Source: a virus
Strand: one strand, 5' to 3'
Virus record (IMG/VR): IMGVR_UViG_3300021964_000016
Length of the DNA stretch: 64,000 nt
The notes beneath the pieces are model-generated. The model ran no database searches. It saw nothing but the letters and a program-made list of their open reading frames with translations, and had not been told where the DNA came from. Below are positions 1 through 64,000 of this stretch, one piece after another (positions within the stretch are counted from its first letter, which is position 1; each line of letters begins with the position of its first letter). The position numbers and the translations under genes were made by a program.

Positions 1-3000
1 CCTCATGAAAGGTACTGAAAGAATAGCAACAGTTCTGTCACCAAGATCGCGAGTGAACGTTTGATCGCTGACAACCTTAGTTCTGACGCTCTGCGTGACT
101 CGATATGTCTCTGTTCTAGTTCCACCTTGTAAGTCTACCAAATCAAACCAGTTGTCTTCAGTTTGTTGGTTATCACGACCAAGGGCAGTATTGCTAGAAC
201 CAAGGAGCGCACCAAAAAGTCCAGCAGGTCCAGTAGGTTCTGTTCTAGGGCGAGGAACCCAGCGAATAATAACAGAAGTTCTGGAATAAGTAAAAGTTCT
301 TGGTACTAAAGGTTCACCAATTCGACGGATTATAGTACCGCCATTAATATGCTTGTCTGGCAACCTTCGAGTATCGAACCAAATATCTCTTGATGGGTTC
401 AAACGAAGAATACCTTCTCCCATGAAGACGTTAAATGGGTTTACATTATAATATCCAAATTCTTCATAGTTTCCAGTAGATTTCCAAGAAATCATCTCAT
501 TTTTCATACTCGTGTCTAAAACGTCTATGTAGTCTAACATAAGGTTTTCACCTTTCTTGATTATGTTAGATTTTGTTACACCACGAGAAGAATATAGATT
601 GGCAGAGTCATAATTAAACCCAATATTCTCTGCTTCTAACTTACAATGCATAGTGAAGTTACCCTCATCTAAAGATGAGGTAGCAAAAGACGCATCGTCT
701 ATAAAGCTGTTGTTAATAATTGAGGCAGTGAACGCATAACCTTTAGTGAAATCGTCTACAAAGAAACCAGTCTTGGAGCGGATATTACCGTCAGCATCAA
801 GTTCTACGAGGTTAGATGCTTCCTGTTCAAGAGCAGTCAAAGAAACAGTTTCTTCAAGACGAGCAACTCTTCTCTCAATATCGTGTATGTCGTTCATTTT
901 AAACCCACGATATTGTCGACGGTTCCAGGACAGGTCAGAAGAACTCTTAGTGTTTCCTCCAAGAGCAACATCAAACAGAACCATTTCTCCCTTTTTCTCT
1001 CCTGGAGGTACTGGTTGTAAAGATTCTTCTCCTTGGTTTACTGCAACCACTGGGCGAAAATCGCCGTCATATTTCAAAACCACATGGTCTAGTCGGTGAT
1101 TATAAAATTGAACACCGTAGTTTATTTGATCGTCGTTTCTTGGCAACCTAAAACGATCTCCAGAAGTCATTGCACTAGAATCAGGATCTAGTTTTGATCG
1201 GAAGTCTAGGTAGTTGTGTAATGGATATATTCGACCGCTTTTATTAGAAACATAATTCGGAATATCGCCGTAGTCAAACCAAGTAGAATCTTCTATGTCA
1301 TAAGAATTAACAGAGAAAAAGTCTCCGCCCGATCCCCAAGTAAAGTATGCGACCTTGGCTCTTATATCTGTAACGGCAGCAGCAACCCCGTCTGGGATTA
1401 ATTTTACAGGTCCGTAATAATTGTCTCTTTGCCCTGGATCAAAAGCGACTTGGTGCAGAACATTTGAACCAGCACTATCACTATCGTATGCTGCAATCAA
1501 AGAAATACCATCATACAATTCATTAGCAGTAATAGAAAGAGGATCAATAGTAAAGTCACTATCTGGCGAAGTACGAGAAAAATCGAACCAATTTTCTGAA
1601 TATGTTTTAGACTTTGGTGATGGGTCATCAACGCTCACATAATAGAAAATTTCATATCGAGAAGTTGTCCCACTTAGAGTACTAATAGTAGCTGTGTTTC
1701 CAACTACTGATATTTTACCGTCAATATTCTCTACGGTATTGTTATCCTTTCTAATCGCGATCCATTGCGCCTCATCTGTAAAAGATTCGTCAGCAGCAAT
1801 TGTGATAGTCACTACACCACCACTTGCCGTTTTACTCGTCTGTTCTTGAACAGTGAAATTATCCACACTGACTTGTTTGACCCTTCCTCCAGGGACTTCA
1901 AAAAGACTGGTATTCGTTTCTGGAGAAGTTACATAAGTCTGATTATCTTCCCTCAATGGTTTTACTGCTTTTGCAAAATCGGTAGAATCTCCGATAGCAA
2001 ATACGTCTCTAAAATTATTCGCGCCAGACATTTGTATGTCGAAAAGGTGCATTCTGTATCGAGCACTGTCTATAGCAGAACCTCTGTCGACAAGAGATTT
2101 CACTCTGGTATAACCAATAACAGCCGAATCCGCATCAAATAGAGCAATTTTCTTTTGATTTGTTATTGCGTTCTCAAAATCACTATCTAAGTTGCCCAGA
2201 GAACTATCGCCTGAACTTAGGTTGTCAAAGGCAACGTAGTTTTTGTAAGAAACATTAATGTTTTGATCTGAGTCGGTAACAAAAGAAGTTGGTTTCGGTA
2301 CAACTAAACTTTTTCCGACTTTATGCTCTAGGCGGAATCCATCTAAAAATGCTAGTGGACGCACCCCTAACTGTTCAGCAGGAATGTCATAAATCATTTG
2401 AGCACTGTCATCGCCTTCTCTAAATTGTATCTCAAAGTCGTTGACAATAAAGTTTCCATGAGTATCATGGTGGCGATGTGCTAGTCGTTTCTCAAATTGA
2501 TTAAAATTGTCAGTTCCTTCTTTTATTTGTACGATTTTAGAAGCACGAACAGTTGCAAAGGAAACAAAATCTTCTGCTACTGCAACCGCGTCTCTCGTAG
2601 ACAAAGTCATCTGGATTCTATATCGATCGGCACCAGGAGCAGACAGATTAGGTCGAGTTCCTTGATTGTCGTACAAAGCATCGTCATCAGCGGTAGTTAC
2701 CACATCTTGCGTTACTTCAAACCCTACTTCTGCATCAACATAAGAACTGTATTTTGATATTGCTAGAGTTTGTTTAGGAACGTATACAAAGTGTCCTTGA
2801 ACGTAAAATTCTGCTCTTTGTACAGAAAAGAGGACACCCTTTCCAGTAGAGTTTATCGCCGAACCGCTATGTTTTGTTCGAACAGTAAGACTATTACTAC
2901 CGTTTACTAACGTTTCTGCATCATCAAACGTTAAAGATTCGGTTTGAACGTCTGTGGAAACACTTTGTTGATTAGCAGAGACATACCTTCCATACAAGAT

Positions 3001-3393
3001 ATGAATCGTACTCTCACCCGCGTTATCGTCTTTCGCTTCTTGAATATAACTTATTTGAAACTTTAGTCCGCTCGTTCCTGTTTTTGATTCGCCTGTAAAC
3101 TCTAACCCAATATAGTCGGCGGCATCAAGGGCAAAAGATGCGTCTGTGACGATAACATAATCAACGATGTCAGTTCCAGCACCAGATGATTTCGGAGATA
3201 TAGCAGCACCATCCATGAAGATGTTGTTTGCCATTCTGGTGATTTGAGTTTGTAAAATAGTCTGTAACTGATTGAGTTCCCTCGCTTGGAGAGCACGTCC
3301 AGAATTGAATAGAACCTTATGGTATCCAGCACTATCTTTAAAATCGTCCCTATATGTATCAGAGAACGTTGTTGATGTAAACTGATTAGGCAT
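1..3393 (-). CDS. Large virion structural protein, DUF4815/VrlC-like; 3' end runs off the window
   Basis: Absent from the ORF track because its stop lies outside the window. ATG at 3393 reads MPNQFTSTTFSDTYRDDFKDSAGYHKVLFNSGRALQARELNQLQTILQ, the typical DUF4815 N-terminus. It follows gp8. Confidence 0.85.
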   Translation of the reverse strand, partial: MPNQFTSTTFSDTYRDDFKDSAGYHKVLFNSGRALQARELNQLQTILQTQITRMANNIFMDGAAISPKSSGAGTDIVDYVIVTDASFALDAADYIGLEFTGESKTGTSGLKFQISYIQEAKDDNAGESTIHILYGRYVSANQQSVSTDVQTESLTFDDAETLVNGSNSLTVRTKHSGSAINSTGKGVLFSVQRAEFYVQGHFVYVPKQTLAISKYSSYVDAEVGFEVTQDVVTTADDDALYDNQGTRPNLSAPGADRYRIQMTLSTRDAVAVAEDFVSFATVRASKIVQIKEGTDNFNQFEKRLAHRHHDTHGNFIVNDFEIQFREGDDSAQMIYDIPAEQLGVRPLAFLDGFRLEHKVGKSLVVPKPTSFVTDSDQNINVSYKNYVAFDNLSSGDSSLGNLDSDFENAITNQKKIALFDADSAVIGYTRVKSLVDRGSAIDSARYRMHLFDIQMSGANNFRDVFAIGDSTDFAKAVKPLREDNQTYVTSPETNTSLFEVPGGRVKQVSVDNFTVQEQTSKTASGGVVTITIAADESFTDEAQWIAIRKDNNTVENIDGKISVVGNTATISTLSGTTSRYEIFYYVSVDDPSPKSKTYSENWFDFSRTSPDSDFTIDPLSITANELYDGISLIAAYDSDSAGSNVLHQVAFDPGQRDNYYGPVKLIPDGVAAAVTDIRAKVAYFTWGSGGDFFSVNSYDIEDSTWFDYGDIPNYVSNKSGRIYPLHNYLDFRSKLDPDSSAMTSGDRFRLPRNDDQINYGVQFYNHRLDHVVLKYDGDFRPVVAVNQGEESLQPVPPGEKKGEMVLFDVALGGNTKSSSDLSWNRRQYRGFKMNDIHDIERRVARLEETVSLTALEQEASNLVELDADGNIRSKTGFFVDDFTKGYAFTASIINNSFIDDASFATSSLDEGNFTMHCKLEAENIGFNYDSANLYSSRGVTKSNIIKKGENLMLDYIDVLDTSMKNEMISWKSTGNYEEFGYYNVNPFNVFMGEGILRLNPSRDIWFDTRRLPDKHINGGTIIRRIGEPLVPRTFTYSRTSVIIRWVPRPRTEPTGPAGLFGALLGSSNTALGRDNQQTEDNWFDLVDLQGGTRTETYRVTQSVRTKVVSDQTFTRDLGDRTVAILSVPFMR

Positions 3394-3404
3394 TTCTTAT
3401 TTCC

Positions 3405-4934
3405 TTAAAGGTCTATTACAATCTTAATGTCTTCTGTCTGTTCATTATCTCTGGTAACTGGTGACCTGTTGTCTATATAGATCACTTCTCCAGAGAAGTT
3501 GTTTACCTCAGCAGGGCGAAGAACGGGTTGCCCTCCAGCTGGGTTGGGGATAACAGAAATACCACTACCTCCAGCACCAACAGAAACAGTGTCAGAATCT
3601 GTGAAAGGTTTAAATCCCGTTTCTCTTGTTTGATGAACATACAAAATATCGTTCGTCTCGTCAAAATAATCTAGGACTGCTCTTGCGTTAGAAACACTAC
3701 CTATAACAGTTTCATCACCAAGAATATTGGAATAATTCAACCCGCCCGCAACATACAATTTTTTAAGCGCATTAAGTGTAACATCGCTTGCAGCAGAATC
3801 TCCAGAAAACCCAGGATATTGTGCAGAATCTTTTAGTGGGTTTTTAATAATCCCTATTTGACGGAAATCGTTAGTTACTTGGAAATCGTTATTTTCTGTT
3901 CCGTCTAAAGTTGCGTTAAACATTATAGCAGAAGAGTTTAAATCTTTTATGGGGTTTCCTCCCATACCAGAATCATTAGCAATAATTGCGCGCAGTTTTG
4001 CCCCAGTTCCGCCACCTCCAGATACAGTAATAGAAGCATCAAAATAATTTTTGCCGAAAGTAAACGTGCCTACACTGTCCCCGTCAGTAGAGTCTGCCTT
4101 CATAATTACTTCATATATTGATCCATTATGAATACGAGCAAATGCTTGCGCTGGAGTAACATCAGAATCTAATTGAGCAGAATCGAACTTTGTTAACGTA
4201 TTTCTAGAAATTGGTGTAATGGTTATTGTCGGTTTAGAAGTAAAACCAGAACCACCGCTGTCTACTGCTATTCCGATGATTTGTCCTGGAATCGCATTGT
4301 TTTGTAATCCAAATTGTTGTCTACGAGAAACTGATAAATTATCGAAAGGAATATTTGTTTGAGAAGAGTCTAACACCTTTTCAACAGGCATGTAAGCAGA
4401 AGTAATATATTTTCTGGATTCCGCTGCGCCAATATTGTACATGAACTTCCAGATATATCCATCGTCACCAGCAGAAAAGGGGTTTCCTGAGGTGTCTATT
4501 GGTTTATACAGAGATTGTCTAGGAATTGCTTGAGAGGTATACCCTTTTTGAAGGCAAACATAAACATTATCGTCGTCAGTAAGAACGTAATACGGGTTTT
4601 GAATATCGCCAGAAGCAGAAATCGTTGTATTAGAATTATACTCATCGTCCCATGCTTCATAAAAGTTACCAGCAGTCCAACTGTGCCTTGGTACAACATA
4701 GGAAACGTCCGGAACCAATTTCATTGACTGGATAGATGCTTGAAAATCTTTAACGGAGCGATTGCTTGGAGTTGGTGCAGGTGGTTCTACGTCAGAATCC
4801 CATTCCTCTGATCTTCCAATCGCCAAATAAAATCTATCCGAGTCTTGCCCTGAATCTAATCCAACGTTTTGGGTGCTGTTATAGAGATCAGTTAATATAT
4901 CTCTTTTTAGACTTTCAGTTATAGTAGCGGCCAT
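3405..4934 (-). CDS. gp8: Baseplate wedge subunit gp8-like
   Basis: FYLAIGR, VVPRHSW, YYVLTDDDNVYVCL, DGYIWKFMY, NDFRQIGIIKNP and C-terminal SGEVIYIDNRSPVTR...EDIKIVI. Confidence 0.85.
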   Translation of the reverse strand: MAATITESLKRDILTDLYNSTQNVGLDSGQDSDRFYLAIGRSEEWDSDVEPPAPTPSNRSVKDFQASIQSMKLVPDVSYVVPRHSWTAGNFYEAWDDEYNSNTTISASGDIQNPYYVLTDDDNVYVCLQKGYTSQAIPRQSLYKPIDTSGNPFSAGDDGYIWKFMYNIGAAESRKYITSAYMPVEKVLDSSQTNIPFDNLSVSRRQQFGLQNNAIPGQIIGIAVDSGGSGFTSKPTITITPISRNTLTKFDSAQLDSDVTPAQAFARIHNGSIYEVIMKADSTDGDSVGTFTFGKNYFDASITVSGGGGTGAKLRAIIANDSGMGGNPIKDLNSSAIMFNATLDGTENNDFQVTNDFRQIGIIKNPLKDSAQYPGFSGDSAASDVTLNALKKLYVAGGLNYSNILGDETVIGSVSNARAVLDYFDETNDILYVHQTRETGFKPFTDSDTVSVGAGGSGISVIPNPAGGQPVLRPAEVNNFSGEVIYIDNRSPVTRDNEQTEDIKIVIDL

Positions 4935-4946
4935 TTCCTTTACCTA

Positions 4947-5750
4947 TTATGCTAATGTGATGCCAGTATCTGTAATCAGATGCCAAGCAGAGTCTGACCA
5001 GATTAAAGAACAAGCAGCGTGTTGAGCGACTTGTATTGTTGTTCCACCCGCCAAATTTGCTGGGGTGATCGTAGCAGTACCAGTATTGATATTTACAAAC
5101 TTTTTCTCATCTCCTATCGTTACACCGTCTGGTAGGGCAACCGCAAAAGGTGTAGATGATTTGTTAAGAAAAGAAGTTGGAAGTTTGACGCTGGCAGTAG
5201 ATCCTGTAGTTGTAATTGTTTCAGTAGTAAACACAAGTCTGCTGTCTACATGAACTACGCCGTTGTTAAGTGGATGAAGATGAAGATCTACATCGCCTGA
5301 ATCCCCCGTAACCCCAATGACAACTCCATAAGAAGAATCGCCGTTTTTAACTTCAAAATGATTAACTGCGTTTGGAGTACCATTAAAAGAAATAATTGGG
5401 TTATCGTTGCTATCGTGAATGTCATCGGTAATGACGTCAACCAACGTTTTGTTGGTCAGGATATCTGTCGTGTCCTTTAATACAACGGTGCCAGTAGCAT
5501 TAGGGAGAGTGATAGTTTTATTACTACCTGAAGTAGTTGCTGCAACTAATTTTGTATCGTATGTCCCATTTTCAAAAATAATTGAACCGTCAGAATCAAA
5601 ACTGATGTTTGTGGTCGAAGAGACAGAATCCCCAAACAGCAGAAATAAAGACCGAAAATTTGTATTGATCTTATCTGCTGCCTGACGTAAAGTATCGCCA
5701 GTACCATCATTGGCAGTAGTACCGTTGTTTAAAATTTCTCTGGTTGCCAT
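4947..5750 (-). CDS. Baseplate/tail-fibre connector protein with gp9/gp10-like N-terminus
   Basis: N-terminal NDGTGDTLRQAADKINTNF motif; late promoter upstream; ATG at 5750 preferred over TTG at 5756. Confidence 0.65.
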   Translation of the reverse strand: MATREILNNGTTANDGTGDTLRQAADKINTNFRSLFLLFGDSVSSTTNISFDSDGSIIFENGTYDTKLVAATTSGSNKTITLPNATGTVVLKDTTDILTNKTLVDVITDDIHDSNDNPIISFNGTPNAVNHFEVKNGDSSYGVVIGVTGDSGDVDLHLHPLNNGVVHVDSRLVFTTETITTTGSTASVKLPTSFLNKSSTPFAVALPDGVTIGDEKKFVNINTGTATITPANLAGGTTIQVAQHAACSLIWSDSAWHLITDTGITLA

Positions 5751-5779
5751 TTCCAAAATTTCCGTTTATTTGTATTGAC

Positions 5780-5787
5780 TATTTATA
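5780..5787 (-). promoter_or_regulatory. T4-type late promoter TATAAATA
   Basis: Exact consensus, intergenic, upstream of a structural gene. Confidence 0.85.
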
Positions 5788-5807
5788 AGGGTTTTATTCA
5801 AAATCAA

Positions 5808-7133
5808 CTATATGTCGCCATTATATCCCAAAATAGGAGCAGAGTCGCCGTTACCGAGTCCGTCACTATCAACAGAATGCAAATAACTGAAATGCCAAAC
5901 ATCTTCGTCTATCAAATTGATTATATTAGATAGGTCAGCATAACTATCATCAAGAGTTCTAGCATTTATATCATCCGCGTCAGCGAGAGAACCATATTGC
6001 GTGTCCCAATTTGCAATTGTTCTTGGGTGGAACATATCGTTTGGTCTGGTTCTAATTCTATATCCATCCGGACCAGGAGCAATCTCAGTAACAGAAGAGG
6101 TTAGAAGTCCCTTTGTTTCTTGTTTTGTTGTTATATTAGTTGTTTGCACAATTAATACTGGTGGAGGCGGTTGGATAAGAGCAGGTGGAACCAACCCCAA
6201 CCCCAAATCAAATACTGAAGTTATGTCTACCTTTCCTGCAAGGTACATACCTGCTGGGTGAATGAAAGACTTATATGCTCTTTGCCAAACATTAACGGAA
6301 AGTGGTGTAGATATCAGCAATCCATATAACTGGAAAAACCTATTGTCAGTTATTCTTTTATCCGTAACATCAGAACCAATTGCTGTGTTAGAAGTTTTTT
6401 CAGATTCAATTCTAAGTTTTTTTCCTTGATATAGCAAAGCGTTACTAGCAGCATAATTAAGAGAAACATCAGATGCATATGAAGTTGGGTTGCCTTCTGC
6501 ATTAACTGCCCAAGAAGGAGTAGAGGTAGTTTTTAAAGAAACCTTTTTTTCAAAATAATTTAATTCGTAGTCTACACCTTCAACAATTTCTATGAATTCT
6601 CCGTCATCTTTTTGCAGAAAGACTGTAACTACTGCGTCCGGAAATGTAAAAGAAAAGTTATTACCTGTTGTAACCCCACCACCAATATACTCTAGCGTTT
6701 CTAATCTGGGGTCGCCCACATTAAATACTCTATCTCTCCCATATTCTACTTCAATATCTACTCCATAAAATATCCTAAAAAACTGTTTTATAGAATATTC
6801 TGTTCCTTTAGATCTATAGAGTATGTTTGAGTATTGTATTGCTGATCTTTTATCGTTGAACGTTTCAAAATAAGGTTCGCCGAGTAAAAGTTCGCTTGCG
6901 ATAAATGTCAAAAATTCAGTTTTTGTTTGTACTACATCACGGGATATTAGGAGATCTTGAATATTTGAAACAGGGTTATCCCCTGCTTCAAGACTTTTAT
7001 AATACTCTTCCAAGAACTTTACTAAATTTGGGTACTTATCGTCGAAATGAGACGGCAAAGCATTAAAAACTTCATACCGATCAAAGTCTAGGTCGTATCG
7101 ATAGATATCGGATGTTGTCTTGTCAATTGACAT
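5808..7133 (-). CDS. gp7: Baseplate wedge initiator gp7-like
   Basis: LVKFLEEYY, LYRSKGTEYSIKQFFRIFYG and FIHPAGM motifs; located next to gp6. Confidence 0.7.
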   Translation of the reverse strand: MSIDKTTSDIYRYDLDFDRYEVFNALPSHFDDKYPNLVKFLEEYYKSLEAGDNPVSNIQDLLISRDVVQTKTEFLTFIASELLLGEPYFETFNDKRSAIQYSNILYRSKGTEYSIKQFFRIFYGVDIEVEYGRDRVFNVGDPRLETLEYIGGGVTTGNNFSFTFPDAVVTVFLQKDDGEFIEIVEGVDYELNYFEKKVSLKTTSTPSWAVNAEGNPTSYASDVSLNYAASNALLYQGKKLRIESEKTSNTAIGSDVTDKRITDNRFFQLYGLLISTPLSVNVWQRAYKSFIHPAGMYLAGKVDITSVFDLGLGLVPPALIQPPPPVLIVQTTNITTKQETKGLLTSSVTEIAPGPDGYRIRTRPNDMFHPRTIANWDTQYGSLADADDINARTLDDSYADLSNIINLIDEDVWHFSYLHSVDSDGLGNGDSAPILGYNGDI

Positions 7134-7138
7134 GCTTG

Positions 7139-9049
7139 TTACTCGGTGTCAGTGATAACTGCTTTGGAATACGATTCTTCTGCATCAAACTTTACAATAC
7201 TGTTTCGGACTGAAGTCACAACAGATTTATTTGCAGGAATAGCATAAAGTTTTATGTAAGATCTTCCCCCTGGAATAGATTGAACATTTAATCCAGTTAT
7301 AGTAACTGTTCCAGTAGTTCTATCGTAGGAACCTATATTGTCTACTACGACGTCACCAAAAGAATCGACTATTTCTAAAACGTTAGAAGGTCTAACTTCA
7401 AATACTGCGTCTTGTCCTTCGCCAGAAACACGAACTCTTTCGTTCAATTTGTTTCTTATAAACACTGTTTTATTTTTGTAGGTAAACTCGCTGGTATAGA
7501 CAGTTTTTGCTTGTTGTACAACAGGGTCTCTTATTGCGACTGGGAATTTTACAACATAATCTTTTATCTGTGTCAATTGAGGAAATACCCTTCTATTAAG
7601 AACAATTTCCGCGCGAGAAGAGAGCACAGAAGGATCAGTAGCGTCAATATCGGTTAACAGGTTTGACAAACGAAATACTTTACCAAAACTTCCAGTATTT
7701 TCTGCAAAATATTCTTCTACAGAAGTGTTCACAGCTGCTCGTATGTTGGATTGAGTCAATCCTGTCAAAGCAGGATTAAACTGGAAAAACACTTCAGTCG
7801 CAATATAAGTTTCTACTGGATCTTGGAACCTTAACTGAAAAGATGTTATAGAATATTGTTCTGCTAACTCTAGAATCTTTTGCCTAGTATTAGAAATTGT
7901 TTGCGAACTTAGTCCTGCTTTCCAGACTATAGAAACATATACTGCTCCAAAATCTGGGTCAAGTTCGTCTTGTCCTCCCCAAGATTGTATGTCACTAATA
8001 AAAGAAGAATATTTCTTTAGTATGAGTGCGGTGTAATCGTTAGCAGTTACCATTCTGTTTTGTGAAGAAAATTGATATGGGGCATTTTTTCTTATAGATT
8101 CAATAGACTCAACAGCAGTACCGCCAGAGGAACTTGTCACCGTTTCGAGATTAACTGTATCTAAATTGGGGTCTACGAGATAACTTCCAATGTAGATGTC
8201 AGAAGCAAGAACAAGACTTTGTATTCCATTTGCTGTTTCTCCGCTATTTCGAAGATAATTAACAGCAACGACGTTTCCTGCCTTTGGTGAAACACCGAGA
8301 GTTGTTCCGTTACCAAAAGACAACTCATAAAATCCATTAGGGGATTCTCTAAGAACATACAACCTAGATTCTTCATCAATCGTTGTAGCGTCAACTAGGT
8401 TTTGATAAACAGAAAATTCTGAACCTCCGTCTACCTCAGAGGATGCCTGATCTTCAAACACCCTGACAATGGCAGTGCTTATGTCAACTTCTTTGTCGGG
8501 GATAACATAAACAGTATCTAATGAAGACCCAACCAAAAAGTCTTGTTGTCTCTCTTCTCCTTCGTAGACGAAAATTGTCCCATCAGGGTCGCCCGCAGGA
8601 TAAAATTTATACGTCCCATTTTCTAAAAATGCTTCAACAGTTACCCTATTACTAAATGTATAGTCTACCTCGTCTTTTGTTCCACGAAGGACCAACTCAC
8701 CAGGAAGTAATTTGACCTGAGTCGCTAAATTGCTAACCGAGTTTGGAGTTATTGAAAAATTAATAGTGCACTCAGAAGATTTTTTAGAGTCCGGAATATA
8801 TCCCAAAGATTCCGCTAAAGAGACAACAGAAGGTCTTAATTGTGCTGTGACTAAAAACGACTCGTTTAATGCAAAATTGGTCAAAAGTGCATTATAATGA
8901 GTGTTATATGCAAGAACGTCTAAAATATTGTTTATACCAGAACCGTCGAAATCATAATCATTAAATTGCCCACCATCTTTTAAAAAGTTCTTTAAACTTT
9001 CTTTAATGGCATTGAAGTCTAATTCTGTTGATTTTATTGTGGTTGCCAT
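7139..9049 (-). CDS. gp6: Baseplate wedge subunit gp6
   Basis: ELDFNAIKESLK, DYDFDGSG, LDVLAYNTHYNA, ESFLVTAQLRPSVVSLA and QNRMVTANDY. Confidence 0.95.
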   Translation of the reverse strand: MATTIKSTELDFNAIKESLKNFLKDGGQFNDYDFDGSGINNILDVLAYNTHYNALLTNFALNESFLVTAQLRPSVVSLAESLGYIPDSKKSSECTINFSITPNSVSNLATQVKLLPGELVLRGTKDEVDYTFSNRVTVEAFLENGTYKFYPAGDPDGTIFVYEGEERQQDFLVGSSLDTVYVIPDKEVDISTAIVRVFEDQASSEVDGGSEFSVYQNLVDATTIDEESRLYVLRESPNGFYELSFGNGTTLGVSPKAGNVVAVNYLRNSGETANGIQSLVLASDIYIGSYLVDPNLDTVNLETVTSSSGGTAVESIESIRKNAPYQFSSQNRMVTANDYTALILKKYSSFISDIQSWGGQDELDPDFGAVYVSIVWKAGLSSQTISNTRQKILELAEQYSITSFQLRFQDPVETYIATEVFFQFNPALTGLTQSNIRAAVNTSVEEYFAENTGSFGKVFRLSNLLTDIDATDPSVLSSRAEIVLNRRVFPQLTQIKDYVVKFPVAIRDPVVQQAKTVYTSEFTYKNKTVFIRNKLNERVRVSGEGQDAVFEVRPSNVLEIVDSFGDVVVDNIGSYDRTTGTVTITGLNVQSIPGGRSYIKLYAIPANKSVVTSVRNSIVKFDAEESYSKAVITDTE

Positions 9050-9573
9050 TATCGTAACCTATTCAAATTTATGGTTGTTGTGACAGTTTCTTCGAAACTT
9101 ATGTTTTTGATGTTCAAGTCCAGTTTTATCCTCAAATCATTAGAAGAATACCTAAGAAGATCAGAAGAACCGCTCTCAATAATTTTTTCTCCTTGAAGAT
9201 AAGTAATATTTTTTACTTCAACTCTAGGTTCCCAACGCTGTAGGGTTTTGGTTATTATTCTTGTCACAAAAGGTTCAGAAACTTTGGTACTGCTTTCAAA
9301 TAAGAGAGATCTCAAATTTCCACCAAAACTGGGTTCAAAAGGTTTTTCTTGGGTATTGGTTAACAATATATTTTCGACAGACTGTAGTACAGCAGCAACA
9401 TCAGTTTTTTTATAAATGTCGCCTTTAAAATCTTGCCCAACACCAGAACTGTCGTAACTGGTAGGTGTCCCTGGTTTGGCTGTAAAAGACAAATCAACGT
9501 CTGAGTTGAATTTTGTCTTTCCTGTAAGTAGAGTTTTATTTTTTAACCCTGGAAGTACTCTATTCAGTGCCAT
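9049..9573 (-). CDS. gp25: Baseplate wedge subunit gp25
   Basis: AVLQSVENILLTNTQEKPFEPSFGGNLRSLLFE and WEPRV. Confidence 0.9.
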   Translation of the reverse strand: MALNRVLPGLKNKTLLTGKTKFNSDVDLSFTAKPGTPTSYDSSGVGQDFKGDIYKKTDVAAVLQSVENILLTNTQEKPFEPSFGGNLRSLLFESSTKVSEPFVTRIITKTLQRWEPRVEVKNITYLQGEKIIESGSSDLLRYSSNDLRIKLDLNIKNISFEETVTTTINLNRLR

Positions 9574-9600
9574 CGGAGGTTCCAATTAATTTACTTCATT

Positions 9601-9608
9601 TATTTATA
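9601..9608 (-). promoter_or_regulatory. T4-type late promoter TATAAATA
   Basis: Exact consensus upstream of gp25. Confidence 0.85.
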
Positions 9609-9614
9609 CGCCAA

Positions 9615-11984
9615 TTAATCAGATATCTCTACCAAATCGTCCTCAGAAAGTATTCTTCTATTAAAGTACGTTCCAACTTTCATTTGAAAAGAAGTTTTAA
9701 AACTTGTGTCTACAGTTGGCATAACCACAATTAACTGCTGAGACAATATTCCGTCTGGGCGAATAAAGTCGTAATCTAAACTTAATTGATCGTAGAAGAA
9801 AGTATCTCTAATATACAAAGAGAGGTCAAAGGTGGCACTGTAGTCAATCTTGCCCCTTGAGTTGAACAGCGTGTATACAACAGCGCGTCCTTCATACTTC
9901 AATTGATTGATTGTTGGTCTGCCTGTGATCAAAGAAATTTGCGTCGAACCGCCATCTTCTTTTCTATAGGGTTCTCTCCAATAACGAGCAGTTGGTTGTT
10001 CTTTTGATGCATCATATGCTTCCCTGATACCGCTGGCAGGGTGATAATATCCTTCTGTAACTTGTAGTCTATGTCGACCAAACTCATTAGAGGAGGCAAT
10101 ACCTTCCATCAACCAAGCATGCAAGTACCACTGCCTTGCTAAGTTTTGTCTTTGATCAAACAGCGGCACAAAATCTAGTGAAGTTTTAGATCCAGGTGCA
10201 CCGAGGAATTTAGAAACAGTACAAGACTTAGATAGTTTTGTGTTGCTTGTTATTGGTGTGCTGTTTTTATCTGGATTATAAACTGGATCTGCCAAAATAG
10301 TTCTGACAGAAGAAACTTTGTTCTTTGGCAAAAACGTTTTAGAAGACCTTTCTACAGGGTTCCCGAGTAGACTGTATCCAAACTTTGCTGTAGGTTGTGC
10401 CTGTCCTGTCCTCTTAATTTCGTATGGGGCAGGAGGAAGCGGCAACGTATAGTGAGGGTGTATTCTGTTTTCGTCAAGAAGAGATTGAATACACTTGGCG
10501 CCATCGGTCTGTTTCTCTGGCGAAGTTTGTGCATCGTTAGCACCGTCCATCGTACGCAATTTAGAGCGAATCTCTTGGGTGGTTGGTGTCCAGTTAAAGT
10601 AATACGTGTACGAATCAATCTTCGCAATCTTATCTTCGATCGTGTTATCTTCGTCAACAAGTACCTTACGAACAGCAAACGGAGACGTCTTCAAGTAAAC
10701 GTCGTTCCAATCTCCTGTTGTTGAATAGTTTGGCGAAACGTTAGCACCCACCCTGCCTTCTATTTGCGGTCCAGCAGTGTTTGTGTCGTCGACGTTCCAT
10801 CCCCAGTCAAATTGATAGGTTGGGTCAGATGTTAATGTAGGCGAACCATCGTGTGCTGTTGTGCTTGTCGGATCATATCCAACTGCATCAACAGTGCCAG
10901 GTACATTACCACCAGGGTCTGCCACTGGTGAACTTACTGCCTGAAATGCATGGAAACAATACTTAGAAGTATCTGCCTTAGTAGCATAACTCGATCGATG
11001 TGCCCAGTGAGACTCGTCTGCGTACAGAGCAAACTTCGCTGTCCACGCCTCCAGAGCGCGTCCTACAAGGTTTCCTTGGAATACCGTAGCACTACCATTA
11101 TCGTCGTCTGGACCTGTGTAGAGAGACCCTACGAAGTGCATATTAGACCCACCGATCTTTCCTGTTGGGGCAACAACCGTTACATCTTTCGAAGAGAGCA
11201 CTGCCTGATTTCCTGACGCAACATGCCAACCGTCCTCTGCTGTCGCCCTCACGTTTCTACCAGCATTGACGATATGATCTTTTTTCGCGATAACTCTAAT
11301 GTCTTTTTTACCAACAATCTTTACATCGCTAGAATAAAAATCAAACGTGTCTCCCCAAACTTTTGTGTCCTTGTTACCACGAACAATTGTGCTATGGGTA
11401 TCACCAGTTTCAGTAATTAACGAACCATGAGTTGACTGATTGTAATTTGCGCCGACGTTCACGTTCATAGTCCCGCCAACTTCAACATTATAGTTTCCAT
11501 TAACAACAAGGTTTAGGTCTCCGTCATAGGTTAAATTTCCTTGACCAGAAACTACTAATTCGTGATCAGCACCAGCAACCTGTACTTGGTGCGACCTAGA
11601 GACCACAACAACAGAACCGTCCTGTTTAAGTTCTACTCCAGCACCTGTGTGGTGCTTCAACAGTATTCTTTCGTTCCCTGGAGTATCGTCTATTTCAAAC
11701 GAATGTCCAGAGGGAGTGGTGTTTGCTTGATTAAATGGGTAGATTGAAGGCGAAGCATAAGGAACGTCAAAGTTTACGCCAAGAGTAGATCCACCTAAAC
11801 GAAGGTCGTTTATTTGAATACCACGTGCTGAAGCACTTACACTAGGAGAGAACCAGTTAGAACGGAGAGGGTATTCGCCTGTTGGATCTGACATACCGTC
11901 TCGAGAGATACCAACGCTGAACTCTCTTTCAACACCGTTTTCTTTTGCCAGACGGTCTTCAATTTTGTTATTTGTTGTTGTCAA
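9615..11984 (-). CDS. gp5 C-terminal part (beta-helix spike) with a degenerate peptidase M15A-like C-terminal domain
   Basis: YPFNQANTTPSGHSFEIDDTPGNERILLKHHTG and VxGx repeats; C-terminus LQVTEGYY...YDQLSLDY; TTG start overlaps the upstream TGA. Confidence 0.75.
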   Translation of the reverse strand: MTTTNNKIEDRLAKENGVEREFSVGISRDGMSDPTGEYPLRSNWFSPSVSASARGIQINDLRLGGSTLGVNFDVPYASPSIYPFNQANTTPSGHSFEIDDTPGNERILLKHHTGAGVELKQDGSVVVVSRSHQVQVAGADHELVVSGQGNLTYDGDLNLVVNGNYNVEVGGTMNVNVGANYNQSTHGSLITETGDTHSTIVRGNKDTKVWGDTFDFYSSDVKIVGKKDIRVIAKKDHIVNAGRNVRATAEDGWHVASGNQAVLSSKDVTVVAPTGKIGGSNMHFVGSLYTGPDDDNGSATVFQGNLVGRALEAWTAKFALYADESHWAHRSSYATKADTSKYCFHAFQAVSSPVADPGGNVPGTVDAVGYDPTSTTAHDGSPTLTSDPTYQFDWGWNVDDTNTAGPQIEGRVGANVSPNYSTTGDWNDVYLKTSPFAVRKVLVDEDNTIEDKIAKIDSYTYYFNWTPTTQEIRSKLRTMDGANDAQTSPEKQTDGAKCIQSLLDENRIHPHYTLPLPPAPYEIKRTGQAQPTAKFGYSLLGNPVERSSKTFLPKNKVSSVRTILADPVYNPDKNSTPITSNTKLSKSCTVSKFLGAPGSKTSLDFVPLFDQRQNLARQWYLHAWLMEGIASSNEFGRHRLQVTEGYYHPASGIREAYDASKEQPTARYWREPYRKEDGGSTQISLITGRPTINQLKYEGRAVVYTLFNSRGKIDYSATFDLSLYIRDTFFYDQLSLDYDFIRPDGILSQQLIVVMPTVDTSFKTSFQMKVGTYFNRRILSEDDLVEISD

Positions 11985-13477
11985 AACTTCTTCTCCATAA
12001 CGTCTGGATCTTTTTCAAGTGCATCTATCTCGGAATTAGTTTCTTCAAGTTTTGCTAAAATATCATCTGGTGTAAACCCTGCTTGATTAATTGGGTCAGT
12101 GTACAAACTTAATTTATTAAAGTTGTTGAAAACGTAAGTCCGAACATCAAACCCTGGATCTTCTTGTGTTGGGTCTATGTCCATATGCCCGAGTGCCTGT
12201 CCTCCTGGGAACTGACTAAAAAATACTCTCATAATTTGATAAAAAGTATTATACTGAGATCTACTAATCGATCTTGTAGAAGCAACTTCGTAAAGGTTTG
12301 ATGCTCCAGTAGAAACGTTCAACCCCCCAACGAAACAGATTCCTATTGAGTGTTCGTCATGTCCATTTAGGTCGCAATGCTTTCCTGCTTTATTCAAAGG
12401 GACGCCCCTCTCAACAGAACCGTCTCTACGAATAATAAGATGATAAGCATTATCACCTGCTCCCGTTAGTTCTGTGAGTTGAGAAGCACTAAGGTTGGCG
12501 TTTGTGAAAGTCTCTGACCAATGCACTATGACTTCGCTTATGCCTCTCGTGATGCTAGACATCTCTGCCTCAAGTTCTTCTATAGAAGAAATAAAAGAAC
12601 CTTCTGCGTCTATAGTATCTACGTCAATAATATATGGGTTTGGTCCTGGCAAATCGGTCGTGTTGTCAATAGTTCCCGCGATGGTGCCCCTAGTTGACGA
12701 CATCAAAGACTGCAAAGAACCAGTACTAGCATTAGTCCCGCTTGCTGCTTTCACATAAGAAGCAGCAAAGGTATCTCTCTGAGAAGGACTTAGGTCGTCA
12801 AGGTCTACATTACCCAAAGGATCTGCCACAGAGGTCACAAGGTCTTTGATTTCTGGATCTGTGAGAAGGGGGGCAAAAGAAGGAGGAAGATCAGTGAACA
12901 GATTTATTTCGCCAGAACCTTTTAAAAAAGTGGCAACAACTCTTGGTGATATATTAGATAATTCTAACGGAGAGAGCAAGGTGCCCAAAGAAGCATTAAT
13001 AGACGCTACAACATCTCCTGTAATTTGTTCTGCTATTTGAGCAAGAGATCCACTGATCCCCAAAGAACCCAAAACTGCGCCAACCCCTCCTGTGACTTCA
13101 AGTAATCTTCTTTCATAGTAATTAATAAAACTGTTTAATGCGTCTGCAATAACCGTATCAAGGTTTAATATTCCTCCTCCAATTTGCCCAAATACAGAAT
13201 TGGACTTCAATACATCGATCAAGGTGTTTTTGTTCATAGAAGGGGTGAAGGGAAGCATCAAGTCGGCAACTGTATCATAAATTTCTCCAGGAATATTCCC
13301 AGGAATATTTGTATCGATACCTCGCAAAGCATCAGAAATAATCTTTACAATTTGTGTTCTGACAATATCGGGCATCGACCCACCAGAAAATATACCAAGA
13401 CTGCTCGACAATCCTGAGGCATTTCTTATACCTTCAGCAATGTACTGGTTGTAAGTTGATTGATTAAGAATTGCCAT
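11981..13477 (-). CDS. Tail-associated protein with C-terminal N-acetylmuramoyl-L-alanine amidase (Amidase_2, T7 lysozyme/AmpD-like)
   Basis: VIVHWS, YHLIIRRDGSVERG, SIGICFVGG and LGHMDID...EDPGFDV. Confidence 0.85.
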   Translation of the reverse strand: MAILNQSTYNQYIAEGIRNASGLSSSLGIFSGGSMPDIVRTQIVKIISDALRGIDTNIPGNIPGEIYDTVADLMLPFTPSMNKNTLIDVLKSNSVFGQIGGGILNLDTVIADALNSFINYYERRLLEVTGGVGAVLGSLGISGSLAQIAEQITGDVVASINASLGTLLSPLELSNISPRVVATFLKGSGEINLFTDLPPSFAPLLTDPEIKDLVTSVADPLGNVDLDDLSPSQRDTFAASYVKAASGTNASTGSLQSLMSSTRGTIAGTIDNTTDLPGPNPYIIDVDTIDAEGSFISSIEELEAEMSSITRGISEVIVHWSETFTNANLSASQLTELTGAGDNAYHLIIRRDGSVERGVPLNKAGKHCDLNGHDEHSIGICFVGGLNVSTGASNLYEVASTRSISRSQYNTFYQIMRVFFSQFPGGQALGHMDIDPTQEDPGFDVRTYVFNNFNKLSLYTDPINQAGFTPDDILAKLEETNSEIDALEKDPDVMEKKF

Positions 13478-14390
13478 CAGATGGAGTCTCGTTCAGCGGA
13501 GAAATATAGTCAAGAATTGCTCTACGGTTTTCTTGAGAGATAGTTAGTCCGTTATTTGCTTGAGGCGGATATGTGTTATTCAAAGTAACAGGTCCAGGAA
13601 GAGTTCCGTCAAACATTCCGTTGTCTCCGTCAAGGGATTGTAATAAGGTGTTAATACTCTGTGGTTGGCCAGAATTAATGATAATAAATGGATAGTTGTT
13701 TCTTTCGTTGTCTAATCCGTAGATAGTTGCATCGTTAAACTCAGATGGAGTTGTTGAGGTAGCAGCTGCTTCAGCGTTTCTTTTAGTAGAAGTTTCTTTA
13801 TAAGAACTTGTCTTGGTTGGAGAAGAACCTGACCTTATTATCGTATCATACCACCAATGCCCAGATTCGTCGCCATCTCCAGTAGGAGTATCGCTAGAAA
13901 AGTTCCACTTATATCCTTGGATAACATCACTTCCGTCTTGAGTTTCGTTGAACGTTCCCTTTTGAGAAGTTGTAGCAACCAAAAAATGTTGTCCTGCGAT
14001 AGTGCTTGCATCTGCTTCTCTTGATGTTGGCGCAAATTCGTCTCCGACAATAGCATTTCCTGGATTATCTTCGGTGGAAGGAATTTCCATCTCACCATGA
14101 ATATAAAGAATACCAGTACCATAAGTTATATGGTCTATGTCTGGAACTTCTTCAGTAACTGCTTGCCAACCATCTTGTCTTTGGGCAACGTTTGGGTCGC
14201 TCGGGTCAGCAGTGTTTAGACTACCAAATCTCTCAAAATCTCGGTTAGAATATCTGCCAATATTTGACATATTGGCGATGAACCATTCTCGAATTCTAGC
14301 AGCATGACCTTCTCTGAGGTCGTCCAATCCGACGCGATCATAGAGGTTGCGAATGTAACTTGAAATTTCAGATAAGTTTAAGAGTGCCAT
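13464..14390 (-). CDS. Hypothetical protein within the split gp5 locus, probably virion
   Basis: 308 aa, translationally coupled on both sides. Confidence 0.6.
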   Translation of the reverse strand: MALLNLSEISSYIRNLYDRVGLDDLREGHAARIREWFIANMSNIGRYSNRDFERFGSLNTADPSDPNVAQRQDGWQAVTEEVPDIDHITYGTGILYIHGEMEIPSTEDNPGNAIVGDEFAPTSREADASTIAGQHFLVATTSQKGTFNETQDGSDVIQGYKWNFSSDTPTGDGDESGHWWYDTIIRSGSSPTKTSSYKETSTKRNAEAAATSTTPSEFNDATIYGLDNERNNYPFIIINSGQPQSINTLLQSLDGDNGMFDGTLPGPVTLNNTYPPQANNGLTISQENRRAILDYISPLNETPSDGNS

Positions 14391-15304
14391 TACCTTGCCC
14401 CAAGTCCTTTATATATTTCTTCTGCTTTAGTTTCTGCATCTGATTGGCTGCAAGTTGTAAGAGGGTGCACATAATACTTAACTAAAGCAGCAACTTGGCC
14501 ATTGCCCTTGGTTTCTATTCCGTCTATCTTTTCACCAGTTAGGTTTCCCTTTATCTCTCGTGCGCGCGATATTTTTGTAAGAGCAGTAGACCTTGTGCTT
14601 CTCATTTCGTGCATAACATAAATTAATTGACCTTCAAAATCGTTTATACTTCGAGAGGGAGCAAGTCTGTTTGTGTATGCAACAAACCTAGAATAACGAG
14701 GCGTATTTAGTGGCCAACCAGCAAGTCCAAAACCATTAGAATTTTGCGCGGGGTCCAGTCCGCTTATTTCTTGTAAGACCCCAGTGATAGAACTTGCCTG
14801 CTTTGCGTTTAATCCATTGTCAATAAAAAACCTAGCAACGTCAGAAGCAGGAAGCGGTCCAGTATCATCAGGTTGTCTTGGATTATAGAAAACTGGGTCT
14901 TGTAGTTGTGCATTAGATTGTGTGAAAATGTAAGTAAAAGGATTGGTAGACGGGTCTTGCCTGTTGGCTGCCTGAACTGCTGATGGGTACTCTACTCTGG
15001 GGAGAGAACCCATAACCAGAGGCAGTTGTGAATGTGCGCCATCTAAAAACATACCAAAAACTAAAGTTCCTGGAAGTATTTGACAATGAGTCCCTAACCC
15101 AGACCCGCCATAAGTATCGCTTGGGGTCATAACTTGCGCCCAAGGCAAATCGTTCTGAGGGATATCGTTTACGTCTCTTGAATGAATACCGTGCACGCGA
15201 ATTTTAATTCTTCCCTCATATCCATATGGAGGAGAATTGTCTATCACGGTGGCGACAAACCAACGAAAATCGTCGCCATAGTATTCTGTGTTTAAAGGTC
15301 TCAT
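14390..15304 (-). CDS. gp5: gp5 N-terminal OB-fold plus phage tail lysozyme-like (Phage_lysozyme2) domain
   Basis: FRWFVATV...GRIKIRVHGIH...LPWAQV...VFGMFLDG...PLVMGS, followed by NGLNAKQASSITGVLQEISGLDP...FGLAGW...QLIYVMHE. Confidence 0.85.
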   Translation of the reverse strand: MRPLNTEYYGDDFRWFVATVIDNSPPYGYEGRIKIRVHGIHSRDVNDIPQNDLPWAQVMTPSDTYGGSGLGTHCQILPGTLVFGMFLDGAHSQLPLVMGSLPRVEYPSAVQAANRQDPSTNPFTYIFTQSNAQLQDPVFYNPRQPDDTGPLPASDVARFFIDNGLNAKQASSITGVLQEISGLDPAQNSNGFGLAGWPLNTPRYSRFVAYTNRLAPSRSINDFEGQLIYVMHEMRSTRSTALTKISRAREIKGNLTGEKIDGIETKGNGQVAALVKYYVHPLTTCSQSDAETKAEEIYKGLGAR

Positions 15305-16683
15305 ACTAGTTTCGGTGGTCTGGTTGCAATCTTAGAAACGGAAGCAACGATTTCGTGAACCGTGCCTCTGAAAATATTTCTACACTTGTGTATTAAAAAT
15401 AACCCAGAAAGGTCTTCATTGTATACTGTTCCGTCGTCTGTATCTACGTCTGAGTTAAGGAAGTCAATATAAACCGTATCCCCGACACTGACGCCAGAAT
15501 TTCCATTACCTAGTTGCGCAAAAAACGATATGCCAGGAATTGTTATGTCAATCATATTCTTGTTAAACATACTTCTGACAGAGGGTGCTCTAAGTTTATT
15601 TAATGCTTCAGAAGCATCTTGAACATCGTGGTAACTATTAAAAGAACCATATGTTCCAAAAGAAGTTATAGTGTTAAAATATCTTGCGTCCAACTGATCT
15701 AGAGTTCTAGTATTGTTACCGTATGTCAATTCTTGTTTTTCGTCAAAAACGTTTTGTTCGGCACCAAAAGGAATAGAACGCATAGTTGATAACCTTTCTA
15801 ATTGGTCTGTTATCGCATAATGACGATCAAATTCTTGTCCCGTATAGGTATCTACAGTTTGCAATCTTGCACCAACAGCACCTTCGTGAACCATTTTCAA
15901 TGTGTCTTGTATGTTTTCCACTCTCAACTTTTTCACGGTAACTGCTTGCTCCGCTAAGGGAAGAGCAGCAACTTTTTGTGCTCGTGCAGCAGAATATATT
16001 AAAGGTTTTTCTGGATTAAAAGCAGGAGCATTCAACATGAACTCGAGACTACCAACCCTTAAAGTGTCTCTGCCTTCTACCTGATCATAGATTGTTTGCC
16101 AGATATAGAAAGGCGACCCAATCATAGTAGTTGCTCTTTGCATTAACCATTCAGCAGATTCTAAGGGACTAATATAAGGTGTAAGAACTTTTACAGGTTT
16201 CTGCATAGAAGTCCAGGCACCCATGTAAGAGATGTCAACATCAACGTCCAAGTGATTTTTTAAGATCCCCATAGCAATATTTTCAAGTTTTCCTGTGTAT
16301 GCTCTGGAAATTTTGATATTTGCATCTCTGTAAGCATGGGGAGAAATACAATTCAAATGGTAGATCTCAGACCTATCACCAACTTTGTTGGTTTGTATGA
16401 TAGAGACTATATTCATAATCATAGTGAATCTTAAATCACCAACTGATTGATCTGCTGCTTCAACAGTAAGACGTATTTGTTCTGACCCGCGAATCTTAAC
16501 TTCATCGAATAACCCTATGTCGTCCATACACACAATCTGTGCGGTAACATACGGTCTTTCTATATCTTCAAAAAAAGAAAGTTCTCCGATATAGTTTGTG
16601 ATGTTATATTCATCTTGCAACCTTTCGGCGAAGATAGTTGCCTCACTGATCTTAAATTCTTGAGAATTTACATTCTGCGTCAT
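15301..16683 (-). CDS. Probable baseplate hub protein (gp27-like)
   Basis: Located between gp53 and gp5; ELSFFEDI; C-terminal IPG...VGD...LSGLFLIHKCRNIF. Confidence 0.6.
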   Translation of the reverse strand: MTQNVNSQEFKISEATIFAERLQDEYNITNYIGELSFFEDIERPYVTAQIVCMDDIGLFDEVKIRGSEQIRLTVEAADQSVGDLRFTMIMNIVSIIQTNKVGDRSEIYHLNCISPHAYRDANIKISRAYTGKLENIAMGILKNHLDVDVDISYMGAWTSMQKPVKVLTPYISPLESAEWLMQRATTMIGSPFYIWQTIYDQVEGRDTLRVGSLEFMLNAPAFNPEKPLIYSAARAQKVAALPLAEQAVTVKKLRVENIQDTLKMVHEGAVGARLQTVDTYTGQEFDRHYAITDQLERLSTMRSIPFGAEQNVFDEKQELTYGNNTRTLDQLDARYFNTITSFGTYGSFNSYHDVQDASEALNKLRAPSVRSMFNKNMIDITIPGISFFAQLGNGNSGVSVGDTVYIDFLNSDVDTDDGTVYNEDLSGLFLIHKCRNIFRGTVHEIVASVSKIATRPPKLV

Positions 16684-16685
16684 TT

Positions 16686-17555
16686 TTATCTCAATTTCAA
16701 CAACTGGTTGAATTCTGTCACAACCTGTAACACGACTGGTTTCTTCAGAACTTTTATGGAACGAAGTTCTTCATTAAAATCTCTCATTCTTTGAAAATAG
16801 GAAATTGATTGATATGACGAAACACTGTTCCATTGAAAACGGTAATCGGGGGGTCCATTATAAGTTGGGTACACCCAGTTTCCATCTGCGTCTTCATAAT
16901 GGTGTATAGCATCCCATTGATTATACGCTCTATGAATTTCGGTTCTATCATACCTTTTTAGGTATTCGTCGTTGGTTAAAGTTGGTGAAAAATTAGTAAA
17001 CCCAGAAGTATTAACTGCTTTCGCGTCATTTTCAGAAATAGCATACATAAAGGATTCTTCAGCAGGAATGCTTTTTATATCAAGATACAATGTTGCTAAG
17101 TTTTGATCAATTCGAAGTATTTTTGCTGCTACTTTATTGACAGGAAAATAAACCCATTTGCCTGAAGAAAATCCAAGAGACCTTGACATAGGTTTATTCG
17201 TTACTGTTTCTTGATTAAACGAAGTACCAGTTGTTGTTATCGCGACATTAGGGTAATACTGCTTTGCTTTGTTATAAACCTGAGAATTGTCTATTGGCCA
17301 ACCACAACGACGGGTTTTTTCGTTTATGAGAAAGAACGTCCAATAAAAATCTGTGGTGCCATACAACTCAAAAGAAATTTGATCTGGTCTTTGGTGATCT
17401 TTTATTTGATAATTTTGATAGTACGCATCAAATTCGCCCAATTGCTCAAACGCATCAATGTATACGCTTAAATTTTGATAATTTACAGGAAGTTCTCCGT
17501 CACCAAAACTATATGGAACTTTAGGGAACTTTTGAAAAAATTTAGTAACTGCCAT
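16686..17555 (-). CDS. gp53: Baseplate wedge subunit gp53
   Basis: FFQKFPKVPY, YQIKDHQRPDQISFELYGTTDFYWTFFLIN, IHHYED and NEELRSIKVLK. Confidence 0.9.
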   Translation of the reverse strand: MAVTKFFQKFPKVPYSFGDGELPVNYQNLSVYIDAFEQLGEFDAYYQNYQIKDHQRPDQISFELYGTTDFYWTFFLINEKTRRCGWPIDNSQVYNKAKQYYPNVAITTTGTSFNQETVTNKPMSRSLGFSSGKWVYFPVNKVAAKILRIDQNLATLYLDIKSIPAEESFMYAISENDAKAVNTSGFTNFSPTLTNDEYLKRYDRTEIHRAYNQWDAIHHYEDADGNWVYPTYNGPPDYRFQWNSVSSYQSISYFQRMRDFNEELRSIKVLKKPVVLQVVTEFNQLLKLR

Positions 17556-18310
17556 TAGAAACCTGCCTCAATATCTGCCCTGCTGAGTGCTTTAGATTCA
17601 GTAAGGGTGAAGTTTATATCGATTTCTGAGAAATAAGAATTACCGTCTTTAGACTTAAAGAAGGTCTGTGTGCTGGCGTTATAGTTTGAAGAAAAAGAAT
17701 CGATGTATGCTGGGGCGATTTTTGGTCCAACCACCTTTCCATCATAAATCATTTCAACCTCAAATCTATCAGGGAAGTTATATCCTAAACTTAGAGTTGT
17801 ATCGCCAACCGTCGTTTCAATATCGGTTGGGTACATTTCTTTTCTGAAAAACTGTATTATTTCTTTTATATTCTCTGCTTCTTCTTCAGAAGTAGGAACA
17901 AACTTAAAGGCAAAAGCGAAACTTCTGAGAGAAACCTGCTTAAATAGAGCGCGAGTGTTTGGGTTTGGAGAAATCCTATTTCTTGCTGCTGCAATTTGTC
18001 CTGCTTTAGAACTAAATTTGCTTATGATATCTCCCAAAAGTTTTTTCTGCACATCTTCAGAAAGTAACGATTCACTAGCGGCACCTTGATCAGTTTGACC
18101 TCCGGCAATTGCTGCGCCAACTGCTCCAAGATCTGCGTTTTCATATTCAACCTTATCTCCTATTTGTAAACCCTGTGGAAGATAAAGTTGAACTTGTTCG
18201 ATCGCATTCTGGTTTTCATCTCGCCGAATAGGGTTTTCATCTTTGTCTACTAAAGTAAAACGAAGTTCTCCCAAATAGGAAGTCCTGTCTACTGGAAATA
18301 CGAGTGCCAT
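17555..18310 (-). CDS. gp48: Baseplate tail-tube cap gp48
   Basis: LYLPQ, NPNTRALFKQVSLRSFAFAFKFVP and FTLTESKALSRADI. Confidence 0.85.
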   Translation of the reverse strand: MALVFPVDRTSYLGELRFTLVDKDENPIRRDENQNAIEQVQLYLPQGLQIGDKVEYENADLGAVGAAIAGGQTDQGAASESLLSEDVQKKLLGDIISKFSSKAGQIAAARNRISPNPNTRALFKQVSLRSFAFAFKFVPTSEEEAENIKEIIQFFRKEMYPTDIETTVGDTTLSLGYNFPDRFEVEMIYDGKVVGPKIAPAYIDSFSSNYNASTQTFFKSKDGNSYFSEIDINFTLTESKALSRADIEAGF

Positions 18311-18319
18311 TTTCTGCCT

Positions 18320-18351
18320 TCTAAATAAGGATATCCGTTCAGTTATTTATA
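18320..18351. promoter_or_regulatory. Divergent late promoters (TATAAATA on minus at 18344-18351; TCTAAATA variant on plus at 18320-18327)
   Basis: 44-bp gap between divergent gp48 and gp4. Confidence 0.75.
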
Positions 18352-18354
18352 CCC

Positions 18355-18861
18355 ATGGCAAACAATTATAAAGGAAAATATAAAGTCAAGAACATTTCCA
18401 AATACAAAGGAAATACACAAGAGGTGGTCTATAGGAGTTCTTGGGAACTTGCTGTAATGAAGCATCTAGACAGTAACCCAGAAGTCTCTAAATGGAATAG
18501 CGAAGACTTTGTGGTGCGGTATTACTATGACGTGGATAAAAAATACCACAACTATCACGTGGATTTTTGGATAAAATACAAAAACGGGAAGGTGTTATTG
18601 GTTGAAGTAAAACCAAAGAAACAGACTTTGCCACCTGCAACAAAGAATCCAAGGTCTAAAAAATCGTTGAACGAAGCATTTGCTTGGATAAAGAACTGCA
18701 ACAAATGGGAAGCAGCAGGAAAAATTGCCAAAGACAATGGATACTCTTTTCAGGTTTGGACTGAAGAAGAACTCAAAAAGATGGGTATTCTAAAGAAGCA
18801 ACCAGGAAAACTAAAGAAGTTAAAACCGCTAGCACCTTATAAAAAGAAAAAGAAACCTTAG
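18355..18861 (+). CDS. gp4: Head completion protein gp4 (TnsA-like nuclease fold)
   Basis: YKGKYK..N..KYKG, VYRSSWE, WNSE, YHVDF, LVEVKPKKQT, KWEAA and WTE. Confidence 0.95.
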   Translation: MANNYKGKYKVKNISKYKGNTQEVVYRSSWELAVMKHLDSNPEVSKWNSEDFVVRYYYDVDKKYHNYHVDFWIKYKNGKVLLVEVKPKKQTLPPATKNPRSKKSLNEAFAWIKNCNKWEAAGKIAKDNGYSFQVWTEEELKKMGILKKQPGKLKKLKPLAPYKKKKKP

Positions 18862-20816
18862 ATTGCTCTTCCTCTAAATGCTGCTCTACGGTCTGTTCTG
18901 TCACTTTTATCAGTAGCAGATGGCATTGGTCCAGCGTTAATGGTTTGATTGCTGACGGTTGTGTTAGTGTTCGGTGCATTAATAGCGACTGGAGCACTTG
19001 GTTTAGATTCTTCTGCCTTTGCAGCATCCAGTTTTGACTGTTCAGAAGACATAGTTTCAGAAAGAGAAACACGGTCTTGTCCAGGTTCTACTACTGGTGC
19101 AACTGAAACACTACCCATAGCAGCATTTGCTTCTACGCGCTTCGCCTTAATTGCGTTTGATGCTGCTGCGCCTTCATCGGTCATTAAGTAATCAAACGCT
19201 TCCATATCATCCATGCCTTCTAGTTTGGCATCTAGATCTGCTTGCATTTTATCTGCTTCTGCTCTCAATGCTTTGCTTTTTTCGGTATCAACTTTCTTGT
19301 CAGCAAAGGTGGTCGTTGAACCACCGCCAGATTCCGATACTTTGGTAGTTACTTTTGTTGTTACATTACCTGCGGAATCACCTTTCAACTTCATAGGTTT
19401 TTCATCATAGAAATCATCGCTTCCTTCTATTGCAGCATCAAACCCAATGTCGTCCTCTAGCGCAGCATCGAATTTATCTGGACCTTTACTCTCTCTAAAT
19501 TTATCCAGTTCAGCGCGTGCTGTTTTCAATTCCGCACGAATTTCTGCTTGTCTTTTATCCAAATCAGCAAACGGATAATCAGGGTCTCTTGAATCAGCAG
19601 GTACTCTCATACCCTTTGCCAACATTTCCTGTATAATAGTTTCTTTTTGTGCACTTATATCACGTTGTTCTGCTTGTAACGCACCTACTTTTTCGCTAAG
19701 TTCTTGTTCTTTATAGAAATCATCTGCTATTTTTTTGACTTTTACAGGTTTAGGTTCTTCTGTTGTCGTCGGTTTTACTTTTCCTGACGCAAAATCTTTC
19801 TTAAATTGTTCTTGCTGTTGCTTGACGACATCAGCAGAAGACGTTTTAACTGGAGAAGGCACGTCACCAATAGTTCTTCCACGCTTACCAGTCTCGGGAT
19901 CAACTTCAGGTACGCCACTTCCTTTAAGGTCGTCAACTGCTGCTTGTCCTCTTTCACTAAGTTTGGCACCTTCTTTTCCGGAAGGAATCTCCATTCCGCG
20001 TTTAGTAGAGGTTTCCTCTTCTTCTTCACTTCCAAGTCCAAAAAACCCCAGAAACCCTTCCTTAACTGCGTTGATCTTGTCTGAGATATAATTTTTTACA
20101 CTAATGAGAAAATCTCTAATACTGTCTGTCAATTCGTCAACAAAATCAGTAACAGAAAAATCTGAAAGTGCGTTTTCAATAGTCTCTAGACCCAACACTC
20201 CAGCAATTTTCTCCACCACCCAGAGCATAGCGTCTATCGGAAGGGTTATGAGTTTAAGAACTCCGTCAATAAAACCCATCATACCTGCTATAATTTTATC
20301 GAACAGGGAACCTTCCTGTGCTTTGAAATCTTCGACAAAATTCATGACCCCCGAGACAAGAGCTGTAATCGCACCAGCAACAGCGATCATGGGCAAGGTG
20401 ATTGCACCAAACAAAGTGGTAATAACTGCTGTGACTTTACCGACGGTCTTTAGAACGTTTCCAATAGAATCCATAACGTTCTTTTTCATTTCGCCAACAG
20501 GGTCCGATTTGAACCCTTCCATGAAGGCACCTTTTAGTGTAAACGGTTCTCTCTCGCTATCCTGTTGTTGCCCTACTTCCTCTTCCCTTTTTTTCTGTTT
20601 TGCTTGGGTCTTTTCAAAATCAAGTAATGCGTCAAACCCCTGCATAACAGCAGCAGGAACAGTTTGAACAAAACTGTTCATAACAGAAACAAGTTCTTGT
20701 ATACCAGAGTTAAGAGTAGAAATATTATCGTTAATTTCAAAATTTGCTTCAAGGTTGAGATCAACATTCTGGTTGAGTTCTTGTAACTCTGTTACTACCG
20801 CTTCTAACGTTGCCAT
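18858..20816 (-). CDS. Probable tail length tape-measure protein (gp29-like)
   Basis: 652 aa, helical/coiled-coil with a central hydrophobic Gly/Ala/Ile stretch; directly downstream of gp26/gp51. Confidence 0.55.
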   Translation of the reverse strand: MATLEAVVTELQELNQNVDLNLEANFEINDNISTLNSGIQELVSVMNSFVQTVPAAVMQGFDALLDFEKTQAKQKKREEEVGQQQDSEREPFTLKGAFMEGFKSDPVGEMKKNVMDSIGNVLKTVGKVTAVITTLFGAITLPMIAVAGAITALVSGVMNFVEDFKAQEGSLFDKIIAGMMGFIDGVLKLITLPIDAMLWVVEKIAGVLGLETIENALSDFSVTDFVDELTDSIRDFLISVKNYISDKINAVKEGFLGFFGLGSEEEEETSTKRGMEIPSGKEGAKLSERGQAAVDDLKGSGVPEVDPETGKRGRTIGDVPSPVKTSSADVVKQQQEQFKKDFASGKVKPTTTEEPKPVKVKKIADDFYKEQELSEKVGALQAEQRDISAQKETIIQEMLAKGMRVPADSRDPDYPFADLDKRQAEIRAELKTARAELDKFRESKGPDKFDAALEDDIGFDAAIEGSDDFYDEKPMKLKGDSAGNVTTKVTTKVSESGGGSTTTFADKKVDTEKSKALRAEADKMQADLDAKLEGMDDMEAFDYLMTDEGAAASNAIKAKRVEANAAMGSVSVAPVVEPGQDRVSLSETMSSEQSKLDAAKAEESKPSAPVAINAPNTNTTVSNQTINAGPMPSATDKSDRTDRRAAFRGRAI

Positions 20817-21004
20817 TATCGCCCCATCGCCTTTCTTTGCTCGATTTTTTCGTTCTCTTCCCTAATATGCTCTATAAGAAGAGCAACATAAATCGCCCGT
20901 TCCCATGGGAGCATGTTTTCTAGTTCTGTTAACGAGTAATTGTGGTGCTGCATCAAGGCAAAATTAGTTTTATAATGATTGACCAAATTGTCATGAGACA
21001 GCAC
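20816..21004 (-). CDS. gp51: Baseplate hub assembly catalyst gp51, probably made as a -1 frameshift fusion to gp26
   Basis: YKTNFALMQHHNYSLTELENMLPWERAIYVALL; no properly spaced SD before the GTG. Confidence 0.85.
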   Translation of the reverse strand: MLSHDNLVNHYKTNFALMQHHNYSLTELENMLPWERAIYVALLIEHIREENEKIEQRKAMGR

Positions 21005-21006
21005 TA

Positions 21007-21726
21007 CTAAAAAAAATCGGATAACCCCTTTAGTTGTAATTCGTTTTCAGTACCGCATTTTTTACAATTAAAAACCGCATCATGTTTCAACGCAGGCATA
21101 CCTTCCAAAAAAGAAGTCAATTGCTTCAATTGCGTTGCAGTCATAGACTGTATAAATTCCATCAACTCTTCTTCGCTTTGATCTCTTGCGTCAATTCTCT
21201 CGTTTGGTGTAAGAACTGCTACTATAGATTTACAAATCATTTTTAAAGCAGAACCCATGTCTTTTTCTGCGTTTTCTACATCCCCGTTGAGTAAAGTAGA
21301 ATATGTTGGATATCTCATTTCAACAGAAATACCATCAGTAATTTTTATTATATTCTTACTTTTTGGGACTTCTACGTTCAACGTATCGAGATCAATATGG
21401 TATTCGTTTGCCTCTTTACACTCTTGATTTTTGCAACGAATCATAATAGTTGAGGTTTCCCCAACCGACTTTGCTCTCAACTGAGTGAACATGTATTCAA
21501 TGTCAAACGTTGCCAAATCAGAAACATTAATATTAGCACTCGGGTCTAGGCAAGAAGAGATAGTATCGCTCATTGCCTGTAAACACATTGAAGTGTCTTT
21601 TGACTCAAATGCTTGAAGAAGAACCTTTTCTTCTTTTACCAAATATGGTCTATACTTTACTCTTTCTCCAGTTGAAGGAATAGTCATATTAAAGTTTAGC
21701 GTTTCATTGACACGTGGTAATGCCAT
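21007..21726 (-). CDS. gp26: Baseplate hub subunit/chaperone gp26
   Basis: IPSTGERVKYRPYLVKEEKVLL, FDIEYMFTQLRAKSVGE, two Cys pairs and terminal LKGLSDFF. Confidence 0.92.
   Translation of the reverse strand: MALPRVNETLNFNMTIPSTGERVKYRPYLVKEEKVLLQAFESKDTSMCLQAMSDTISSCLDPSANINVSDLATFDIEYMFTQLRAKSVGETSTIMIRCKNQECKEANEYHIDLDTLNVEVPKSKNIIKITDGISVEMRYPTYSTLLNGDVENAEKDMGSALKMICKSIVAVLTPNERIDARDQSEEELMEFIQSMTATQLKQLTSFLEGMPALKHDAVFNCKKCGTENELQLKGLSDFF
21009..21030 (-). other. Putative programmed -1 frameshift signal (SD-like AAGGGG plus T-TTT-TTT slippery run)
   Basis: Minus strand AAG GGG TTA TCC GAT TTT TTT TAG; the -1 frame reads TTT TTT TTA GTA GTG CTG into gp51. Confidence 0.65.
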
Positions 21727-21741
21727 AATAATCTCCGATCA

Positions 21742-22311
21742 TCATTTAATCAAATAATTTGAAAATACAAAAGAAACAGTAAGTTCTAGTGCTGCTCCTT
21801 GTGCTTGGTTATTTAGTTCGACTTCTGTTATGGTAGTTGGATATGCTTTTACTAGTTCAACTTCATAAACCTTTTCTCCGTCAGGGACGTTTAAATTCCC
21901 TTTGTCTAACTGAATTACAGTTACGCTTTTCGCATAGTCTGCGTGAAATCCAGCAGAATATGGGGGTGAAGGAGAAACTATACATTCCGACCATTCTTGA
22001 AAATATTTTCTGGCACTATAGTCGTTTGTGAGATAAAATGTCAAGGAGACGTCAGAAGAAGAATACCCATTGACAACCTTTATCGGTTCCATTCCAATTT
22101 GCCTATCAAGGAGAGAGAAATTTTTGCCTGGTATTCTTGCAGCAGTACAAAGAAGGTTCATTTCTCTTGGGGGAATGGGGTCGGTGGCGATTCCCCCTCC
22201 AGGTTTAGGTGTTCTGGAAAGAGATGGCAATATAACAGAGAACCTATTCTGTGAGGCGATTCCTCTTTGGTCGTTGATCAACGAGCGGAGAGTGTCGGTT
22301 TTAAATGTCAT
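21742..22311 (-). CDS. Tail tube-like / tail tube initiator protein (gp19/gp54 family)
   Basis: NRFSV, LLCTAARIPGK, VSLTFY, RKYFQEW, YAKSVTVIQLD, AYPTTI and LTVSFVF. Confidence 0.75.
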   Translation of the reverse strand: MTFKTDTLRSLINDQRGIASQNRFSVILPSLSRTPKPGGGIATDPIPPREMNLLCTAARIPGKNFSLLDRQIGMEPIKVVNGYSSSDVSLTFYLTNDYSARKYFQEWSECIVSPSPPYSAGFHADYAKSVTVIQLDKGNLNVPDGEKVYEVELVKAYPTTITEVELNNQAQGAALELTVSFVFSNYLIK

Positions 22312-22907
22312 ACTGGTTTCCTAGCAAGGATTCTGCTGTCCCTATAAACTCTACTTTGTGGTGCCTTCCTGAACAATGCTGTTGGAAGATGTACGGCAAC
22401 TTCCCACTCATACGCCGGAACTAAGGCAACCTTGCCTAGTATTTGGTCGTATCTGTATCTTTTTACGCAAGGTCTGTGCGCCCTCAAAAACGTTTTACCC
22501 AAAAGATATGTGTAATTAATTTTCAATCTAGTTCTATCAGTAAAAACAGGTTGAGTTGCTCTCGGTAATAAATTGTAATATAGTTTCTGTCTCAGGTCCA
22601 CCGGAAGATAATGCAAATTCAACCCCAAAAATCCACCCTTATATTGCTCAAGCATAAACACTAGAGGGAACCTATCGTAATACGGAAGTTCTAGTCTGCC
22701 TTTGGGTTTATACCAAAACATGTACATTCTTCCGATAAAATAGTTTGCGGCGACTGGTAATCCTCGTTTTAAAGAGTTTCGTTCTATAGGTTCTTCTGCT
22801 ATTTCTTTTATCTTATCTAAAAACCAGTCTCGAGAACCTTTCGAGTTGGCATCCAACCCCTCTTCTTCGAGTTGCTGTTTAAATTTGTTGAATACGGATT
22901 CTTCCAT
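22308..22907 (-). CDS. gp2: DNA end protector protein gp2
   Basis: SRDWF, GRMYMFWYKPK..LPYYDRFPLVF, GFLGLNLHYLP, PCVKRY and LPTALF. Confidence 0.93.
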   Translation of the reverse strand: MEESVFNKFKQQLEEEGLDANSKGSRDWFLDKIKEIAEEPIERNSLKRGLPVAANYFIGRMYMFWYKPKGRLELPYYDRFPLVFMLEQYKGGFLGLNLHYLPVDLRQKLYYNLLPRATQPVFTDRTRLKINYTYLLGKTFLRAHRPCVKRYRYDQILGKVALVPAYEWEVAVHLPTALFRKAPQSRVYRDSRILARKPV

Positions 22908-22912
22908 GAGTT

Positions 22913-22920
22913 TATTTATA
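22913..22920 (-). promoter_or_regulatory. T4-type late promoter TATAAATA
   Basis: Exact consensus 5 nt upstream of the gp2 ATG. Confidence 0.85.
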
Positions 22921-22940
22921 CGGATTTTTTAAAAACCATG

Positions 22941-22963
22941 AAAAAGGGCACCGAAGTGCCCTT
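22941..22963 (-). terminator. Rho-independent terminator with C(UUCG)G tetraloop
   Basis: Minus strand AAGGGCAC-TTCG-GTGCCCTT-TTT. Confidence 0.9.
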
Positions 22964-22968
22964 AGTTT

Positions 22969-23163
22969 TTATGCCTTGTCATTATCTTCTTTTTTCGAAG
23001 CAATATAGTACCAATCTCCCGTAATGGGATTTTGTTTGTGAGTCTCAGAAAGTTTCTCCATGACGATCTTTACTTGCCTCGCCTTTACGACAACTTCTTC
23101 GATTTCATCTGCACTAGCAAACGTGGAAAGAAAACACAAGGCAATTACTGCCAAGTTTTTCAT
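22969..23163 (-). CDS. Small secreted peptide with an N-terminal TonB-box-like motif
   Basis: Signal peptide MKNLAVIALCFLSTFASA, then DEIEEVVVKARQ; SD AAGGA; lies between hsp20 and a terminator. Confidence 0.75.
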   Translation of the reverse strand: MKNLAVIALCFLSTFASADEIEEVVVKARQVKIVMEKLSETHKQNPITGDWYYIASKKEDNDKA

Positions 23164-23176
23164 TTTTGGTCCTTTA

Positions 23177-23596
23177 TTATCCGATTGGAATAACTTTTGG
23201 ACGCTTCTCTTCTGGGATTTCTACTTTCAGGTCAATGACCAGTAATCCATCCACGAAGTCTGCTCCGTCAACAACGACGTGTTCTGAGAGTCTAAAGGTG
23301 CGCGTGAATTTCTTTGCAGAAATACCACGATGGAGATACTCACGATCACTTTCTCCTTCCCCAGTTTTACCTCCAGAGATTACCAAAATGCCGTCCTTGA
23401 CTTCAACAGTCAGTTCGTCCTTTGAGTAACCTGCAAGAGCAAGTTCTACTGAGAAATTCTTTTCATCTTTTTTCACAACGTTGTGCGGAGGATAGAGTTT
23501 GTTATCTGCCATTTCTGACAGACGCTCGATCTCCGACCATACGTGGTCAAATCCGATGAAATGTGAACGTGGAAAAGAAAATGCTTTAGATACCAT
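23177..23596 (-). CDS. hsp20: Small heat shock protein Hsp20 (IbpA-like)
   Basis: IGFD, YPPHNV, ELALAGYSKDEL, YLHRGISAKKFTRTFRL, GLLVIDL and IPEEKRPKVIPI. Confidence 0.95.
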   Translation of the reverse strand: MVSKAFSFPRSHFIGFDHVWSEIERLSEMADNKLYPPHNVVKKDEKNFSVELALAGYSKDELTVEVKDGILVISGGKTGEGESDREYLHRGISAKKFTRTFRLSEHVVVDGADFVDGLLVIDLKVEIPEEKRPKVIPIG

Positions 23597-23660
23597 AACG
23601 GTTCTCCTTATTAATAAGCAAGATTGTTGTTAATGCGACCGGACTATCCGCATCGCGAGG
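23597..23660 (-). promoter_or_regulatory. ROSE-like RNA thermometer in the hsp20 5' UTR
   Basis: UCUU-G-CUUA-UUAA-UAAG-GAGA hairpin pairs UUGCU with the SD (bulged G); a second GC-rich hairpin lies upstream. Confidence 0.75.
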
Positions 23661-23661
23661 G

Positions 23662-23669
23662 TATTTATA
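23662..23669 (-). promoter_or_regulatory. T4-type late promoter TATAAATA for hsp20
   Basis: Exact consensus. Confidence 0.85.
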
Positions 23670-23670
23670 C

Positions 23671-23695
23671 AAAAAAACCCCCCAAAATGGGGGGC
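23671..23695 (-). terminator. Rho-independent terminator after gp32
   Basis: Minus strand GCCCCCC-ATTTT-GGGGGG-TTTTTTT. Confidence 0.85.
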
Positions 23696-23714
23696 ATAAG
23701 ACCCAAATGGGGTA

Positions 23715-24629
23715 TTAGTCTGCGTTTGCTAACTTCTGGAAGTAAGAGAACGCATCATCATCTCCTGCGTCTCCTGCTTCTTCAGCAGTAGCAGCAGCAC
23801 TACTAGGCACTTCAGGGGCAGCAGCAACAGGAGCAGGTGCAGGTTCAGCAACTGTGTCCATTGCAACTTCATGCTTGATAGTGCTCGGGGCGGATTGACC
23901 AAGAACTTCGTTCAACTTGCTTTGAAGTTGTTCATAAGTCTTGTAATTCGCTGGATCAACAAACTGGTTGATATCATGCAACTGGTTTAAGACTGCTTGG
24001 AGTTGAACCTCATCGCCTTCAAAAAGAGGAGAAGGTGCTTTGAACTCTGAGCGGTCATAGTTACGATATCCTTCTACGTTACGAATCTTCAACTGGAAGT
24101 CAGCACCGTTCCACAGATCAAATGGATCGACTGGAGTCTCTCCTGGGAACTGTGGTTGCATAAGATCTTGAATTTTATCAAAGATCTTTTTACCGAACTG
24201 ATACATAAAGACTTTGCCTTCATTCTCAGGGGCAGAAGGATCTGATACTACCAGAATGTTTGTAACGTAGTGAAGTCGACGCTTCTGCTTGCGAACAGTT
24301 TCGCGATCTTCTTCGTTACCCGAATTCCACAACTTGCTGTTGAGTTCACCAAGTGGGTCTTGCTGTCCAAGAGAGGTCAGCGACTTCTCAATGTACCACT
24401 TACCAGTTGGACCTTTGAACCCATGGTCCCAATAACGAACCCAAGGGACTTCGTTATCAGAAGGAAGGAATCGGATGATTGCGTAACCGTTGCCTGCCTT
24501 ATCGACAGTAGGTTTCCAGATGTTCTCGTCTTGCTGTCGCTCGGTTTGTTGACCACCACCTGCTTCTTTAGCAGCATTGACGAGTTTGTTGATGTCGTAT
24601 CGACGTGATTTAAGTGATTGTATATCCAT
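23715..24629 (-). CDS. gp32: Single-stranded DNA-binding protein gp32
   Basis: WKPTVDKAGNGYAIIRFLP, HGFKGPTGKWYIEKSLT, FGKKIFDKI, YRNYDRSEF and acidic YFQKLA tail; ATG at 24629 with SD AAGGA. Confidence 0.97.
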   Translation of the reverse strand: MDIQSLKSRRYDINKLVNAAKEAGGGQQTERQQDENIWKPTVDKAGNGYAIIRFLPSDNEVPWVRYWDHGFKGPTGKWYIEKSLTSLGQQDPLGELNSKLWNSGNEEDRETVRKQKRRLHYVTNILVVSDPSAPENEGKVFMYQFGKKIFDKIQDLMQPQFPGETPVDPFDLWNGADFQLKIRNVEGYRNYDRSEFKAPSPLFEGDEVQLQAVLNQLHDINQFVDPANYKTYEQLQSKLNEVLGQSAPSTIKHEVAMDTVAEPAPAPVAAAPEVPSSAAATAEEAGDAGDDDAFSYFQKLANAD

Positions 24630-24656
24630 TTGTATTTCCTTGTATGACTGAAATAT

Positions 24657-24698
24657 AACACAGTATTGATTATTGTTGAGCAACGTGTTTCGCTCAAC
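24657..24698 (-). promoter_or_regulatory. H-type pseudoknot in the gene 32 leader (autogenous translational operator)
   Basis: Stem GUUGAGC/GCUCAAC; loop AACACG pairs with downstream UGUGUU; an AU-rich leader follows. Confidence 0.7.
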
Positions 24699-24700
24699 TC

Positions 24701-24708
24701 TATTTATA
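24701..24708 (-). promoter_or_regulatory. T4-type late promoter TATAAATA for gp32
   Basis: Exact consensus. Confidence 0.85.
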
Positions 24709-24721
24709 AGTATAGGCATTC

Positions 24722-25294
24722 TCAACGAGAAGTCAATACTTTTCCTTCCCGCTGTGCCCAACTAATTAGGACAACGCGACGACCTTGGAGCAACGGAGTT
24801 GCTTCATGGAAGTAATATGCGGGAAAGATGATGGTCTCAAAAGGTTCAAGATCTACAACATAATCTTTCCCCAAAGGAGTCCATATTTTTAACTTGCCAC
24901 CGACGAGGTCGTCAGATTTTTCAATCATCGTGACGGAGGTAAACAAACGATTATGTGCGCTGCCAATCTCGTCTATGTCGTCTGTGTGACACAAAAATTG
25001 TTGCCCAACTCCCTCATAACGTATAAACTCAAATTGCGCGAACCAAAGATCTTCAGGAAAACTAGGAGAAAGATCTAGTAAAAGTTCTCTAAGCGCAAGA
25101 GAAATGTCGGGGAATTCTTTGTAAGTAAACGGTATGTTTTCACATTTTCTAGTTTCTGAAATAGAAGAAGATTCTAAATTCCTGTCATAAACTTGTGCGG
25201 GAGAAAGTTGCGGTTCAAGTTCTTTGAACTTTGTCAGGAGGGTCTCTTTTTGTTCTTCGTCAAAGATGAACTCTCTGATAAAATAATTATTCAA
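24722..25294 (-). CDS. 2OG-Fe(II) oxygenase (PKHD/P4H-like)
   Basis: HTD...GGKL...IIFPAYYFHEATPLLQGRRVVLISW. Confidence 0.88.
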   Translation of the reverse strand: MNNYFIREFIFDEEQKETLLTKFKELEPQLSPAQVYDRNLESSSISETRKCENIPFTYKEFPDISLALRELLLDLSPSFPEDLWFAQFEFIRYEGVGQQFLCHTDDIDEIGSAHNRLFTSVTMIEKSDDLVGGKLKIWTPLGKDYVVDLEPFETIIFPAYYFHEATPLLQGRRVVLISWAQREGKVLTSR

Positions 25295-25529
25295 AAGGAA
25301 GTTCTGCCTTTCTTTCTATGTAATTTAAACTCATCGCCTCTGCTTCGAGTTTGCTCTTGATGACATTTGATACATATTTTTTTGAGTCTTCAAGATCTAT
25401 TCCGTTTTGCTCGCAGGCATACAAGACAGCATCAATGTATGATAAAGATTTTTCTAAAGAAACCTGTTCGACAATTTTGCTAAACTTTGCTTTAGTCATA
25501 AACTCTAAAGGAGATTCTTCAGTCGTCAT
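25287..25529 (-). CDS. gp33: Late promoter transcription co-activator gp33
   Basis: FSKIVE, SYIDAVLYACEQNGID and IKSKLEAEAMSLNY. Confidence 0.9.
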   Translation of the reverse strand: MTTEESPLEFMTKAKFSKIVEQVSLEKSLSYIDAVLYACEQNGIDLEDSKKYVSNVIKSKLEAEAMSLNYIERKAELPFE

Positions 25530-25686
25530 CTGATGTCTCCTCTTCTTTTGATTCTACAGATATTATCTGTGCGACTTCCTTCAATTCAGCAATCAGGTTG
25601 TGAACTTCTTTATATGGTCTAGACATTAAATAGTTGGTCACTGAATTGAAGGTTTCTGAAGGCAACCCAATTAAAGAGTCGTTCAT
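25519..25686 (-). CDS. Hypothetical protein, 55 aa (not in ORF track)
   Basis: MNDSLIGLPSETFNSVTNYLMSRPYKEVHNLIAELKEVAQ...; fills the gap and overlaps both neighbours. Confidence 0.75.
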   Translation of the reverse strand: MNDSLIGLPSETFNSVTNYLMSRPYKEVHNLIAELKEVAQIISVESKEEETSDDD

Positions 25687-26258
25687 TTGTTATATTCCTT
25701 TGCTAGTTCTTGCGTCCAAACCTGTCCAAGATCAGAATAATAGACGCCTTGTGTTCTTTTGATCGAACCATCTGAATGACGTGCTGGAGTCACACAAATA
25801 TACTCCATTTTGCTTTCGCGTTTTGCACCATATTTATGGTCGAGATAAACACCATCTCGAACCCAAATACCAAGGTTTTTAACATACGTTTCGGCGACCT
25901 GATATTCTTGTCGCTGAGAAGATTCTTTAGAATCTTTTTGATGGCGGATACTTTTAAGTTTGTCTCGCCAAAACTTTAGATTCTCTTTAGAGTTATTGTA
26001 CGATAAAGGATGATCGGGGTCAAGTTCTAGCACACGAGAATGCGCGCTTGGTTCTTTACCTGCGTTTTTCTTTGCCCTTGCAATAGCGAGTCGCTCTGCT
26101 GCTGCTTCGCGTTGTTCTTCGGTCATCTTGCGACGAGTGCGCTTGATCTTGGTGGGTTTAACGGTAATGCCGATCTCTTCAAGCATCGCCTGCTTCTTTG
26201 CCTCTTTCTTCGCTGCACGTTTCTGCGCTGGCGTGAGTAAGTGGTCCATATCAGACAT
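25683..26258 (-). CDS. Hypothetical basic protein typical of T4-like phages
   Basis: MTEEQREAAAERLAIARAKK...LDPDHPLS; coupled within the operon. Confidence 0.7.
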   Translation of the reverse strand: MSDMDHLLTPAQKRAAKKEAKKQAMLEEIGITVKPTKIKRTRRKMTEEQREAAAERLAIARAKKNAGKEPSAHSRVLELDPDHPLSYNNSKENLKFWRDKLKSIRHQKDSKESSQRQEYQVAETYVKNLGIWVRDGVYLDHKYGAKRESKMEYICVTPARHSDGSIKRTQGVYYSDLGQVWTQELAKEYNK

Positions 26259-26529
26259 TACGAATCTTTCCCTTATATTCCTTTAAGGTGGAAATGTTAA
26301 AAGACCTCCAACCGACTTGATCGACGTCCCAGCAGACCACTAGATCGGGAGAGTTTGTAGGAGGATTAGGACTAGTTTCTTTATGGAATCTAGAGTCGAT
26401 TTGACTAGAGACAAGAGTAGCATTCATCTCTCTTATTTCTCCGTCTTTTTTAGTAAAAGAAAAATTGACGATACCCGACTTCATATCGCCGATAATTTTT
26501 TCCTTTGTCGGTAACTGATTCTTTTTCAT
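26251..26529 (-). CDS. WYL-like/SH3 beta-barrel protein (DUF2693-like)
   Basis: FSFTKKDGEIREMNATL...VCWDVDQVGWRSF. Confidence 0.75.
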   Translation of the reverse strand: MKKNQLPTKEKIIGDMKSGIVNFSFTKKDGEIREMNATLVSSQIDSRFHKETSPNPPTNSPDLVVCWDVDQVGWRSFNISTLKEYKGKIRNV

Positions 26530-26684
26530 GACACTTCCTTTTCAACAATGTACCATTTTCGGTTGGGGTATTGCCCTTCCATTTCTTCGATCATTTCAAG
26601 TGCGGCACTATAGGTGGGAAACCTGAGTTCTTTTTCATAATCGCACCCTTCATAGGTTACGATAAAAACAATCGCGTCCCTCAT
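26526..26684 (-). CDS. Hypothetical protein, 52 aa (not in ORF track)
   Basis: MRDAIVFIVTYEGCDYEKELRFPTYSAALEMIEEM...; ATGA overlaps on both sides. Confidence 0.7.
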   Translation of the reverse strand: MRDAIVFIVTYEGCDYEKELRFPTYSAALEMIEEMEGQYPNRKWYIVEKEVS

Positions 26685-26836
26685 CGAGTTTTCCTTCCTT
26701 CGACCATCTGCGAGTATTCATACTCACGCTTCTCGATCATCTCTGCAATATCACGAAAAACGTCTTTGCTGAACAGTCCTTCCTGCTCATACATGTAGTA
26801 CAGATCTTCTAGGATGATTTCAAGTAATTCATGCAT
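26681..26836 (-). CDS. Hypothetical protein, 51 aa
   Basis: MHELLEIILEDLYY...; start reassigned from 26971. Confidence 0.6.
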   Translation of the reverse strand: MHELLEIILEDLYYMYEQEGLFSKDVFRDIAEMIEKREYEYSQMVEGRKTR

Positions 26837-27041
26837 AGCGAGTTGCCTTCTTGTTGATAGTGTAACCACGGATGGTGAACATCCCTTTGTTTTCCCAAGA
26901 GAGATTATACGCTTTTTTTCGGGCAAGGTCAAACACACCCTTACCAGCAGGCATGGACCAAACTTCTTCATCGTCGAGATAGATGGTGACGATGTTCGTG
27001 GACATATCGTTGACCACGTCGATTTTACGCTGACACTTCAT
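26829..27041 (-). CDS. Hypothetical early protein
   Basis: Coupled to the upstream gene (TAATG). Confidence 0.65.
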   Translation of the reverse strand: MKCQRKIDVVNDMSTNIVTIYLDDEEVWSMPAGKGVFDLARKKAYNLSWENKGMFTIRGYTINKKATRYA

Positions 27042-27523
27042 TACGCTGCCTCTCGCGCCTGATACTCGGCATATGTCAACAGACTACCATCGTCTGCCAT
27101 CTCATACATCAACTTGTAGTCTCCCTTCTGTCCACCTTCGAGTTGAACCCACTGCTCTAACCGAGCAGAAATATCTGTTTGGAACAACTCTGCCTTGGTG
27201 TAGCGAGTGGCGAGCAGACGACCGCCAGCAAAAGAAAGGTTGATGGGGGAATCCCACTCAGGAAGGTGGTCGGACTCCACATAGTCGACATCGTCGACCA
27301 GCACATCGGAAATGATGTACTCCTGCCAAGATTCGTTGCGCTCGGTGATATGACGACGCAGAGTGTCCCAGATCTCGGAACCCATCGCCTGTTCGATGGA
27401 CACGCCATGGAGCACGTAGGTGTTACCACCCTTGGGTTTCCAGTACTGCGGGCACTCGCCCGTACCGTCCCAGTCGTGGGCACCGTAGTTTTCTAGGATT
27501 TGGGTTTGCATAACAATTTTCAT
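27041..27523 (-). CDS. Hypothetical early protein
   Basis: TQILENYGAHDWDGTGECPQYWKPKGGNTY; strong SD GAGGAG behind an early promoter. Confidence 0.8.
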   Translation of the reverse strand: MKIVMQTQILENYGAHDWDGTGECPQYWKPKGGNTYVLHGVSIEQAMGSEIWDTLRRHITERNESWQEYIISDVLVDDVDYVESDHLPEWDSPINLSFAGGRLLATRYTKAELFQTDISARLEQWVQLEGGQKGDYKLMYEMADDGSLLTYAEYQAREAA

Positions 27524-27529
27524 ATCAAT

Positions 27530-27609
27530 CTCCTCAACCAGAAATACTATTATCGCTCAAAACAGGCACAAAGTAAAGTTTGAAAAACTTGAATAAAATC
27601 AACAACTTA
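27530..27609 (-). promoter_or_regulatory. Early sigma70-type promoter cassette 1 with upstream IHF-consensus box
   Basis: TTTACT-17-GATAAT; AATCAACAACTTA at 27597-27609. Confidence 0.8.
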
Positions 27610-27816
27610 CGAAAACACCTGTTCTACGTCTTTATGATCTACGATAACAGTGTCTCCCGCTGCCCTGTAGACGCAGAGATCCTTTATCTCGTGGTCGAGG
27701 CGGACGTGGTGAGAAACCCCACCACCGTATTTCACCCGAGACAGGGTGACTTTTCCGGAAACAGGGATGTCTCCGAGATAGGTTGCTTTGACTGATTCGC
27801 CTTCAAGATTCCACAT
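27607..27816 (-). CDS. Hypothetical early protein
   Basis: MWNLEGESVKATYLG...SRVKYGG; SD GAGGAG. Confidence 0.75.
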   Translation of the reverse strand: MWNLEGESVKATYLGDIPVSGKVTLSRVKYGGGVSHHVRLDHEIKDLCVYRAAGDTVIVDHKDVEQVFS

Positions 27817-27821
27817 AGTAT

Positions 27822-27902
27822 TCTCCTCAACCAGAAATACTATTATGCTATAATTCTTGCATAAAGGCAAGTAGTAAAAACTACTGTAAAATCAATAACT
27901 TA
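27822..27902 (-). promoter_or_regulatory. Early promoter cassette 2 with IHF-consensus box
   Basis: TTGCCT-17-CATAAT; AATCAATAACTTA at 27890-27902; leader AGTATTTCTGGTTGAGGAGA is identical to cassette 1. Confidence 0.8.
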
Positions 27903-28526
27903 CATTTTAGTTACAAATTCTACGTTTGGAGGTGTTTGTATTTTTGAGTTCGGATGCTTGTGGTACAGGAAAAATTTAATGTGCTTGAACTCGTTAAAGA
28001 TATTTGCCCAGATAGGACGCCAAATGTCGAGCAGGCGAAGGTTGTTTCTGCCAGTTCGATCACTGCTCAAGACGGTATCAGTATAAGACCTCATGTTGTG
28101 GTCAAAGATAGAGTCAAACCCAAACATATGAATCTCGTCAGGTTTGTGTCTAGTAGAAACGTAATGTGTCGCCATGTGCCCGCAATTAAAGTTTGTTGCG
28201 CCTTGATTGCCCTTTCCGGCATAACTAGGGACGTGCGTATAGAACTCTCTTATCTGCGCTGACTTCATCATATAAAAACTAGGACGAGAATCCATCCACG
28301 CTTTAGGACGATTACCGCAAACCCAATAGTATGCGTCAAGGTTTATAGAACCTTCGGTCAATGCTGCCATCATTTTAAAGTCGACAATACAAGTCGCGTA
28401 CACATTTTGTACTTCAAACGGAGGTTGGTTGCAAATTATAAGTTTGCCTTCTCTCTTGTATCTAACGGACTCTGGCATCATTTGTGCCATGTCGCCATTG
28501 CCTAAAATATAAACTTTCTTAGTCAT
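27900..28526 (-). CDS. Nucleotide-sugar-transferase-like protein (GT29/GT42/MptE-like Rossmann fold)
   Basis: VYILGNG...ICN...NCGHMA...IHMFGFD pattern. Confidence 0.5.
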   Translation of the reverse strand: MTKKVYILGNGDMAQMMPESVRYKREGKLIICNQPPFEVQNVYATCIVDFKMMAALTEGSINLDAYYWVCGNRPKAWMDSRPSFYMMKSAQIREFYTHVPSYAGKGNQGATNFNCGHMATHYVSTRHKPDEIHMFGFDSIFDHNMRSYTDTVLSSDRTGRNNLRLLDIWRPIWANIFNEFKHIKFFLYHKHPNSKIQTPPNVEFVTKM

Positions 28527-29187
28527 GATTCAATTGTCTACGAATTTCTTCTTTACCTTTCTGTCCCGTCCAGTGTTTTATAATTTGCTTAGACGGAACC
28601 CTCTCTTGTAGAATATCCAATCGCAAAACATTAAAGCGATGCGGTGCTTCTGAAATATGTATAACGCGGTTCATGGCGTCCTGATTCAACAACCAATACA
28701 ATGCTTCTTGATCTCCTCTGTGGATGCCTTCTTTTTTCACCTCATTAAACCAGTGTTCTAGGATAATAGGTCTCCCTTCAAACGCAACCACGCCAGTGTT
28801 GTACCACGGACCACAATTTCCCTGTGGTGTCCAAGGAGACCCATTGGCAGTCCAAGGATGATCTATCACAGCAGTAAGTTTATTATGCTCAACATAGTTA
28901 AAGATACCTGAAGGGTCTGCCATGATCTCGCAGTCAGTATCAACCCAACAGTATTTTCCTTGGAACCAATGCTTCATCTTCCACATCGTTTCTACTTTGG
29001 AAAACCAACCGTTTGACTGAACGCCAACCACAAAATTACAATTTTCCTTTGCAAACTTCTTACCTTCTGGCGAAAGTCCAAAGTCTGCGATAACTAGTTC
29101 GTCGTCGCAATGTTTGTGAAAGTTTTTGGTGAACCATGGTAATTGCCATTCTGTGTTTTTATCACAACCAGTTACAAAGTAATTCAT
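28519..29187 (-). CDS. GT-A glycosyltransferase (GT8/GT77-like)
   Basis: WVDTDCEI (DxD), YNTGVV, GDQEAL and IKHWTG. Confidence 0.8.
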   Translation of the reverse strand: MNYFVTGCDKNTEWQLPWFTKNFHKHCDDELVIADFGLSPEGKKFAKENCNFVVGVQSNGWFSKVETMWKMKHWFQGKYCWVDTDCEIMADPSGIFNYVEHNKLTAVIDHPWTANGSPWTPQGNCGPWYNTGVVAFEGRPIILEHWFNEVKKEGIHRGDQEALYWLLNQDAMNRVIHISEAPHRFNVLRLDILQERVPSKQIIKHWTGQKGKEEIRRQLNHD

Positions 29188-29831
29188 ATCAATTCATATG
29201 CCTCGCTGTAGTTGTGTTTTGCTTGACAACCCAGTTCTTTTTGTATGGTAGAAAATGAGTCGCGTGCCTCTACCGGCCAAGGATAGTATTCTTCTATAAA
29301 GTCAAAGTTGTTGTTGTTTATGAATATGTCAGTCGGCGCAGCGGCAACCTTCGCCTTTTCAATTAATTTTTCTGCTGCTTTTGGCGTCACTGCATATGCG
29401 TGCGCACCTGGAAGATATTGCTTTGATATGAGTTTATTTTTGCCTAGTGTGCTGGGTGCTATCCATCTACCATAAGAAGGACGCCCAAAAGACAATACCC
29501 CATCAAATTGAACATTAGGAATCTGGTCTACAAAATATGCATCATGTTCTAGAACAAGAAGAGTTTCTTTATCTTCTACTGATTTTTTCCAAAGTCTATA
29601 ATGAGAAGTGAAAGCGGCAATACAGTTGTCAAAGCGAGAATACTCTTCAACAAACCCTCTGGTTCCTATTCCTTCTTTTGAGAGGAATTCTCCAGGGTTA
29701 TCCTCTGGTGTAGTTGCTTCGAACTTTTCTACCTCAAATCCAACCCTACCAGCAGAACGAATACAACGCTCTGCTGCCTGTAAGGATTGCTCTATAGAAC
29801 TAATTGTGATCACATAACCTTTCATTATCAA
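29184..29831 (-). CDS. Glycosyltransferase family 25
   Basis: YVITI, AAFTSHYRLWKK, LVLEHDA, GAHAYAVTPKAAEKL and PTD. Confidence 0.85.
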   Translation of the reverse strand: MIMKGYVITISSIEQSLQAAERCIRSAGRVGFEVEKFEATTPEDNPGEFLSKEGIGTRGFVEEYSRFDNCIAAFTSHYRLWKKSVEDKETLLVLEHDAYFVDQIPNVQFDGVLSFGRPSYGRWIAPSTLGKNKLISKQYLPGAHAYAVTPKAAEKLIEKAKVAAAPTDIFINNNNFDFIEEYYPWPVEARDSFSTIQKELGCQAKHNYSEAYELI

Positions 29832-30550
29832 ATTCCTGTGGTTGTCGATACTCCTGATTGCACTACGGTGTAGTATGGATAGACAACCTTTAGATCAGTT
29901 GGAAATAGTTGACGACACATAATAGCGTCGTTTGGCCACATTCCAACTCTCTCCACCTCTTCCAAAAGTTTCTTGGCAAAATAAGGTTTAATGATGTATG
30001 CGCTGTTTCCAGCGATTCCCATCGGTAGAGGTGGGTCAGTCGGTTCATCGATGACGGGTACTCGTTGAATTCCCTCCCCGTACTTCTCGATTAAACTATG
30101 GAACAATCGTCCCTTGCGCGTATTACCTCGCGGGTCATTCAACCCGACTGCGCCCCATTTGTCGGAGAGATCCTCAACAGAGAATTCCCTCACGAACCTT
30201 GCATCGTGCTCAAGAACAAGAATTGGTCCTTCTTGTTCAGCACATAACTTCCATAATCGATAGTGACTTAATGCGCAAGCAACTACTCGATCTTGTGCTT
30301 TTGCTGGATAGTATTTCTTATACAACCCAGTCGTTAAATCTAATCCGTCTTGGTTAGGAGAACTTGGCCATGTCCAAGGAACCTGTTTGCCAAATACTTC
30401 CCCTGTATGATTATATATATTTTTCGGTTGTGTCGCTTCAAAGAACTCAACAGCGATATTCGCGCAATGTTCTTTCACAGATTCAGCGGCAACCTCTGCT
30501 CTACTCACAGAAGAATCATTGTCGCTCATTGTGATGATATATGCTCTCAT
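29828..30550 (-). CDS. Glycosyltransferase family 25
   Basis: AYIIT, ACALSHYRLWK, LVLEHDA, GNSAYIIKP and PND. Confidence 0.85.
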   Translation of the reverse strand: MRAYIITMSDNDSSVSRAEVAAESVKEHCANIAVEFFEATQPKNIYNHTGEVFGKQVPWTWPSSPNQDGLDLTTGLYKKYYPAKAQDRVVACALSHYRLWKLCAEQEGPILVLEHDARFVREFSVEDLSDKWGAVGLNDPRGNTRKGRLFHSLIEKYGEGIQRVPVIDEPTDPPLPMGIAGNSAYIIKPYFAKKLLEEVERVGMWPNDAIMCRQLFPTDLKVVYPYYTVVQSGVSTTTGI

Positions 30551-31110
30551 TTTTGCCCTATGAATACGTGATCTTTCCAACGAGCAGAGCGTTCAACTCC
30601 AGGAGATATCCACTGAGCATCCGGACTTTGTTCCCATTCTTTACCATCATCAATCCAATCAGCAATCACCTTTAAGTCGCACTCTTTTGCAATTGCTTTA
30701 AACGAGTCTCTATAAAATCGCCAACAGTCTGGGTTGTCGTGAGTGGGTCCACTAGAAGGTGCGATAATCACCATGTAATGCTCTGGTTTGAGAACTCGAG
30801 TCAATTCTGCTGCTGCCCTAAATGGATTGTAGATATGCTCAAATGTTTGCCCCGATACAATAAAGTCTATCGAATTGTCTTCAAAAGGTAACTCATACGG
30901 TCCAGGCATTTTGTGAGTAACATTACCACCCTCGTTTATATCTGCGATGTAATAGTTTTCGCAAACATCTTCGAATATTGGTCGATAAGTGCGGTCTTGT
31001 CCAGGTTTTATATTTCTACCGCCAAGGTCTAGTATCGTCAACCCACTACCGAGTCGAGAACCTAAAAGGTCTCTCGCCCTCTTCATATTTTCTCTAGAAG
31101 AAGGGTGCAC
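30547..31110 (-). CDS. Class I SAM-dependent methyltransferase (Methyltransf_11)
   Basis: ILDLGG, LPFEDNSIDFIVSGQTFEH, RVLKP and DCWRF. Confidence 0.88.
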   Translation of the reverse strand: MHPSSRENMKRARDLLGSRLGSGLTILDLGGRNIKPGQDRTYRPIFEDVCENYYIADINEGGNVTHKMPGPYELPFEDNSIDFIVSGQTFEHIYNPFRAAAELTRVLKPEHYMVIIAPSSGPTHDNPDCWRFYRDSFKAIAKECDLKVIADWIDDGKEWEQSPDAQWISPGVERSARWKDHVFIGQK

Positions 31111-31715
31111 TATAGAACCTCTATACTGAATTGTGTTGTTGCACCTTCCTGAATTATTTTCAAATTATACTTCTTCACAAATTCGTCAACAGCAGCAGTT
31201 ACACCTGCCTTGCCGTGTTTTTGAAATGGCCACTGATAGTCGTCGCCTAGAATCAGTCCGCCTGATTTAACAACTCTAAAAGAGTTTTCTAAGTCGCGCA
31301 GGCAACCTTCATATGAATGATCTCCGTCAACGTAGATCCAATCTAGAGAGTTTTCTTCTCGTTGGTCGAACCACTCGTCTGAAGACATTCGGTGTATATG
31401 TACGTTAGATAGTTCTTTAAACCTCTTTACGACTCCTCTATAGACCGAATCGTATTTTTGCTGAAACTGCTCTTCAGTATTCCCGCCACAAACACTAGAA
31501 TACCGTTGCAAATAGTTTTCATAAGATCCATGTTCCGTACTTTCTTTGTATGGTTCTATGCTCCAAGAATCTACAAGGTGAAGTTCTGCTGGGTTTTTAT
31601 TTGCAAAGTTTATAGAAGTGTTTCCCATCCACACCCCGATCTCTGCACCAACGGTTCCCTCTTTCACAAGATAGAGAATATCTTTTGAATCTCTGTTTGT
31701 AGTAGATCCCATCAT
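31110..31715 (-). CDS. Class I SAM-dependent methyltransferase (Methyltransf_24)
   Basis: GAEIGVWMG, LVDSW, LDWIYVDGDHSYEG, GGLILGDDY and GVTAAVDEF. Confidence 0.88.
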   Translation of the reverse strand: MMGSTTNRDSKDILYLVKEGTVGAEIGVWMGNTSINFANKNPAELHLVDSWSIEPYKESTEHGSYENYLQRYSSVCGGNTEEQFQQKYDSVYRGVVKRFKELSNVHIHRMSSDEWFDQREENSLDWIYVDGDHSYEGCLRDLENSFRVVKSGGLILGDDYQWPFQKHGKAGVTAAVDEFVKKYNLKIIQEGATTQFSIEVL

Positions 31716-31717
31716 AA

Positions 31718-32410
31718 CTATTTTCTCCAATAGTTCTTTTGTGCGCCAGTATCAAAGTCATACCCAAAGAAATCGATATCTTCTTTGTACCAGTCTGCCA
31801 CGATCTGAATTGTTTTGTCGGTGTAAATATCTCGGTAGGTGCCTTTATTCAAATCGGTGACGTTACGTGCTCGAGACATTTCTGGAATATCGAAGTATGC
31901 ACAAAGATCTTCGTTGAGATTTTCAAATCTCATCATGTCACATTTAAGATTGCCACTAGCATCGCAAACGTGATCGACAGCAGGAAACCAACCACGTATG
32001 GCGCGGTGCCAATAATAATCCTTTCCGCCCCACTCAAATCGTTCCTCGAGGAAAGACTCGAATGAGTCGATTCGGTGCTTACCAATTGGTTCTTTCTTTT
32101 CAACCTCAATGACTTTCTTTGCAAAGAAGTAACGAGATACAACTCTGTCCCAGGGATTGCGTGCCACGGCGAATGCTTGATATAAGTTTCTGACTGCTGG
32201 TTTGATATCTCTCCATCTCGCGTGTTCATTACCATGATGATCTCCACTTTTCCTCATCGCTTTATGAAGTTCTTTTGTGTATTGCTCTGACTTATGATTA
32301 TTTGGAGTTGCGACAACCAGATAAGGAGCAAGTTGAGGACTCTTGCGTATTGTCATTCCCGCACACTTGGGGATATGAATGAATAATCTTTTCTGATTCT
32401 CGAATACCAT
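31718..32410 (-). CDS. Sulfotransferase (Sulfotransfer_2 family)
   Basis: LFIHIPKCAGMTI (5'-PSB), ARNPWDRVVSRY (3'-PB), RFENL and YKEDIDFFGYDF. Confidence 0.88.
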   Translation of the reverse strand: MVFENQKRLFIHIPKCAGMTIRKSPQLAPYLVVATPNNHKSEQYTKELHKAMRKSGDHHGNEHARWRDIKPAVRNLYQAFAVARNPWDRVVSRYFFAKKVIEVEKKEPIGKHRIDSFESFLEERFEWGGKDYYWHRAIRGWFPAVDHVCDASGNLKCDMMRFENLNEDLCAYFDIPEMSRARNVTDLNKGTYRDIYTDKTIQIVADWYKEDIDFFGYDFDTGAQKNYWRK

Positions 32411-33198
32411 TACGCAATGTCCTTCATCAATGCTTCGACGTTTTCCCCACTATTTGGCAACTTGTCTTTCAAGAAGAAATGAACGAAATTTGCCTCAGGG
32501 ATATATTCGTCCTTTACACCTTTATATAGTGCGTTCCATTTCCAGTCCATATCTTTGATATTCAGACCTTCTTTTTTCACCCACCAATTTAAAAGTGTTT
32601 GGTCGGTAGACCATTTCCAGTTTCCCATACCATCAATAAATTTTTGAAACTCGGGTCGCCCTAAAAATTGTCTCGCGGTTTGTCCTTTGAAATAAGGAAC
32701 GATAGACTTATTCATAATCATCATTCCCATATTATAAAATTTGGCACCCCAGTCTTGCCAGTCCCAGTCAACATTACCGAGACTAGCATACTGCATATTG
32801 GAGTAGTTCTTTATCTTCATGGCGTATGCACCAGAGATTGGCATGTCTCGTTCGACGCATGCACCAAAGTCATGTTCTGTGCCAAAGTCTTCAAAAATAT
32901 TCGGTGCTTCCGAACGAACATAGATGTCGGCATCTATGATTGCAATTTGATCATAACCTTTCGCAAAATAATCAAATGCGTTTTCTTTTTCATATATTGG
33001 CAAAAATCCTCCGTGCTTTTCGTACGACTCTACGGAGCGATTAGTTACAAAGATATCTGGTTTGATTCTTAAGATTGGAGTTTTCTGTACGACATGATCA
33101 ATGCCGTACTTTTCGCAATAAGCGGCAACAGATTCTATGCAATGCTTATAGAGTTGAGAAGGTTTCCCAACAGATACTTGATAAATTAAACGTTTCAT
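32410..33198 (-). CDS. GT-A glycosyltransferase (GT8/GT34-like)
   Basis: IIDADIY, PNIF, YNMGMM, DQTLLN, KWNAL and FVHF. Confidence 0.82.
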   Translation of the reverse strand: MKRLIYQVSVGKPSQLYKHCIESVAAYCEKYGIDHVVQKTPILRIKPDIFVTNRSVESYEKHGGFLPIYEKENAFDYFAKGYDQIAIIDADIYVRSEAPNIFEDFGTEHDFGACVERDMPISGAYAMKIKNYSNMQYASLGNVDWDWQDWGAKFYNMGMMIMNKSIVPYFKGQTARQFLGRPEFQKFIDGMGNWKWSTDQTLLNWWVKKEGLNIKDMDWKWNALYKGVKDEYIPEANFVHFFLKDKLPNSGENVEALMKDIA

Positions 33199-33213
33199 AA
33201 TGATACCAAAGGG

Positions 33214-34767
33214 TTATGATGTAAAAACCTTTACCCCATATTTTCGTTCAAACTGAGCAGCGTGTTCAACAGTATTAACCATCGGCATGCGTCGAATATT
33301 CAAAGAAGTGTTTAACAACATAGGCACACCAGTTCTTTCATAATAGCATTCAATTATTTTCCGAAAAACCGATTTCGAATCTTTTGGCACTAATTGTACG
33401 CGACCAGTACCATCGACATGAGTAACAGAAGAATACTGGTGTTTTGCCTTAGCAGCATATTGCATCCATCGATTCATTGGTCCTTCGAAATAATCTGCTG
33501 CATGTTCTTCTAAAATAGCAGGAGCGAAAGGTCGATATTTCTGCCTACGTTTTACCATGTTAACTGTATCTTTAACATCGAATCTAACATCTGCAATAAG
33601 TGATCGGTTTCCATATGCACGATAACTAAACTCTGCTGGACCGTTTGCGACTCCGCAATATCGCTCTTTGAGGAGATGATCAACAACCATTTCTGGGTCT
33701 AAGTCTCCTTCGATACAGTGACCAAGATAAGGGTGTTCCCAATTAATTCTATCCTTGCCAGTATCTCTCATATAAGAAAAAGCAGCTGCACCGAGACTAG
33801 CACCTCCATCTCCAGGATTCAAATCTACCCACATATCGTCAAATAGTTTGCTCACCTCATTATTTGTGACAATATTCTGTGCAACTCCGCCGGAATAGCA
33901 AAGTTTGCTTCCGTACTTTCTTGCCTTTTTCATAAACTCTAAAATAACGAGGGTTGTACATGCTTGAAGAGATGCAGCTGCATCCTCTACAGATTTACAT
34001 TCTTTCATAAGCATCTGTACGATTTTTCGCAAGTACATTAACTTTAAGTCATAGAAATGTTTCCAGTTCACGTAACTTCCTTCTTCCCTTTTTTGTATTG
34101 CTTCTTCAATCAACCATTCGGGAATAGAACTAAACATCTCATAAGTTTTTTCAGTATGAGTAGGTTCGCCATAACTCGACAATCCCATGATCACATATTC
34201 ATCTTCGTTTGCGGTCAAACCGAGTCCGCAACCTTCTGTAAAGGCAGCATAAAGATATCCGATAGATTTAGGGAATGTTATCTCTTCAATAATATTAAAA
34301 TTATGATCAAGAATTGCACCAGAACGATGCTCCCCAATACCATCAATTGTTACAATAACGCAATCTTCTTTATCGAAAGATTTTGGTCTTGTGGCAAAAG
34401 CAGCATATGCGTGCGAAATATGGTGCCCAGTAGGTTTTGCGTTTATTTTTTGAGTATACATCGAAGGATGTATGTTCTGTATAGGGCAATCCAATTTGAA
34501 AATATCAGGAAACTTTTTCCGAGTTAATGCAACTTCACCTCCACGAAGTTCTTCTCTCGCCTCCCAATCGTCATTCATTGTAACGATTAGGTTTTCTCCT
34601 TTATTCGGGTGATACAATAAGTCCCACAAACCAGAGGGGATTCTAGAATCGTGCTTCACTTGAGTGAATCTTTCTGTCTGACTCGCAAAGACAATATTGC
34701 CTTGGTCATCAATCAACGTCATGCCAGCATCGTGGAGTTGTGCTCCACTAATACCCAAATATTTCAT
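33214..34767 (-). CDS. Carbamoyltransferase (NodU/CmcH family)
   Basis: HDAG, ERFTQVKH, HHISHA, DGIGE, GGVAQN, PGDGG, GNRSLIAD, RPFAP, HVDGTGRVQ and LLNTSLN. Confidence 0.93.
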   Translation of the reverse strand: MKYLGISGAQLHDAGMTLIDDQGNIVFASQTERFTQVKHDSRIPSGLWDLLYHPNKGENLIVTMNDDWEAREELRGGEVALTRKKFPDIFKLDCPIQNIHPSMYTQKINAKPTGHHISHAYAAFATRPKSFDKEDCVIVTIDGIGEHRSGAILDHNFNIIEEITFPKSIGYLYAAFTEGCGLGLTANEDEYVIMGLSSYGEPTHTEKTYEMFSSIPEWLIEEAIQKREEGSYVNWKHFYDLKLMYLRKIVQMLMKECKSVEDAAASLQACTTLVILEFMKKARKYGSKLCYSGGVAQNIVTNNEVSKLFDDMWVDLNPGDGGASLGAAAFSYMRDTGKDRINWEHPYLGHCIEGDLDPEMVVDHLLKERYCGVANGPAEFSYRAYGNRSLIADVRFDVKDTVNMVKRRQKYRPFAPAILEEHAADYFEGPMNRWMQYAAKAKHQYSSVTHVDGTGRVQLVPKDSKSVFRKIIECYYERTGVPMLLNTSLNIRRMPMVNTVEHAAQFERKYGVKVFTS

Positions 34768-34785
34768 AACGAACCTATGAATTAA

Positions 34786-35238
34786 TTAATAAGGTACTTC
34801 TTCCATTCTAGACATAAGTCGCTCAGCACGATTAGTCACTTGGCGATACCAAAGAGAATCACGACCTTCGGTTGCAGCTTTTTTCCAATCATGGTCAAGA
34901 ATAGCAGCATTGAAGTTTTTAAATTTTGAAAGTCGAGTACGTCCCATATTGAACATCATATTAACCAAAATCTGCTGGACCTCATCAGGTAAGTTTCCAA
35001 ATTCCCCTTTGCCGTATAGAGCGTCACACTCTGCGATGGAGAGGTCGAGGTCTGCTTCGAAACACTCTCGGACTCTTTCTTCGGATACTGGCGTGCCCAC
35101 ATCAAGACCGTTCTCGGCGTCGGTTTCCAATACCAAATGCCCAACTCCGAATGTTGGATATCCAAGGTGGTCTTTGTAAATTTCATAGACAACACCTTCG
35201 TCGATTTTTAGTTGTTCGAATACTGCTTCTCTGTTCAT
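34786..35238 (-). CDS. Endolysin, T4 lysozyme-like (GH24)
   Basis: LKIDEG..YEIYKDHLGYPTFGVGH, NMMFNMG and SLWYRQVTNRAERL. Confidence 0.92.
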   Translation of the reverse strand: MNREAVFEQLKIDEGVVYEIYKDHLGYPTFGVGHLVLETDAENGLDVGTPVSEERVRECFEADLDLSIAECDALYGKGEFGNLPDEVQQILVNMMFNMGRTRLSKFKNFNAAILDHDWKKAATEGRDSLWYRQVTNRAERLMSRMEEVPY

Positions 35239-35239
35239 T

Positions 35240-35947
35240 TTAATTTCCCTTTTTGAACATTTCTTTAGTCATTATATAGTCGCGAACGAAATCCGAACGA
35301 ATAATATCTTTCCAACCAAACTCAATTATAGAGAAATTTCTCATAATTTCTATAATACTTATAAACTCTCTCAGTCCGTTCTTATCGCCCTGCTTCACAA
35401 AGTCTGATTGATAGTAGTCCCCAGAAAAAATAATTCTAGAGTCCAGTCCAACACGAGTAATTACTGAGTCTAATTCATGAAAGGTCAAGTTCTGCATTTC
35501 ATCAACGATGATGATTGCGTTGTCGAAAGTTGTTCCTCGAATAAAAGAAGTAGAATGAAACTCTACGCTTCTCTGTTCTACAAGTTGCTGATATGCGCCA
35601 CTAGTATCAAACAAGTCATCGCATATAGAAATATAAGGTGTAATAAAGGGAAGCAACTTTTCTTCTGCTGTTCCTGGTAAAAACCCGACTTCTCTGGTAG
35701 GAACAACTGAACGAATTATGTGCACAGTTTCCCATGGGGTATTTTTATCAAGGACATCTTGCAGTGCTAAGTACAACGCAGTAAAAGTCTTACCCGTACC
35801 CGCACTGCCACTGAGAACTAGATGATCTCCATCTTTCCAAGATTCTCTAGCAACTTTTTGAGTTTCTGTTAAAGGGTCGAATACACCAAGGTCGTCTATA
35901 CGCAACTTTCGTTGAGACTCAAACTTCTGACGTTTTGTTTGGGTCAT
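35240..35947 (-). CDS. phoH: PhoH-like ATPase
   Basis: GSAGTGKT, GFLPG, FIRGTTF, IVDEMQN, GDYYQSD and DIIRS. Confidence 0.95.
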   Translation of the reverse strand: MTQTKRQKFESQRKLRIDDLGVFDPLTETQKVARESWKDGDHLVLSGSAGTGKTFTALYLALQDVLDKNTPWETVHIIRSVVPTREVGFLPGTAEEKLLPFITPYISICDDLFDTSGAYQQLVEQRSVEFHSTSFIRGTTFDNAIIIVDEMQNLTFHELDSVITRVGLDSRIIFSGDYYQSDFVKQGDKNGLREFISIIEIMRNFSIIEFGWKDIIRSDFVRDYIMTKEMFKKGN

Positions 35948-36183
35948 TATGTTTTTATAGTATTACCACGACGGCCAGTGTTCTTCTTCATATTCTTAAG
36001 AAGATCTTTCCAACCATCTGAAGTTTTAGATAAAGTGCCGTTAACATGAGTCACTAATGCTGCACTGCTCTTATGGACCTGTACCCATTCTCCTGCATCT
36101 ACTTTCTCTTTCAGAGCAGTATAAGTACACATGACTTCTTTCTCTTCTCCAGTAGAAGTGTCTCTTACGTCGTAAAAAGGCAT
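35947..36183 (-). CDS. Small FmdB-like protein lacking most Cys ligands
   Basis: MPFYDVRDTSTGEEKE...SDGWKDLLKNMKK; usual position upstream of phoH. Confidence 0.6.
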   Translation of the reverse strand: MPFYDVRDTSTGEEKEVMCTYTALKEKVDAGEWVQVHKSSAALVTHVNGTLSKTSDGWKDLLKNMKKNTGRRGNTIKT

Positions 36184-36233
36184 TAATGGTTCTCCATAAA
36201 AGTAGTATATCACTGGGGGCAGCGACAGATTCT

Positions 36234-36261
36234 ATTATACTTATTTCTTTTAAAAAGTAAA
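36234..36261 (-). promoter_or_regulatory. Sigma70-type promoter for the phoH-lysozyme-transferase operon
   Basis: TTTACT-16-TATAAT immediately after a terminator-like hairpin. Confidence 0.65.
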
Positions 36262-36270
36262 GCAAAACGA

Positions 36271-36292
36271 TGCCCTATTCGAAAATAGGGCA
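36271..36292 (-). terminator. Terminator-like hairpin
   Basis: TGCCCTATT-TTCG-AATAGGGCA followed by TCGTTTTGCTTT. Confidence 0.7.
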
Positions 36293-36312
36293 CGAGATAC
36301 TGATCACCTTCC

Positions 36313-36489
36313 TTATTGGTTAACCGCGAGGGAGTTCTGAATTTCTAGAATGTAGTCGTCTAGAAACTGTCTCTTTTTTTCAACCTTATGTGCTAGTTCG
36401 TTTTTTCCTTTTCTATTAAGTTTGTGGACGTAATGCCCTAACTCTGCGCTATCCTTGCGTAACCTTTCTAACTGATTTGTCGATACCAT
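36313..36489 (-). CDS. Hypothetical basic helical protein, 58 aa (not in ORF track)
   Basis: MVSTNQLERLRKDSAELGHYVHKLNRKGKNELAHKVEKKRQFLDDYI...; SD AAGGAG. Confidence 0.78.
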   Translation of the reverse strand: MVSTNQLERLRKDSAELGHYVHKLNRKGKNELAHKVEKKRQFLDDYILEIQNSLAVNQ

Positions 36490-36510
36490 AGGCGACTCCT
36501 TGGTTAAAAT

Positions 36511-36963
36511 TTAGGAAGTCATAATCAAGTTGGGAACTGCCTCCTTCACTGTTTCAACTGACAACCCTTTTGGCGGCGTCTTGGACAACATGTCGCAAAG
36601 CAGTTCCGCGTCAGCAGGGTGTACAGATTCTAGCACTCCAATAAACATAGTCTCCCTTTTTAGCGGGTGCATATGATCCGCTTTGAGACCTTTTACAAAG
36701 TATTGGAGTTTGGTGTTTTGCTTGTGCCAACTAGAAGGAAATTTGTCCTCTTCAGCAGGGGTGAATGGCGGACGTCCTTCTGGCAGAAGAAGTTGGATTC
36801 GATCATCAAAGAGGCATCTAAGATAATCGGAAAAAGAAGAATACATTTTTGAGTATTCGCGAATCAATTCTACTCTCTTACTTTCATCAGACTTTTCGAT
36901 GAGTTCAACGATTTCGTACAATTCCAACCTGGACTTCTTACCTTGTTGAAGTTCAGTTATCAT
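36511..36963 (-). CDS. Conserved T4-like hypothetical protein (DUF6433-like)
   Basis: LLPEGRPPF, YFVKG and KRETMFIGVLESVHPADAELL. Confidence 0.75.
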   Translation of the reverse strand: MITELQQGKKSRLELYEIVELIEKSDESKRVELIREYSKMYSSFSDYLRCLFDDRIQLLLPEGRPPFTPAEEDKFPSSWHKQNTKLQYFVKGLKADHMHPLKRETMFIGVLESVHPADAELLCDMLSKTPPKGLSVETVKEAVPNLIMTS

Positions 36964-36981
36964 AATCTCCTCGCTACAATA

Positions 36982-37413
36982 TTATATAGGATTATCAACA
37001 TTACTACTTAGGTGTTTTCTAGAGATACGACAATTTATAATTCCATTGTAGTATTCGTCATTTAAAAGGACTTCTCTATCGAACTGCTCTTTTGCTTCGT
37101 AGTACGAGCAGTCACCTTTGGTTTTACACAACCTGATTATTTCTCGTTTGAAAGCATCGGCACCTTTCTGTTCTAATAAAAGTTTTACCGCTTCAGAACT
37201 ACCGAAATAACCTTTCCAGTCTGATTCTACTCGCATATGTTTCCTACGCTTTCGACTTTTAGTCACTGGCAGTGTTTTCTTTTTGTGAAAAAATTTTTTG
37301 CCGACATACTTCATACCTGTTTCTATTTCAGTTATGACGTACACAAACCCTGTCCATTCTTGGAGCGATTCGTATTCTGGGTCAAAAACTTTTCCTTCGT
37401 AGTGCCAAGTCAT
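36982..37413 (-). CDS. GIY-YIG family endonuclease
   Basis: GFVYVITE..TGMKYVGKK, SDWKGYFGSS, FKREII and YYNG. Confidence 0.8.
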   Translation of the reverse strand: MTWHYEGKVFDPEYESLQEWTGFVYVITEIETGMKYVGKKFFHKKKTLPVTKSRKRRKHMRVESDWKGYFGSSEAVKLLLEQKGADAFKREIIRLCKTKGDCSYYEAKEQFDREVLLNDEYYNGIINCRISRKHLSSNVDNPI

Positions 37414-37535
37414 GCTTCTACTGGAGACGCGCACATAGGACAATACGCTGGTTCAGCATCACAATTTTCATCTAAAATTATTTCACAGTGAGATTCGCAG
37501 ACGTCGCAAATAACGTCAAACACATACTCTTCCAT
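37410..37535 (-). CDS. Small zinc-ribbon protein, 41 aa (not in ORF track)
   Basis: MEEYVFDVICDVCESHCEIILDENCDAEPAYCPMCASPVEA; two CxxC motifs; ATGA overlap. Confidence 0.75.
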   Translation of the reverse strand: MEEYVFDVICDVCESHCEIILDENCDAEPAYCPMCASPVEA

Positions 37536-37537
37536 TA

Positions 37538-37969
37538 TTAATCTCTCGCTATCTTTCCTGTTTCGTACAGATATTCTCTATTAGTTATATGCTCTTGAGC
37601 AATGTCGTCTTTTGATTGCCCGAAATACCTAACCCCGAGTTTGTTTTCAATCATAATTTCGTTCACGGGGCGGTATGCGTCTTTTGAAGCATCGTACACG
37701 ATAAACTCTCCCAAGATTCGACCATACTTTCCCTTTCCGTCTTTCCTAGTTCGAAGAACCGCTTCTTCACCCAAAGAGTTTACCAGATAATCTTTTGCGA
37801 GCAACCCACACTTTTTCTCTTCGAGGTTTCTCGTTCTAGACTCTGGAGTATCGATGCCATAGAGTCTAACCCTTTGTTTCTTTAACCAAACGCCAAACCC
37901 GAGATCGATATCAACATCAACCGTGTCTCCGTCGACAACCTTTATTACTTTGCAATTATATTCGAACAT
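37538..37969 (-). CDS. Thermonuclease (SNase-like)
   Basis: KVVDGDTVD, RVRLYGIDTPES and GKYGRILG. Confidence 0.9.
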   Translation of the reverse strand: MFEYNCKVIKVVDGDTVDVDIDLGFGVWLKKQRVRLYGIDTPESRTRNLEEKKCGLLAKDYLVNSLGEEAVLRTRKDGKGKYGRILGEFIVYDASKDAYRPVNEIMIENKLGVRYFGQSKDDIAQEHITNREYLYETGKIARD

Positions 37970-38208
37970 TACAGCACCTTTTTAAGATGATAACCCACAG
38001 GTTGTAAAAGTTTGAATGTATTTTTACAACCTTCTGTGTCAATAAACACAAAGTGGGTTTCGGATATTTTTTTAATTTTTTTAACCTTAAAGGTTTGTGG
38101 GTTTCCCTTGGATACTTTGGTTCCGTCTGGTTGTTCTACTGTTTCTCCTGGGAAAAATATAGTCAACTCCCACTCGTCATGTAACCATTTTTTTATAGAC
38201 TGCTTCAT
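37969..38208 (-). CDS. Hypothetical protein
   Basis: 79 aa, TAATG-coupled to the nuclease gene. Confidence 0.65.
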   Translation of the reverse strand: MKQSIKKWLHDEWELTIFFPGETVEQPDGTKVSKGNPQTFKVKKIKKISETHFVFIDTEGCKNTFKLLQPVGYHLKKVL

Positions 38209-38211
38209 ATC

Positions 38212-38283
38212 TTACCGTACACTAAAATACATGGTCACTTCGAACCCAGCACGGATAACGATTGCTTCTGGTTTGTTCCACAT
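38212..38283 (-). CDS. pqqA: Pyrroloquinoline quinone precursor peptide PqqA (23 aa; not in ORF track)
   Basis: MWNKPEAIVIRAGFEVTMYFSVR matches the PqqA pattern MWxKP...RxGFEVTMY with the Glu-x3-Tyr core; purine-rich SD region AAAGGGGAAAGGT. Confidence 0.9.
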   Translation of the reverse strand: MWNKPEAIVIRAGFEVTMYFSVR

Positions 38284-38294
38284 ACCTTTCCCCT

Positions 38295-38804
38295 TTATGC
38301 GATAATACTTATTGATGTTCTTTCGTCAGAAAGAACATCGACCTTGTGAGAAACTCCTTTTGGCATAAAAAATATATGCCCAGGTTCTACTATTTGTTCT
38401 CTTATTTCCCCTCGGTGCCCTTCTGCCCCCGAAATCTCAAACCAAGTCCATTTTGTGACACCAAGTATGTTAAATGCCCAAACCTCATAATTGTCAACGT
38501 GCCAACCAAGACTAGAGTTTGCCCCTTCGTGAAGTCCAATAAACATAGAAATGTTTATACATTTATGGTACTCCATCATCTCCTTAAAAACTTTTGGGAA
38601 CGTCTTTTTATCTTTATCGCACCAACCATAATGCCTATAGACTGTACTGGAGTCTACTCGACTTTTCATTTCTGAGTGCCATTTACCAGGAGCTTCTGAC
38701 ATGATATAGTCAGTATCGGGAAGAGCATCAAACCATTTTTTGGGCATAGTCTGGTAAGAAGTCCCCCATTGTGCGTTTGGTTTATCATAATATTTAGGTT
38801 CCAA
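38295..38804 (-). CDS. JmjC/cupin-like 2OG oxygenase
   Basis: LGWHVD.YEVWAFNILGVTKW...VEPGHIFFMPKGVSHKV...RTSIS. Confidence 0.8.
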   Translation of the reverse strand: MEPKYYDKPNAQWGTSYQTMPKKWFDALPDTDYIMSEAPGKWHSEMKSRVDSSTVYRHYGWCDKDKKTFPKVFKEMMEYHKCINISMFIGLHEGANSSLGWHVDNYEVWAFNILGVTKWTWFEISGAEGHRGEIREQIVEPGHIFFMPKGVSHKVDVLSDERTSISIIA

Positions 38805-38805
38805 A

Positions 38806-39783
38806 TTATGCCGCTCCCCAAACCTCTTTCCAGTCTCCAGTTAATGCCCCGCGAGCATAATCTGTAGCACGGTTCTCAAAAAAGTTTGTGTGTGTTGGCG
38901 CGTTAATCATTTCTTCGACCCAAAGTAAAGGGTTCTTCTTCACTTTAAAGATACCCTTCATGCCCAAAGAGATAAGGCGACGATCTGCGATGTACCGAAT
39001 ATATGCCTTAACTTCTTCTTGAGTAAGTCCTTCCATTGGACCCATGGCAAACGCCAGATCGATAAACTTGTCCTCGAGTTCTACCATCTTTTCTGCAATA
39101 GAGTAGATCGTTGATTTCAACTGATCGTTCCAAATCTCGATATTCTCTTCTATGTAGGTTCGGAATAGTTTGATCATAGACTCGGCGTGCATAGTCTCGT
39201 CGACGATAGACCAAGTTACAATCTGTCCCATGCCCTTCATCTTACCATGACGCGGAAAGTTGAGTAGCATGATGAAAGAACTGAACAGTTGCATACCTTC
39301 GGTGAAGGCAGAGAACGCGGCGATATTAGCAGCAACAGATTCTTTGGTGCCGTTATTTGCGGAAAGGTTTAGAAAATACTCGTGCTTCTCTCGCATTGCC
39401 TCGTACTCGAGGAACTCGTTGTATGTAGACTCAGGCATACCCAAGGTCTCTATCAAATGCGAATAAGCAGCAACGTGGAGTGCTTCTCTCGCGGCGAATC
39501 CCATAAGCATCATACGAACTTCTGGTTGTGGGAAATAAGGAAGATAGTTCGAAACATATCCACCCGCAACATCGATATCACCCTGAGTAAAAAATCGAAA
39601 AATATTGGTCAAAAATGCTCGCTCTTCAATAGTGAGTTTTCTTTGCCAATCCTTTACATCTTCTGCCATTGGAACTTCCGTGTGTAACCAATGAGACTGC
39701 TCATGTTTCAACCAAGCATCATATGCCCATGGATAGTTGAAAGGTTTGAAGTGGTCCCTGTTGTCCGTAATTGATAGTTGCAT
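38806..39783 (-). CDS. nrdB: Ribonucleotide reductase class Ia beta subunit
   Basis: FFTQGD, REALH..AYS, EGMQLFSSF, DETMH and NFFENRATDY. Confidence 0.97.
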   Translation of the reverse strand: MQLSITDNRDHFKPFNYPWAYDAWLKHEQSHWLHTEVPMAEDVKDWQRKLTIEERAFLTNIFRFFTQGDIDVAGGYVSNYLPYFPQPEVRMMLMGFAAREALHVAAYSHLIETLGMPESTYNEFLEYEAMREKHEYFLNLSANNGTKESVAANIAAFSAFTEGMQLFSSFIMLLNFPRHGKMKGMGQIVTWSIVDETMHAESMIKLFRTYIEENIEIWNDQLKSTIYSIAEKMVELEDKFIDLAFAMGPMEGLTQEEVKAYIRYIADRRLISLGMKGIFKVKKNPLLWVEEMINAPTHTNFFENRATDYARGALTGDWKEVWGAA

Positions 39784-39786
39784 GCA

Positions 39787-40341
39787 TTATCCTTTGTTTT
39801 CTGTTTTGTTGAACCAAGTTACTAGTACGATTCTATGACCATCATAAACTTTGCTCACTCCATGAGTCAAGTTTGGACCATAAACTAAACTTTCACCATC
39901 ATCAACTTTCACCACATCCATTATAATTTGCTGACCATAGGGGGGAGCATCTTGTTCGCGAGAATGCCGCGCCACCTGATTTCCCATTGGTCTGCTCTTT
40001 AATTTATACTCTGCTCTAACTAAAGATTCTCCACCAACCAACTCCTTTGTTTTTAGTAAAGTAACAATTGTCAAATCCGAGTTGTTGTCTTCGTGCATTC
40101 TTGTAAAAGAATCTTTTTCATATTTTAAAAAATATGCCCCCTTATCTCCTGGCATCTTTGAATACTTTTTCAAAGTATTATAGAAACCGTATTGTAGTGG
40201 GGTTGGAACATCTCTTCTTTCAACATCAAACAAGTTGTAGTTTTGATGCCAAAAAACAGGAGAGAGACTTTCGTATATTTCTAGTGCTTCTTTTATTTCA
40301 TCACCGGAAAGAATTCTTTCCTTAATATAACCACTCACCAA
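39787..40341 (-). CDS. 2OG-Fe(II) oxygenase between nrdA and nrdB
   Basis: YFLKY...HED...LTIVTLL...GGE...HGVSKVYDGHRIVLVTWF. Confidence 0.82.
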   Translation of the reverse strand: MVSGYIKERILSGDEIKEALEIYESLSPVFWHQNYNLFDVERRDVPTPLQYGFYNTLKKYSKMPGDKGAYFLKYEKDSFTRMHEDNNSDLTIVTLLKTKELVGGESLVRAEYKLKSRPMGNQVARHSREQDAPPYGQQIIMDVVKVDDGESLVYGPNLTHGVSKVYDGHRIVLVTWFNKTENKG

Positions 40342-42144
40342 TTATCCCTCGCAAGCGATACACTCTTCATTATTAACGATAGCAACCATATCAATTTCTT
40401 TGATTGCTTCTCTTTCGATCTTCTTAGAAACGCGATCTGCCTTTCCAAGTTTTTCAGAGCGACAATAGTACAAAGTCTTCAACCCTTTCTTCCACGCCAA
40501 GAAATGGACAGCATGCAAGTAAACGATATTCGCGTCTGGTCTAAAGAACAGATTCAAAGACTGCGCTTGATCGATAAACTGTTGCCGATCAGCAGCGTGC
40601 TCAATAACCCAACGTTGATCAATTTCCATAGAGGTCTTGAATACGTCTTTTTCTTCTTGGGTCAGAAACCGAAGATGCTGAGCAGAACCATCGTTAGCAA
40701 TAATGCTTGACCAAATTTCATCATAGTCTTGCTTTGTTTCGCCCGACTGAATTTTTGCTTTTATGAGTTGATCCAAATATCGGTTTTTATTTAAATGTGA
40801 ACCAGACAATGTATCCTGACGGTATGCGTTTGCTCGCCAAGGTTCTATAGAAGGAGAAGTATTGCCCATAATGATAGAGGAACTAGCATTAGGCGCAACA
40901 GCCATAACATGAGAAAATCTCTTTCCAGTTCCTTCTGCGTCTGGTGCTTCTCCTCGTTCTTTACCGATCTCGAGGTTTGCTTCATCGAGTTTCCTCCGGA
41001 TGAGAGAAAATATCCTGTTGTTAGTAACCTTTGCCATGGCACAATCCCATGGTAGGTTTTTCTTTTGTAGATAAGCATGAAACCCAAGGGCACCGATACC
41101 GATCGAACGCTCTCGCATTGCGGAGAACTTAGCACGAGCAACTGTATCTGGCGCGTTGTCAATAAAAAATTGCAACACGTTGTCCAACATCTCTGCCATG
41201 TCTTTCAAAAACAATTCGTTCTTGCTCCAAGCATCATAGTGCTCGAGGTTTACTGAAGAAAGACAACAAACAGCAGTTCGTTCTTCATTAGTTGGCAGGA
41301 TAATTTCTGAACAAAGATTAGACTGATGAATCTTTAATCCCAGTTCTTTTTGAAAAGCAGGCATCATACGATTGCTGGTATCGATGAAGTGCAGGTATGG
41401 TTCGCCTGTCTCCATGCGTAGTTCCAGAATCTTCTGCCACAGAGACTTTGCTGAAATAGTATCGCGGATTTCGCCTGAGTGCGGATCAATTAGATTCCAA
41501 CCATCATCTGCGTCGGCGTCTTGCATACAACGTTCAATCAACTCCATGAACCGATCGCTGATATTGATACCATGATGCAAGTTTAAACAACGGCGATTTT
41601 GGTCGCCTGTTGGTTTGCGCATTTCAAGAAACTCAATCACGTCTGGGTGAGAGATATCGAGGTATGCTGCATATGAACCACGCCGAGTCTTACCCTGACG
41701 ATAAGCAAGGGAAGAAGCGTCATAGGTTTTAAGGTGCGGGATTACACCAGTGGACTTATCGTCAGAAGAACGAATACCAAAACCGATCCCTACACCACCA
41801 CCCATCATAGACAACCAGTTAGTCTCGGATAGGTTGCTCACCAATCCTTCAGCTGTATCCTCGATGAAGTTGAGGAAGCAAGAGATTGGCATACCCTTTC
41901 CCGTGCGCCCATACGCGAGGATAGGGGTAGAGTAGGATAACCAGTGTTTAGAAGAGTATTCGTAGAGACGTTGAGCGTGCTCAGGGTTTGAAGAGAATTT
42001 TTGAGAGACAAAAGCGAATCGATGTTGAGGCGACTCTTCGTCGTCTCGCATATATGATTCTTTAAGTCTTTGGATTCCTAATTTGTCGAAGAGTTCATCA
42101 CGAGAGAGATCGATTTCTATACCAAGATATTGCTGCTTTGCCAC
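40342..42144 (-). CDS. nrdA: Ribonucleotide reductase class Ia alpha subunit (no ATP cone)
   Basis: STP, ISCF, GGGVG, SNLCSEI, VCCLSS, APNASSS, KTLYY and terminal CIACEG. Confidence 0.97.
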   Translation of the reverse strand: MAKQQYLGIEIDLSRDELFDKLGIQRLKESYMRDDEESPQHRFAFVSQKFSSNPEHAQRLYEYSSKHWLSYSTPILAYGRTGKGMPISCFLNFIEDTAEGLVSNLSETNWLSMMGGGVGIGFGIRSSDDKSTGVIPHLKTYDASSLAYRQGKTRRGSYAAYLDISHPDVIEFLEMRKPTGDQNRRCLNLHHGINISDRFMELIERCMQDADADDGWNLIDPHSGEIRDTISAKSLWQKILELRMETGEPYLHFIDTSNRMMPAFQKELGLKIHQSNLCSEIILPTNEERTAVCCLSSVNLEHYDAWSKNELFLKDMAEMLDNVLQFFIDNAPDTVARAKFSAMRERSIGIGALGFHAYLQKKNLPWDCAMAKVTNNRIFSLIRRKLDEANLEIGKERGEAPDAEGTGKRFSHVMAVAPNASSSIIMGNTSPSIEPWRANAYRQDTLSGSHLNKNRYLDQLIKAKIQSGETKQDYDEIWSSIIANDGSAQHLRFLTQEEKDVFKTSMEIDQRWVIEHAADRQQFIDQAQSLNLFFRPDANIVYLHAVHFLAWKKGLKTLYYCRSEKLGKADRVSKKIEREAIKEIDMVAIVNNEECIACEG

Positions 42145-42212
42145 GGTAATTCACGTCCTTATTCAAATATATTTCAGGGGTGCTTTTATATAGGGCAGGA
42201 CGAAATTGAAAA

Positions 42213-42377
42213 CTATTTCATTTGTTTCTTTATTTTTCCCATGACCTCAATAAAGCGTCTTGTTATAGGGTACTTCCTTTTTCTCTTGGGACCCATGTTT
42301 GCTGTATCGTGAGGAATACCAGCGTCAGCAGCAGTAGTCATCTCTTCGTTGGTTAGGTATTCTTTAAACTTTTTCAT
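42213..42377 (-). CDS. Small probable internal head protein, 54 aa (not in ORF track)
   Basis: MKKFKEYLTNEEMTTAADAGIPHDTANMGP...; capsid-targeting-like N-terminus; ATGA overlap. Confidence 0.75.
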   Translation of the reverse strand: MKKFKEYLTNEEMTTAADAGIPHDTANMGPKRKRKYPITRRFIEVMGKIKKQMK

Positions 42378-42955
42378 CGTCTCAGTTCTCCGACAGCGAC
42401 GTAGATTTTCTGATTAGTAGGAACATGAATTGCTTCAAATAAATCTAAACCCAAAAGGTTGTCAATAGGAAAGGCATCTTGTTCAACCCTTACCTTGTCG
42501 CCTGCTCTGCAAATTTCTTCACAGGTAGAGTTTACCATCTTAGGATTTGCCAGTTTGTAAATTCCAGGAGTAAGCATACCATCTTTGGTACAGAACCACT
42601 CTTTGCTTTCGTCCAGAGAATGCAGAGGGTCTACTCCACAACGCTCTACAATCTTTTGTACAGAACTATCCCCAAGGTTCAGGTGCTCCTTTATTAACAA
42701 GAGAGCAGCAGCATAGGAGGCGAGACGAGAACTGCCACCTGGAACCTTCGCTAAGAGTTTTTTAAGATTAAACGCAAGACGATGAAAAGTATTATAGGCA
42801 GACTTTTCATCTGTGGTTTGGGGGGACTTTAGTTTCTTACCTTCTTTATCGATAAGACCAAGTTTGAAGGCAGTGGTATCTTCGAACTGCGTAGTAAGCA
42901 AACGCAGAAAGCGAAGGGTGTATACTAGATCGCCTGTTCTGCTTAAAATGCCCAT
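42374..42955 (-). CDS. Conserved T4-like hypothetical protein
   Basis: DLVYTLRFLRLLT, AFKLGLIDKEG, FHRLAFNLKKLL and SYAAALLLIKE. Confidence 0.75.
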   Translation of the reverse strand: MGILSRTGDLVYTLRFLRLLTTQFEDTTAFKLGLIDKEGKKLKSPQTTDEKSAYNTFHRLAFNLKKLLAKVPGGSSRLASYAAALLLIKEHLNLGDSSVQKIVERCGVDPLHSLDESKEWFCTKDGMLTPGIYKLANPKMVNSTCEEICRAGDKVRVEQDAFPIDNLLGLDLFEAIHVPTNQKIYVAVGELRR

Positions 42956-43317
42956 TAAATTGCTTCCAACTTTTTAACCACGAAAGGGTCAACTTCGACT
43001 CCCTCGAAATCTTCTTCTTTAATGGCGCATAAGAATATTAAAAACGGTTTTAATATTTTTAAGTTGTTCGCGCCAACTTTGTACATAAGCATTAGTATTC
43101 CAGGTTCATTACCAAAAACATTAAGGATAATGGTAATGTGGTTCAGGAGTAACCTCTCACAAAGATCTCCTCCACGGTTGTACCTGTTGATCAATCTGTT
43201 TATGTACTTAAAACGATTCAACTCGTCGTAAAATTCTTCCGCGTCTATGCAGCGAGGACTGTAATAGTTTTTCGCTGCATAGATGAGGAAGTTCTGGTCA
43301 TTTAATTCTGTAATCAC
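42955..43317 (-). CDS. Conserved T4-like hypothetical protein
   Basis: NFLIYAAKNYYSP.C...EFYDELNRFKYINRL and LLLNHITIILNVFG. Confidence 0.75.
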   Translation of the reverse strand: MITELNDQNFLIYAAKNYYSPRCIDAEEFYDELNRFKYINRLINRYNRGGDLCERLLLNHITIILNVFGNEPGILMLMYKVGANNLKILKPFLIFLCAIKEEDFEGVEVDPFVVKKLEAI

Positions 43318-43361
43318 TGAATAGATTCCCTATAATTCAGAGTTATCTATTCTTAAAGTAA

Positions 43362-43625
43362 TTACTTCTTTTGATGACTTTCAATCGCAGAAATCAGTTC
43401 GTCTTTCTTTTTGCGAAGGTCTAACTCAATTCCGATCTCACGCCCATATGCCTCGAGATCTTTCTTGGTCATTTTGCTCAGTTGTGCTTTGGTGACAGCA
43501 ACTTTCTCTTCTTTTACCTCTACAGGTTCTGGAGTATTTGTCTCGAGTTTAGTAGGTTTCCGAGAAAAATACCAAACCCCAACAGCAAATGCCGCAATTA
43601 GACCCCATACAATAACAAGTTCCAT
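43362..43625 (-). CDS. Membrane-anchored protein with HeH/Rho-N-like C-terminal domain
   Basis: N-terminal TM segment; LSKMTKKDLEAYGREIGIELDLRKKKDELI. Confidence 0.65.
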   Translation of the reverse strand: MELVIVWGLIAAFAVGVWYFSRKPTKLETNTPEPVEVKEEKVAVTKAQLSKMTKKDLEAYGREIGIELDLRKKKDELISAIESHQKK

Positions 43626-43638
43626 TATGAATTCATCC

Positions 43639-44283
43639 TCATTTTACTGGTTTGTTGTCTCCGCCTTTCAGGTTATCACCACGACGTGCTGGCGATTGAG
43701 ACTTAACGGCACGTCCTGCTTTGGCCACATCATCATGACCCTTTTCTTCTTTGTCTTCAAATTCCTTGTCAGACTTTTTATGGGCATCCGCAAACTCTTT
43801 CGACTTTGGGGATTCTTTATCCATGATGCCTTCTGGTTCGGTAGCACCCTTGGTGTGCTTGTCTTTCTTTTCCATAACTGCTTCAAGTTGATTCAACTTA
43901 TCAGCAAGGTTTGCTAACCAATCTGCTTCTTCTTTCTTCAATTCTGATGGTTGTGCATTTGACTTGTCACCCTTACGAGCAGGTGCCTTTTTGATTGGGT
44001 CAGCAGGTGCTTCTTCTTTAACGTGATAACCAGTATCATCGCAATGGTCACAACCCTTACCCTTACACTTAGGGCACTCTACCCTTTCTTCCTTACGCAT
44101 CTTTCCACAAGAAGATTCTTCGACTTCTTCGTTCTCTTCTTTCCGGAGGGCAGCAAGGTCAGAGGCATCGATGTCTCCGTCCTTGTCTTTGTCCATGTGC
44201 TTCTTTTGAGCAGGAGAGAGTTTCTTCTTTTCTTGAACCTCTTGGAATGCTCTCCAGATGTTCTCAATTACTTTCTTGTCCAT
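43639..44283 (-). CDS. Charged probable internal head protein with EF-hand-like and Cys-rich motifs
   Basis: DKDKDGDIDASDL; CPKCKGKGCDHCDDTGY; late promoter upstream. Confidence 0.65.
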   Translation of the reverse strand: MDKKVIENIWRAFQEVQEKKKLSPAQKKHMDKDKDGDIDASDLAALRKEENEEVEESSCGKMRKEERVECPKCKGKGCDHCDDTGYHVKEEAPADPIKKAPARKGDKSNAQPSELKKEEADWLANLADKLNQLEAVMEKKDKHTKGATEPEGIMDKESPKSKEFADAHKKSDKEFEDKEEKGHDDVAKAGRAVKSQSPARRGDNLKGGDNKPVK

Positions 44284-44696
44284 TATTCGTTCCCCTTGGG
44301 AGTTTCTTTTGTTTCCTTATTTATACCAGACGCCTTCTCGGATATCTCGGTTTCATAATAAAGAAGCAAAGATTGCTGTTGCTCCACGTATCGACGAATC
44401 TCGTCTAGATTGAGAGACATATTTTCGTAGTGCGGAACAGAAACAGCAAAGAACACAACGTTGCCGTTCACTTTACTAAATTCTTCGAGAAACTCTTCTA
44501 AATTGTCTCGAGTGACAGCATACCATCGAACTTCATGAAGTTCGACAGGACGTGGTGGTTGCTTGATGGGAATAGTAGGTTGTTGTACAACAGTCCTAGT
44601 TACTATCACTTCCTTCGGTTTCATCCACCCGCAACCCGTCATCAGGAGGATTGCCAGTAATAGACTCAAATGCGTCAAATGCTTTTTGGGTGCCAC
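44283..44696 (-). CDS. Outer-membrane spanin-like lipoprotein (o-spanin)
   Basis: Lipobox LLMTG-C, Pro-rich linker, overlaps the end of the i-spanin candidate. Confidence 0.72.
   Translation of the reverse strand: MAPKKHLTHLSLLLAILLMTGCGWMKPKEVIVTRTVVQQPTIPIKQPPRPVELHEVRWYAVTRDNLEEFLEEFSKVNGNVVFFAVSVPHYENMSLNLDEIRRYVEQQQSLLLYYETEISEKASGINKETKETPKGNE
44318..44325 (-). promoter_or_regulatory. T4-type late promoter TATAAATA
   Basis: Exact consensus about 35 nt upstream of the ATG at 44283. Confidence 0.7.
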
Positions 44697-45018
44697 TATT
44701 TACTCTCTTTTCAATAAGTCCAGGTTTTTTCAAAGTCAGAACAGTTAAATCGTGCCTTCGAAAAGTGCTGATCAACTGATTCCTTCTGGTTTCTGACTCT
44801 TGTAATTTTGAGTTTAACTCATTAGACAACTCATTACTGCGCTCAACATTTTCTTGCAAAGTCTCAATAGTTCTTTGATTGTCCTCTGCTACAATTTTCA
44901 ACTGAGCATTATTCGCTTCTAATTGGCGGATAGTTGCTTGAGTATCTTTGTAATAGAAATACCCACCACCTGCGACGGAACCAAACATCAATATCAACAT
45001 TAGAAGTATGTAGGGCAT
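44596..45018 (-). CDS. Inner-membrane spanin-like protein (i-spanin)
   Basis: N-terminal TM segment, long coiled coil, KPGLIEKRVN; paired with an overlapping lipoprotein. Confidence 0.72.
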   Translation of the reverse strand: MPYILLMLILMFGSVAGGGYFYYKDTQATIRQLEANNAQLKIVAEDNQRTIETLQENVERSNELSNELNSKLQESETRRNQLISTFRRHDLTVLTLKKPGLIEKRVNSGTQKAFDAFESITGNPPDDGLRVDETEGSDSN

Positions 45019-46644
45019 TTATTTCGCCTTCGCCCGCAACGCTCTAATCAGTTGGACCTTCAGTTTGCGCTTGTCTTCAGGTTTCTGCAAAGAGTCGTGC
45101 TTTGCAAGTGCCTTGTTGACCAGCGACGTAGGAACACTGACAGTAGACTTTGGTCCAACTTTGATATTATGCATCTTTCTGCCAGATGCCTTCGCTGCAT
45201 CCTGTGCCTTGCGCATTTGCATGAAGATATTTTGATCTGCTGGATCAGCACGACCAGTGTGGGTCTTACCCTTTGCAGTCTTGGTAGTAACCACTGGTTT
45301 GGGTGCTGCCTTCTTCTTTGCAGAGTCTTTCTTGAGTTCGTCTTGTGCGCGTTTCTTCAGTGCACGGAACTCTGCGCCACGAGGCATCTTGTCTGGACCA
45401 CCAACAAGGTCTTGCATCTTCTTGATGAGTTTCTGCGATGCTTCATGAATCTTACGTCCGTCAGTCTTGTGTACGGTTGCTTTGTGACCAACCTTGTTGG
45501 TCTTGTTGATGCGATCAGCATACTTCTTCGCACCCACAGAGGTTGCGTGGTACTGCTTGATTGCTTTGTGTCCACTTGGTTTGGTTACAACAACAACGTG
45601 GCCAGGTTTGTCAGTGAAGTCGCGTGGATCCATAGATTCTTCGACAGATTCAGCAACATCACCCTTACCATATGAGTATAGCGTCTTGAGATAGTCGTTT
45701 GCTTTGGTGAGTTTGTTCTGAAACCACTCCTCCATATCGCCTTCTTTCTTGACACGAGACTCAATTCCGTCAAGGAAGTGACGCATAGCAGCAATCTGTT
45801 TTACTGCCATATTTGTTTCTTCTGCCCCGCCAGTATCAGCAGGATCTACTGCTTCTTTAGCATATATCCCAGTCTTCTTCTTAGGACTGCCATACTTCTT
45901 ATCAAGTGCTCTAAAGATATCTGCTTTTGAAGATGGTTTGTTGGACTTCTTGGCAACACCAACCGAAGGTTTGTCTTGCTCAGGGTGACCGCGACCATAC
46001 ATCTTATTTGCCGCATGACTTAGGGCAGAAGCAGCGCGGGGGTTGTATGCTTCACCAAGTTTAGCACGATGTGCCTCATAATCTTTGCTAGAAACAAAAT
46101 TCTTGTAATGAGGGACCTTATGCTTCTTGCCGTCCATATGATAGGTAATATGGTTGTTGTCTTGACTAATCTTTTTTCCGCCTGCTTTTTCAATTTCTTT
46201 ACGCACCGTACCAGTTGCAACAGCACCTTCAGAAACAGACTCTTTTTTAGTGCCACGCTTGGCATCAAGATAAGCAGCGATTGCCATCTCTTTACGTTTC
46301 TCAGCAGACTTGCCTTGAAACTGAGGGGCATCAGACTTTTGAAAATCGTCGATGTATTTCTTAATACCCTGAGAAGGATCTAACTTTTCGTTTTGCACAT
46401 CTTTGTGAACGGGAACCATGCGAACTTTAGTCTTGCCTGTTTCTGGGTCGACATAGTTTTGAGGTTTCTTTGCAGCTGCATTCGTACGATTGCTAGTATC
46501 GGTCTGCTGCTCGTCATCCTTCAAGATGCTCTTCTTATGCTTGACCTCTCCCTTTTTCATTGCCTTTTTCCTATCTGTATGCGTAGCAGGTTTGTTATAT
46601 TTATTTAGGTTTTTTGCCACAGGGTTTGATTTGTCTCTTTTCAT
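45019..46644 (-). CDS. Lys-rich modular probable internal head protein
   Basis: Basic modules separated by xxE sites; YIDDFQKSDAPQFQGKS..KRKEMAIAAY and EEWFQNKLTKANDYL; start reassigned to 46644. Confidence 0.65.
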   Translation of the reverse strand: MKRDKSNPVAKNLNKYNKPATHTDRKKAMKKGEVKHKKSILKDDEQQTDTSNRTNAAAKKPQNYVDPETGKTKVRMVPVHKDVQNEKLDPSQGIKKYIDDFQKSDAPQFQGKSAEKRKEMAIAAYLDAKRGTKKESVSEGAVATGTVRKEIEKAGGKKISQDNNHITYHMDGKKHKVPHYKNFVSSKDYEAHRAKLGEAYNPRAASALSHAANKMYGRGHPEQDKPSVGVAKKSNKPSSKADIFRALDKKYGSPKKKTGIYAKEAVDPADTGGAEETNMAVKQIAAMRHFLDGIESRVKKEGDMEEWFQNKLTKANDYLKTLYSYGKGDVAESVEESMDPRDFTDKPGHVVVVTKPSGHKAIKQYHATSVGAKKYADRINKTNKVGHKATVHKTDGRKIHEASQKLIKKMQDLVGGPDKMPRGAEFRALKKRAQDELKKDSAKKKAAPKPVVTTKTAKGKTHTGRADPADQNIFMQMRKAQDAAKASGRKMHNIKVGPKSTVSVPTSLVNKALAKHDSLQKPEDKRKLKVQLIRALRAKAK

Positions 46645-46660
46645 TTTGCGTACCAAGTTC

Positions 46661-47020
46661 TCACCACGCCTTACATGACCAATATCTTGCTTTGGTCTTT
46701 GGTCCAGGATTGTCGCAATTGTGACGCGCACGGAAAGACTTACGTCGAGCAGGAATACTCTTTTTTATCTTCATATTCTTGTCACCGAAGTTTACTTTCT
46801 TCACATTACCAGTTTGTGGATCTTTTACATAGACCTTAGACTTCTTCACGTCTCCCGCCATTGGTTTGTTCAGGGTTACTTCCCTGCCCTGATACTCTGC
46901 CTCAGAAAACTGCTTAAACCTTTTCATTTTCTTTTTCCCCTCTCCAGGAGTCAATTCTTTTGCGTGCTTGGTAGAAGCATCTGTTCCCCACTCATGTTTT
47001 TGCGGAGAATACTTACTCAC
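46661..47020 (-). CDS. Conserved basic protein (DUF6321-like)
   Basis: VYVKDPQTGNVKKVNFGD...RRKSFRARHNCD...ARYWSCKAW; internal MKRFKQFSEAE. Confidence 0.75.
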   Translation of the reverse strand: MSKYSPQKHEWGTDASTKHAKELTPGEGKKKMKRFKQFSEAEYQGREVTLNKPMAGDVKKSKVYVKDPQTGNVKKVNFGDKNMKIKKSIPARRKSFRARHNCDNPGPKTKARYWSCKAW

Positions 47021-47253
47021 GCGAGATCCTTATCGTGGTTTAGACCACCTTTCTTTTTCTTGACAATAAACGCATTGACGCGAGCATGACCCCACTGCTG
47101 TGGTGTAGTTCCAGGACGATGACCTCCCTTCCATGCAGCAACGCCACGATTGTAAACCTTACGCAAAGTTCCGACAGAAATACCTGACTTATCTGCTTTT
47201 TTTGCCAGAGAAGATCCAGCGTCCTCTTCTAAGTAGTTTTTAAACTTTAACAT
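47017..47253 (-). CDS. Small conserved basic protein (DUF5824-like), probable internal head protein
   Basis: MLKFKNYLEE; KSGISVGTLRKVYNRGVAAWKGGHRPGTTPQQWGHARVNAF. Confidence 0.75.
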   Translation of the reverse strand: MLKFKNYLEEDAGSSLAKKADKSGISVGTLRKVYNRGVAAWKGGHRPGTTPQQWGHARVNAFIVKKKKGGLNHDKDLA

Positions 47254-48517
47254 TGGTCGCCTTATTCTTTGCTCTTGTATCTTTGAGTCTTGCTCGGTCT
47301 AGCATACGGTCGTGTTTCAATTTATCCGTTTGCTTTTCCTTTTTGATCTTTTCTTTAGCAGCATCGAAAGCAGCAGTTTCTTCACCATACATCTTCTTAA
47401 ATGCCTTCGTATATTTTGAAGGTCTGGTCTTTGCTTTTGCGTCTCCAGGAGCAGGTTTGTATGCGCTTGGATTGCTATCGCTTTTCTTCGCGTTTTTCTG
47501 AAAGTGCGCGTCGCGACGGTTTTTCATCGCCTTAGAGAGACCCTTGTGATACTTTGCAGGTTGGGAACCCTTACGGTCTTTGATGTCAGAGTCTTGCCTA
47601 ACCTTAGTGTTGTCCTCTTCTGGCACACAGTTAGGGACCATTTTACCACCTTTAGGTTTCATACCCTTTTGGGTATAACCTTGCCAGCATGCTTCGTCAA
47701 GTTTTTCGACAGCATCTAACCATTTACGAACGCTTTTATTTTCGCCGAGTTGGACAACAACATAGTTACTACCCAAGTGAGTTATTACACCAACCTCTTC
47801 AGATTCTTTTACAACAACGGTGTCTCCTAGATCAAACAGTTCACCTTTGACAAACTTCTCGCGAGTTTCAGAAACCGTTTCAAGTTCTACATGACGTTTA
47901 AACTCTGATTCTTCTTTTATACCCATGCCAGAGCGAACGTCAAGGAACAACTTCTTAGAATCTTTATTATTCAAAGATGAACCAAGACCCTGAGAAAAAT
48001 TGGCAAAGTCGTTACTTGCGGCATACCCTCTAAGTTTAGAAGCAGACATACCCTCAACGCCTTCGGCATCTGGGTCGCGCTCGCCAGCAGAAGCAACGGA
48101 GATAGACTTGAAGTTGTAGAATCCGTGATTGCCCTTTTTACCGTTGTACTTGTTGAGAAGAGTTTCAAATTCTCTAACTCGGTCTGATCCAACAACCATT
48201 ACAATGCTTTTGAATCCCTGTTCAAACAGATACGAAGCAGCATCAAAGGCAGTTCGCACCTTCTTGTTTATCAACACGCTGCGAGCATGACGCGGAAACA
48301 TTTTCCTCACATGCTTTACTTTTGCTGTATAGTTTAGAGGATTCTTTTTAGCATCTTGAGATTGAGACAAAAACACATAGTATGGGTTCTTGCCCGACTT
48401 CTTGGAAAGATTGTCTAAAAGTTTTTCATGACCAACGGTTGGGGGGTTCATTCTCCCAAACGTGAAATACGCAACCTTGTCTTCTTCGACTAGATAATTT
48501 TTGAAAGAATTAATCAT
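47240..48517 (-). CDS. HIGH-superfamily nucleotidyltransferase (cytidyltransferase/NMNAT-like) with basic C-terminal modules
   Basis: FTFGRMNPPTVGHEKL, VVGSDR and MSASKLR; N-terminus MINSFKNYLVEE. Confidence 0.85.
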   Translation of the reverse strand: MINSFKNYLVEEDKVAYFTFGRMNPPTVGHEKLLDNLSKKSGKNPYYVFLSQSQDAKKNPLNYTAKVKHVRKMFPRHARSVLINKKVRTAFDAASYLFEQGFKSIVMVVGSDRVREFETLLNKYNGKKGNHGFYNFKSISVASAGERDPDAEGVEGMSASKLRGYAASNDFANFSQGLGSSLNNKDSKKLFLDVRSGMGIKEESEFKRHVELETVSETREKFVKGELFDLGDTVVVKESEEVGVITHLGSNYVVVQLGENKSVRKWLDAVEKLDEACWQGYTQKGMKPKGGKMVPNCVPEEDNTKVRQDSDIKDRKGSQPAKYHKGLSKAMKNRRDAHFQKNAKKSDSNPSAYKPAPGDAKAKTRPSKYTKAFKKMYGEETAAFDAAKEKIKKEKQTDKLKHDRMLDRARLKDTRAKNKATNVKV

Positions 48518-49005
48518 TCTTTATTTGCCTTACTCGCCTTTCTTTCTCTATCTTTTTTACGAACAACAGGAATCAGTTTTCGAGCGAGTCTGTCTATTCG
48601 AGGTTTCATTTTATCTAGTCGCTTTTCTAACTCAGTTCTTTTCTGAAAAGATAGGTCGTCTTTGCTAACACCCCTAGTGAGTTTTTTCAGGAGTTGTAAC
48701 CTTGCTTGACGTTTAGCACGTTTCTTTACAACCGACATGTCTGGCGTTTTTCTAAGTGCACGCTGCCTTCCCAACTTAATACGGGACTTCATTTTTCTCA
48801 TTCGAATAGACGCTTTTATACGCTGTGCGTGCGACAATGCTTCTTCAACCTTTTCACCTTCAGGTTGATAAGAAGCATACTCTGCGTTAGAACCAGCACC
48901 TTGCTGCTTGTGACGTTTTTTGGATTGGTAACTGATGTAGTCCCCAGTACCTGGAAGGTAATCAACTACCAGAAAGTCTTTGAACGATAGTGGTTTCTTT
49001 GCCAC
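48514..49005 (-). CDS. Highly basic hypothetical protein, probable internal head protein
   Basis: LSFKDFL; VEEALSHAQRIK; Arg/Lys-rich. Confidence 0.7.
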   Translation of the reverse strand: MAKKPLSFKDFLVVDYLPGTGDYISYQSKKRHKQQGAGSNAEYASYQPEGEKVEEALSHAQRIKASIRMRKMKSRIKLGRQRALRKTPDMSVVKKRAKRQARLQLLKKLTRGVSKDDLSFQKRTELEKRLDKMKPRIDRLARKLIPVVRKKDRERKASKANKE

Positions 49006-49007
49006 AA

Positions 49008-50243
49008 CTATTTCCTTGTAGGTTTATCCCATCCTTTAAGTATATCGGGCGAAAAGTTGTTATAGGAAAACTCCATCCTATCAACTAGTTTCACCGCATC
49101 ACCACCAATGGTATCTATGGCAACAAAACCTTCTTGTCCTGTTACCTTGTACCCTTTTCTAGTTTTTACGAACGTGTCTATATTCGACAAGTCGTTGAGT
49201 TTATTTATAAGAATTATTTTTGCTAATACTATATTGCGTTGCAATTCAAACATCGCTATAAGAGCAGCGGTGTTCTTCTTTGAGAAGAAAGACATAAGTG
49301 CGTCCCTCTTCTGTTTCTGTGCTGCCTTTCCCTTTTCGCTTTTGCGAGCATCTATAACCTTTTGATACTTGTCCGTCAACCAACGCTGTAGTCCAATTAC
49401 GTGGCGACGAGAATCTGGTATGATACTCCCAGCACGAACAAAAGTGTTGTTATATTGCTCGATCAATTGCGGTAGTTCTGGGTGTGTTTCTAATTGTCGG
49501 AGGACCGAACCAGATATCTTCTGAAAAAGCGAACCAGCATTAGAAAGATACTCATTCACGAGAGCAGTCTGTTTTGTAGATAGCGTTGCCGCCGAGACGT
49601 TTCGTAACATTGCATCCTGAGACCAAACCTTGCTAACCTTCTTCAATTTGCTGACATCCACTCCGTACGATGCTTTCATCGATTCGAACGAACTGCCCTT
49701 GTAAGTGGTATGCCATACAATGCCGATGCGTGCTCGGCGAATCTGTTTCGCTGCTTCACTGCCAGAAGGAATAGCATAAACAATCGTGTTAGGATGGAAA
49801 GTAACATACTTTTCACCTCCTATGTTTTTGTTTTGGATATCTCCTGGACCAAACAGGAAGTCTCCTTGAATGACACCTTTAATACCAAGTGCTGGTAATT
49901 CTTCGAGTGCCGCATTGAGTTTTACGTTTAGATCACCAGAAGTATCAGCATCAACATCTGCTTTAGTCTTATACACCTTTGGGTTCTTGTTAAAAATACC
50001 TTTCTTGGCAACAAAGAACTCGCCGTCTCTTGGGTCGATGCCAGCAAAGATCGCAGGAGCACCGTCCCACTTCACAGAAATATCTCCCTTATGCTTTCCT
50101 TGAAGCATGTCGCGAAGAGCACGTAAAGCATTGATTGCTTGGCGAGTTCCATCAACTCCACCATAGAGGACTTTATCCTCTATGTGAGTCATGTGAGTGT
50201 TCTTCTGCTCAGAGAGAAATTGTTGTGTCAAAAAAGAATCCAT
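49008..50243 (-). CDS. Conserved T4-like protein (DUF6267-like) with ligase-type nucleotidyltransferase motifs
   Basis: KNTHMTHIED, SVKWDGAPA, IQGDFLF, QEGFVA and AVKLVDRMEFS. Confidence 0.7.
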   Translation of the reverse strand: MDSFLTQQFLSEQKNTHMTHIEDKVLYGGVDGTRQAINALRALRDMLQGKHKGDISVKWDGAPAIFAGIDPRDGEFFVAKKGIFNKNPKVYKTKADVDADTSGDLNVKLNAALEELPALGIKGVIQGDFLFGPGDIQNKNIGGEKYVTFHPNTIVYAIPSGSEAAKQIRRARIGIVWHTTYKGSSFESMKASYGVDVSKLKKVSKVWSQDAMLRNVSAATLSTKQTALVNEYLSNAGSLFQKISGSVLRQLETHPELPQLIEQYNNTFVRAGSIIPDSRRHVIGLQRWLTDKYQKVIDARKSEKGKAAQKQKRDALMSFFSKKNTAALIAMFELQRNIVLAKIILINKLNDLSNIDTFVKTRKGYKVTGQEGFVAIDTIGGDAVKLVDRMEFSYNNFSPDILKGWDKPTRK

Positions 50244-51025
50244 TAGTTATTGTCCACCAATATCAAATCAAAGATTGCACCGTTACCACAGGTGCCGCCT
50301 GTTACAACATCTACTCTCAGATCAGTCTTTTCAGCAAATACTAGAGGCACAGGATAATCATAGTCTACTGAGTTACCACCTTGTGTGCCCCACTGCCCCT
50401 TCAGATTGAAACCGTTTCCAAATGGTCTTGCAAACAACTTAAACTTTACTGGAGCATTTGACTTGTCCATGCTTCCCTGAAACTTCAACAGGTATCCAGT
50501 CTTGCCAGCAGGGATCGTGTAGACTGCCATAAGAGTCTGCCCGTTTCCAGTAAGAATCTTTGCTGCTAGATTACCGCCTTGATTAATTGTAACATCACCA
50601 GCATTGCTCACACTAGTCATACGTGCACGAAAGATACGAGAAAACGTCACCGCACCAGTCGAACCGATATTGACATTTTCTGTAACTTGGTTATAGTCCC
50701 CATCAAGTCCTTGAATCTCTACTTCTGCTCCTGTATCCCCACCAGCAGTAGAAGTCATCGTTACAACTCCAGCAGCAGGATAAGGATAGATCGCAGTGGT
50801 GTTGTTTGCATCCCAAACTGTGGCAGTTCCGTTCTGATCTGTGCCAGTATAACCGAACTTGTTGATATGAGAATAACCGTCTACTTCGCCAGCAGCAATA
50901 GGGATATTAGATGCTGATCCAAAAGAGTTGATGATATTACCATCTTTGTCGGATAACATAACAACTTCATAGATATGACTGTTATTACCGACTAGTCTCT
51001 GAAATAGTTTACTGAACTGTGCCAT
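50243..51025 (-). CDS. Hypothetical beta-rich protein, probably virion
   Basis: INKFG, VEIQGLD, FSRIFRA and QTLMAVYTIPAGKTGYL; in a late operon. Confidence 0.65.
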   Translation of the reverse strand: MAQFSKLFQRLVGNNSHIYEVVMLSDKDGNIINSFGSASNIPIAAGEVDGYSHINKFGYTGTDQNGTATVWDANNTTAIYPYPAAGVVTMTSTAGGDTGAEVEIQGLDGDYNQVTENVNIGSTGAVTFSRIFRARMTSVSNAGDVTINQGGNLAAKILTGNGQTLMAVYTIPAGKTGYLLKFQGSMDKSNAPVKFKLFARPFGNGFNLKGQWGTQGGNSVDYDYPVPLVFAEKTDLRVDVVTGGTCGNGAIFDLILVDNN

Positions 51026-52305
51026 TACATTACCTTTGCATATGGTCCTGAAAGTTGAGACTCGGAAGCAGCATAGTTTACCATACCAGATACAAATTCA
51101 TTCCTTTGCTTCTTCGTTGCGTTTGCTACAATCGCCATTAATTGCGCGGTTAATATTTTCGAGACGAACCAATTTTGATCCTTCTTCTTAACTTCTTTGT
51201 AGAATTCGTACTTATCCATATCAGCAGTATCTTCGCATTGAGTATACCACTCGTAGAATTGATCCATGGTTGCATCGTCTTGCTTCAGCAACTCACGTTG
51301 CGGGACGAAGTCAACCTTGAAATACTCTTTGACGAATCCAGCGACTGGACCGCCCGAAACCTTACCCATGTTCGCGTTCTTGCCCTTGAGTTCTCCTTGC
51401 CAAGTAGAACCGAACTTACGGAACTGTGCCTTACCGCCATTGAACATAATGTATCCGTCGTTAGATAGGAAAAACCCACGCAGACCAGTGGTGGCACTGA
51501 CAAACTCGTACTGATTACGCACCGTTGTAATATTGAGTTCTTTAAACTGGACAGTACCGCGCATCTTTTTCAGAGAGATACCAACGATGTCTTTGGACTT
51601 GTATGCTTTGAGCATCATCTTGTTAAGGTCGACAAGGGTCTTCGCTTTGGTCAGGTCGATGTTCTTGCCAGTGCTGGAAACGATATACATATCAGCAGGC
51701 GACCACTTGTTCAGGTTGGTGAACGGTTTGCCTGCTTCGTTGTTGAGGTCTTTCCAGTGATTCTCCAGCGCAGATACCCACGCCGAACCACGGTGGGCGA
51801 CATAGTTCTTACCAGAGTTTGGGAACTTCTTCGCGATCATCTCTGCGCCGAGTTTGGAAGATTCAATCCAGTCGTCGGTGATCTTGTCGTTGATGCGCTT
51901 CAGTGTATCGGAAACGTCGTAGTTCGCCTTGCACTCGGCGAGGGATTTATGATCGTACTTGCCTGCCTTCTTGTACTTGGCAGCGAGATAGACGCACTGT
52001 GCTGATTCGGCGAGTTCGGTAATGTCAGAACCTGCGCCTGAACCACCGCCACCTTTTATCTTACACTCAACGTAGTAACCACCAGCACACTCGGTGCGAC
52101 CAACAGAGGATTGCCCACCCGATGGATTATACTTTGCACCATATGACTTGAGTTTATCTGCAACGTGACGGAGGACACCTTCTCGGTCTCCCCCTTTCGG
52201 CAATTGAACCACAGCAGTCTTTGAAGTCTTGCCATCAGCAAGGTCAGTATAACCGCACTTGTCCAATTGTATCTTTAATTCTTCTCTTGACTTGAACGTA
52301 GGCAT
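51025..52305 (-). CDS. Restriction-endonuclease-like (PD-(D/E)XK) protein
   Basis: AESAQC...NKWSPADMYIV...IVGISLKK; late promoter upstream. Confidence 0.55.
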   Translation of the reverse strand: MPTFKSREELKIQLDKCGYTDLADGKTSKTAVVQLPKGGDREGVLRHVADKLKSYGAKYNPSGGQSSVGRTECAGGYYVECKIKGGGGSGAGSDITELAESAQCVYLAAKYKKAGKYDHKSLAECKANYDVSDTLKRINDKITDDWIESSKLGAEMIAKKFPNSGKNYVAHRGSAWVSALENHWKDLNNEAGKPFTNLNKWSPADMYIVSSTGKNIDLTKAKTLVDLNKMMLKAYKSKDIVGISLKKMRGTVQFKELNITTVRNQYEFVSATTGLRGFFLSNDGYIMFNGGKAQFRKFGSTWQGELKGKNANMGKVSGGPVAGFVKEYFKVDFVPQRELLKQDDATMDQFYEWYTQCEDTADMDKYEFYKEVKKKDQNWFVSKILTAQLMAIVANATKKQRNEFVSGMVNYAASESQLSGPYAKVM

Positions 52306-52326
52306 TACAGATCCTTTTATATGGAT

Positions 52327-52761
52327 CTATTTATACCCAGTCAACTTGTACCATTTGTCAAAGATTGGTTGCTCTACCGCATATGCTTGCTTTTCCCAAG
52401 GCATTTCGTTTTCGTTCCTTGGGTCGTAAGACAAGTTCCTTCCTCGCCAACGGGAAACGTATCCGTCGACATCAGACGCTTGGAGTTCTCTTTTCAAGTA
52501 TTGCTTGGCGTGGACTAGTTCGTGCGCAAGAGTCTTGAGTTTATCCTCTTTAGAAATAGTCATACCCCATTGCCTGCTTGCGATATGAACCTCTGCTTCT
52601 CGGTTGTCGCCCCAACAAAGACCGAAACAGTTACCTTCGAGTTGGGGTTTCAAGACGATGGTGACATCTCCACGGAGACGATCAAGACCGATTTCTTTAG
52701 CAGCGAAGTGAGCGAACACTCGCATGTACTTCGGCATATTGTTTGAAAATAATAATCTCAT
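52327..52761 (-). CDS. Zincin-type metallopeptidase (HExxH)
   Basis: TLAHELVHAKQY...PWEKQAY. Confidence 0.8.
   Translation of the reverse strand: MRLLFSNNMPKYMRVFAHFAAKEIGLDRLRGDVTIVLKPQLEGNCFGLCWGDNREAEVHIASRQWGMTISKEDKLKTLAHELVHAKQYLKRELQASDVDGYVSRWRGRNLSYDPRNENEMPWEKQAYAVEQPIFDKWYKLTGYK
52328..52335 (-). promoter_or_regulatory. T4-type late promoter TATAAATA
   Basis: Exact consensus 22 nt upstream of the ATG at 52305. Confidence 0.8.
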
Positions 52762-52771
52762 TTCTCAGTCC

Positions 52772-53095
52772 TCACCAAGTTCCCAAAACATCGCCCATTT
52801 TGTTTCCTGCCTCGTAGATCTGACGACCAATGGCATTGGTGATCGTAGACTCGACTTCACGTGTGCCTGTTTTGACGGTGTAATCGAAAATACGCTCGAC
52901 CATATTGGGGTCGCGTTTGTTTCGCATACGATAAGAACGGGGAACGTAGAGAGTCCCGTTGACGACAACGGGTTCCTGAATACTCAGGTCCGTCTCTTCA
53001 ATGGTCTCATAAGGTTGCCCGTTAAAGACGTGCGTCTCGGCGAGGGAACCAACTGAAAATACTACCAAAAATGCTAATAAAAATGCCTGTTTCAT
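52772..53095 (-). CDS. Secreted early protein of unknown function
   Basis: Signal peptide MKQAFLLAFLVVFSVGSLA; first gene after early promoter 3. Confidence 0.7.
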   Translation of the reverse strand: MKQAFLLAFLVVFSVGSLAETHVFNGQPYETIEETDLSIQEPVVVNGTLYVPRSYRMRNKRDPNMVERIFDYTVKTGTREVESTITNAIGRQIYEAGNKMGDVLGTW

Positions 53096-53103
53096 AGTTA
53101 CAA

Positions 53104-53183
53104 TCTCCTATCCAACAGATATATTATCGCCTAAATGGGGTCCAAACACAACTGTAAAAAACCCTAATAAGATCAATAACTTA
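53104..53183 (-). promoter_or_regulatory. Early promoter cassette 3 with IHF-like box
   Basis: TTGTGT-17-GATAAT; GATCAATAACTTA at 53171-53183. Confidence 0.78.
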
Positions 53184-53196
53184 CGGTTATATGCAT

Positions 53197-53210
53197 TATT
53201 TATATAAATA
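53197..53210. promoter_or_regulatory. Overlapping back-to-back late promoters (TATTTATATAAATA)
   Basis: TATAAATA on plus at 53203-53210 and on minus at 53197-53204. Confidence 0.72.
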
Positions 53211-53273
53211 GAAGTGGTGAGGTGATTTAGTTATAAGTATGGATTCGGTCGTTTCACCAGAAGAGGAAAGTTT

Positions 53274-53669
53274 ATGACGGACGAAAGAATATCCGAAGTC
53301 GAGACTAAACTTTATACACACGAAGGTAGAATCAAATCTACCGAGCAAAACATTCGTCAGATTACTGATAACATCGACAGGATAGAATCTCATCTTCTCA
53401 GGGGTTCTTCAAAACCACTTCCAGTCAGCACCATCGTTTCCATAATTGTGGGGTTCTTGGGTGCCTTTGGAACAACATTTTTTGCCATGACAAATTACGT
53501 CGATCTTCAGGTTGATAACCTGAGAGAATCCGACAGAGCAAACGAAGAAAGGATAATAGAAAATCATAGTCATATTAAAGAATTCAATTCAGAAATTCGA
53601 GAACGACTTGGTCGCCTCGAAGAAAGATCTAAGTCTCATGAAGAGGACATAAGAGAACTTAGAAAATAA
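53274..53669 (+). CDS. Single-TM coiled-coil membrane protein (holin-like candidate)
   Basis: Coiled coil, TM (TIVSIIVGFLGAFGTTFFAM), coiled coil; has its own late promoter, SD GAGGA and terminator. Confidence 0.6.
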   Translation: MTDERISEVETKLYTHEGRIKSTEQNIRQITDNIDRIESHLLRGSSKPLPVSTIVSIIVGFLGAFGTTFFAMTNYVDLQVDNLRESDRANEERIIENHSHIKEFNSEIRERLGRLEERSKSHEEDIRELRK

Positions 53670-53674
53670 ATCTC

Positions 53675-53694
53675 GTGGGGCAATTCTGCCCCAC
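53675..53694. terminator. Hairpin between convergent genes (bidirectional terminator)
   Basis: GTGGGGCA-ATTC-TGCCCCAC. Confidence 0.75.
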
Positions 53695-53701
53695 ACTCTT
53701 C

Positions 53702-53769
53702 GGTTACAACCCCATCTATCTGGTGGACGATAGACCAATCAGGACAACCTGCATCGTGCCCTTGTAACC
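53702..53769. ncRNA. Putative structured RNA (three-way junction)
   Basis: GGTTACAA/TTGTAACC encloses TCTATC/GATAGA and (on minus) GGGCA/UGUCC stems. Confidence 0.35.
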
Positions 53770-54027
53770 TCACCCTTCCCTCTTCTTAACCTTTTCCCTT
53801 TGCTTGAACAGATAATCTTGATGATCTAGATTAATTGGATCCTTGTCAAAAGCATCCATCATCTTACACATGTCTTCATAAAGTTCTTCAGAAATATCGC
53901 CATGCGCAGATATAGGATTCGCCGAATAGAATTTGATGCTGCCATCCTCTTCATAATACACTTCATGTATTTGAAACCCACCACCAACAACTGATGGTCT
54001 ATGACATACCCTGTAATTCCAACTCAT
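53770..54027 (-). CDS. Hypothetical protein
   Basis: MSWNYRV...IHEVYYEEDGSI motif, common in phages. Confidence 0.7.
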   Translation of the reverse strand: MSWNYRVCHRPSVVGGGFQIHEVYYEEDGSIKFYSANPISAHGDISEELYEDMCKMMDAFDKDPINLDHQDYLFKQREKVKKREG

Positions 54028-54691
54028 ATTGGTCTCTTAAATCTATGAACTCTCCGATCCAATCATCACGGTGCTCAATGAACACCTGACACTCTCCTTC
54101 CTGAGAGACAACTACCGTAACCAACTGCGTGATTGGTTGCCCTGTCATCTCTTCAAACATTACAGCATAAGCAGATTCCTGCTTAAAGTAATTATATATT
54201 CTTGAACGGGTTTTTCGCTTTGCGGAAGTTTTCCAGTCAATCACAGAAAGAATACCGTCGAACTCGGCAATCATGTCAACAGTGCCTGCTGCACGCAGAT
54301 GATTCGAATACATGAGACCTTCTACCACTCGAATATTGTCAATCCGTTTATCGGCGACTTGCTTCAAAAGAAAGAACATCTCGAGAGCATTGGGCATCAC
54401 TTTGCCTTCTCCCCTCTCCTTGTTCAGGCAATAATCCTCGATCAGTTGGTGAACTGACGTGCCTCGAGTAGATGCCTGCGTGGATATCTTCTGCGCAGTT
54501 TCTTTTCCTACTCTTTTCTGCCATTCAAACAATGCTCGTTTGGTTTTCTTACAAGAACTCAGAATGGTAGTGACGGAAGGGTAGGGAATTGATGCCGTTC
54601 CATCCTCCATCACATAGTGGCGTTTGCCCTCTACATTAACACGTTTGATCTTTGGCAAATCTACCAAATTTAAATTGAATGTCTTGTTCAT
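53999..54691 (-). CDS. PD-(D/E)XK exonuclease
   Basis: YPSVTTIL, RGTSVHQLIE, AGTVDMIA, IDWKTS and QESAYAVMFEE; start reassigned to 54691. Confidence 0.88.
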   Translation of the reverse strand: MNKTFNLNLVDLPKIKRVNVEGKRHYVMEDGTASIPYPSVTTILSSCKKTKRALFEWQKRVGKETAQKISTQASTRGTSVHQLIEDYCLNKERGEGKVMPNALEMFFLLKQVADKRIDNIRVVEGLMYSNHLRAAGTVDMIAEFDGILSVIDWKTSAKRKTRSRIYNYFKQESAYAVMFEEMTGQPITQLVTVVVSQEGECQVFIEHRDDWIGEFIDLRDQYELELQGMS

Positions 54692-54695
54692 AATA

Positions 54696-55172
54696 CTATC
54701 CTGATTTTTGCCCTCTGGTTCCGCGCAGAGTCCATTCAGGATCAACGTGGTGCGTGATAACCTTGTTTCTTTCCAATAAAGGTATGCCGCTCTCAATGTG
54801 CCCTGTAAACTTCTCACCATAATAAACCTTCTTGATTCCACTGGCAACGATCATCCTCGCGCACTTAACGCAAGGAGAATGGGTCACAAACATCAATGCA
54901 CCTTCAGCAGAGCAGTTTGATCTCGCAAGTTTGGCAATTGCGTTTTCTTCAGCGTGCAATACCTCTTCTTTGGTCCACATAATGTTGCCCTGAGCATCGT
55001 GCTCTTCGCAACAATTGTCCTCGCCTGGAAGTGTTCCGTTGTATCCAACAGAAATGATCGCGCCAGTTTTTGGATCAACAATAATCGCGCCAACCTTCAA
55101 CCGTTTCGCCGTAGAGCAATTGGCAAAAGATTCTGCTGTCTCCATATAAGCATTGGTCAGTTTAGTCTTCAC
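54696..55172 (-). CDS. cd: dCMP deaminase
   Basis: KVGAIIV, GYNG, HAEENAI and THSPCVKC. Confidence 0.92.
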   Translation of the reverse strand: MKTKLTNAYMETAESFANCSTAKRLKVGAIIVDPKTGAIISVGYNGTLPGEDNCCEEHDAQGNIMWTKEEVLHAEENAIAKLARSNCSAEGALMFVTHSPCVKCARMIVASGIKKVYYGEKFTGHIESGIPLLERNKVITHHVDPEWTLRGTRGQKSG

Positions 55173-55489
55173 TAGTTTCTCCGCATTGTAGCGATATCTT
55201 TCATTTGCTGTTCGTCAATAATCGGCACAGCGTTTGACTTGTGCATGGTGCCAATACCTTTCACCAAAGTGCCAGTGTATTGTTTCTTCTCTGGGGCAGC
55301 ACACACGCCACTGCCTGCGCTGTCAGCAGACTTATACACAACACCTTCATCGCGGCGATACGGTGCAGGACTGGACTGCATCGGAGTAAAAGGTGGGGGT
55401 GTATATTTCTTGAACGTTTCACCTTTCGCTTTCTTTTTCTTGATCTTGCGACCAGAGAAATCGTGACGCATTGAACCGTAGACTGGCAT
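55172..55489 (-). CDS. Conserved T4-like hypothetical protein
   Basis: YTGTLVKGIGTMHKSNAVPI. Confidence 0.75.
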   Translation of the reverse strand: MPVYGSMRHDFSGRKIKKKKAKGETFKKYTPPPFTPMQSSPAPYRRDEGVVYKSADSAGSGVCAAPEKKQYTGTLVKGIGTMHKSNAVPIIDEQQMKDIATMRRN

Positions 55490-55620
55490 TATACCCCCCC
55501 TTCCTCGTAAACTATAAGTCCAAAATCTATTTCTACTTCGGTTACTTTATAACCTAGTGCTCTGAGTCTCTTGATCTCGCTTTTAATCGCGGTTAGGGTG
55601 TTGTCTACTACTGTAATCAT
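55489..55620 (-). CDS. Hypothetical early protein, 43 aa (not in ORF track)
   Basis: MITVVDNTLTAIKSEIKRLRALGYKVTEVEIDFGLIVYEEGGV; SD GAGGAG; TAATG coupling. Confidence 0.7.
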   Translation of the reverse strand: MITVVDNTLTAIKSEIKRLRALGYKVTEVEIDFGLIVYEEGGV

Positions 55621-55627
55621 TAGGCGT

Positions 55628-55708
55628 TCTCCTCAACCAGAACACCTATTATGCCCTAAACTCAGTCAAAAGACAACCCTGAAAAATCCTAATAGAATCA
55701 ATAACTTA
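55628..55708 (-). promoter_or_regulatory. Early promoter cassette 4 with IHF-consensus box
   Basis: TTGTCT-17-CATAAT; AATCAATAACTTA at 55696-55708; leader TTCTGGTTGAGGAGA. Confidence 0.8.
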
Positions 55709-55939
55709 CGTGAGGTAGAATGGATATATGTCGAGCATATCGATTATACAAAATAAATCTTCCTTGCATAGTTGTCGACTTTGCACAGTGAGTTCGGTCC
55801 CCTTTTCATTAATGGCAAAAGCATCGCCTTGTGTCAACAAACACAGAACTGCTCTGATCGGAGTTTTGTCTCCGGTGAAACTCCAGATGGTTGATCCGTC
55901 TTTTTGTTTCCGTTCTTCAATATTGAGTTCGTTTTTCAT
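55706..55939 (-). CDS. Hypothetical protein
   Basis: ATGA-coupled; ends in the promoter box. Confidence 0.6.
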   Translation of the reverse strand: MKNELNIEERKQKDGSTIWSFTGDKTPIRAVLCLLTQGDAFAINEKGTELTVQSRQLCKEDLFCIIDMLDIYPFYLT

Positions 55940-56535
55940 CTAGAGACTGGTCTTCCAAAGTTAAAAGAAATTGCTATCCTAGACCGCGAATACGGTATTT
56001 TCTTTTGAACTGCTATTGAATGTTCTAACCAAGGTGGCCAAACTAAAATGTCTCCAGTTTCTGGTTGGTGTTCATATCGCGTCAAGTTGGGGGGAGCATA
56101 CGGTTCCGACATCATAATGGTATTCAATGCTGGGTTCCTGAACCTTATTGGGGTTGAATCTGAATCAGCGTATGGGTAATATGTTCCTGCTACTGCTGCG
56201 CCAGGATGTTGGTGCAGGCAATGACTTTCTCCTGTGGTGTATACAGAAAACCAGTAGTACACGTCATAGTTTTCAAATTTTTCAACAGGAGCATCTCGCA
56301 TTCTCAACCATTCCAGTGCCATATGTTTTGCCGCTGATTCAAATTCTTTCCTGAACGGCATACCTTCCACCACTTCTTTATTATACTTATTGTCATAGTA
56401 TGTGGTGTATGATTCTATGTTTTTTAATTTATTTCTTACATACGACTCAATCTGTTTATGGTCTAAATCTAGAGACCTTTTAAATATAGGGACATGGAAT
56501 AGACCAATCTTTTCTTTCTTGCCAGAGAAAGTCAT
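55936..56535 (-). CDS. 2OG-Fe(II) oxygenase-like (TIGR02466 type)
   Basis: HCLHQHP...AGTYY...PETGDILVWPPWLEHSI...RIAISFN. Confidence 0.85.
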   Translation of the reverse strand: MTFSGKKEKIGLFHVPIFKRSLDLDHKQIESYVRNKLKNIESYTTYYDNKYNKEVVEGMPFRKEFESAAKHMALEWLRMRDAPVEKFENYDVYYWFSVYTTGESHCLHQHPGAAVAGTYYPYADSDSTPIRFRNPALNTIMMSEPYAPPNLTRYEHQPETGDILVWPPWLEHSIAVQKKIPYSRSRIAISFNFGRPVSR

Positions 56536-56774
56536 TAGAAATCTTCGCCATGTTTGTATTGGTTTCTAATATCTGATAACGGGTCAAATTCAACGTTATC
56601 TTTGGTTTTGATTATTGCCTCTTCTTCACCATTGACAACTCGTTCCATATACCCAATTAACAAGTTTGCCATAGTAACATCCATCTCTTGTGCTTTTTTC
56701 TTGAATTGACCATGAAGGTACTCAGGGACTCGAATATTAAACATACGAGTGTTACCCTTACGATATTCAGACAC
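56535..56774 (-). CDS. Ribbon-helix-helix-like DNA-binding protein
   Basis: MFNIRVPEYLHGQFKKKAQEMDVTMANLLIGYM; GTG start at 56774 with SD AGGAG. Confidence 0.65.
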   Translation of the reverse strand: MSEYRKGNTRMFNIRVPEYLHGQFKKKAQEMDVTMANLLIGYMERVVNGEEEAIIKTKDNVEFDPLSDIRNQYKHGEDF

Positions 56775-56775
56775 C

Positions 56776-57345
56776 TTATGCTCCTTGAGTTGCCCACCAT
56801 TCAGGAGTGGGTCGTTTTGACCAAACAGCGAAACTTGCCTTATCTTCTTTGTAGAAGTTTCGATAAGACTCGACAACGTCGACTTCGCCATCATTATCTT
56901 TTACAATGCAGTGCGGGAACTGCTTCATGGCAACATATGGCATTTTAAACTTACCTGACTTCAGTCCTCTAGGAGGAGTTGCCAGTCTCTCTGCCAACTT
57001 CTGGTGGCACGTATGCACTTTGCCATATCTGTATGTATACTCTTCGCCGAGAGCAACCCAGAGTTCGTACAACCACATGTACTGCTCGACGTTCTCGCGA
57101 CACCAGATAGCAGATGGATGACTTACGTGACACGCCTTATAGATCAGGTCTTCATCGTCACCTTCAAGTCGCCAACGTTTGACTCGCTGCCCGCGTCTTC
57201 CTCTGCCTATGTATTCTTCACCGTCAATGACACGGTGAGCAGTAGAAAGGAGTTGGGGATACTCTACGTTCATCTTGACCACGTGCTTGTCGACGTGTTC
57301 CATTGCTGACGCAATAGGAGATTTTTGTACAGGAAATATGTTCAT
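56776..57345 (-). CDS. DenV-like (pyrimidine dimer DNA glycosylase family) protein
   Basis: MNIF...DKHVVKM..E..QLLSTAH, HPSAIW, EYTYRYGKVH and YRNFY. Confidence 0.75.
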   Translation of the reverse strand: MNIFPVQKSPIASAMEHVDKHVVKMNVEYPQLLSTAHRVIDGEEYIGRGRRGQRVKRWRLEGDDEDLIYKACHVSHPSAIWCRENVEQYMWLYELWVALGEEYTYRYGKVHTCHQKLAERLATPPRGLKSGKFKMPYVAMKQFPHCIVKDNDGEVDVVESYRNFYKEDKASFAVWSKRPTPEWWATQGA

Positions 57346-57353
57346 AATATAAA

Positions 57354-58403
57354 TTAACCTCTAGTGCTTAACCAAGGGTTGTTCCTTATAGGTTCAGTTG
57401 GATCTTCTTCCAAGGCAATGCCATGCCCATCGTCGATCACTTCCATATCTTCCATCTCCTCTTCGGGTGGAAGGTCTTCAATCTCTTCGTATTTGCTCAT
57501 GACATTGGCAGCGTCATCTACTGCGCTCGGTTTATCTGGGAACGATTTTCGTAATGGTTCGTCAACTATTGGTTGTTCTTTAGGTATTATTTCGTCAACG
57601 TCCATAACCCTGCTCGGATCAACTTTGAGGTTGCCGTCATCGTAAAACATTTTAGAGAGTTTCTTTTTGTTTAAGTCTCGAGTTGAGACCAGAAGCAAGG
57701 CAATTGCAAGTGGATCAAATACAAAGATCAATAGGATAATAACAAACCTGACCGCCTCATCAAAGTAGTCTTGTGCTTCATCGCCGTAGATCAGTTCCGC
57801 GATATATTTTAGGGGTCCAACTTCCACCTCAATAGATAACTGTTCTTGCTTGAGCGGAGCGAGTGCATCTTGTATTTCTTCGATAGATTGGATCGCATTA
57901 TCGATCTGCGAGTTAAGACTTTCCCTCTCTCCTCTTTGCGCCTCGCGGACCGCGATCGCACCATCCTTCCCCCTGATTCGATCATAATCGATAAGTGTCT
58001 GTACTGATTCGTCAAGTTGAGAAAGGACGCTCTCTGCATCTGTGATAACACGTTGCTGATTCGCAATTCGCCTTTCCAAGTTCTGGATTTGAAGCGCATT
58101 GTTTCCTCCTACTGATACTGAGTGTTCAAGGTGTGCTTTGGAAAGATACCCAAAGATTCCTAGCGAAGTGATGAACATAAGCACAACCACTGCGCTCGTT
58201 AGATAAACTTTCAACCAAAGTTGTAACCCTTTCCAGTTAGAATGCAACCAAGAGGCAGTTACAAGTTTACCGACTTCCAGCACTCCACCCATTATGGCAA
58301 TAGGTACTGCTGCACCTGCAAAGATTGCCATGAGTCCGACAATAGAATACCATGCCGCAACCCCAGCAATCGACAGGGAAGTTAAGAGTGTTACCCAGAA
58401 CAT
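57354..58403 (-). CDS. Multi-TM coiled-coil membrane protein
   Basis: Three N-terminal TMs, LEVGKLV, GIFGYLSKAH, coiled coil, EVGPLKYIA and IFVFDPLA. Confidence 0.75.
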   Translation of the reverse strand: MFWVTLLTSLSIAGVAAWYSIVGLMAIFAGAAVPIAIMGGVLEVGKLVTASWLHSNWKGLQLWLKVYLTSAVVVLMFITSLGIFGYLSKAHLEHSVSVGGNNALQIQNLERRIANQQRVITDAESVLSQLDESVQTLIDYDRIRGKDGAIAVREAQRGERESLNSQIDNAIQSIEEIQDALAPLKQEQLSIEVEVGPLKYIAELIYGDEAQDYFDEAVRFVIILLIFVFDPLAIALLLVSTRDLNKKKLSKMFYDDGNLKVDPSRVMDVDEIIPKEQPIVDEPLRKSFPDKPSAVDDAANVMSKYEEIEDLPPEEEMEDMEVIDDGHGIALEEDPTEPIRNNPWLSTRG

Positions 58404-58675
58404 TAATCCTCGCTTGTAGTCTCCGCGATCATTCCGATCTTTTTAAGATCCTCGACTTCGCCAGACATTACAAAGGTTCTCCCATCGGGAATCATCACGT
58501 GGATAAAAGTCTTCAGGATGCGGTAATATTTAGGATGAGGAAAGGGTCGCAATTCAACATGGACAACTTCGCCATACAACTTATCCGAAGGAGAATTCGG
58601 GGGGTACCAAGAAACCTTACGTCCTGGAACATCAACTGGGGGCGGAATTACTTTCTTCTTTACTCTAGGCATCAC
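58403..58675 (-). CDS. Hypothetical protein
   Basis: Coupled ORF in the operon. Confidence 0.6.
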   Translation of the reverse strand: MMPRVKKKVIPPPVDVPGRKVSWYPPNSPSDKLYGEVVHVELRPFPHPKYYRILKTFIHVMIPDGRTFVMSGEVEDLKKIGMIAETTSED

Positions 58676-58862
58676 TCGGGGTTCCTTCTATGATCGTGCC
58701 GTCTTTGTTCTGGACATAATTGCCAGTGTTATAAGAATCCATTGTCGAAACATACATCTCTGTATTTCCGATGTTACGGATTAGAAATTCTTGACCAATT
58801 TTATCAGCGTACCAATAAGAACTGTCGCTGCACTTTTCAATACGAACATACAACTCTTTCAT
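58665..58862 (-). CDS. Hypothetical protein
   Basis: Coupled ORF; YWYADKIGQEF. Confidence 0.6.
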   Translation of the reverse strand: MKELYVRIEKCSDSSYWYADKIGQEFLIRNIGNTEMYVSTMDSYNTGNYVQNKDGTIIEGTPSDA

Positions 58863-59131
58863 TACATGTATGCCTCGAGGGAATTGTAGGAAACATTATC
58901 CCAAGGATCTGGGGTGAATGGTTTGATGAACTCGGTGGGGATTGGTTCTTTCAGTTTGGTAAAAGACCGCCACCTTTTGCTGAACTGCTTGGGTGCGCTG
59001 AACTTCTGCCAATGTTCATCACCAAACTTACGAATTGCGATCAAGCGACCGTCTTCCTGCAACAAGTAATCCATGTTGGTCACTCGGTGCTTCGCTTTTG
59101 CCCAATCGGTTTTTTCACGTAGCATTTGCAT
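58862..59131 (-). CDS. Hypothetical protein
   Basis: TAATG-coupled; LREKTDW...FSKRWRSF. Confidence 0.6.
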   Translation of the reverse strand: MQMLREKTDWAKAKHRVTNMDYLLQEDGRLIAIRKFGDEHWQKFSAPKQFSKRWRSFTKLKEPIPTEFIKPFTPDPWDNVSYNSLEAYM

Positions 59132-59370
59132 TATGCAGATTCCTTAAAAGTTTGTCCAATAGGTTTTTGTTTCCTATTGTTCCAAATATAATAAATTTTC
59201 GGGACATCGTTGTCATCAACCATCAACGCAGACTTAAAAGACTTTCCGTCAATATACAACGGACCTTCCTTGATCGCCACAATAGAATTAGGATATTCTA
59301 TACTATCTGATGGTGCAAAGTCAACTATTTTTTCTTTGCTGAAAGCAGAATCAAAATACAAAAATTTCAT
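59131..59370 (-). CDS. Hypothetical protein
   Basis: Coupled ORF. Confidence 0.55.
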   Translation of the reverse strand: MKFLYFDSAFSKEKIVDFAPSDSIEYPNSIVAIKEGPLYIDGKSFKSALMVDDNDVPKIYYIWNNRKQKPIGQTFKESA

Positions 59371-59528
59371 TCAACACACCTCATGTGATAGGGGGCATTA
59401 ACCAATATCGCAGAACACTCCTTTTTTGGCGAGCGTTCTGGGAATTGTATTTCAGAGCAAAATAGGGCATAGGCGATTATCCCATACCCCAAGAGTAAAA
59501 GGTCTTTGTAATACTCCTTCTTCTTCAT
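59367..59528 (-). CDS. Small membrane protein
   Basis: MKKKEYYKDLLLLGYGIIAYALFC...; start reassigned to 59528. Confidence 0.5.
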   Translation of the reverse strand: MKKKEYYKDLLLLGYGIIAYALFCSEIQFPERSPKKECSAILVNAPYHMRCVE

Positions 59529-59887
59529 TACAGGTACTCTGGACCAGTCCAGCGTACCCATGAGAAGTCACCCTGAAGGATGTTGCCACGCGGTTTGTTG
59601 CGCGCTGGTGCCGACCAACCTGCTGGCTTGAGAATATCTCCTGCCTTGAAGTTCGCCTTGCCATCCTTCTCTGGTTCGTCTTCCTTGACGATGAAACCCC
59701 AAACCATCGTTTGGTTGCCCAACTTCTTGGTCACCTTGATGTACTTTCGCCCTTCTTCAAAGTCGATGCCAGCGTGGAACAGGTCAACTTGACTTCTGTC
59801 CTCTGGATTAGGTCGCGCACGACGAGCATAGTCGTCAACGATCCAGTCTACGAGGTTATCCAGTGCTTCATTCATTTGATCGGTCAT
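59528..59887 (-). CDS. Conserved phage early protein
   Basis: GRKYIKV, VWGFI, GDILKPAGWSAPARNKPRGNI and WTGPEYL. Confidence 0.78.
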   Translation of the reverse strand: MTDQMNEALDNLVDWIVDDYARRARPNPEDRSQVDLFHAGIDFEEGRKYIKVTKKLGNQTMVWGFIVKEDEPEKDGKANFKAGDILKPAGWSAPARNKPRGNILQGDFSWVRWTGPEYL

Positions 59888-60117
59888 TAGAAGTTCTCCT
59901 TGTTACCAGTCTTCAGATCACGCATTTCAAGCACCACGTAATCCACGTCCACATTCTGAGTCGCGAGTCCCGCCCAAGTGCAGGCATCGTCCCATGACAT
60001 GAAACCCATCTTGTCAGTTTGGGTGGTGCCTTCGAGAGTTCCGCTCAGGAAGTATCGGTCGAACTCCACTTGACAAGGGTACGCGCTCACAGGGGTATTC
60101 ACTACAAAGTTAGACAT
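59887..60117 (-). CDS. Hypothetical early protein
   Basis: MSNFVVNTP...; SD AAGGAG behind early promoter 5. Confidence 0.7.
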   Translation of the reverse strand: MSNFVVNTPVSAYPCQVEFDRYFLSGTLEGTTQTDKMGFMSWDDACTWAGLATQNVDVDYVVLEMRDLKTGNKENF

Positions 60118-60122
60118 ATCAC

Positions 60123-60203
60123 TCTCCTTAACCATTACAGATATTATCCCGCAAATGGGGTCCAAACACAAGTTTGAAAAAAGTGAATAAAATCAATAAC
60201 TTA
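60123..60203 (-). promoter_or_regulatory. Early promoter cassette 5 with IHF-consensus box
   Basis: TTGTGT-17-GATAAT; AATCAATAACTTA at 60191-60203; TTGTGTTTGGACCCCATTT is shared with cassette 3. Confidence 0.8.
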
Positions 60204-60845
60204 GGAAAACAGGGTAACTCTTCCCTCTTCTACTCTAGCATGAGCATGGAAGGATATTCTAGATTCGCCTGTCTCGCAGACGATATCGCTAGTTCTGTGG
60301 GGGGTCATCGCCTTCCAATGGACTAAAGAACCGACTGTGTAGACGTGTTCTTTTTCTTCCCCGTCTTCTTCATAATAAATTCCAGTCGGGTGCTTTGGCA
60401 GGTTTATCGGGCAGACCCAAGATTCTATCGTTGTGCCGCGAAGTTCTTCAACGGTGGGGAATATGTCTACATGTGGGGGGAGACACAGCAAACTCATAGG
60501 ATATTCTCTACTATCACATTCACCACGAAAAACGCGAAACGCAGGAAACATTAGAGTTGAGGAATACTCAACGGGTCTTGAGTAATATTCCTCTAATCTC
60601 TCTTTGAATTTGAAATACAACCAATCAAAATTTTGAATCATTACAGATCTAGATCTTTTGTTGGACTTTTCGTATTTCTTCAGGTCGTTGTGACTCATGT
60701 AGAGCATTCTGGGTACATTGAGTGCTCTTGGGTCGCCAAGATATTTGGGGAATCCATGACTAGGGATTAACCCCAGAACACTCTCTTGTATTTCAGAAAG
60801 TTCTTCTTCGTCTAAGAAGTTTTCTTCGACGACGGTTAGGTTCAT
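60201..60845 (-). CDS. 2OG-Fe(II) oxygenase-like protein
   Basis: PHVD...PINLP...YTVGSLV...PHRT...RISFHAH. Confidence 0.65.
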   Translation of the reverse strand: MNLTVVEENFLDEEELSEIQESVLGLIPSHGFPKYLGDPRALNVPRMLYMSHNDLKKYEKSNKRSRSVMIQNFDWLYFKFKERLEEYYSRPVEYSSTLMFPAFRVFRGECDSREYPMSLLCLPPHVDIFPTVEELRGTTIESWVCPINLPKHPTGIYYEEDGEEKEHVYTVGSLVHWKAMTPHRTSDIVCETGESRISFHAHARVEEGRVTLFS

Positions 60846-61408
60846 GCAACGATGCTCGAAAACACTTCTTCTTGCCAGTCGGAGATAAAATCCCAGAGCA
60901 ACTCGTAATAAAGTTCTCCGTCATCAGTCCACCAACCTTCGTCCTCGTCCCAGAGTCCAGCAAGTTCTTCGTCTTTTTCTTTCAGAGTCTCAATAATTTC
61001 ACCGTCATCGAGTTCTTCACCGTCAAGTTGCCCTTCGTTGTTGAAGACAGCAGCACCGATAAAGTTCGGCATCTCGTCTTCATAGGTGTACGCGATCAAG
61101 ATTGAATCGTCAACTTCGGCAATCCTGCGCACTACCTCTTCAACAAATTCAAAACAGGCACTCCAAGCAGACTGGATTCGCATACCACCCTCATCCATAT
61201 CACTACCATATGCCCACTTGGCACCAACCTTTTCGCACATCCAAGATCGATCGATCTCTTCAATGTCATCAACCCAAAGGTGTCCAAGATGATATTCGCC
61301 GTAGAGTGGTTCAAATTCCTGAATCCGACTTACGATTTCGTTCCAGACTTTCTGTCCTTCTTCTGAAATCTGCCTGATGCAGATGTATGAGTTTACGTGA
61401 TTTGCCAT
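60842..61408 (-). CDS. Acidic protein with DUF1281-like ferredoxin-fold motif
   Basis: MANHVNS...WMCEKVGAKW...SAWS...YEDE. Confidence 0.55.
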   Translation of the reverse strand: MANHVNSYICIRQISEEGQKVWNEIVSRIQEFEPLYGEYHLGHLWVDDIEEIDRSWMCEKVGAKWAYGSDMDEGGMRIQSAWSACFEFVEEVVRRIAEVDDSILIAYTYEDEMPNFIGAAVFNNEGQLDGEELDDGEIIETLKEKDEELAGLWDEDEGWWTDDGELYYELLWDFISDWQEEVFSSIVA

Positions 61409-61420
61409 TTCAATTCTCCT

Positions 61421-62404
61421 TTATACAGTAGAGGCAATGATACGATCGTTTAGAGAAAACTCTGTACCGAGCATATGCTTTGTCCGAGCACTGGGGTCAT
61501 TTGACCACACCAACACTTCGGGATTATCATAGAGAAAGTCGCAGTCTTTACAATATTCAATATCGTCAAAACGCTCCTCCTCGTGTGCTTTTCGCAACCC
61601 CTGATACTTTTCGCCCCAGAAGATTTCTTCAAACGTCTGATCTTCAAAGTGGCCAAGAACAGACTTTGCTTCGTTTGGCGGACCAAGTGTTTGACAACAA
61701 GGAGTGACTGCCCCCAACTTACCATTACCGCCAGCACGAACTGTTAACTCTGGACCAAATGGTCTCCCGCAGGTTTTGCGATTAATAGGAATCCTAGCAT
61801 TCTTTCCAATTTCATAATTGCCTGACCAGTTATGCATCTTCCAGATATATGCTTTGGTGTGCGTATGTCGAATGAAATTGTCTTTGTACTCGTTTATCTC
61901 AAAGTTTGTTTGAGAGTTATTTGTAATCAAATGATAGGAACTAACTTCACAGCTCGACCCAGTTCGACGAATATAATCCTGTAGATCAATGACGTTAAAA
62001 CGAACAGAAAAGAAATTGTCAACGTCCATCCATTCAAGATAAGAGATTGGATCATAACCAATGACGCTAACTCGAATGAAATCTATTCCTGCGTCAACGA
62101 CTCGCTTCATGTAGTCGCCATGAAGGAAATACCCATTGGTGTACATGTATGCTTTGCAACCACGTTTCTTGACTGCCTCGATATATTTGTCGAGATCTTT
62201 AGCGAGCGTTGGTTCGCCCGAACCCTCAAGATTAATTTGAGGAGTCCCGTACTTTGGAATGATCTGATCAAGAATATCCTCAAATTGAGACAGAGGCATC
62301 TTGCGCGTCCATTCCTTGCCTCTTCCTGGAATAGTCTGCGGACACATCTGGCAGGTGTAATTACACCCACCGATTACTTCCATGACTACACGTTCAAGTT
62401 TCAT
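61421..62404 (-). CDS. Radical SAM protein with SPASM/twitch domain
   Basis: CNYTCQMC, GSGEPTL and YTNG; C-terminal CGRPF...TPCC...CKDC. Confidence 0.9.
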   Translation of the reverse strand: MKLERVVMEVIGGCNYTCQMCPQTIPGRGKEWTRKMPLSQFEDILDQIIPKYGTPQINLEGSGEPTLAKDLDKYIEAVKKRGCKAYMYTNGYFLHGDYMKRVVDAGIDFIRVSVIGYDPISYLEWMDVDNFFSVRFNVIDLQDYIRRTGSSCEVSSYHLITNNSQTNFEINEYKDNFIRHTHTKAYIWKMHNWSGNYEIGKNARIPINRKTCGRPFGPELTVRAGGNGKLGAVTPCCQTLGPPNEAKSVLGHFEDQTFEEIFWGEKYQGLRKAHEEERFDDIEYCKDCDFLYDNPEVLVWSNDPSARTKHMLGTEFSLNDRIIASTV

Positions 62405-63038
62405 TTATTTTTGTTGGATCATTATCTGAATGATCGTCCTTGCCGTGATATATCAACCATCCTGTCACGATGTACTTGTATTCCTTCAGGTCTGGTGCTG
62501 ATCTGTGTGGGTGCGTATAACATGCTGGCCAGATCACCATCTTTCCTGCTTCTGGTTTTACAGAGATATTTTGATTCGCAAAATTTGTTTTACCACCTCT
62601 CTCTACAGTGTTTAGATAGATCATCCAAACACCCCAGCGTCTGCTCGTATGCGAGTCTGCTCCTTGTTCATAGTGCCACTGACAAAACCCTCCTTCTGGA
62701 GGAGTTCTTTGTATTTTGCACTCTAGAAATTCTAGATCTCTCCATCTAGGAACACCGCATTTAGTATAATGCTTACGCATATCAATCAGCGCATCATGTA
62801 ATCTATTATGAATATCCTGTTGATACTTTCTAAGAGAAGAAAACCGATGCATGACCAGACTTACATCATTCCTCTTTTGATTGTCTCTGATGCTTATACC
62901 CTCAACGTCTTTTTCAGGAGTCCCTCCGCCTTCGATCGCCTTTTCTATTTTGTTGTCAATAATTTTGATCAGGTTGGCACACCACTCTTCTGATACGGCA
63001 TTTTCCCAGACGCAAATGTTATCCGTTAAGAGTTCCAT
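62394..63038 (-). CDS. 2OG-Fe(II) oxygenase
   Basis: KIQRT...WHYE...WMIYLN...GGKT...VIWPACYTHPHR...KYIVTGW. Confidence 0.88.
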   Translation of the reverse strand: MELLTDNICVWENAVSEEWCANLIKIIDNKIEKAIEGGGTPEKDVEGISIRDNQKRNDVSLVMHRFSSLRKYQQDIHNRLHDALIDMRKHYTKCGVPRWRDLEFLECKIQRTPPEGGFCQWHYEQGADSHTSRRWGVWMIYLNTVERGGKTNFANQNISVKPEAGKMVIWPACYTHPHRSAPDLKEYKYIVTGWLIYHGKDDHSDNDPTKINET

Positions 63039-63900
63039 ACCATTCCATTCTTTTTGTGTGGTATAATTTTGTGTAGTTTATCTCTTTCTTCATCTTCTCT
63101 GGAGATTCTGCCATTGAGTTTAGAAATCCATAGAACTGCCCTGGAAGCACAAATGCTGCTGAACCTGGATTAGTGTGTCTGATGCAATGATAGTTGTTGC
63201 CTGTTATACAGACAAATAACTTGCCAAAGTTTCTAGGAATTACATGCCACATACCATCATATCCAACACAAAAAGAACAATCCTTTATCTCTGAGTATGC
63301 TTTTCTGTAGGAGTCCCTATAGGTGAGTTCGACTATCTCATAATCAGGAAACATCAATGGAAGATCATTGTGAATAAACAGTCCCCAATCAATATTAACG
63401 ATTTTCATTTCTTGAGGAGATTCTCTGTTTTTCTCCCAACTCCACACAACAATTTTCTTCTTTGTTTCTCCAGACTCTTTAAATTCCCATTCTGCACTCC
63501 CAGAACTAATGCTAAAAGGAACCAAGCGATCTTTATGATGTTTGCCTATATGCAGAATGTCTTTTGCGCGATCACTCGGAACAATCCATCGAATCGGATT
63601 AATTTTTCTACGCAAACTGTGATTATGATGCGAATTATGATACTCAAAGAGATCTGATTCCCAGACATGAACTAGGTTCACTCTTTCAGAACCCCTTAAA
63701 TCTTGAAGAATCGTATGAGCACGTTCCCCTAGTTTCTCCGTGTCTTTTGGATGATAGAAAAAATCCTGTGATTCTTTCCAGTGATATTCAAGTTCAACAT
63801 CCACGTCATAGTGTTTTGCCCAAGCACAGGCACAGTTGAGCGAACTAAGCATATCGCCTGCACCTGGACCTGCCTTTGTCATGAGAATGTCTGTGGACAT
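63019..63900 (-). CDS. Glycosyltransferase-like (GT-B) protein
   Basis: GAGDML at the N-terminus; IKDCSFCVGYDGMWHVI resembles the GT9-type C-terminal motif. Confidence 0.45.
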   Translation of the reverse strand: MSTDILMTKAGPGAGDMLSSLNCACAWAKHYDVDVELEYHWKESQDFFYHPKDTEKLGERAHTILQDLRGSERVNLVHVWESDLFEYHNSHHNHSLRRKINPIRWIVPSDRAKDILHIGKHHKDRLVPFSISSGSAEWEFKESGETKKKIVVWSWEKNRESPQEMKIVNIDWGLFIHNDLPLMFPDYEIVELTYRDSYRKAYSEIKDCSFCVGYDGMWHVIPRNFGKLFVCITGNNYHCIRHTNPGSAAFVLPGQFYGFLNSMAESPEKMKKEINYTKLYHTKRMEWYGTLNG

Positions 63901-64000
63901 TAGTTCTTCTTGTATGCTTCAGGCATAAACTTCATCAGCGGAATCATTTCCTCACTGCGATATCCCTCTGCATGCAGAAGTTCTGGATAAAAACACTTCA
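63900..64000 (-). CDS. 3' end of a gene entering from the right edge
   Basis: ...KCFYPELLHAEGYRSEEMIPLMKFMPEAYKKN*, TAATG-coupled to the next gene. Confidence 0.55.
   Translation of the reverse strand, partial: KCFYPELLHAEGYRSEEMIPLMKFMPEAYKKN

Follow-up and report, generated by a model that had tools for sequence, protein, structure and literature searches.

A predicted -1 ribosomal frameshift joining gp26-like and gp51-like sequences directly upstream of a probable tape measure gene in viral DNA

In the DNA of an uncultured marine T4-like phage analysed here (IMG/VR record IMGVR_UViG_3300021964_000016; the whole stretch of 64,000 nucleotides is called the window in the following), a gp26-like gene very probably undergoes programmed -1 ribosomal frameshifting at its 3' end, giving rise to a product in which gp26 is fused to a gp51-like part, as far as this can be judged from sequence. 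Thereby, a short and a long form with a common N-terminus are strongly predicted. Protein data are lacking for the fusion and for the two forms, and there are no protein, ribosome-profiling or reporter data for any other member of the family; that the shift occurs, how efficient it is and what the products bind are all inferences. A function of the pair comparable to that of G and GT is likewise inferred and appears rather likely. No published report of a gp26/gp51 frameshift was found in full-text literature searches, which did not cover subscription journals.

The gp26-like gene ends with GAT TTT TTT TAG, containing eight consecutive T at positions 21016-21009 of the minus strand. In the -1 frame the same stretch reads TTT TTT TTA GTA GTG CTG TCT CAT and stays open over 66 codons until the probable tape measure gene begins (Table 1). 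The predicted fusion comprises 239 + 64 = 303 aa compared to 239 aa for gp26, with the junction ...GLSDFFLVVLSHDNLVNHYK. The T run, the reading in the -1 frame, the size of the fusion and its junction had been described in the initial annotation and proved correct in every detail. The 8-T run is the longest homopolymer of the coding strand of the window, and the window contains fewer T7 runs than its shuffles (16 observed vs 55 +/- 11).

Table 1. Features at the gp26/gp51 junction and in its neighbourhood (positions refer to the window).
Feature	Position	Strand	Remarks
Tail-tube-like gene, 189 aa	21742..22311	-	directly upstream of gp26; phrog_45 'tail tube', E 9.2e-29
gp26-like gene, short 'G-like' product, 239 aa	21007..21726	-	PF12322 and phrog_150 matches, AF2 model
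SD-like AAGGGG	21025..21030	-	8 nt 5' of heptamer; possible dnaX-type 5' stimulator
Slippery heptamer T_TTT_TTT	21010..21016	-	X_XXY_YYZ register; 0-frame codons GAT TTT TTT
0-frame TAG stop directly 3' of heptamer	21007..21009	-	possible pause or stimulator
-1 extension, gp51-like 'T-like' part of the predicted 303-aa fusion	20819..21016	-	66 codons including two Phe
GTG used by ORF finders as gp51 start	21002..21004	-	not conserved
Window-specific hairpin 3' of slip site	20942..21007	-	dG -17.8 kcal/mol, z -1.8
Probable tape measure protein, 652 aa, gp29 analog	18858..20816	-	start codon ATG shares bases with the stop of the -1 extension (TAATG)

According to the proposed mechanism, the majority of the ribosomes would read GAT TTT TTT and stop at TAG, giving the 239-aa protein, and a minority would move one base back on U_UUU_UUU and enter the -1 frame. 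This may occur by tandem re-pairing of two tRNA-Phe. Alternatively it might be that the P-site tRNA slips with the stop codon waiting in the A site; both routes would result in the same peptide. The shifted ribosomes would synthesize the 303-aa protein consisting of the gp26 front and the gp51-like tail, and the ratio of short to long form would be set by the frameshift. The AAGGGG sequence and the adjacent stop codon probably increase the shift rate. The two products may be the counterparts of the hub assembly chaperones gp26 and gp51 of T4. By fold and gene order they would match lambda gpG/gpGT, acting as tail assembly chaperones for the tape measure, whose gene lies just downstream; both assignments are inferred.

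The set of relatives comprises 94 distinct junctions from IMG/VR loci, Kyanoviridae, Straboviridae, Cr30 and a Rhizobium phage. It extends over several virus families, with a gp26 identity to the window from 86% down to 22%, and the related loci are not phylogenetically independent. An alignment of the gp26 3' ends, proposed in the initial annotation as a check, revealed the T run and the -1 phase in all 94 junctions: T_TTT_TTN was present in the same register throughout (57 T7, 30 T6C, 5 T6A and 2 T6G), and the gp51-like part was always located in the -1 frame. The 0-frame stop comes immediately behind the heptamer in 53 of the junctions; one codon intervenes in 39 and three codons intervene in 2. 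Judged by this conservation and by the depletion of T7 runs in the window, slip site and -1 phase exceed chance. The same T_TTT_TTC followed by an open -1 frame was also seen in a Stenotrophomonas phage, where it was read by eye only.

The codon in front of the two Phe codons has T as its last base in every case, and TTT is used for the first Phe throughout; T-ending usage is about 75% elsewhere in these genes. T4 and a T4-type Klebsiella phage, in which gp51 is separate, exhibit GAG TTC TTT at the corresponding place. Since the FF dipeptide itself is conserved, protein constraint accounts for some of the T run. The amino-acid conservation of the downstream part begins exactly at the two Phe codons, and homology starts at query residue 1 (FF) in all junctions but one (residue 6). 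With values of e.g. 87% vs 64%, the -1 stretch is better conserved than gp26 itself. In the part of the -1 frame that lacks a start codon, the entropy by codon position is 0.97/0.67/1.43; on the basis of the sequence pattern this start-less stretch is protein-coding. The -1 tail of the fusion, about 64 residues in length, is conserved and largely helical.

Instead of a fusion, two separate proteins could be made: gp26 would end at TAG, and a small gp51 of 62 aa would be initiated at the GTG or by termination-reinitiation. We consider this unlikely, even though the GTG lies only 5 nt after the gp26 stop, gp26 and gp51 are annotated as distinct CDS in GenBank, and the Ackermannviridae-like Vibrio phage D493 has no T run but an ATG overlapping the gp26 stop (TAATG). 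As already pointed out in the initial annotation, the GTG is not preceded by an SD at a usable distance, AAGGGG being the only SD-like sequence there and located 20 nt upstream. Furthermore, the GTG is missing from the relatives L001-L009, and the closest relative (86% identity) has ACG at this place. This lack of conservation even at 86% identity argues against independent initiation. In 71 of the 94 junctions there is no ATG, GTG or TTG for at least 10 codons, yet FFLxxLSH... is among the best-conserved residues. Across the relatives the first of these codons appears 2 to 34 codons past FF, and many of them have a -1-frame stop directly before the T run. Separate synthesis would leave the invariant wobble T before FF and the invariant -1 phase unexplained, and the extension is able to work as part of a gp26-type body, as seen from T4 gp51. 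The 'gp51' starts in GenBank are arbitrary, with annotated products of 34-58 aa. Hundreds of 'gp51' CDS of cyanophages and other T4-like phages carry such arbitrary internal starts. For the window itself a separate 62-aa product cannot be excluded on sequence alone, because the GTG is located five codons into the extension.

About equally unlikely is a transcriptional slippage, in which RNA polymerase would insert an extra U at the T run, so that the fusion would be in frame in some of the mRNAs. In favour of it, seven or eight consecutive T are present in the window and in 57 of the 94 relatives, slippage is known to occur at homopolymers, and one extra U would yield the same protein as the frameshift. 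On the other hand, productive slippage of bacterial RNA polymerase has been described for longer runs, mostly of 9 or more. Moreover, 37 of the 94 junctions contain only six T (T6C, T6A or T6G) and nevertheless keep the arrangement, and the position-specific SD-like element and the adjacent stop fit a ribosomal mechanism. Both kinds of slippage could coexist on the 8-T run; homopolymer slippage is reviewed in PMC5009743. That the split itself results from a homopolymer error in sequencing or assembly, gp26 and gp51 in reality forming one in-frame ORF or their split being artefactual, is rejected because the same -1 phase is kept in 94 junctions from independent assemblies and finished isolate genomes: homopolymers are indeed error-prone and a few in-frame fused public proteins exist (P0004, P0005, P0010 and P0011, each one sequence on one contig), but T6C sites are not error-prone, and the fused forms, each of which occurs only once and most of which come from very short contigs, are probably homopolymer errors or rare true fusions.

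Regarding signals that may support the ribosomal frameshift, the AAGGGG described in the initial annotation shows an anti-SD pairing of -7.8 kcal/mol in the window. A pairing of <= -4 kcal/mol at this position was detected in 85% of the junctions vs 6.4% in the background. As the motif overlaps a conserved K/E/R-Gly, only the synonymous codon bias supports a role at RNA level; this bias agrees (GGR 64% vs 38%). The element is enriched at a fixed position according to these comparisons and is a possible stimulator, a function that has not been shown. The hairpin 3' of the slip site is probably not a conserved signal, as its predicted pairs are not kept in the relatives. No conserved 3' stimulatory RNA structure was found by RNAalifold, which gave no consensus over 90 sequences, and an Rfam search of 20600-21300 resulted only in a chance-level DUF805 match (E 0.88).

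The gp26 protein of the window matches the family PF12322 T4_baseplate (gp26/gp51 family) with an E-value of 2.7e-55 and 187.9 bits (gathering cutoff 24.5) over its full length, i.e. positions 3-218 of the 219 profile positions. In PHROG profile searches it matched phrog_150 (E 5.6e-57), and the -1 extension matched phrog_634 (E 1.3e-28). The profile of PHROG 150 covers both the gp26 part and the -1 part, the latter corresponding to positions 231-278. The gp26 protein is composed of an N-terminal domain similar to tail assembly chaperones (TAC; about residues 1-95) and a zinc-ribbon-like part with four Cys. In a wide structural search with VIA-align against 48,161 chains, the chains 3fgx, 3klu and 2ob9 occupied ranks 1-3 with two independent AF2 models of gp26 (pLDDT of the gp26 model 85.7), exhibiting Z values of 8.3, 6.3 and 6.2 for one model and 7.9, 7.2 and 7.6 for the other. 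These are the three tail assembly chaperones with a solved structure, and all three are named as TACs (PMC9603447); 2ob9 is the TAC of HK97. About 85-89 residues were aligned with an rmsd of 3.5-5.0. Z values of 6-8 are in a range where unrelated matches occur, too, and a Foldseek search of the gp26 model against the PDB gave nothing at E <= 0.001. According to the models, the N-terminal 95 residues or so thus resemble the fold of tail assembly chaperones, with the reservation that this Z range allows chance matches. The reading of gp26 and gp51 as a G/T chaperone pair, put forward in the initial annotation, gains support from the TAC-like fold, the gene order and the architecture of T4 gp51; the function itself remains an inference.

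The -1 frameshift of lambda gpG/gpGT and of tail chaperone genes has reportedly been described by Levin in 1993 and by Xu, Hendrix and Duda in 2004, 2013 and 2014. As in lambda, the shift in the window would take place late in a chaperone gene, towards its 3' end, between the tube and the tape measure genes and would result in a short and a C-terminally extended form with an N-terminal TAC fold. Unlike in lambda, where the slip site is G_GGA_AAG, the slip site here is U_UUU_UUY and the 0-frame stop follows 0-3 codons past it. Furthermore, gp26 has about double the size of gpG and contains an added zinc-ribbon-like region, and its T4 homologs take part in the assembly of the baseplate hub; that the products bind the tape measure or the tube is not shown here. 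With E. coli dnaX (A_AAA_AAG, flanked by an SD-like stimulator on the 5' side and a hairpin on the 3' side) the site shares the X_XXY_YYZ heptamer and an SD-like element about 8-10 nt upstream, but no conserved 3' hairpin is present, and the shift lengthens the product, whereas it shortens that of dnaX. A -1 frameshift of the G/GT type upstream of the tape measure is also found in the contractile-tailed phage P2 (E/E+E', PMC5009743). The P2 proteins have no sequence relation to those studied here, use another slip site and are not known to belong to PF12322. Frameshifting in tail assembly chaperone genes such as lambda gpG/gpGT, a conserved -1 shift, is reviewed in PMC5009743, according to which G-T frameshifting is conserved among long-tailed phages 'except T4'.

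In T4, both gp26 (208 aa) and gp51 (249 aa) are covered end to end by PF12322, and the -1 peptide of the window is similar to residues 200-244 of T4 gp51 (BLASTP E 3e-6, hhalign E 4.8e-5). T4 gp51 is therefore a full-length paralog of gp26 with an in-frame extension, i.e. the predicted fusion already exists as a natural protein. The pairing of gp26 and gp51 in the initial annotation needs one refinement: T4 gp51 is homologous to the -1 peptide, but it matches the whole fusion and not the small -1 ORF alone. T4 and the window have in common a short and a long form with the same body, the extension being in frame in T4 gp51 and in the -1 frame here. In T4, however, the two forms are encoded by separate, divergently transcribed paralogous genes instead of one gene with a frameshift; T4 gp26 has no slippery site and ends with GAG TTC TTT GAG TTA CTA TAA, and gene 51 is separated from the tape measure gene 29 by genes 27 and 28. 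Both T4 proteins are listed as hub assembly chaperones, and gp51 is needed for assembly but absent from the particle (Leiman et al. 2010, PMC3004832).

We lean slightly towards the view that the gp26/gp51 family represents the tail assembly chaperone that has long been missing for T4-like phages, in which the G/GT frameshift would be ancestral and near-universal, T4 and its closest kin being exceptions that arose by duplication into a short (26) and a long (51) copy. Since T4 makes the same pair from two genes, the finding fills the 'except T4' gap. It suggests that the T4 lineage is no functional exception: most T4-like phages would frameshift, and T4 would hard-wire both products. If this is true, the 'catalytic' gp51, known for 50 years, gains a role as a GT-like adaptor loading the tape measure into the hub. 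Frameshift versus gene duplication also represents a natural experiment on how a fixed protein ratio is encoded.

The 652-aa protein encoded downstream is probably the tape measure protein. The evidence for this is weak and consists of a weak PHROG match (phrog_4200, E 9e-4), the position of the gene, which agrees with the relatives, and the nearest ESM Atlas cluster, carrying PF25671 T4_Tape_measure with a score of 0.95; a tblastn search of the protein against phages gave no match. A complex prediction for the -1 extension and the tube-like protein gave no answer (score 0.00), speaking neither for nor against binding. The order of tube-like gene, gp26, -1 extension and probable tape measure gene is in part retraced in other loci: in 73 related loci, the gene immediately preceding gp26 was a homolog of the tube-like gene.

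The gp26-like gene of this diverged marine T4-like phage, whose nearest isolates are cyanophages (33-39% gp26 identity), ends in a run of eight T that is longer than any other homopolymer of the coding strand (Table); all genes near the junction lie on the minus strand. One base back, the sequence reads TTT TTT TTA GTA GTG CTG TCT CAT and remains open for 66 codons until a TAA at 20818-20816. The initial annotation interpreted this as a -1 frameshift of the G/GT type fusing gp26 to gp51. Our analysis supports this interpretation, its functional part being an inference. The annotated details of the gp26 end, T run, GTG and AAGGGG were all correct on re-reading of the window, as were the junction peptide and the predicted fusion length of 303 aa. 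Very likely, -1 frameshifting yields a trans-frame gp26-gp51 protein. No published report of a gp26/gp51 frameshift was found in the full-text literature (subscription journals outside the scope).

Features of the gp26/gp51 junction and of the gp5-like module in the window
Feature	Position	Strand	Remarks
gp26-like ORF	21726-21007	minus	239 aa, 3' end GAT TTT TTT TAG
SD-like AAGGGG	21030-21025	minus	8 nt 5' of T run
Run of eight T	21016-21009	minus	3' end of gp26-like ORF
GTG used as start by ORF finders	21004-21002	minus	without SD at usable distance
gp5-like module, OB-fold N-terminal part	14390-15304	minus	
gp5-like module, unassigned ORF	within 9615-15304	minus	308 aa
gp5-like module, protein with amidase domain	11981-13477	minus	498 aa
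gp5-like module, protein matching gp5 C-terminal region	9615-11984	minus	789 aa

Loci with gp26 relatives were compared in 13 and then 80 IMG/VR sequences and in 11 GenBank phages of several families, counts being taken over 94 distinct junctions. The alignment of gp26 3' ends suggested in the initial annotation revealed the T run, as T_TTT_TTN in the 0-frame X_XXY_YYZ register, and the gp51-like part in the -1 frame in 94 of 94 junctions (57 T7, 30 T6C, 5 T6A, 2 T6G). Between heptamer and 0-frame stop there is no codon in 53/94, one in 39/94 and three in 2/94. In all junctions but one, the tblastn alignment with the window's -1 peptide starts from the peptide's first residue, at the two Phe codons of the slip site (FF). 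The first of them is TTT in every junction (in the rest of these genes, T-ending codons account for about 75%), and the preceding codon varies (GAT, AGT, TCT, AAT, GCT, ACT, GGT), with T as third base without exception. The start-less stretch of the -1 ORF exhibits coding-type variation (entropy by codon position 0.97/0.67/1.43) and is, in the alignment of the extensions (A3), better conserved than gp26 itself.

Stenotrophomonas phage Ps15 exhibits by eye the same T_TTT_TTC and open -1 frame; tblastn gave no match to the window's -1 peptide in this phage. The Ackermannviridae-type relatives Vibrio phage D493 (3200-3440) and phage CBA120 (3230-3450) lack the T run, and their gp51-like ORF lies in the -1 frame. 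D493 has an ATG that overlaps the stop codon of gp26 (TAATG); in CBA120 there is no canonical start nearby and the gp51-like stretch carries no annotation. The extension may be expressed by other means in this lineage.

Judged from sequence features alone, the heptamer and the register it is in, together with the stop next to it and the absent start, point to slippage of tRNA-Phe into the -1 frame on the ribosome. This might occur as tandem slippage or as slippage in the P site while a stop codon occupies the A site, and the same peptide would result either way. Alternatively it might be that slippage takes place during transcription, which is not excludable for a run of eight T, but is unlikely as a general mechanism because 37 of the 94 sites contain only six T. 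With regard to ribosomal slippage, anti-SD pairing of <= -4 kcal/mol at the SD-like position was detected in 85% of the junctions vs 6.4% in the background and is position-specific; the value for the window's element is -7.8 kcal/mol. The element overlaps a conserved K/E/R-Gly, but synonymous choice there still tends towards codons that form an SD (GGR 64% vs 38%, GAG 53% vs 28%). A conserved 3' RNA structure was not found, the pairs of the window's hairpin (dG -17.8 kcal/mol, z -1.8) not being kept in 90 sequences.

The first ATG, GTG or TTG of the -1 ORF follows 2 to 34 codons past FF, and at least 10 codons past it in 71/94 junctions. In the closest relatives the -1 frame is shut by a TGA directly ahead of the T run, and another codon stands in place of the window's GTG (ACG in L001, the closest locus). 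GenBank CDS annotated as gp51 ('baseplate hub assembly catalyst') in cyanophages and other T4-like phages (records L014-L024) begin at differing internal codons, encode products of 34 to 58 aa and are missing from some records; the initial 10-30 residues, which are conserved, are absent from all of them. Metagenome protein sets contain rare in-frame fusions of gp26 and gp51 (P0004, P0005, P0010, P0011), each represented by one sequence from a single contig; P0004 carries exactly the predicted junction (...DFFLSTLSH...). Such fusions are either natural variants or the result of homopolymer errors.

The 239-aa protein matches PF12322 (T4_baseplate) over its full length (E 2.7e-55). The -1 peptide matches PHROG 634 (gp51, 'baseplate hub assembly catalyst'; E 1.3e-28) and also the C-terminal end of PHROG 150, the gp26 family itself (positions 231-278 of 282); in precomputed annotations of database proteins, the gp51-like extension carries the newer family PF28602 (PF28602.1). 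T4 gp26 spans PF12322 end to end (E 8.8e-64), as do residues 1-201 of T4 gp51 (E 3.9e-52), whose residues 200-244 match the window's -1 peptide (BLASTP E 3e-6; hhalign against A3 E 4.8e-5). T4 gp51 is a gp26 body with the same extension, and therefore the predicted fusion already exists in nature. The situation is alike in a T4-type Klebsiella phage. Genes 26 and 51 of T4 are transcribed divergently and the gp26 3' end (GAG TTC TTT GAG TTA CTA TAA) is not slippery; there is no slip site where the long form comes from a gene of its own.

T4 gp26 and gp51 are listed as hub assembly chaperones (Leiman et al. 2010, PMC3004832), gp51 being needed for assembly yet absent from the particle, and G-T frameshifting is described as conserved in long-tailed phages "except T4" (Atkins et al. 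2016, PMC5009743). An AF2 model of gp26 (pLDDT 85.7), aligned to 48,161 PDB representatives, matched best 3fgx (Z 8.3), 3klu (Z 6.3) and 2ob9, 'HK97 tail assembly chaperone' (Z 6.2), all with residues 1-98. The model of the natural in-frame homolog P0010 (34% identity, pLDDT 89.0) gave the same top three (3fgx Z 7.9, 2ob9 Z 7.6, 3klu Z 7.2; next match 5.1), its helical extension being placed beyond a zinc-ribbon-like C-terminal part. All three structures are described as tail assembly chaperones (PMC9603447). The functional analogy of the gp26/gp51-like pair to G/GT is well motivated but inferred, and in the absence of binding data we consider it reasonably probable, no more, that short and long form act as a G/GT-like tape-measure/hub chaperone.

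The genes are arranged in the order tube-like gene, chaperone, -1 extension and probable tape measure. Upstream of the gp26-like gene are a tail-tube-like gene, present there in 73 loci, and gp2; downstream of the extension follow a 652-aa ORF and gp48-like and gp53-like genes. The 652-aa ORF is probably the tape measure, judging from a weak match to PHROG 4200, its nearest ESM Atlas cluster (every member with PF25671 T4_Tape_measure, score 0.95) and its position, which is that of annotated or TMP-like genes of relatives; no isolate phage has a relative of it at BLAST level. The TAA of the extension overlaps its ATG (TAATG, 20814-20818, minus strand; GGGG 5 nt upstream), and therefore frameshifted ribosomes could pass directly into tape-measure translation, which might couple the amounts of long form and tape measure.

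T7 runs are rarer than expected in the window (16 observed vs 55 +/- 11 in shuffles). A second in-frame T_TTT_TTT is located at 16570-16576 (minus strand), around codon 36 of a 460-aa tail protein ORF (15301-16683); a shift there would merely truncate the protein, the -1 stop directly following FF, and the site is probably without function. The window revealed no tRNA genes. The gp5-like module for cell puncturing is divided among several ORFs (9615-15304, minus strand). Auxiliary genes at 23177-23596, 33214-34767, 38806-42144 and 47240-48517 (minus strand) comprise those for Hsp20, a Nol-like carbamoyltransferase, both subunits (small and large) of a class I ribonucleotide reductase and a cytidyltransferase.

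Follow-up and report, generated by a model that had tools for sequence, protein, structure and literature searches.

A predicted exported mini-protein of an uncultured marine T4-like phage begins with a TonB box and may compete for TonB

In the genome of an uncultured marine phage, a short ORF encodes a precursor of 64 residues whose predicted mature N-terminus reads as a genuine TonB box, placed on an exported mini-protein that has neither a plug nor a barrel domain. This structural reading is strongly supported by the comparisons described below. The gene follows a small heat-shock protein gene (hsp20) in a unit that looks to be expressed late only, and a role of the product as a competitor for the TonB of the host is proposed tentatively.

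The stretch of DNA that was analysed (64,000 nucleotides of IMG/VR record IMGVR_UViG_3300021964_000016, referred to as the window) is part of a T4-like phage genome. Among the genes of the window are gp32, genes for the baseplate and the tail, one for a gp2-like end protector, nrdAB, phoH and several for 2OG-Fe(II) oxygenases, and its G+C content is about 41%. By gp32, the nearest record was Phage C48C1 (Kyanoviridae, no host given in the record) with 60% identity, and gp32 of Synechococcus phages was about 50% identical. A megablast search of 50,697 phage records detected no DNA-level relative of the region. No photosynthesis genes were found among the 40 larger ORFs scanned between 25.7 and 63.9 kb of the window. 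The features of the region are as follows:

23677-23695, minus strand: strong intrinsic terminator closing the upstream gp32 gene (8-pair G+C stem, then a T run)
23662-23669, minus strand: T4-type late promoter TATAAATA of the two-gene unit (exact match)
23597-23661, minus strand: leader of hsp20, with a hairpin and AATCTTGCTT ahead of the Shine-Dalgarno sequence (conserved in related phages)
23177-23596, minus strand: hsp20, first gene of the unit, small heat-shock protein (Pfam HSP20, E 1.4e-16)
22969-23163, minus strand: ORF for the precursor of the putative exported TonB-box mini-protein, 64 residues (supported by its family and by dN/dS)
23110-23163, minus strand: predicted Sec-type signal peptide, residues 1-18, ending ASA (n/h/c layout visible in the sequence)
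23071-23109, minus strand: predicted TonB box with flanks, D19-V31, DEIEEVVVKARQV (transporter 10-mer, matrix and conservation)
23005-23040, minus strand: conserved beta-hairpin module, H42-Y53, HKQNPITGDWYY (conservation and strands predicted by AF2)
22944-22963, minus strand: hairpin terminator with TTCG loop at the end of the unit (G+C hairpin)
22913-22920, minus strand: next late promoter TATAAATA, for the gp2-like DNA end protector gene (PHROG 429 for that gene)

The first 18 residues of the ORF consist of MKN, a 12-residue hydrophobic core and ASA, which is the layout of a Sec-type signal peptide, as had been proposed in the preliminary description of this DNA. According to the (-3,-1) rule, cleavage would occur after A18. 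This residue (position -1) is kept in 65 of 66 relatives, and small residues at -3 and -1 followed by the acidic box are present in 64 of the 66. The mature part would thus comprise about 46 residues, the first of which are DEIEEVVVKARQ. A lipoprotein was considered and rejected, as there is no lipobox: the only cysteine (C10) lies inside the hydrophobic core, nine residues in and after A-L, and the cleavage motif is ASA followed by D.

Purifying selection acts on the ORF, which is a real gene: pairwise comparison with four relatives gave dN/dS values of 0.13-0.31 with saturated synonymous sites. When the peptide and 24 relatives were compared with Pfam, NCBIfam and PHROG, no meaningful family emerged, a motif of nine residues falling below the reach of the HMMs used. 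With tblastn against the 50,697 phage records only noise was obtained, and a profile search of PDB sequences returned only repeat artefacts (RecA fusions, Kelch blades), of which the Kelch-like matches hint at a hairpin in the peptide. A search for longer proteins with words common to the peptide scored none, and a feature search of the ESM Atlas gave no usable match.

When conserved peptides of the family were scanned against 185,579 prokaryote species, each represented by one genome, a single match was confirmed, on a contig of a SAR86 MAG. The mature N-terminus of the phage peptide, DEIEEVVVKA, is identical in 10 of 10 residues to the predicted mature N-terminus of a transporter encoded on this contig, the gene of which has Plug and beta-barrel Pfam domains. 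The similarity to this transporter covers residues 7-39 of the query (57% identity); it takes in the signal peptide and the box and runs on for a few residues. Over the first 30 nucleotides of the mature part, 25 are identical and the differences are third-position changes. By eye, the transporter gene on this contig (L009:1-4757) lies near genes for a heavy-metal-associated-domain-like protein, a PepSY-like membrane protein and a MATE-type exporter; these neighbours hint at a role of that transporter in metal uptake.

A search with the peptide through 151 genomes of the SAR86 order gave 52 weak matches in 46 genomes. In about 34 of these 52, residues 1 to about 35 of the peptide aligned with the start of frames of 600-1,066 residues, and the best 12 of the 52 were all N-termini of Plug-domain proteins. 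The common pattern of the SAR86 N-termini is a signal peptide, one to three residues and then [IV]EE[VI][VI]V[TKV][AG], continued in some cases by TARQ or KG. A matrix was built from 20 SAR86 TonB boxes, which were picked by a regular expression, so that it is not fully independent of expectation. On this matrix the peptide scored 25.8 bits, compared with 26.5-38.8 bits for the training boxes, whose values are inflated by self-inclusion, and of the 74,930 positions without stop codons in the six frames of the window only the box of the peptide reached at least 10 bits, far more than chance would give. The independent evidence for the box is the blind scan of 185,579 species and the search of 151 genomes, not the matrix. 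The earlier observation that plug and barrel domains are missing was also confirmed: the protein gave no Pfam match and ends 35 residues past the box.

About 70 relatives of the peptide were found, all from uncultured marine phage contigs and about 39-97% identical to it. A search of 5.8 billion proteins yielded 47 clusters at 90% identity with lengths of 61-70 residues, and an exhaustive profile search of 1.84 billion representatives yielded 27 matches at the 50% identity level. The significant relatives in the latter search were all 30-96 residues long. It detected no fused or longer form, the longer matches being two marginal repeat proteins that were hit through the hairpin region.

Conservation per position was derived from an alignment (A3) of 66 sequences. 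The most conserved mature positions fall into two groups, E22, E23, V24, V26 and A28 in the box and H42, Q44, P46, T48, W51 and Y53 further downstream. Within the box, positions 24, 26 and 28 stay fixed as positions 25 (V/K/T) and 27 (K/T/V/R) vary, the pattern expected of a beta-strand that binds through one of its faces. Relatives with 40-55% identity read IEELVVTAKR, MEEVVVTARA, IEEVTVTASK or MEEVKVTARP and are thereby nearer to the textbook TonB box than the peptide of the window itself; in many relatives EEVVVTAR, EELVVTAK or EEVKVTAR, all textbook boxes, are found. The EEVVV motif on which the preliminary description relied is thus retained as a box in relatives down to 40% identity; it is absent from two distant, marginal members (P0062 and P0073). 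Since the whole protein is well conserved, the conservation of the box appears by itself only moderately discriminating.

The second conserved group forms a module with the family motif HKQNPITGxWYY, in which H42, P46, T48, W51 and Y53 are 94-100% conserved. In the AF2 monomer (mean pLDDT 74), residues 41-50 average 92, and strands 42-44 and 51-53 form a hairpin. Residues 4-15, belonging to the signal peptide, are predicted as a helix, and residues 16-37, including the box, as unpaired coil, so that the box may be free to pair with a partner. The description of the protein as a free TonB box therefore holds with regard to the missing plug and barrel, but the protein is not a box only, since a second and equally conserved module follows. 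A complex prediction for the mature peptide (residues 19-64, alignment A3) and the C-terminal domain of a SAR86 TonB (residues 118-232, alignment A4) scored 0.01; this is no answer and counts neither for nor against TonB binding.

The two-gene late unit outlined in the preliminary description was recovered completely, with the promoter TATAAATA, hsp20, the ORF and the terminal hairpin all located. The product of hsp20 has 139 residues and no signal peptide, and a spacer of 13 nt carrying a Shine-Dalgarno sequence separates hsp20 from the peptide ORF. In the window, TATAAATA occurs 11 times (2.7 expected), ten of these on the coding strand. Consensus scanning upstream of the unit revealed no sigma-70-like site, only the late promoter, which lies behind the terminator of gp32; from these signals the unit looks to be expressed late only. 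T runs flank the hairpin at 22944-22963 on both strands and the scanner scored the plus strand, and this terminator may work in both directions.

The same arrangement was found in related phages. On two contigs (L005 and L098), TATAAATA upstream of hsp20 is followed by the conserved leader, hsp20, the peptide gene and a hairpin terminator, with a spacer of about 20 nt, including a Shine-Dalgarno sequence, between the two genes. On a third contig (L002), CATAAATA stands in place of TATAAATA, and equivalent G+C hairpins lie 3' of the peptide gene on all three. Counterparts of the leader are located at about 5493-5553 (L005), 1309-1371 (L098) and 5450-5521 (L002). Across divergent phages the order of its elements is a G+C hairpin, AATCTTGCTT and AAGGAGA. 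The leader could be a translational control element, e.g. an RNA thermometer.

The location of the unit is variable. In the relatives, the hsp20-peptide pair has regA (or a JmjC-like gene) on one side and the DNA polymerase region on the other, and the interval from regA to DNA polymerase is the usual hsp20 site of cyanophages. Unlike in these relatives, the pair is placed between gp32 and the gp2-like gene in the window. The unit (22969-23669), with its own promoter and terminator, seems to behave like a movable cassette. In cultured cyanophages and in C48C1, hsp20 is followed by unrelated ORFs, and the peptide is therefore regarded as having been added to the late unit of hsp20 in a particular clade. 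In one distant member (P0068) hsp20 is not the neighbour, and the gene lies beside an AOX-like gene. This AOX-family gene (L096:2687-3313, plus strand) overlaps the end of the distant peptide homologue, and among the 50,697 phage records its sole match was in Phage C48C1 (58% identity), with no cyanophage record matching.

The TonB box is the principal TonB-binding site of transporters (PMC11658791), TonB is scarce relative to the transporters (PMC9841981), and TonB-dependent uptake, phage infection and growth are all inhibited when free TonB-box peptides gain access to the periplasm (PMC9841981, where this inhibition is referred to Tuckman and Osburne 1992, Howard et al. 2001 and Nader et al.). 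In the mechanism proposed here, the phage product would be a Sec-exported periplasmic mini-protein of about 46 residues, made late from the hsp20 transcript, and its free N-terminal segment would act as a functional copy of the TonB box of host transporters. Most likely the box would be added, as one more beta-strand, to the C-terminal domain of the host TonB, and the hairpin behind it probably adds affinity or a second contact. Such pairing would compete with many TonB-dependent transporters and uncouple these from the proton-motive force. A likely pay-off would be that the TonB-dependent entry of rival or sibling phages, bacteriocins and nutrients is shut shortly before lysis; alternatively, the phage might benefit from receptors being kept in a non-permissive state.

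Since the mini-protein would be exported and carries an unpaired, host-matched box at its N-terminus, it should compete for TonB, and we put the chance that the late product does so a little below even. Most known phage exclusion proteins are early. The apparently late-only expression of the unit would therefore place the action of the peptide close to lysis rather than in classic early superinfection exclusion. Both the TonB competition and its benefit to the phage are what we infer from sequence features. Within these bounds the interpretation given in the preliminary description is retained, with its structural part strongly supported and the sequestration of TonB by the phage plausible. 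A more far-reaching version, in which the peptide would be the first natural viral antagonist of the TonB system, a free box copied from the host that jams TonB late in infection and thereby all TonB-dependent gates of a transporter-rich oligotrophic host such as SAR86, is held more doubtfully. In that version all outer-membrane gates would be turned off at once, as opposed to the masking of a single receptor.

Simple competition accounts neither for the hairpin, which is as conserved as the box, nor for the strict coupling of the gene to that of a cytoplasmic chaperone, and either of them could point to a function beyond it. For this reason the main rival is a periplasmic late accessory protein whose partner is not TonB but might be a regulator of lysis, a protein of the envelope or a factor of the virion or its assembly. 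In this case the box would be a structural strand that resembles, or is derived from, a transporter N-terminus and does not act on TonB. T4-like phages are known to make further exported late proteins of small size, among them RI and Spackle, which provide a precedent, and the late co-transcription with hsp20 and a hairpin module as conserved as the box would fit such a role. However, the similarity scans provided no tie to a known lysis or exclusion family, including the families of the T4 RI antiholin and Spackle type, for which the peptide had no Pfam or PHROG match. Moreover, the gene is not near the lysozyme gene (34786-35238), and the motif, its position directly after the cleavage site and its variable sites, which match those of real TonB boxes, would be left unexplained. 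We regard this alternative as unlikely, but as one that deserves serious weight.

The similarity to the SAR86 transporter over residues 7-39, which spans the signal peptide, the box and a few more residues, together with the 25 of 30 identical nucleotides and their third-position differences, would also fit the capture of the 5' end of a host transporter gene that now has an unrelated or minor role, such as a translationally coupled tail of the hsp20 operon. Against such a relic stand the strong purifying selection with saturated synonymous sites, the retention of the box over 40-100% identity, also in the member that is unlinked to hsp20, and the gain of a specific downstream module; this origin without a TonB-related role is considered improbable.

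It was also considered that lysis sets the peptide free and that, in the manner of group B colicins and pyocins, it then docks on a transporter of neighbouring cells and threads its N-terminus to TonB, thereby blocking the receptor or signalling. The order of an N-terminal box within a disordered stretch of about 20 residues and a small folded module (as predicted by AF2) indeed resembles the translocation domains of colicins, as described for colicin M (PMC11658791). However, with 46 residues only, the peptide has no receptor-binding or toxic domain and no immunity gene, and blocking the receptors of neighbours would hinder the spread of the phage itself if these receptors are the ones it uses, which makes this possibility decidedly improbable. 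A chance frame in an intergenic spacer, to which the length of only 64 codons and the missing database domain might point, is refuted by the conservation data, given about 70 homologues of conserved length, dN/dS well under 1, an own Shine-Dalgarno sequence, a conserved operon position and a terminator, and can be dismissed with near certainty.

The competition for TonB proposed here can be compared with several known systems. TonB-dependent transporters, both those of SAR86 and BtuB, FhuA and FepA of E. coli, have the same order of signal peptide, one to three residues and EE-V-x-V-[TKV]-[AG]. Unlike them, the phage peptide has neither a Plug domain (PF07715) nor the 22-stranded beta-barrel (PF00593), and would be a soluble, phage-encoded protein of about 46 residues with an unrelated hairpin module. 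The periplasmic competition for TonB that is proposed for it is the same as that of man-made competitors, namely the ETVIV pentapeptide, siderophore-TonB-box conjugates (PMC9841981) and over-produced N-terminal domains of transporters. In contrast to these, the phage peptide is the product of a natural, dedicated gene, and its activity is putative.

Group B colicins and pyocins likewise carry a TonB box on a non-transporter, in a flexible N-terminal stretch. Colicins enter from outside by means of this box and possess receptor-binding and killing domains. In the phage peptide the box occupies mature residues 2-10 and is predicted by AF2 to be unpaired coil, as in the translocation domain of colicins, whereas receptor-binding and cytotoxic domains and a linked immunity gene are missing; the neighbours of the peptide gene are hsp20 and the gp2-like end protector gene. 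A further non-transporter with a TonB box is the C-terminal fragment of FecR, which is used in signalling (PMC12036975). In contrast to the phage peptide, the colicins and FecR are not encoded by phages and are larger.

Cor of phages phi80 and N15 is an outer-membrane lipoprotein that causes exclusion by binding the receptor. Llp of T5, which is made shortly after infection, is also an outer-membrane lipoprotein that binds the receptor itself (PMC9586334). The phage peptide resembles both as a small exported phage protein that is proposed to disable a TonB-dependent entry route, but it appears to be late and has no lipobox, and it would act on TonB and not on one receptor. A full-text literature search of incomplete coverage found no description of a phage-encoded free TonB box.

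With regard to the host, TonB together with ExbB and ExbD was present in 60 of 61 SAR86 genomes searched. Plug-domain genes numbered 13-19 per SAR86 genome of 1.3-1.6 Mb, in agreement with a published description of SAR86 (PMC3358033). The lysine form of the box, EE[VIM]VVK[AG], was detected in 82 of 266 genomes of the SAR86 order, compared with about 20 for a control with the reversed pattern. In a class-wide sample it occurred in 12 of 401 genomes, three of them SAR86, and the control gave a similar rate. The identical box, the TonB operon in 60 of 61 genomes and the many Plug genes make SAR86 a candidate host, which is put forward as a lead only. A further SAR86 protein of 364 residues (L012:811-1905, minus strand) has a signal peptide and, ahead of a long helical region, a TonB C-terminal-like domain, and is distinct from both the ExbBD-linked TonB and TolA.

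T4-like gp32 genes were found in two of the 266 genomes of the SAR86 order (L056, G220:C9, and L057, G134:C48), with 52% and 47% identity, respectively, to gp32 of the window. They are no closer to it than gp32 of cyanophages, and the peptide is absent from both genomes. These genes may come either from phage contigs that were binned with SAR86 or from infected cells.

The G+C content of the window, about 41%, is typical of Synechococcus myoviruses and higher than expected for a phage of SAR86, and therefore counts against this host. To our knowledge, many marine picocyanobacteria have no TonB systems, so that the placement of the phage in the Kyanoviridae by gp32 counts against the TonB reading. 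A host of the classic cyanophage type was considered too and keeps some probability; the AOX-like gene beside the distant family member matched no cyanophage record, and the ORFs that follow hsp20 in known cyanophages are unrelated to the peptide gene. We know of no published phage biology of SAR86.

The uptake of iron, vitamin B12 and many carbon substrates is driven by TonB, by way of which numerous phages and bacteriocins also enter cells. Heavy investment in TonB-dependent transporters is a feature of SAR86 and comparable marine heterotrophs. If the proposed function is correct, a phage competitor built on the TonB box would be a new class of host-takeover or exclusion factor, and a molecular clue to the hosts of a widespread clade of uncultured marine T4-like phages. 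It would also show by a natural example that TonB can serve as a drug target, an approach that so far has been pursued with synthetic peptides only (PMC9841981).

Elsewhere in the window (61421-63038, minus strand), a gene for a radical SAM/SPASM enzyme directly adjoins one of the 2OG-Fe(II) oxygenase genes, and the two could form a pair for the modification of peptides or nucleotides.

Follow-up and report, generated by a model that had tools for sequence, protein, structure and literature searches.

IHF-type boxes at a fixed distance from putative early promoters in an uncultured estuarine T4-like phage

Results and Discussion

In a 64-kb stretch of DNA from an uncultured estuarine T4-like phage, analysed as a whole and called the window here, we found five copies of a 13-nt box, RATCAAYAACTTA, which resembles a binding site of the nucleoid protein IHF and is placed each time at the same distance from a putative host-type promoter. 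We consider it probable that these promoters are shaped by host IHF, docked to the DNA from about −72 to −38, and that they double as cassette seams. The pattern suggests that this phage group may use a host DNA-bending protein at promoters of the host type.

The five exact matches stand against 0.01 expected from shuffled sequence, and none of 100 shuffles of the window gave five. All are located on the plus strand, at the positions where the initial annotation had put them (Table 1). Allowing two mismatches added just three further matches, which is background level (8 found vs. 10.5 expected). As the long ORFs of the window are all encoded on the minus strand, the five copies are antisense to genes and the box is read as TAAGTTRTTGATY on the gene strand. 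There every copy shows the same order of TAAGTTRTTGATY, 19 nt, −35 hexamer, 17 nt, −10 hexamer, 25–27 nt and ATG, with a promoter of the pattern TTKNNT-17-SATAAT, a Shine-Dalgarno sequence before the ATG and a run of five or six T within the 19-nt linker, 8–9 nt away from the box. Thus the exact spacing, the short leader with its strong Shine-Dalgarno and the A-tract in the linker, all claimed earlier for this DNA, were found in five of five copies. The whole stretch from the box through the Shine-Dalgarno is conserved among them, and in four the stop codon of the upstream ORF is the TAA inside the box. The 69-aa ORF between boxes B and A forms a single-gene cassette, and the 107-aa ORF behind box C has a hydrophobic N-terminus. 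A late-type motif, TATAAATA, is present 14 nt upstream of box C on the gene strand.

Table 1: Positions of the elements of the five cassettes in the window.
Feature	Position	Strand	Remark
IHF-type box A, TAAGTTGTTGATT on gene strand	27597..27609	-	TAA = stop of 69-aa ORF 27607-27816
T5 run, cassette A (A-tract element)	27583..27587	-	9 nt from box
Promoter core A: TTTACT, 17 nt, GATAAT	27549..27577	-	
Cassette A, GAGGAG Shine-Dalgarno to ATG	27521..27535	-	160-aa ORF (27041-27523)
IHF-type box B, TAAGTTATTGATT	27890..27902	-	TAA = stop of 208-aa ORF 27900-28526
T5 run, cassette B	27876..27880	-	
Promoter core B: TTGCCT, 17 nt, CATAAT	27842..27870	-	
Cassette B, GAGGAG Shine-Dalgarno to ATG	27814..27828	-	69-aa ORF (27607-27816)
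IHF-type box C, TAAGTTATTGATC	53171..53183	-	G at W; contains GATC; no stop codon here
T6 run, cassette C	53156..53161	-	
Promoter core C: TTGTGT, 17 nt, GATAAT	53123..53151	-	
Cassette C, TAGGAG Shine-Dalgarno to ATG	53093..53110	-	107-aa ORF (52772-53095)
IHF-type box D, TAAGTTATTGATT	55696..55708	-	TAA = stop of 77-aa ORF 55706-55939
T5 run, cassette D	55682..55686	-	
Promoter core D: TTGTCT, 17 nt, CATAAT	55648..55676	-	
Cassette D, GAGGAG Shine-Dalgarno to ATG	55618..55634	-	43-aa ORF (55489-55620)
IHF-type box E, TAAGTTATTGATT	60191..60203	-	TAA = stop of 214-aa ORF 60201-60845
T6 run, cassette E	60177..60182	-	8 nt from box
Promoter core E: TTGTGT, 17 nt, GATAAT	60143..60171	-	
Cassette E, AAGGAG Shine-Dalgarno to ATG	60115..60129	-	76-aa ORF (59887-60117)

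The signal is the identity of the five 13-mers together with their fixed place. The loose consensus WATCAANNNNTTR is not enriched in the window, since its nine matches compare with 5.4 expected and nine are also attained in 8 of 100 shuffles. The initial annotation had equated the box with the IHF consensus, which applies to four copies; in the box at 53171 the first consensus position W is replaced by G. A generic sigma-70 scan picked up only three of the five promoters, with 9 out of 12 matches. Overall, its counts in the window were not above those of shuffles (51 vs. 43.2 and 36 vs. 35.1). We take these sites as promoters from their conservation and position, and 'early' is a label that we infer in the same way. 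The one RNA run that includes part of the stretch (X20, share 0.13) consists of contigs, and among 12 pieces of it one spans the cassette at 53171; transcription starts are unreadable from contigs.

In the available part of PMC1874591 the canonical IHF site is made up of a WATCAA core, a TTR four bp 3' of the core, an A-tract that is present in some sites only and a pair of AA steps at the kinks, spaced by 9 bp. In the window the core reads AATCAA in four of the five copies and GATCAA in one, TTA follows four bp past the core in all five, and in IHF orientation an A5 or A6 run ends 8–9 bp before W in all five. If the kinks of IHF are placed with respect to WATCAA as we assume, four copies have the AA step 9 bp ahead of the AA in ATCAA, and one has TG instead. 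The conservation of the TTA has a second possible reason, since it doubles as a stop codon in four copies. In more distant relatives the T-run fades to a merely T-rich stretch while the box stays, which is compatible with an IHF site because only some of the published sites carry an A-tract (PMC1874591, available part). Taken together, these features support the reading that box and T-run form the architecture of a complete IHF-type site.

All promoter positions given here assume a transcription start 7 nt after the −10 hexamer. On this numbering the box would lie at −67 to −55 and the T-run at −45 to −41, within a site that extends from about −72 to −38. The T-run would hence fall into the −40 to −60 zone of UP elements, and early promoters of T4 are described as UP/-35/TGn/-10 in the available text of PMC2988021, so that the alpha C-terminal domains of RNA polymerase could also read the upstream region directly, as an extended UP element. 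We regard this as quite unlikely, as the box is in part outside the UP zone, has G residues among its invariant positions, follows the pattern WATCAA-N4-TTR instead of plain A/T richness and persists in relatives in which the T-run decays. Moreover, no TGn was reported before the −10 hexamer in the three promoters listed by the scan, and a −40 to −60 region that is A/T-rich and free of specific G/C was not found.

An action in RNA, by which the element would terminate the upstream gene or form a structure at its 3' end, would agree with the upstream stop codon in four of the boxes, the T-run that follows and a GC hairpin just upstream in several viral copies. It is nevertheless highly improbable, because just one of the five copies in the window gives a better fold than shuffled sequence (z −4.6), z ranges from +0.3 to +1.4 in the remaining four and no structure is common to them. 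We therefore discarded the idea of an RNA hairpin or terminator common to the copies.

In order to follow the box beyond the window we turned to related T4-like contigs. Together with the window they contain 42 non-redundant exact boxes, 39 of which have a −10 hexamer 54–55 nt downstream (offset 55 in 31, 54 in 8, absent in 3). A promoter-anchored search, in which the box was not used as anchor, found 58 promoter-like sites in relatives. The eight consensus-fixed positions (TAA....TTGAT) are complete in 30 of these, seven are present in 4 and five or fewer in the remaining 24, and no control offset scores more than 6 of 8. The near-complete relatives carry 9, 5 and 10 boxes, in each genome all on a single strand, and a reversed-pattern control gave no match in them. 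At the orthologous junctions boxes are present in L489–L492, where the small ORFs directly behind are unrelated or differ in number (five loci). The cassettes thus mark junctions at which related phages differ in small genes. Against cultured phages megablast with 6 kb of the window gave no match, and BLAST with a 78-nt cassette gave short matches at chance level only.

Such junctions would also be expected if the box were nothing but a homology patch of a mobile PeSL-like promoter cassette, spread by recombination and docking no protein. PeSL cassettes are reported to mediate this kind of shuffling in T4-type phages (PMC2839356 and PMC4122927, available parts), and the conservation from box to Shine-Dalgarno among the five copies fits as well. 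However, in relatives the 19-nt linker and the spacer drift while TAA and TTGAT are kept, with all eight fixed positions intact in 30 of 34 box-bearing promoters. Cassette spread also leaves unexplained the promoterless modules found in bacteria and at viral sites (see below), and we give this explanation little chance.

Changes within the box of relatives are mostly found at the four positions that are free in the IHF consensus. At promoter-linked sites this N4 occurs in at least five variants (GTTR, GTCT, GTCA, CCTA and GTGA), and it is GTTR in 19 of 22 such sites, which is tighter than the IHF consensus requires. Either recognition of all 13 bp by a protein or a common descent of the cassettes could account for this. 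Accordingly, the complete 13-mer might be recognised by a different sequence-specific protein, its overlap with the IHF consensus being due to chance. This protein could be an early regulator, phage-encoded or injected with the virion, or a nucleoid protein of the host that is not IHF. A DNA-binding protein could hide among the small ORFs of the window, most of which have no Pfam family, and the phage sequence examined amounts to 64 kb only. We consider this unlikely, though it is the alternative to be taken most seriously: N4 changes in more distant relatives while TAA and TTGAT stay, and the published IHF elements are found at their published spacing (PMC1874591, available part; the AA step in four of five copies). 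With regard to a phage factor using the same site, which the initial annotation had offered as an alternative, no HU/IHF-family gene (PF00216) was found among the 74 ORFs of the window or in any of four records of related T4-like phages, of which two have a completeness rating of 100%. This weakens the alternative and is the reason why we propose a host protein.

The occurrence of the word in bacteria also bears on this question. The 13-mer outnumbers its reversed control in 150 Burkholderiales genomes (141 vs. 21, 6.7-fold) and in 80 Alphaproteobacteria genomes (31 vs. 7), and only slightly in 150 Bacteroidia genomes (175 vs. 125), so that Proteobacteria are not the only group with an enrichment. 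One Burkholderiales genome has 15 box sites, with flanks of 49–67% GC; they are AT islands without relation to one another, and a T-rich run is found at +22 to +27 in 13 of them. These isolated AT islands in GC-rich chromosomes and the enrichment in Burkholderiales point to a conserved cellular protein, and we count them against the alternative of another protein that reads the 13-mer.

A 27-nt composite of box and T-run was found at at least 125 viral and at least 120 bacterial loci, and among the matches listed 61 of 80 titled bacterial entries are Alpha-, Beta- or Gammaproteobacteria by name. Also among the matches listed, a −10 hexamer at the fixed offset is present in 47 of 124 viral composite sites vs. 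1 of 120 bacterial ones, with 77 of the 124 viral sites being without a promoter at this spacing. This difference in promoter coupling indicates that the docking module is a free-standing unit, which phages have fused to promoters. The shorter 16-nt pattern (box plus YTA) occurs in viral contigs at about the chance level for the collection; a T5 run at the fixed offset is found in 18 of 124 non-redundant sites of this pattern, far more than by chance, in a sample that is not unbiased. With a 39-nt site as query, which is too short to be informative, BLAST found nothing in E. coli genomes.

As far as sequence is concerned, the earlier proposal is supported by the site architecture, the rigid spacing across the T4-like clade and the proteobacterial enrichment; host IHF might then tune the early transcription of this phage, possibly with a sensing of growth phase. 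According to our model each element would be a composite early-promoter cassette of ~95 bp, made up of a 27-bp IHF-type docking module (in IHF orientation an A5–6 run, 8–9 bp and WATCAA-N4-TTA) and, joined to it in a constant helical phase, a host promoter of the sigma-70 type with its short leader and strong ribosome-binding site. Host IHF, presumed to be present in the host, would bind this site on the injected DNA and introduce a U-turn centred near −55. By this bend, DNA from further upstream would come back to lie on RNA polymerase, and promoter strength would be set. Most likely the strength would be raised, timing and direction of the effect being those that we infer. The region covered by the predicted site is normally bound by the alpha C-terminal domains of RNA polymerase, and as the site also adjoins the −35 hexamer IHF could repress rather than activate.

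T4 is the textbook example of a lytic phage that commandeers the host RNA polymerase with its own factors. IHF, which recognises the shape of DNA through the minor groove, varies in level with growth state. If our reading is true, the first minutes of infection by a widespread group of estuarine, marine and freshwater T4-like phages would depend on a host nucleoid protein, and in natural populations that grow slowly the success of the phage would be coupled to the physiology of its host. A wider generalisation, tentative and in our opinion rather doubtful, would be that host-type promoters throughout a large and abundant aquatic T4-like radiation of Proteobacteria phages have the portable 27-bp IHF module as their usual upstream part, with IHF instead of UP elements or a phage activator acting as cofactor of early transcription and the modules doubling as seams for cassette exchange. 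The combination of box, 19 nt and −35 hexamer might serve as a simple marker for early promoters and cassette borders in uncultured phages, and it hints at a proteobacterial host.

Comparison with known systems

A close arrangement in T4-type phages is PeSL (promoter-early stem-loop), early promoter cassettes which the available parts of PMC2839356 and PMC4122927 define by a terminator stem-loop just upstream. In both cases an early promoter resembling those of sigma-70 is repeated together with AT-rich DNA upstream of it and a Shine-Dalgarno sequence, and both are located before small variable genes where the gene content of relatives differs (five loci here). Unlike PeSL, four of the five copies in the window have no significant fold and four carry the upstream stop codon inside the box, and IHF has no occurrence in the two PeSL papers. 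With the early promoters of T4 (PMC2988021, available part) the cassettes have in common the sigma-70 host polymerase, good −35 and −10 hexamers, additional upstream conservation and a short leader. They differ from the UP and TGn elements described there by the IHF-type site and by the lack of TGn in the three scan-listed promoters; IHF has no occurrence in this review either. A description of such an IHF-type box and promoter element was not found in the literature searched, and the exact 13-mers appear there only incidentally, in five papers which by title and abstract deal with neither IHF nor phages.

An HU/IHF-family protein at early promoters of a lytic-type phage, as proposed here, has a counterpart in TF1 of the Bacillus phage SPO1, a lytic myovirus with modified thymine and a Gram-positive host. 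TF1 is phage-encoded and binds to preferred sites at early promoters, whereas we propose a host protein, as no gene of this family was found in the window or the four related records.

IHF itself stimulates the sigma-70 phage promoters lambda pL and Mu Pe, the former reportedly described by Giladi et al. in 1998, and the DNA bend is thought to help RNA polymerase to use upstream DNA. As in these two cases, the IHF-type site of the cassettes is placed upstream of a strong host-type phage promoter. The sites of lambda pL and Mu Pe are single, belong to temperate phages and are located at about −80 to −90, in contrast to the site described here, which would adjoin the −35 hexamer with its centre at about −55 and is repeated at 5–10 promoters per genome in a rigid 54–55-nt phase in lytic-type T4-like phages.

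Results and Discussion

Five boxed promoters in a T4-like phage

Among the proteins encoded in the window are a gp32-type single-strand DNA-binding protein, baseplate wedge and hub proteins and NrdAB, all of T4 type, and the phage is therefore a T4-like myovirus. Further products are a late-transcription coactivator, a T4 baseplate protein, PhoH, Hsp20 and several 2OG-Fe(II) oxygenases. Every long ORF lies on the minus strand (the gene strand). No near relative was found among the cultured phages searched, and the metagenomes containing the phage are of estuary, marine and freshwater origin. A SegE-type GIY-YIG homing-endonuclease gene (Pfam E 6e-34) is located amid small genes.

The pattern RATCAAYAACTTA has exactly five matches in the 64-kb window (boxes A–E), with a shuffle expectation of 0.01 and no shuffle reaching five; allowing two mismatches only added background matches. 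The initial annotation had described these boxes as resembling sites of the host DNA-bending protein IHF, each 19 nt from a promoter with a short leader and a strong Shine-Dalgarno site. This description of the cassette proved correct after strand reversal, with an identical layout in all five copies: on the gene strand TAAGTTRTTGATY is followed by 19 nt with a T5-6 run, a -35 hexamer TTKNNT, 17 nt and the -10 hexamer GATAAT or CATAAT, and the 25–27 nt from there to the ATG include GAGGAG, TAGGAG or AAGGAG. In four of the five copies the upstream ORF ends within the box, whose TAA serves as its stop codon, and a single 69-aa gene is enclosed between boxes B and A. Box C, the only one deviating from consensus W, has GATC at its promoter-proximal end and thereby the sole Dam-type site of the five. 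An RNA-level reading of the element was rejected, as the fold was better than that of shuffles in only one of the five copies.

Features of the window
Feature	Position	Strand
Box A	27597	+
Box B	27890	+
Box C	53171-53183	+
Box D	55696	+
Box E	60191	+
TATAAATA, all sites	spread over 5780-53210	gene strand in 10 of 11
TATAAATA, example	18344-18351	
TATAAATA, example	23662-23669	
TATAAATA, example	53197-53204	
Unboxed sigma-70-like promoter	36214-36312	
SegE-type homing-endonuclease gene	36985-37443	

Other promoter-like sequences were also present. The minus-strand inter-ORF gaps of at least 70 nt contain one further sigma-70-like promoter, which is unboxed and consists of a 10-pair terminator hairpin and then TTTACT-16-TATAAT. 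The word TATAAATA, the late-promoter word of T4, was found 11 times against 2.7 expected. One copy precedes the gp32-type gene and follows a strong C6/G6 hairpin that has a T7 run; another is 14 nt upstream of box C, whose gene may be served by a late-type as well as a host-type promoter. From this inventory the boxed promoters are of a different class from the late type, and we infer from their host-type hexamers that they are early.

Conservation of the box in viral relatives

Using an anchor independent of the box (-35, 17 nt, NATAAT, Shine-Dalgarno site and start codon), which avoids selecting sites by the box, we obtained 58 non-redundant promoter-like sites and scored their matches to the eight consensus-fixed positions TAA....TTGAT. 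The scores were bimodal, with 8/8 in 30 sites, 7/8 in four and at most 5 in 24, and control offsets scored 6 at most. Where the box is present it persists, although the linker to the -35 hexamer varies and the T-run is reduced to T-rich sequence. An UP element as explanation of the upstream region accounts for the T-run but leaves the box unaccounted for.

A 27-nt composite of the box, NTA, 6 N and T5 was found at no fewer than 125 loci in viral contigs, and many of those listed carry a -35/-10 pair at the spacing seen in the window. Relatives of the gp32 protein number 559 in viral contigs, and in 80 of these loci (707 kb) a search allowing one mismatch placed 33 boxes on the gene strand versus 5 on the opposite strand. 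Exact boxes number 9, 5 and 10 in three near-complete related records, in each record on a single strand, and a fourth contains one; the reversed-pattern control gave none, and the major capsid gene marks all four as T4-like. Among 42 non-redundant exact boxes from the window and its relatives, the distance from the box start to the start of the -10 hexamer is 55 nt in 31 and 54 nt in eight; in the other three the hexamer is missing, and two of these are upstream members of tandem box pairs.

Two loci of one record (L333 and L344 in G003) have tandem boxes exactly 28 nt apart before one promoter, the 28-nt unit being the box and its T-rich run, which suggests duplication of the docking module as a whole. 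At L329, L333, L344, L351 and many of the listed viral loci (e.g. L035, L047, L091) the ATG is only 6–7 nt past the -10 hexamer, so that these boxed promoters look like sources of leaderless mRNAs; the short-leader promoters such as L329 belong to another T4-like lineage with a box-to--10 offset of 54.

Fit to the IHF site

According to PMC1874591, the canonical IHF site has WATCAA, TTR four bp further and two AA steps nine bp apart, and a subset of sites also has four to six consecutive A in the 5' half. On the plus strand the core of the window sites reads AATCAA in four cases and GATCAA in one, and all five have the TTA element and an A5-6 run ending 8–9 bp ahead of the core. On an assumed kink register, four of five also have an AA step placed nine bp ahead of the AA in ATCAA. 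The relatives show the N4 variants GTCT, GTCA, CCTA, GTGA and CTTG with TAA and TTGAT retained. Judged by sequence, variation in N4 with TAA and TTGAT kept is the pattern predicted by the IHF consensus, and IHF is the known protein having the consensus of the box. Two points call for caution: GTTR still occupies N4 in 19 of 22 sites, and the window has no excess of the loose IHF consensus alone (9 matches vs 5.4 expected).

The initial annotation had also considered a phage factor with the same site. A Bac_DNA_binding domain (PF00216) was detected in none of the 74 window ORFs and in none of the four related records, of which two have a completeness rating of 100%; as a positive control, the search detected it in 9 of 14 genomes.

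The module in bacteria

In bacterial contigs (one genome per species) the composite occurs at 120 or more loci. By their names, 61 of the 80 titled rows among the bacterial matches listed are Alpha-, Beta- or Gammaproteobacteria, the rest being four 'delta'-type groups, 11 others (three of which resemble phage contigs binned into genomes) and four unnamed. The 13-mer was counted against a reversed, not complemented, control in even genome samples with the centre genome left out. It was found 141 vs 21 times in 150 genomes of a Burkholderiales-type order, 31 vs 7 times in 80 Alphaproteobacteria and 175 vs 125 times in 150 Bacteroidia including the unpublished genome G253 (174 vs 121 without it). 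The Bacteroidia count is inflated because the 13-mer of genome G160 is part of a repeated element, lying equidistant (about 108-121) from four contig ends (C7, C29, C45, C48).

The 15 box sites of one Burkholderiales genome are unrelated AT islands in flanks of 49–67% GC, with a T-rich run from +22 to +27 in 13 of them. Among the matches listed, a -10 hexamer at the phage offset follows 47 of 124 non-redundant viral composite sites vs 1 of 120 bacterial ones. The module thus appears to be an independent site for a cellular protein. The candidate protein, as far as sequence comparison can indicate, is conserved, cellular and mainly proteobacterial, and phages would have fused its module to promoters.

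In seven Pelagibacteraceae genomes (L129, L138, L141, L144, L190, L229, L239) the composite is directly beside a gene start, in what looks like one orthologous place. Phage-type boxed promoters also occur at L128, L182 and L183, in genomes labelled Actinobacteriota and Thermoplasmata into which phage contigs have probably been binned; across the context compared, the viral loci L119 and L071 are matched by L182 and L183.

Comparison with known systems and proposed mechanism

A literature search on IHF with T4-like or early-promoter subjects found nothing relevant, IHF is mentioned neither in a T4 transcription review (PMC2988021) nor in a pelagimyophage paper, and a search for the exact 13-mers gave papers containing them without discussion. 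The boxed cassettes do resemble PeSL, the promoter-early stem-loop cassettes of T4-type phages, in the repeated early promoter, the AT-rich upstream part, the Shine-Dalgarno site and the small variable genes. Orthologous junctions carry the boxes at five related loci, and the ORFs directly behind them differ in number and sequence. In contrast to PeSL as described in PMC2839356 and PMC4122927, which leave IHF unmentioned, the boxed cassettes are without the defining stem-loop.

Assuming a transcription start 7 nt past the -10 hexamer, the box would be at -67 to -55 and the T-run at -45 to -41. An IHF site of 34 bp would extend from about -72 to -38 with the bend centre near -55. Bound IHF would then abut sigma region 4 and fill the usual UP zone, and its U-turn would return DNA from beyond -75 toward the polymerase. 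By analogy with lambda pL and Mu Pe, the effect of IHF would most likely be activation by pre-bending; Giladi et al. reported on lambda in 1998. Repression or insulation by IHF would be less likely outcomes at these promoters.

Follow-up and report, generated by a model that had tools for sequence, protein, structure and literature searches.

The DNA analysed here, a viral stretch of 64 kb that we call the window, carries a genuine stand-alone pqqA gene of a T4-like myophage. This gene of 23 codons encodes a precursor peptide of the cofactor PQQ, and we consider it likely, from comparative data, to be a minimal auxiliary metabolic gene that would feed precursor to the PqqD, PqqE, PqqB and PqqC proteins of the host. 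As a kind, phage pqqA was already published in 2020 and is widespread. What is new here is a T4-like lineage with a divergent peptide.

In terms of reading frame, pqqA runs on the minus strand from an ATG at 38283 to a TAA at 38214-38212 and has 23 residues. The Shine-Dalgarno sequence AGGGGA (38294-38289) is found 5 nt ahead of the ATG, with its GGGG core 6 nt ahead. The first-pass annotation of this DNA had claimed a 23-codon frame at 38212-38283 with a Shine-Dalgarno sequence, exactly filling the gap between a JmjC gene and the next frame. Both points are confirmed. The fit is exact because the stop of the JmjC/cupin gene (38295) lies 11 nt upstream and the start of an ORF of 79 aminoacids (38208) follows after 3 nt. 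The features discussed in this work are collected in Table 1.

Table 1. Coordinates of pqqA, its sequence elements and the other genes discussed, in the numbering of the window.
Feature	Position	Strand	Basis or remark
nrdA	40342-42144	minus	Pfam
2OG-Fe(II) oxygenase	39787-40341	minus	Pfam
nrdB	38806-39783	minus	Pfam
JmjC/cupin protein, 169 aa, upstream neighbour	38295-38804	minus	Pfam JmjC_2, 25.3 bits
Shine-Dalgarno AGGGGA	38289..38294	minus	read directly from sequence
pqqA CDS	38212..38283	minus	23 codons + TAA stop; protein P0001 = MWNKPEAIVIRAGFEVTMYFSVR
Glu15 codon (glutamate cross-linked by PqqE)	38239..38241	minus	translation; invariant in viral copies
Tyr19 codon (tyrosine cross-linked by PqqE)	38227..38229	minus	translation; invariant in viral copies
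79-aa phage protein, downstream neighbour	37969-38208	minus	no Pfam or NCBIfam family
Staphylococcal-type nuclease, SNase	37538-37969	minus	Pfam
SegE-like GIY-YIG endonuclease	36982-37443	minus	Pfam; 0.8 kb downstream of pqqA
Radical-SAM/SPASM protein, 327 aa	61421-62404	minus	Radical_SAM and SPASM domains; 23 kb from pqqA

The peptide passes both curated models of the PqqA family. It scores 24.4 bits against the Pfam model PF08042 (curated cut-off of 21.1) and 31.4 bits against the NCBIfam equivalog TIGR02107 (cut-off of 20), where the alignment covers model positions 1-21 of 21. The leader, W2-N3-K4-P5, is of the W-x-K-P type, and the length of 23 residues falls in the PqqA range of about 20-40. 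Furthermore, Glu15 and Tyr19 are at the canonical positions with the E-x-x-x-Y spacing, and the glutamate and tyrosine of this motif reportedly yield PQQ (Barr et al. 2016, cited in PMC7678222 and PMC9851590). With both models passed and the two residues in place, the PqqA identity proposed at first pass is well supported.

Compared with bacterial PqqA (PF08042 / TIGR02107), the phage copy agrees in length, in its leader (W-x-K-P) and core (E-x-x-x-Y) and in the Arg at position 11, and differs in being encoded by a virus. It is also divergent, with 31 bits against 42-46 for bacterial copies. Two positions are unusual, with Val9 in place of the usual Asp or Glu and Ala12 in place of the usual large hydrophobic residue. 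Given this divergence, recognition by host PqqD is an assumption.

We find it hardly credible that the frame is a chance ORF, or an untranslated spacer that merely resembles PqqA. Its small size and the failure of every gene caller to report it would suit such a reading, but two curated models are passed, and TIGR02107 gave no hit above its cut-off in 14 control genomes. The window holds the codon pattern of the seven-residue core a single time, and none of 100 shuffles produced it. A looser PqqA-like peptide motif has likewise one occurrence across the six frames of the window. The proper Shine-Dalgarno sequence and the exact fit between the neighbours also speak against chance.

As for the carrier, the larger ORFs of the window are all on the minus strand and include the T4-type baseplate genes gp6 and gp8, as well as nrdAB. 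pqqA is a host-type metabolic gene among the phage genes of a bona fide phage genome, as is expected of an auxiliary metabolic gene. Four independent ENA assemblies (ERZ27296340, ERZ27296341, ERZ27296361 and ERZ27296377) contain the same region at 99.8-99.97% identity, on contigs of up to 64 kb and with an identical pqqA. The same arrangement, again with an identical pqqA, is seen in Logan and JGI contigs. Therefore, the gene belongs to the phage and is no assembly chimera. In every contig of this phage that we checked, gene annotation left pqqA uncalled.

No DNA near-identical to the window was found in GenBank phages, and no tRNA genes were found in the window. The closest GenBank phage is Phage C48C1 (Kyanoviridae), with a gp6 that is 36% identical and most shared proteins at 30-67%. 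Methylophilales phage Melnitz is somewhat more distant. pqqA is absent from C48C1, the closest sequenced relative, and in this phage lineage the gene is accessory and dispensable.

A co-directional early/middle block precedes pqqA, formed by nrdA, the 2OG-Fe(II) oxygenase gene and nrdB (38806..42144, minus). The T4-type late promoter motif TATAAATA is absent from the interval 24.7-44.3 kb, and terminator prediction gave nothing on the minus strand downstream of the nrdA 5' end (41592-41607) up to pqqA. We infer that pqqA is co-transcribed with these early/middle nucleotide-metabolism genes.

The nrd-pqqA region is hyperplastic and rich in Fe/2OG oxygenases. In C48C1, nrdA and nrdB are adjacent (locus L126, 2214-5208). 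In the window (38295-40341), by comparison, the 2OG-Fe(II) oxygenase gene is inserted between nrdA and nrdB, and the JmjC/cupin gene, pqqA and the 79-aa ORF come after nrdB.

A variant contig that is 95% identical (JGI 3300008012, locus L347, 1-24) locates an edge in this region. Its homology to the window ends 1 nt upstream of the pqqA ATG (38284). On the other side, pqqA and the 79-aa ORF together have 1 mismatch in 312 nt, and the adjoining nuclease gene differs by 9.3%. The boundary at 38284 looks like the edge of a mosaic cassette. Since homology stops 1 nt before the ATG in this variant, a recombination boundary adjoins pqqA, and the gene has no fixed tie to the JmjC gene. The ribosome-binding region ahead of pqqA differs between this contig and the window.

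Both immediate neighbours were considered as functional partners and dropped. A link between the JmjC gene and pqqA was set aside for lack of recurrent adjacency, with the variant contig breaking homology between the two genes. No JmjC homologue lies beside the other viral pqqA copies among the loci listed (at least 120), and no IMG/VR relatives were reached through the JmjC protein. A role of the 79-aa ORF as a PqqD-like chaperone was also dropped, as it matches no family and has viral hypothetical proteins as structural neighbours. The relatives of this ORF are small viral proteins, and pqqA was found beside none of the three distant relatives examined.

The SegE-like region (36982-37535; loci L349 and L351) varies between near-identical strain contigs. 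One has a truncated call of 84 aminoacids, and others have an extra ORF of 41 aminoacids between the nuclease and SegE. This variation is consistent with an active mobile element.

Such a setting bears on one competing explanation, in which a real pqqA from the host or from another phage is a neutral passenger, carried along in a hyperplastic region beside a homing endonuclease and of no benefit to the phage. It would agree with the nrdA-nrdB region of C48C1, which is without the 2OG oxygenase, JmjC and pqqA insertions, with the SegE-type GIY-YIG endonuclease 0.8 kb downstream, and with the recombination boundary 1 nt upstream of the ATG in the 95%-identical variant. Nevertheless, no bacterial copy seen exceeds 74% identity to the window peptide, so pqqA is no recent pick-up, and its frame and key residues are intact. 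In addition, viral copies as a class show strong purifying selection and recur in unrelated phages, as detailed below. On this balance, we regard carriage without benefit as unlikely.

We then turn to the companions of the gene. tblastn with Acinetobacter PqqB, PqqC, PqqD and PqqE was run on the window and on 120 viral pqqA loci (among the matches listed). The queries were taken from a mis-binned "phage" record that is in fact a bacterial chromosome. No PqqB, PqqC or PqqD was found in the 64-kb window. PqqB-E were found at 0 of the 120 viral pqqA loci listed, whereas an identical search found them at 35-51 of 120 bacterial pqqA loci (36-51 for PqqB, PqqC and PqqD). In 50,697 phage records, the Acinetobacter queries gave no PqqC or PqqD outside mis-binned Acinetobacter contigs. 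Within the 64-kb window, pqqA has no association with pqqBCDE, which is not disqualifying because orphan pqqA is the rule in Methylophilaceae and in phages.

One apparent phage operon was rejected. The records of "Acinetobacter phage MD-2021a" (CAKLQF020000010.1, locus L002, and CAKLQH020000055.1) are bacterial chromosome, with ppk and pqqBCDE. They contain an unannotated pqqA just upstream of pqqBCDE.

The first-pass annotation had also stated that no pqqB-E is seen in the window. This stands for PqqB, PqqC and PqqD; for PqqE there is a match, the radical-SAM/SPASM protein, that scores far under the PqqE cut-off. Against the PqqE model TIGR02109 this protein reaches 27.9 bits, for a cut-off of 381.35, and many other maturase models score higher. 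No equivalog cut-off is reached. We therefore rejected it as PqqE on this score. Its neighbours, at 62394-63038 and 63019-63900, are a 2OG-Fe(II) oxygenase and an unknown protein of 293 aminoacids.

The protein could still act on the peptide, replacing host PqqE or making a different cross-linked product. Radical_SAM and SPASM domains define the enzyme class of PqqE, and Acinetobacter PqqE aligns with 23% identity over 115 aminoacids. The other observations point away from such a role. The better matches to other maturases come on top of a distance of 23 kb between the two genes. In 50,697 phage records, the only homologue is in C48C1 (47% identity), which has no pqqA, and the homologue is absent from pqqA-bearing isolates and from the 120 viral pqqA loci listed. 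Furthermore, the protein lacks an N-terminal domain for peptide recognition, and the Acinetobacter query detected no PqqD-like protein in the window. We judge a modification of the peptide by this enzyme to be highly improbable. The same low probability applies to the stronger version, in which phage pqqA and the phage radical-SAM/SPASM enzyme would make the first Glu-Tyr cross-link, or another product, without host PqqD and PqqE. If true, the pairing would give the phage a partly autonomous pathway for a ribosomal peptide cofactor.

Next, pqqA is not limited to this phage. In GenBank phages, tblastn with the window peptide found Methylophilales phages MEP401/402, MEP301, Venkman and four Melnitz isolates, as well as Methylophilaceae phage P19250A. 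The five lineages tested (MEP402, Venkman, P19250A, MEP301 and Melnitz) have one pqqA each, with 31.6-38.4 bits on TIGR02107. The profile search that had been suggested as a check on the first-pass call thus matches the window ORF and all five Methylophilales phage lineages. In none of the five is pqqA annotated; it lies in an unannotated gap or beneath a hypothetical ORF of the opposite strand. In Melnitz (MZ577097.1, 76100-76195; locus L001, 3961-4056), MelnitzEXVC044M_152 is annotated on the strand opposite the true pqqA. The Melnitz gene, preceded by the ribosome-binding site AAGGAGG, reaches 31.6 bits on TIGR02107. The Melnitz paper makes no mention of pqqA.

For uncultured viruses, IMG/VR was scanned with two degenerate codon patterns, one for the core and one for the leader only. 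The core scan found at least 120 viral contigs, and all 120 listed have complete PqqA ORFs. The leader scan added 80 contigs among the matches listed, which brings both scans to at least about 200 viral contigs. Flanks of ±3 kb around viral pqqA fall into about 10 unrelated contexts (among the matches listed). A clustering link between the window and locus L279 was treated as spurious, because tblastx failed to reproduce it.

Viral pqqA sequences were then compared by the Nei-Gojobori method, on 157 and 106 distinct viral DNA sequences and only at codons not fixed by the search pattern (among the matches listed). Among the matches listed, the core codons give a dN/dS of 0.04 and the leader and tail codons one of 0.15, with synonymous sites near saturation. 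Glu15 and Tyr19 are invariant in 169 distinct viral sequences (among the matches listed). In the leader-defined ORFs listed, where the core was free to vary, 119 of 119 have 23 codons and keep Glu15 and Tyr19, and positions 14, 16 and 18 vary. These values indicate strong purifying selection on viral pqqA as a class. A constrained core with Glu15 and Tyr19 kept is the pattern expected of a true PqqE substrate.

This pattern also bears on the decoy that the first-pass annotation had offered as an alternative. The peptide would titrate host PqqD or PqqE without yielding PQQ, and so shut host PQQ synthesis. An orphan leader peptide without enzymes could suit this role, as could the unusual positions 9 and 12 of the window copy. 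On the contrary, both cross-linking residues are retained in the window copy and in all listed viral copies whose core the search had left free, and a peptide that only binds would not need the constraint seen on the core. Hosts themselves amplify orphan pqqA copies. The decoy is left without support, and we consider it very unlikely.

We return to the preferred reading, a precursor supplied by the phage to the host pathway. The gene would be transcribed together with the early/middle genes of nucleotide metabolism. PqqD, the chaperone of the host, would bind the leader of the phage PqqA, host PqqE would cross-link Glu15 to Tyr19, and a host peptidase, PqqB and PqqC would complete PQQ. A pqqA under a phage promoter would keep precursor flowing once host transcription declines. 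PqqA is consumed in this synthesis, one peptide per PQQ molecule, so that additional precursor made by the phage would maintain or increase the supply of PQQ. Sustained or raised PQQ would in turn serve the periplasmic quinoprotein dehydrogenases, and through them provide respiratory energy during infection.

The copy number of pqqA in possible hosts is in line with a role for supply. In Methylophilaceae, pqqA is present in 201 of 201 sampled genomes, mostly in 2-12 copies, and 3-12 copies versus a single pqqBCDE have been reported (PMC4109929). pqqA is thus the one gene of the pathway that methylotrophs amplify. Expression of pqqA and pqqE follows the rate of PQQ synthesis (PMC9851590). Both the Methylophilaceae copy numbers and this expression support the view that precursor dosage matters in hosts. 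The orphan state of the phage copy is like that of the dispersed orphan pqqA of Methylophilaceae (3-12 copies). Expression during infection and a gain in phage yield are supported indirectly, by the Shine-Dalgarno sequence, the operon packing and the purifying selection on viral copies as a class. On the whole, the proposed auxiliary-gene reading fits all the comparative evidence.

Regarding the host, PqqA of the phage core type occurs in Proteobacteria. The W-N-K-P variant was found in 0 species genomes of the collection, and none combine W-N-K-P with the phage core. The best bacterial matches are in Halieaceae/Luminiphilus (OM60/NOR5), with 74% identity over all 23 residues and about 31 bits. 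The C-terminal GFEVTMYFSVR of Halieaceae PqqA is identical to that of the window peptide, and the Halieaceae gene lies in a canonical pqqABCDE operon. A match is present in just 15 of 201 sampled Halieaceae genomes, and the GC content of the phage is 41%, versus 52-62% at the Halieaceae loci.

A different picture is seen with Methylophilaceae, whose PqqA is 70% identical over residues 1-20, with 24 bits. The leader half of the window peptide is nearer to the types of Methylophilaceae and of Melnitz-group viruses, and the core and tail are of the Halieaceae type. The first-pass claim of a PQQ-producing proteobacterial host holds in general and extends to no single family, with the Halieaceae and Methylophilaceae signals in conflict. 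The host is probably a PQQ-producing member of the Gammaproteobacteria, as defined in GTDB, to which we assign no family.

The SNase (37538-37969, minus) is the window protein most like Melnitz, at 62% identity over 136 residues, compared with about 30-50% for core genes. Its homologue in Melnitz lies 3.7 kb from the Melnitz pqqA. As a sign of a host shared with Melnitz, this likeness (62% over 136 residues) was considered too weak.

Among known systems, the closest in kind comes from Methylophilaceae-phage populations of Lake Baikal, where a viral PqqA was given the same auxiliary-gene reading (Coutinho et al. 2020, Microbiome 8:163, PMC7678222). That gene is likewise a stand-alone precursor gene, read as supporting PQQ-dependent dehydrogenases (PMC7678222). 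The Baikal virus, predicted to infect Methylophilaceae, also had a methanol dehydrogenase. The window phage, in contrast, is a T4-like myophage with pqqA next to nrdAB and a divergent peptide, and no dehydrogenase was found among the window ORFs scanned or in the PqqB-E search. Viral pqqA also appears in a 2026 reservoir study, where it is counted with the genes for phosphate solubilisation (PMC13188868).

The cultured Methylophilales phages are similar to the window phage in having a single orphan pqqA of 23-24 codons that passes TIGR02107. The 8-kb Melnitz locus yielded no pqqB-E, and the records of the cultured Methylophilales phages yielded neither PqqC nor PqqD. Melnitz is also a T4-like (Kyanoviridae) myophage. 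However, peptide identity between these phages and the window PqqA is only 59-74%, the genomic context differs, and the Melnitz core proteins are only about 30-50% identical to those of the window phage. The window phage thus adds a T4-like lineage distinct from Melnitz.

Classical phage auxiliary genes, such as cyanophage psbA and phoH, are host-derived genes that replace a component consumed or turned over in infection, and pqqA is analogous to them. They differ in product, as the classical genes encode enzymes or structural proteins and pqqA encodes a sacrificial precursor of 23 residues that relies wholly on host enzymes. Few plausible auxiliary metabolic genes are as small as pqqA with its 23 codons, and a product that is a sacrificial precursor and not an enzyme is unusual.

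That pqqA recurs in phages unrelated to each other suggests that, when PQQ-dependent bacteria are infected, the supply of PQQ sets a limit on energy metabolism. The core and tail of Halieaceae type hint that this strategy may reach beyond phages of methylotrophs. There is also a lesson for annotation. Gene callers overlook pqqA in essentially every record, cultured reference phages included, so that the influence of viruses on the oxidation of methanol and alcohol is under-counted.

Lastly, a further run of genes lies at about 28500-35950 (minus), between the tail genes and the nrd block. Annotations of a near-identical contig (locus L348) place here PhoH, a lysozyme, a carbamoyltransferase and a sulfotransferase, together with two methyltransferases and two family-25 glycosyltransferases. 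This run of genes may be a module for glycan or virion modification.
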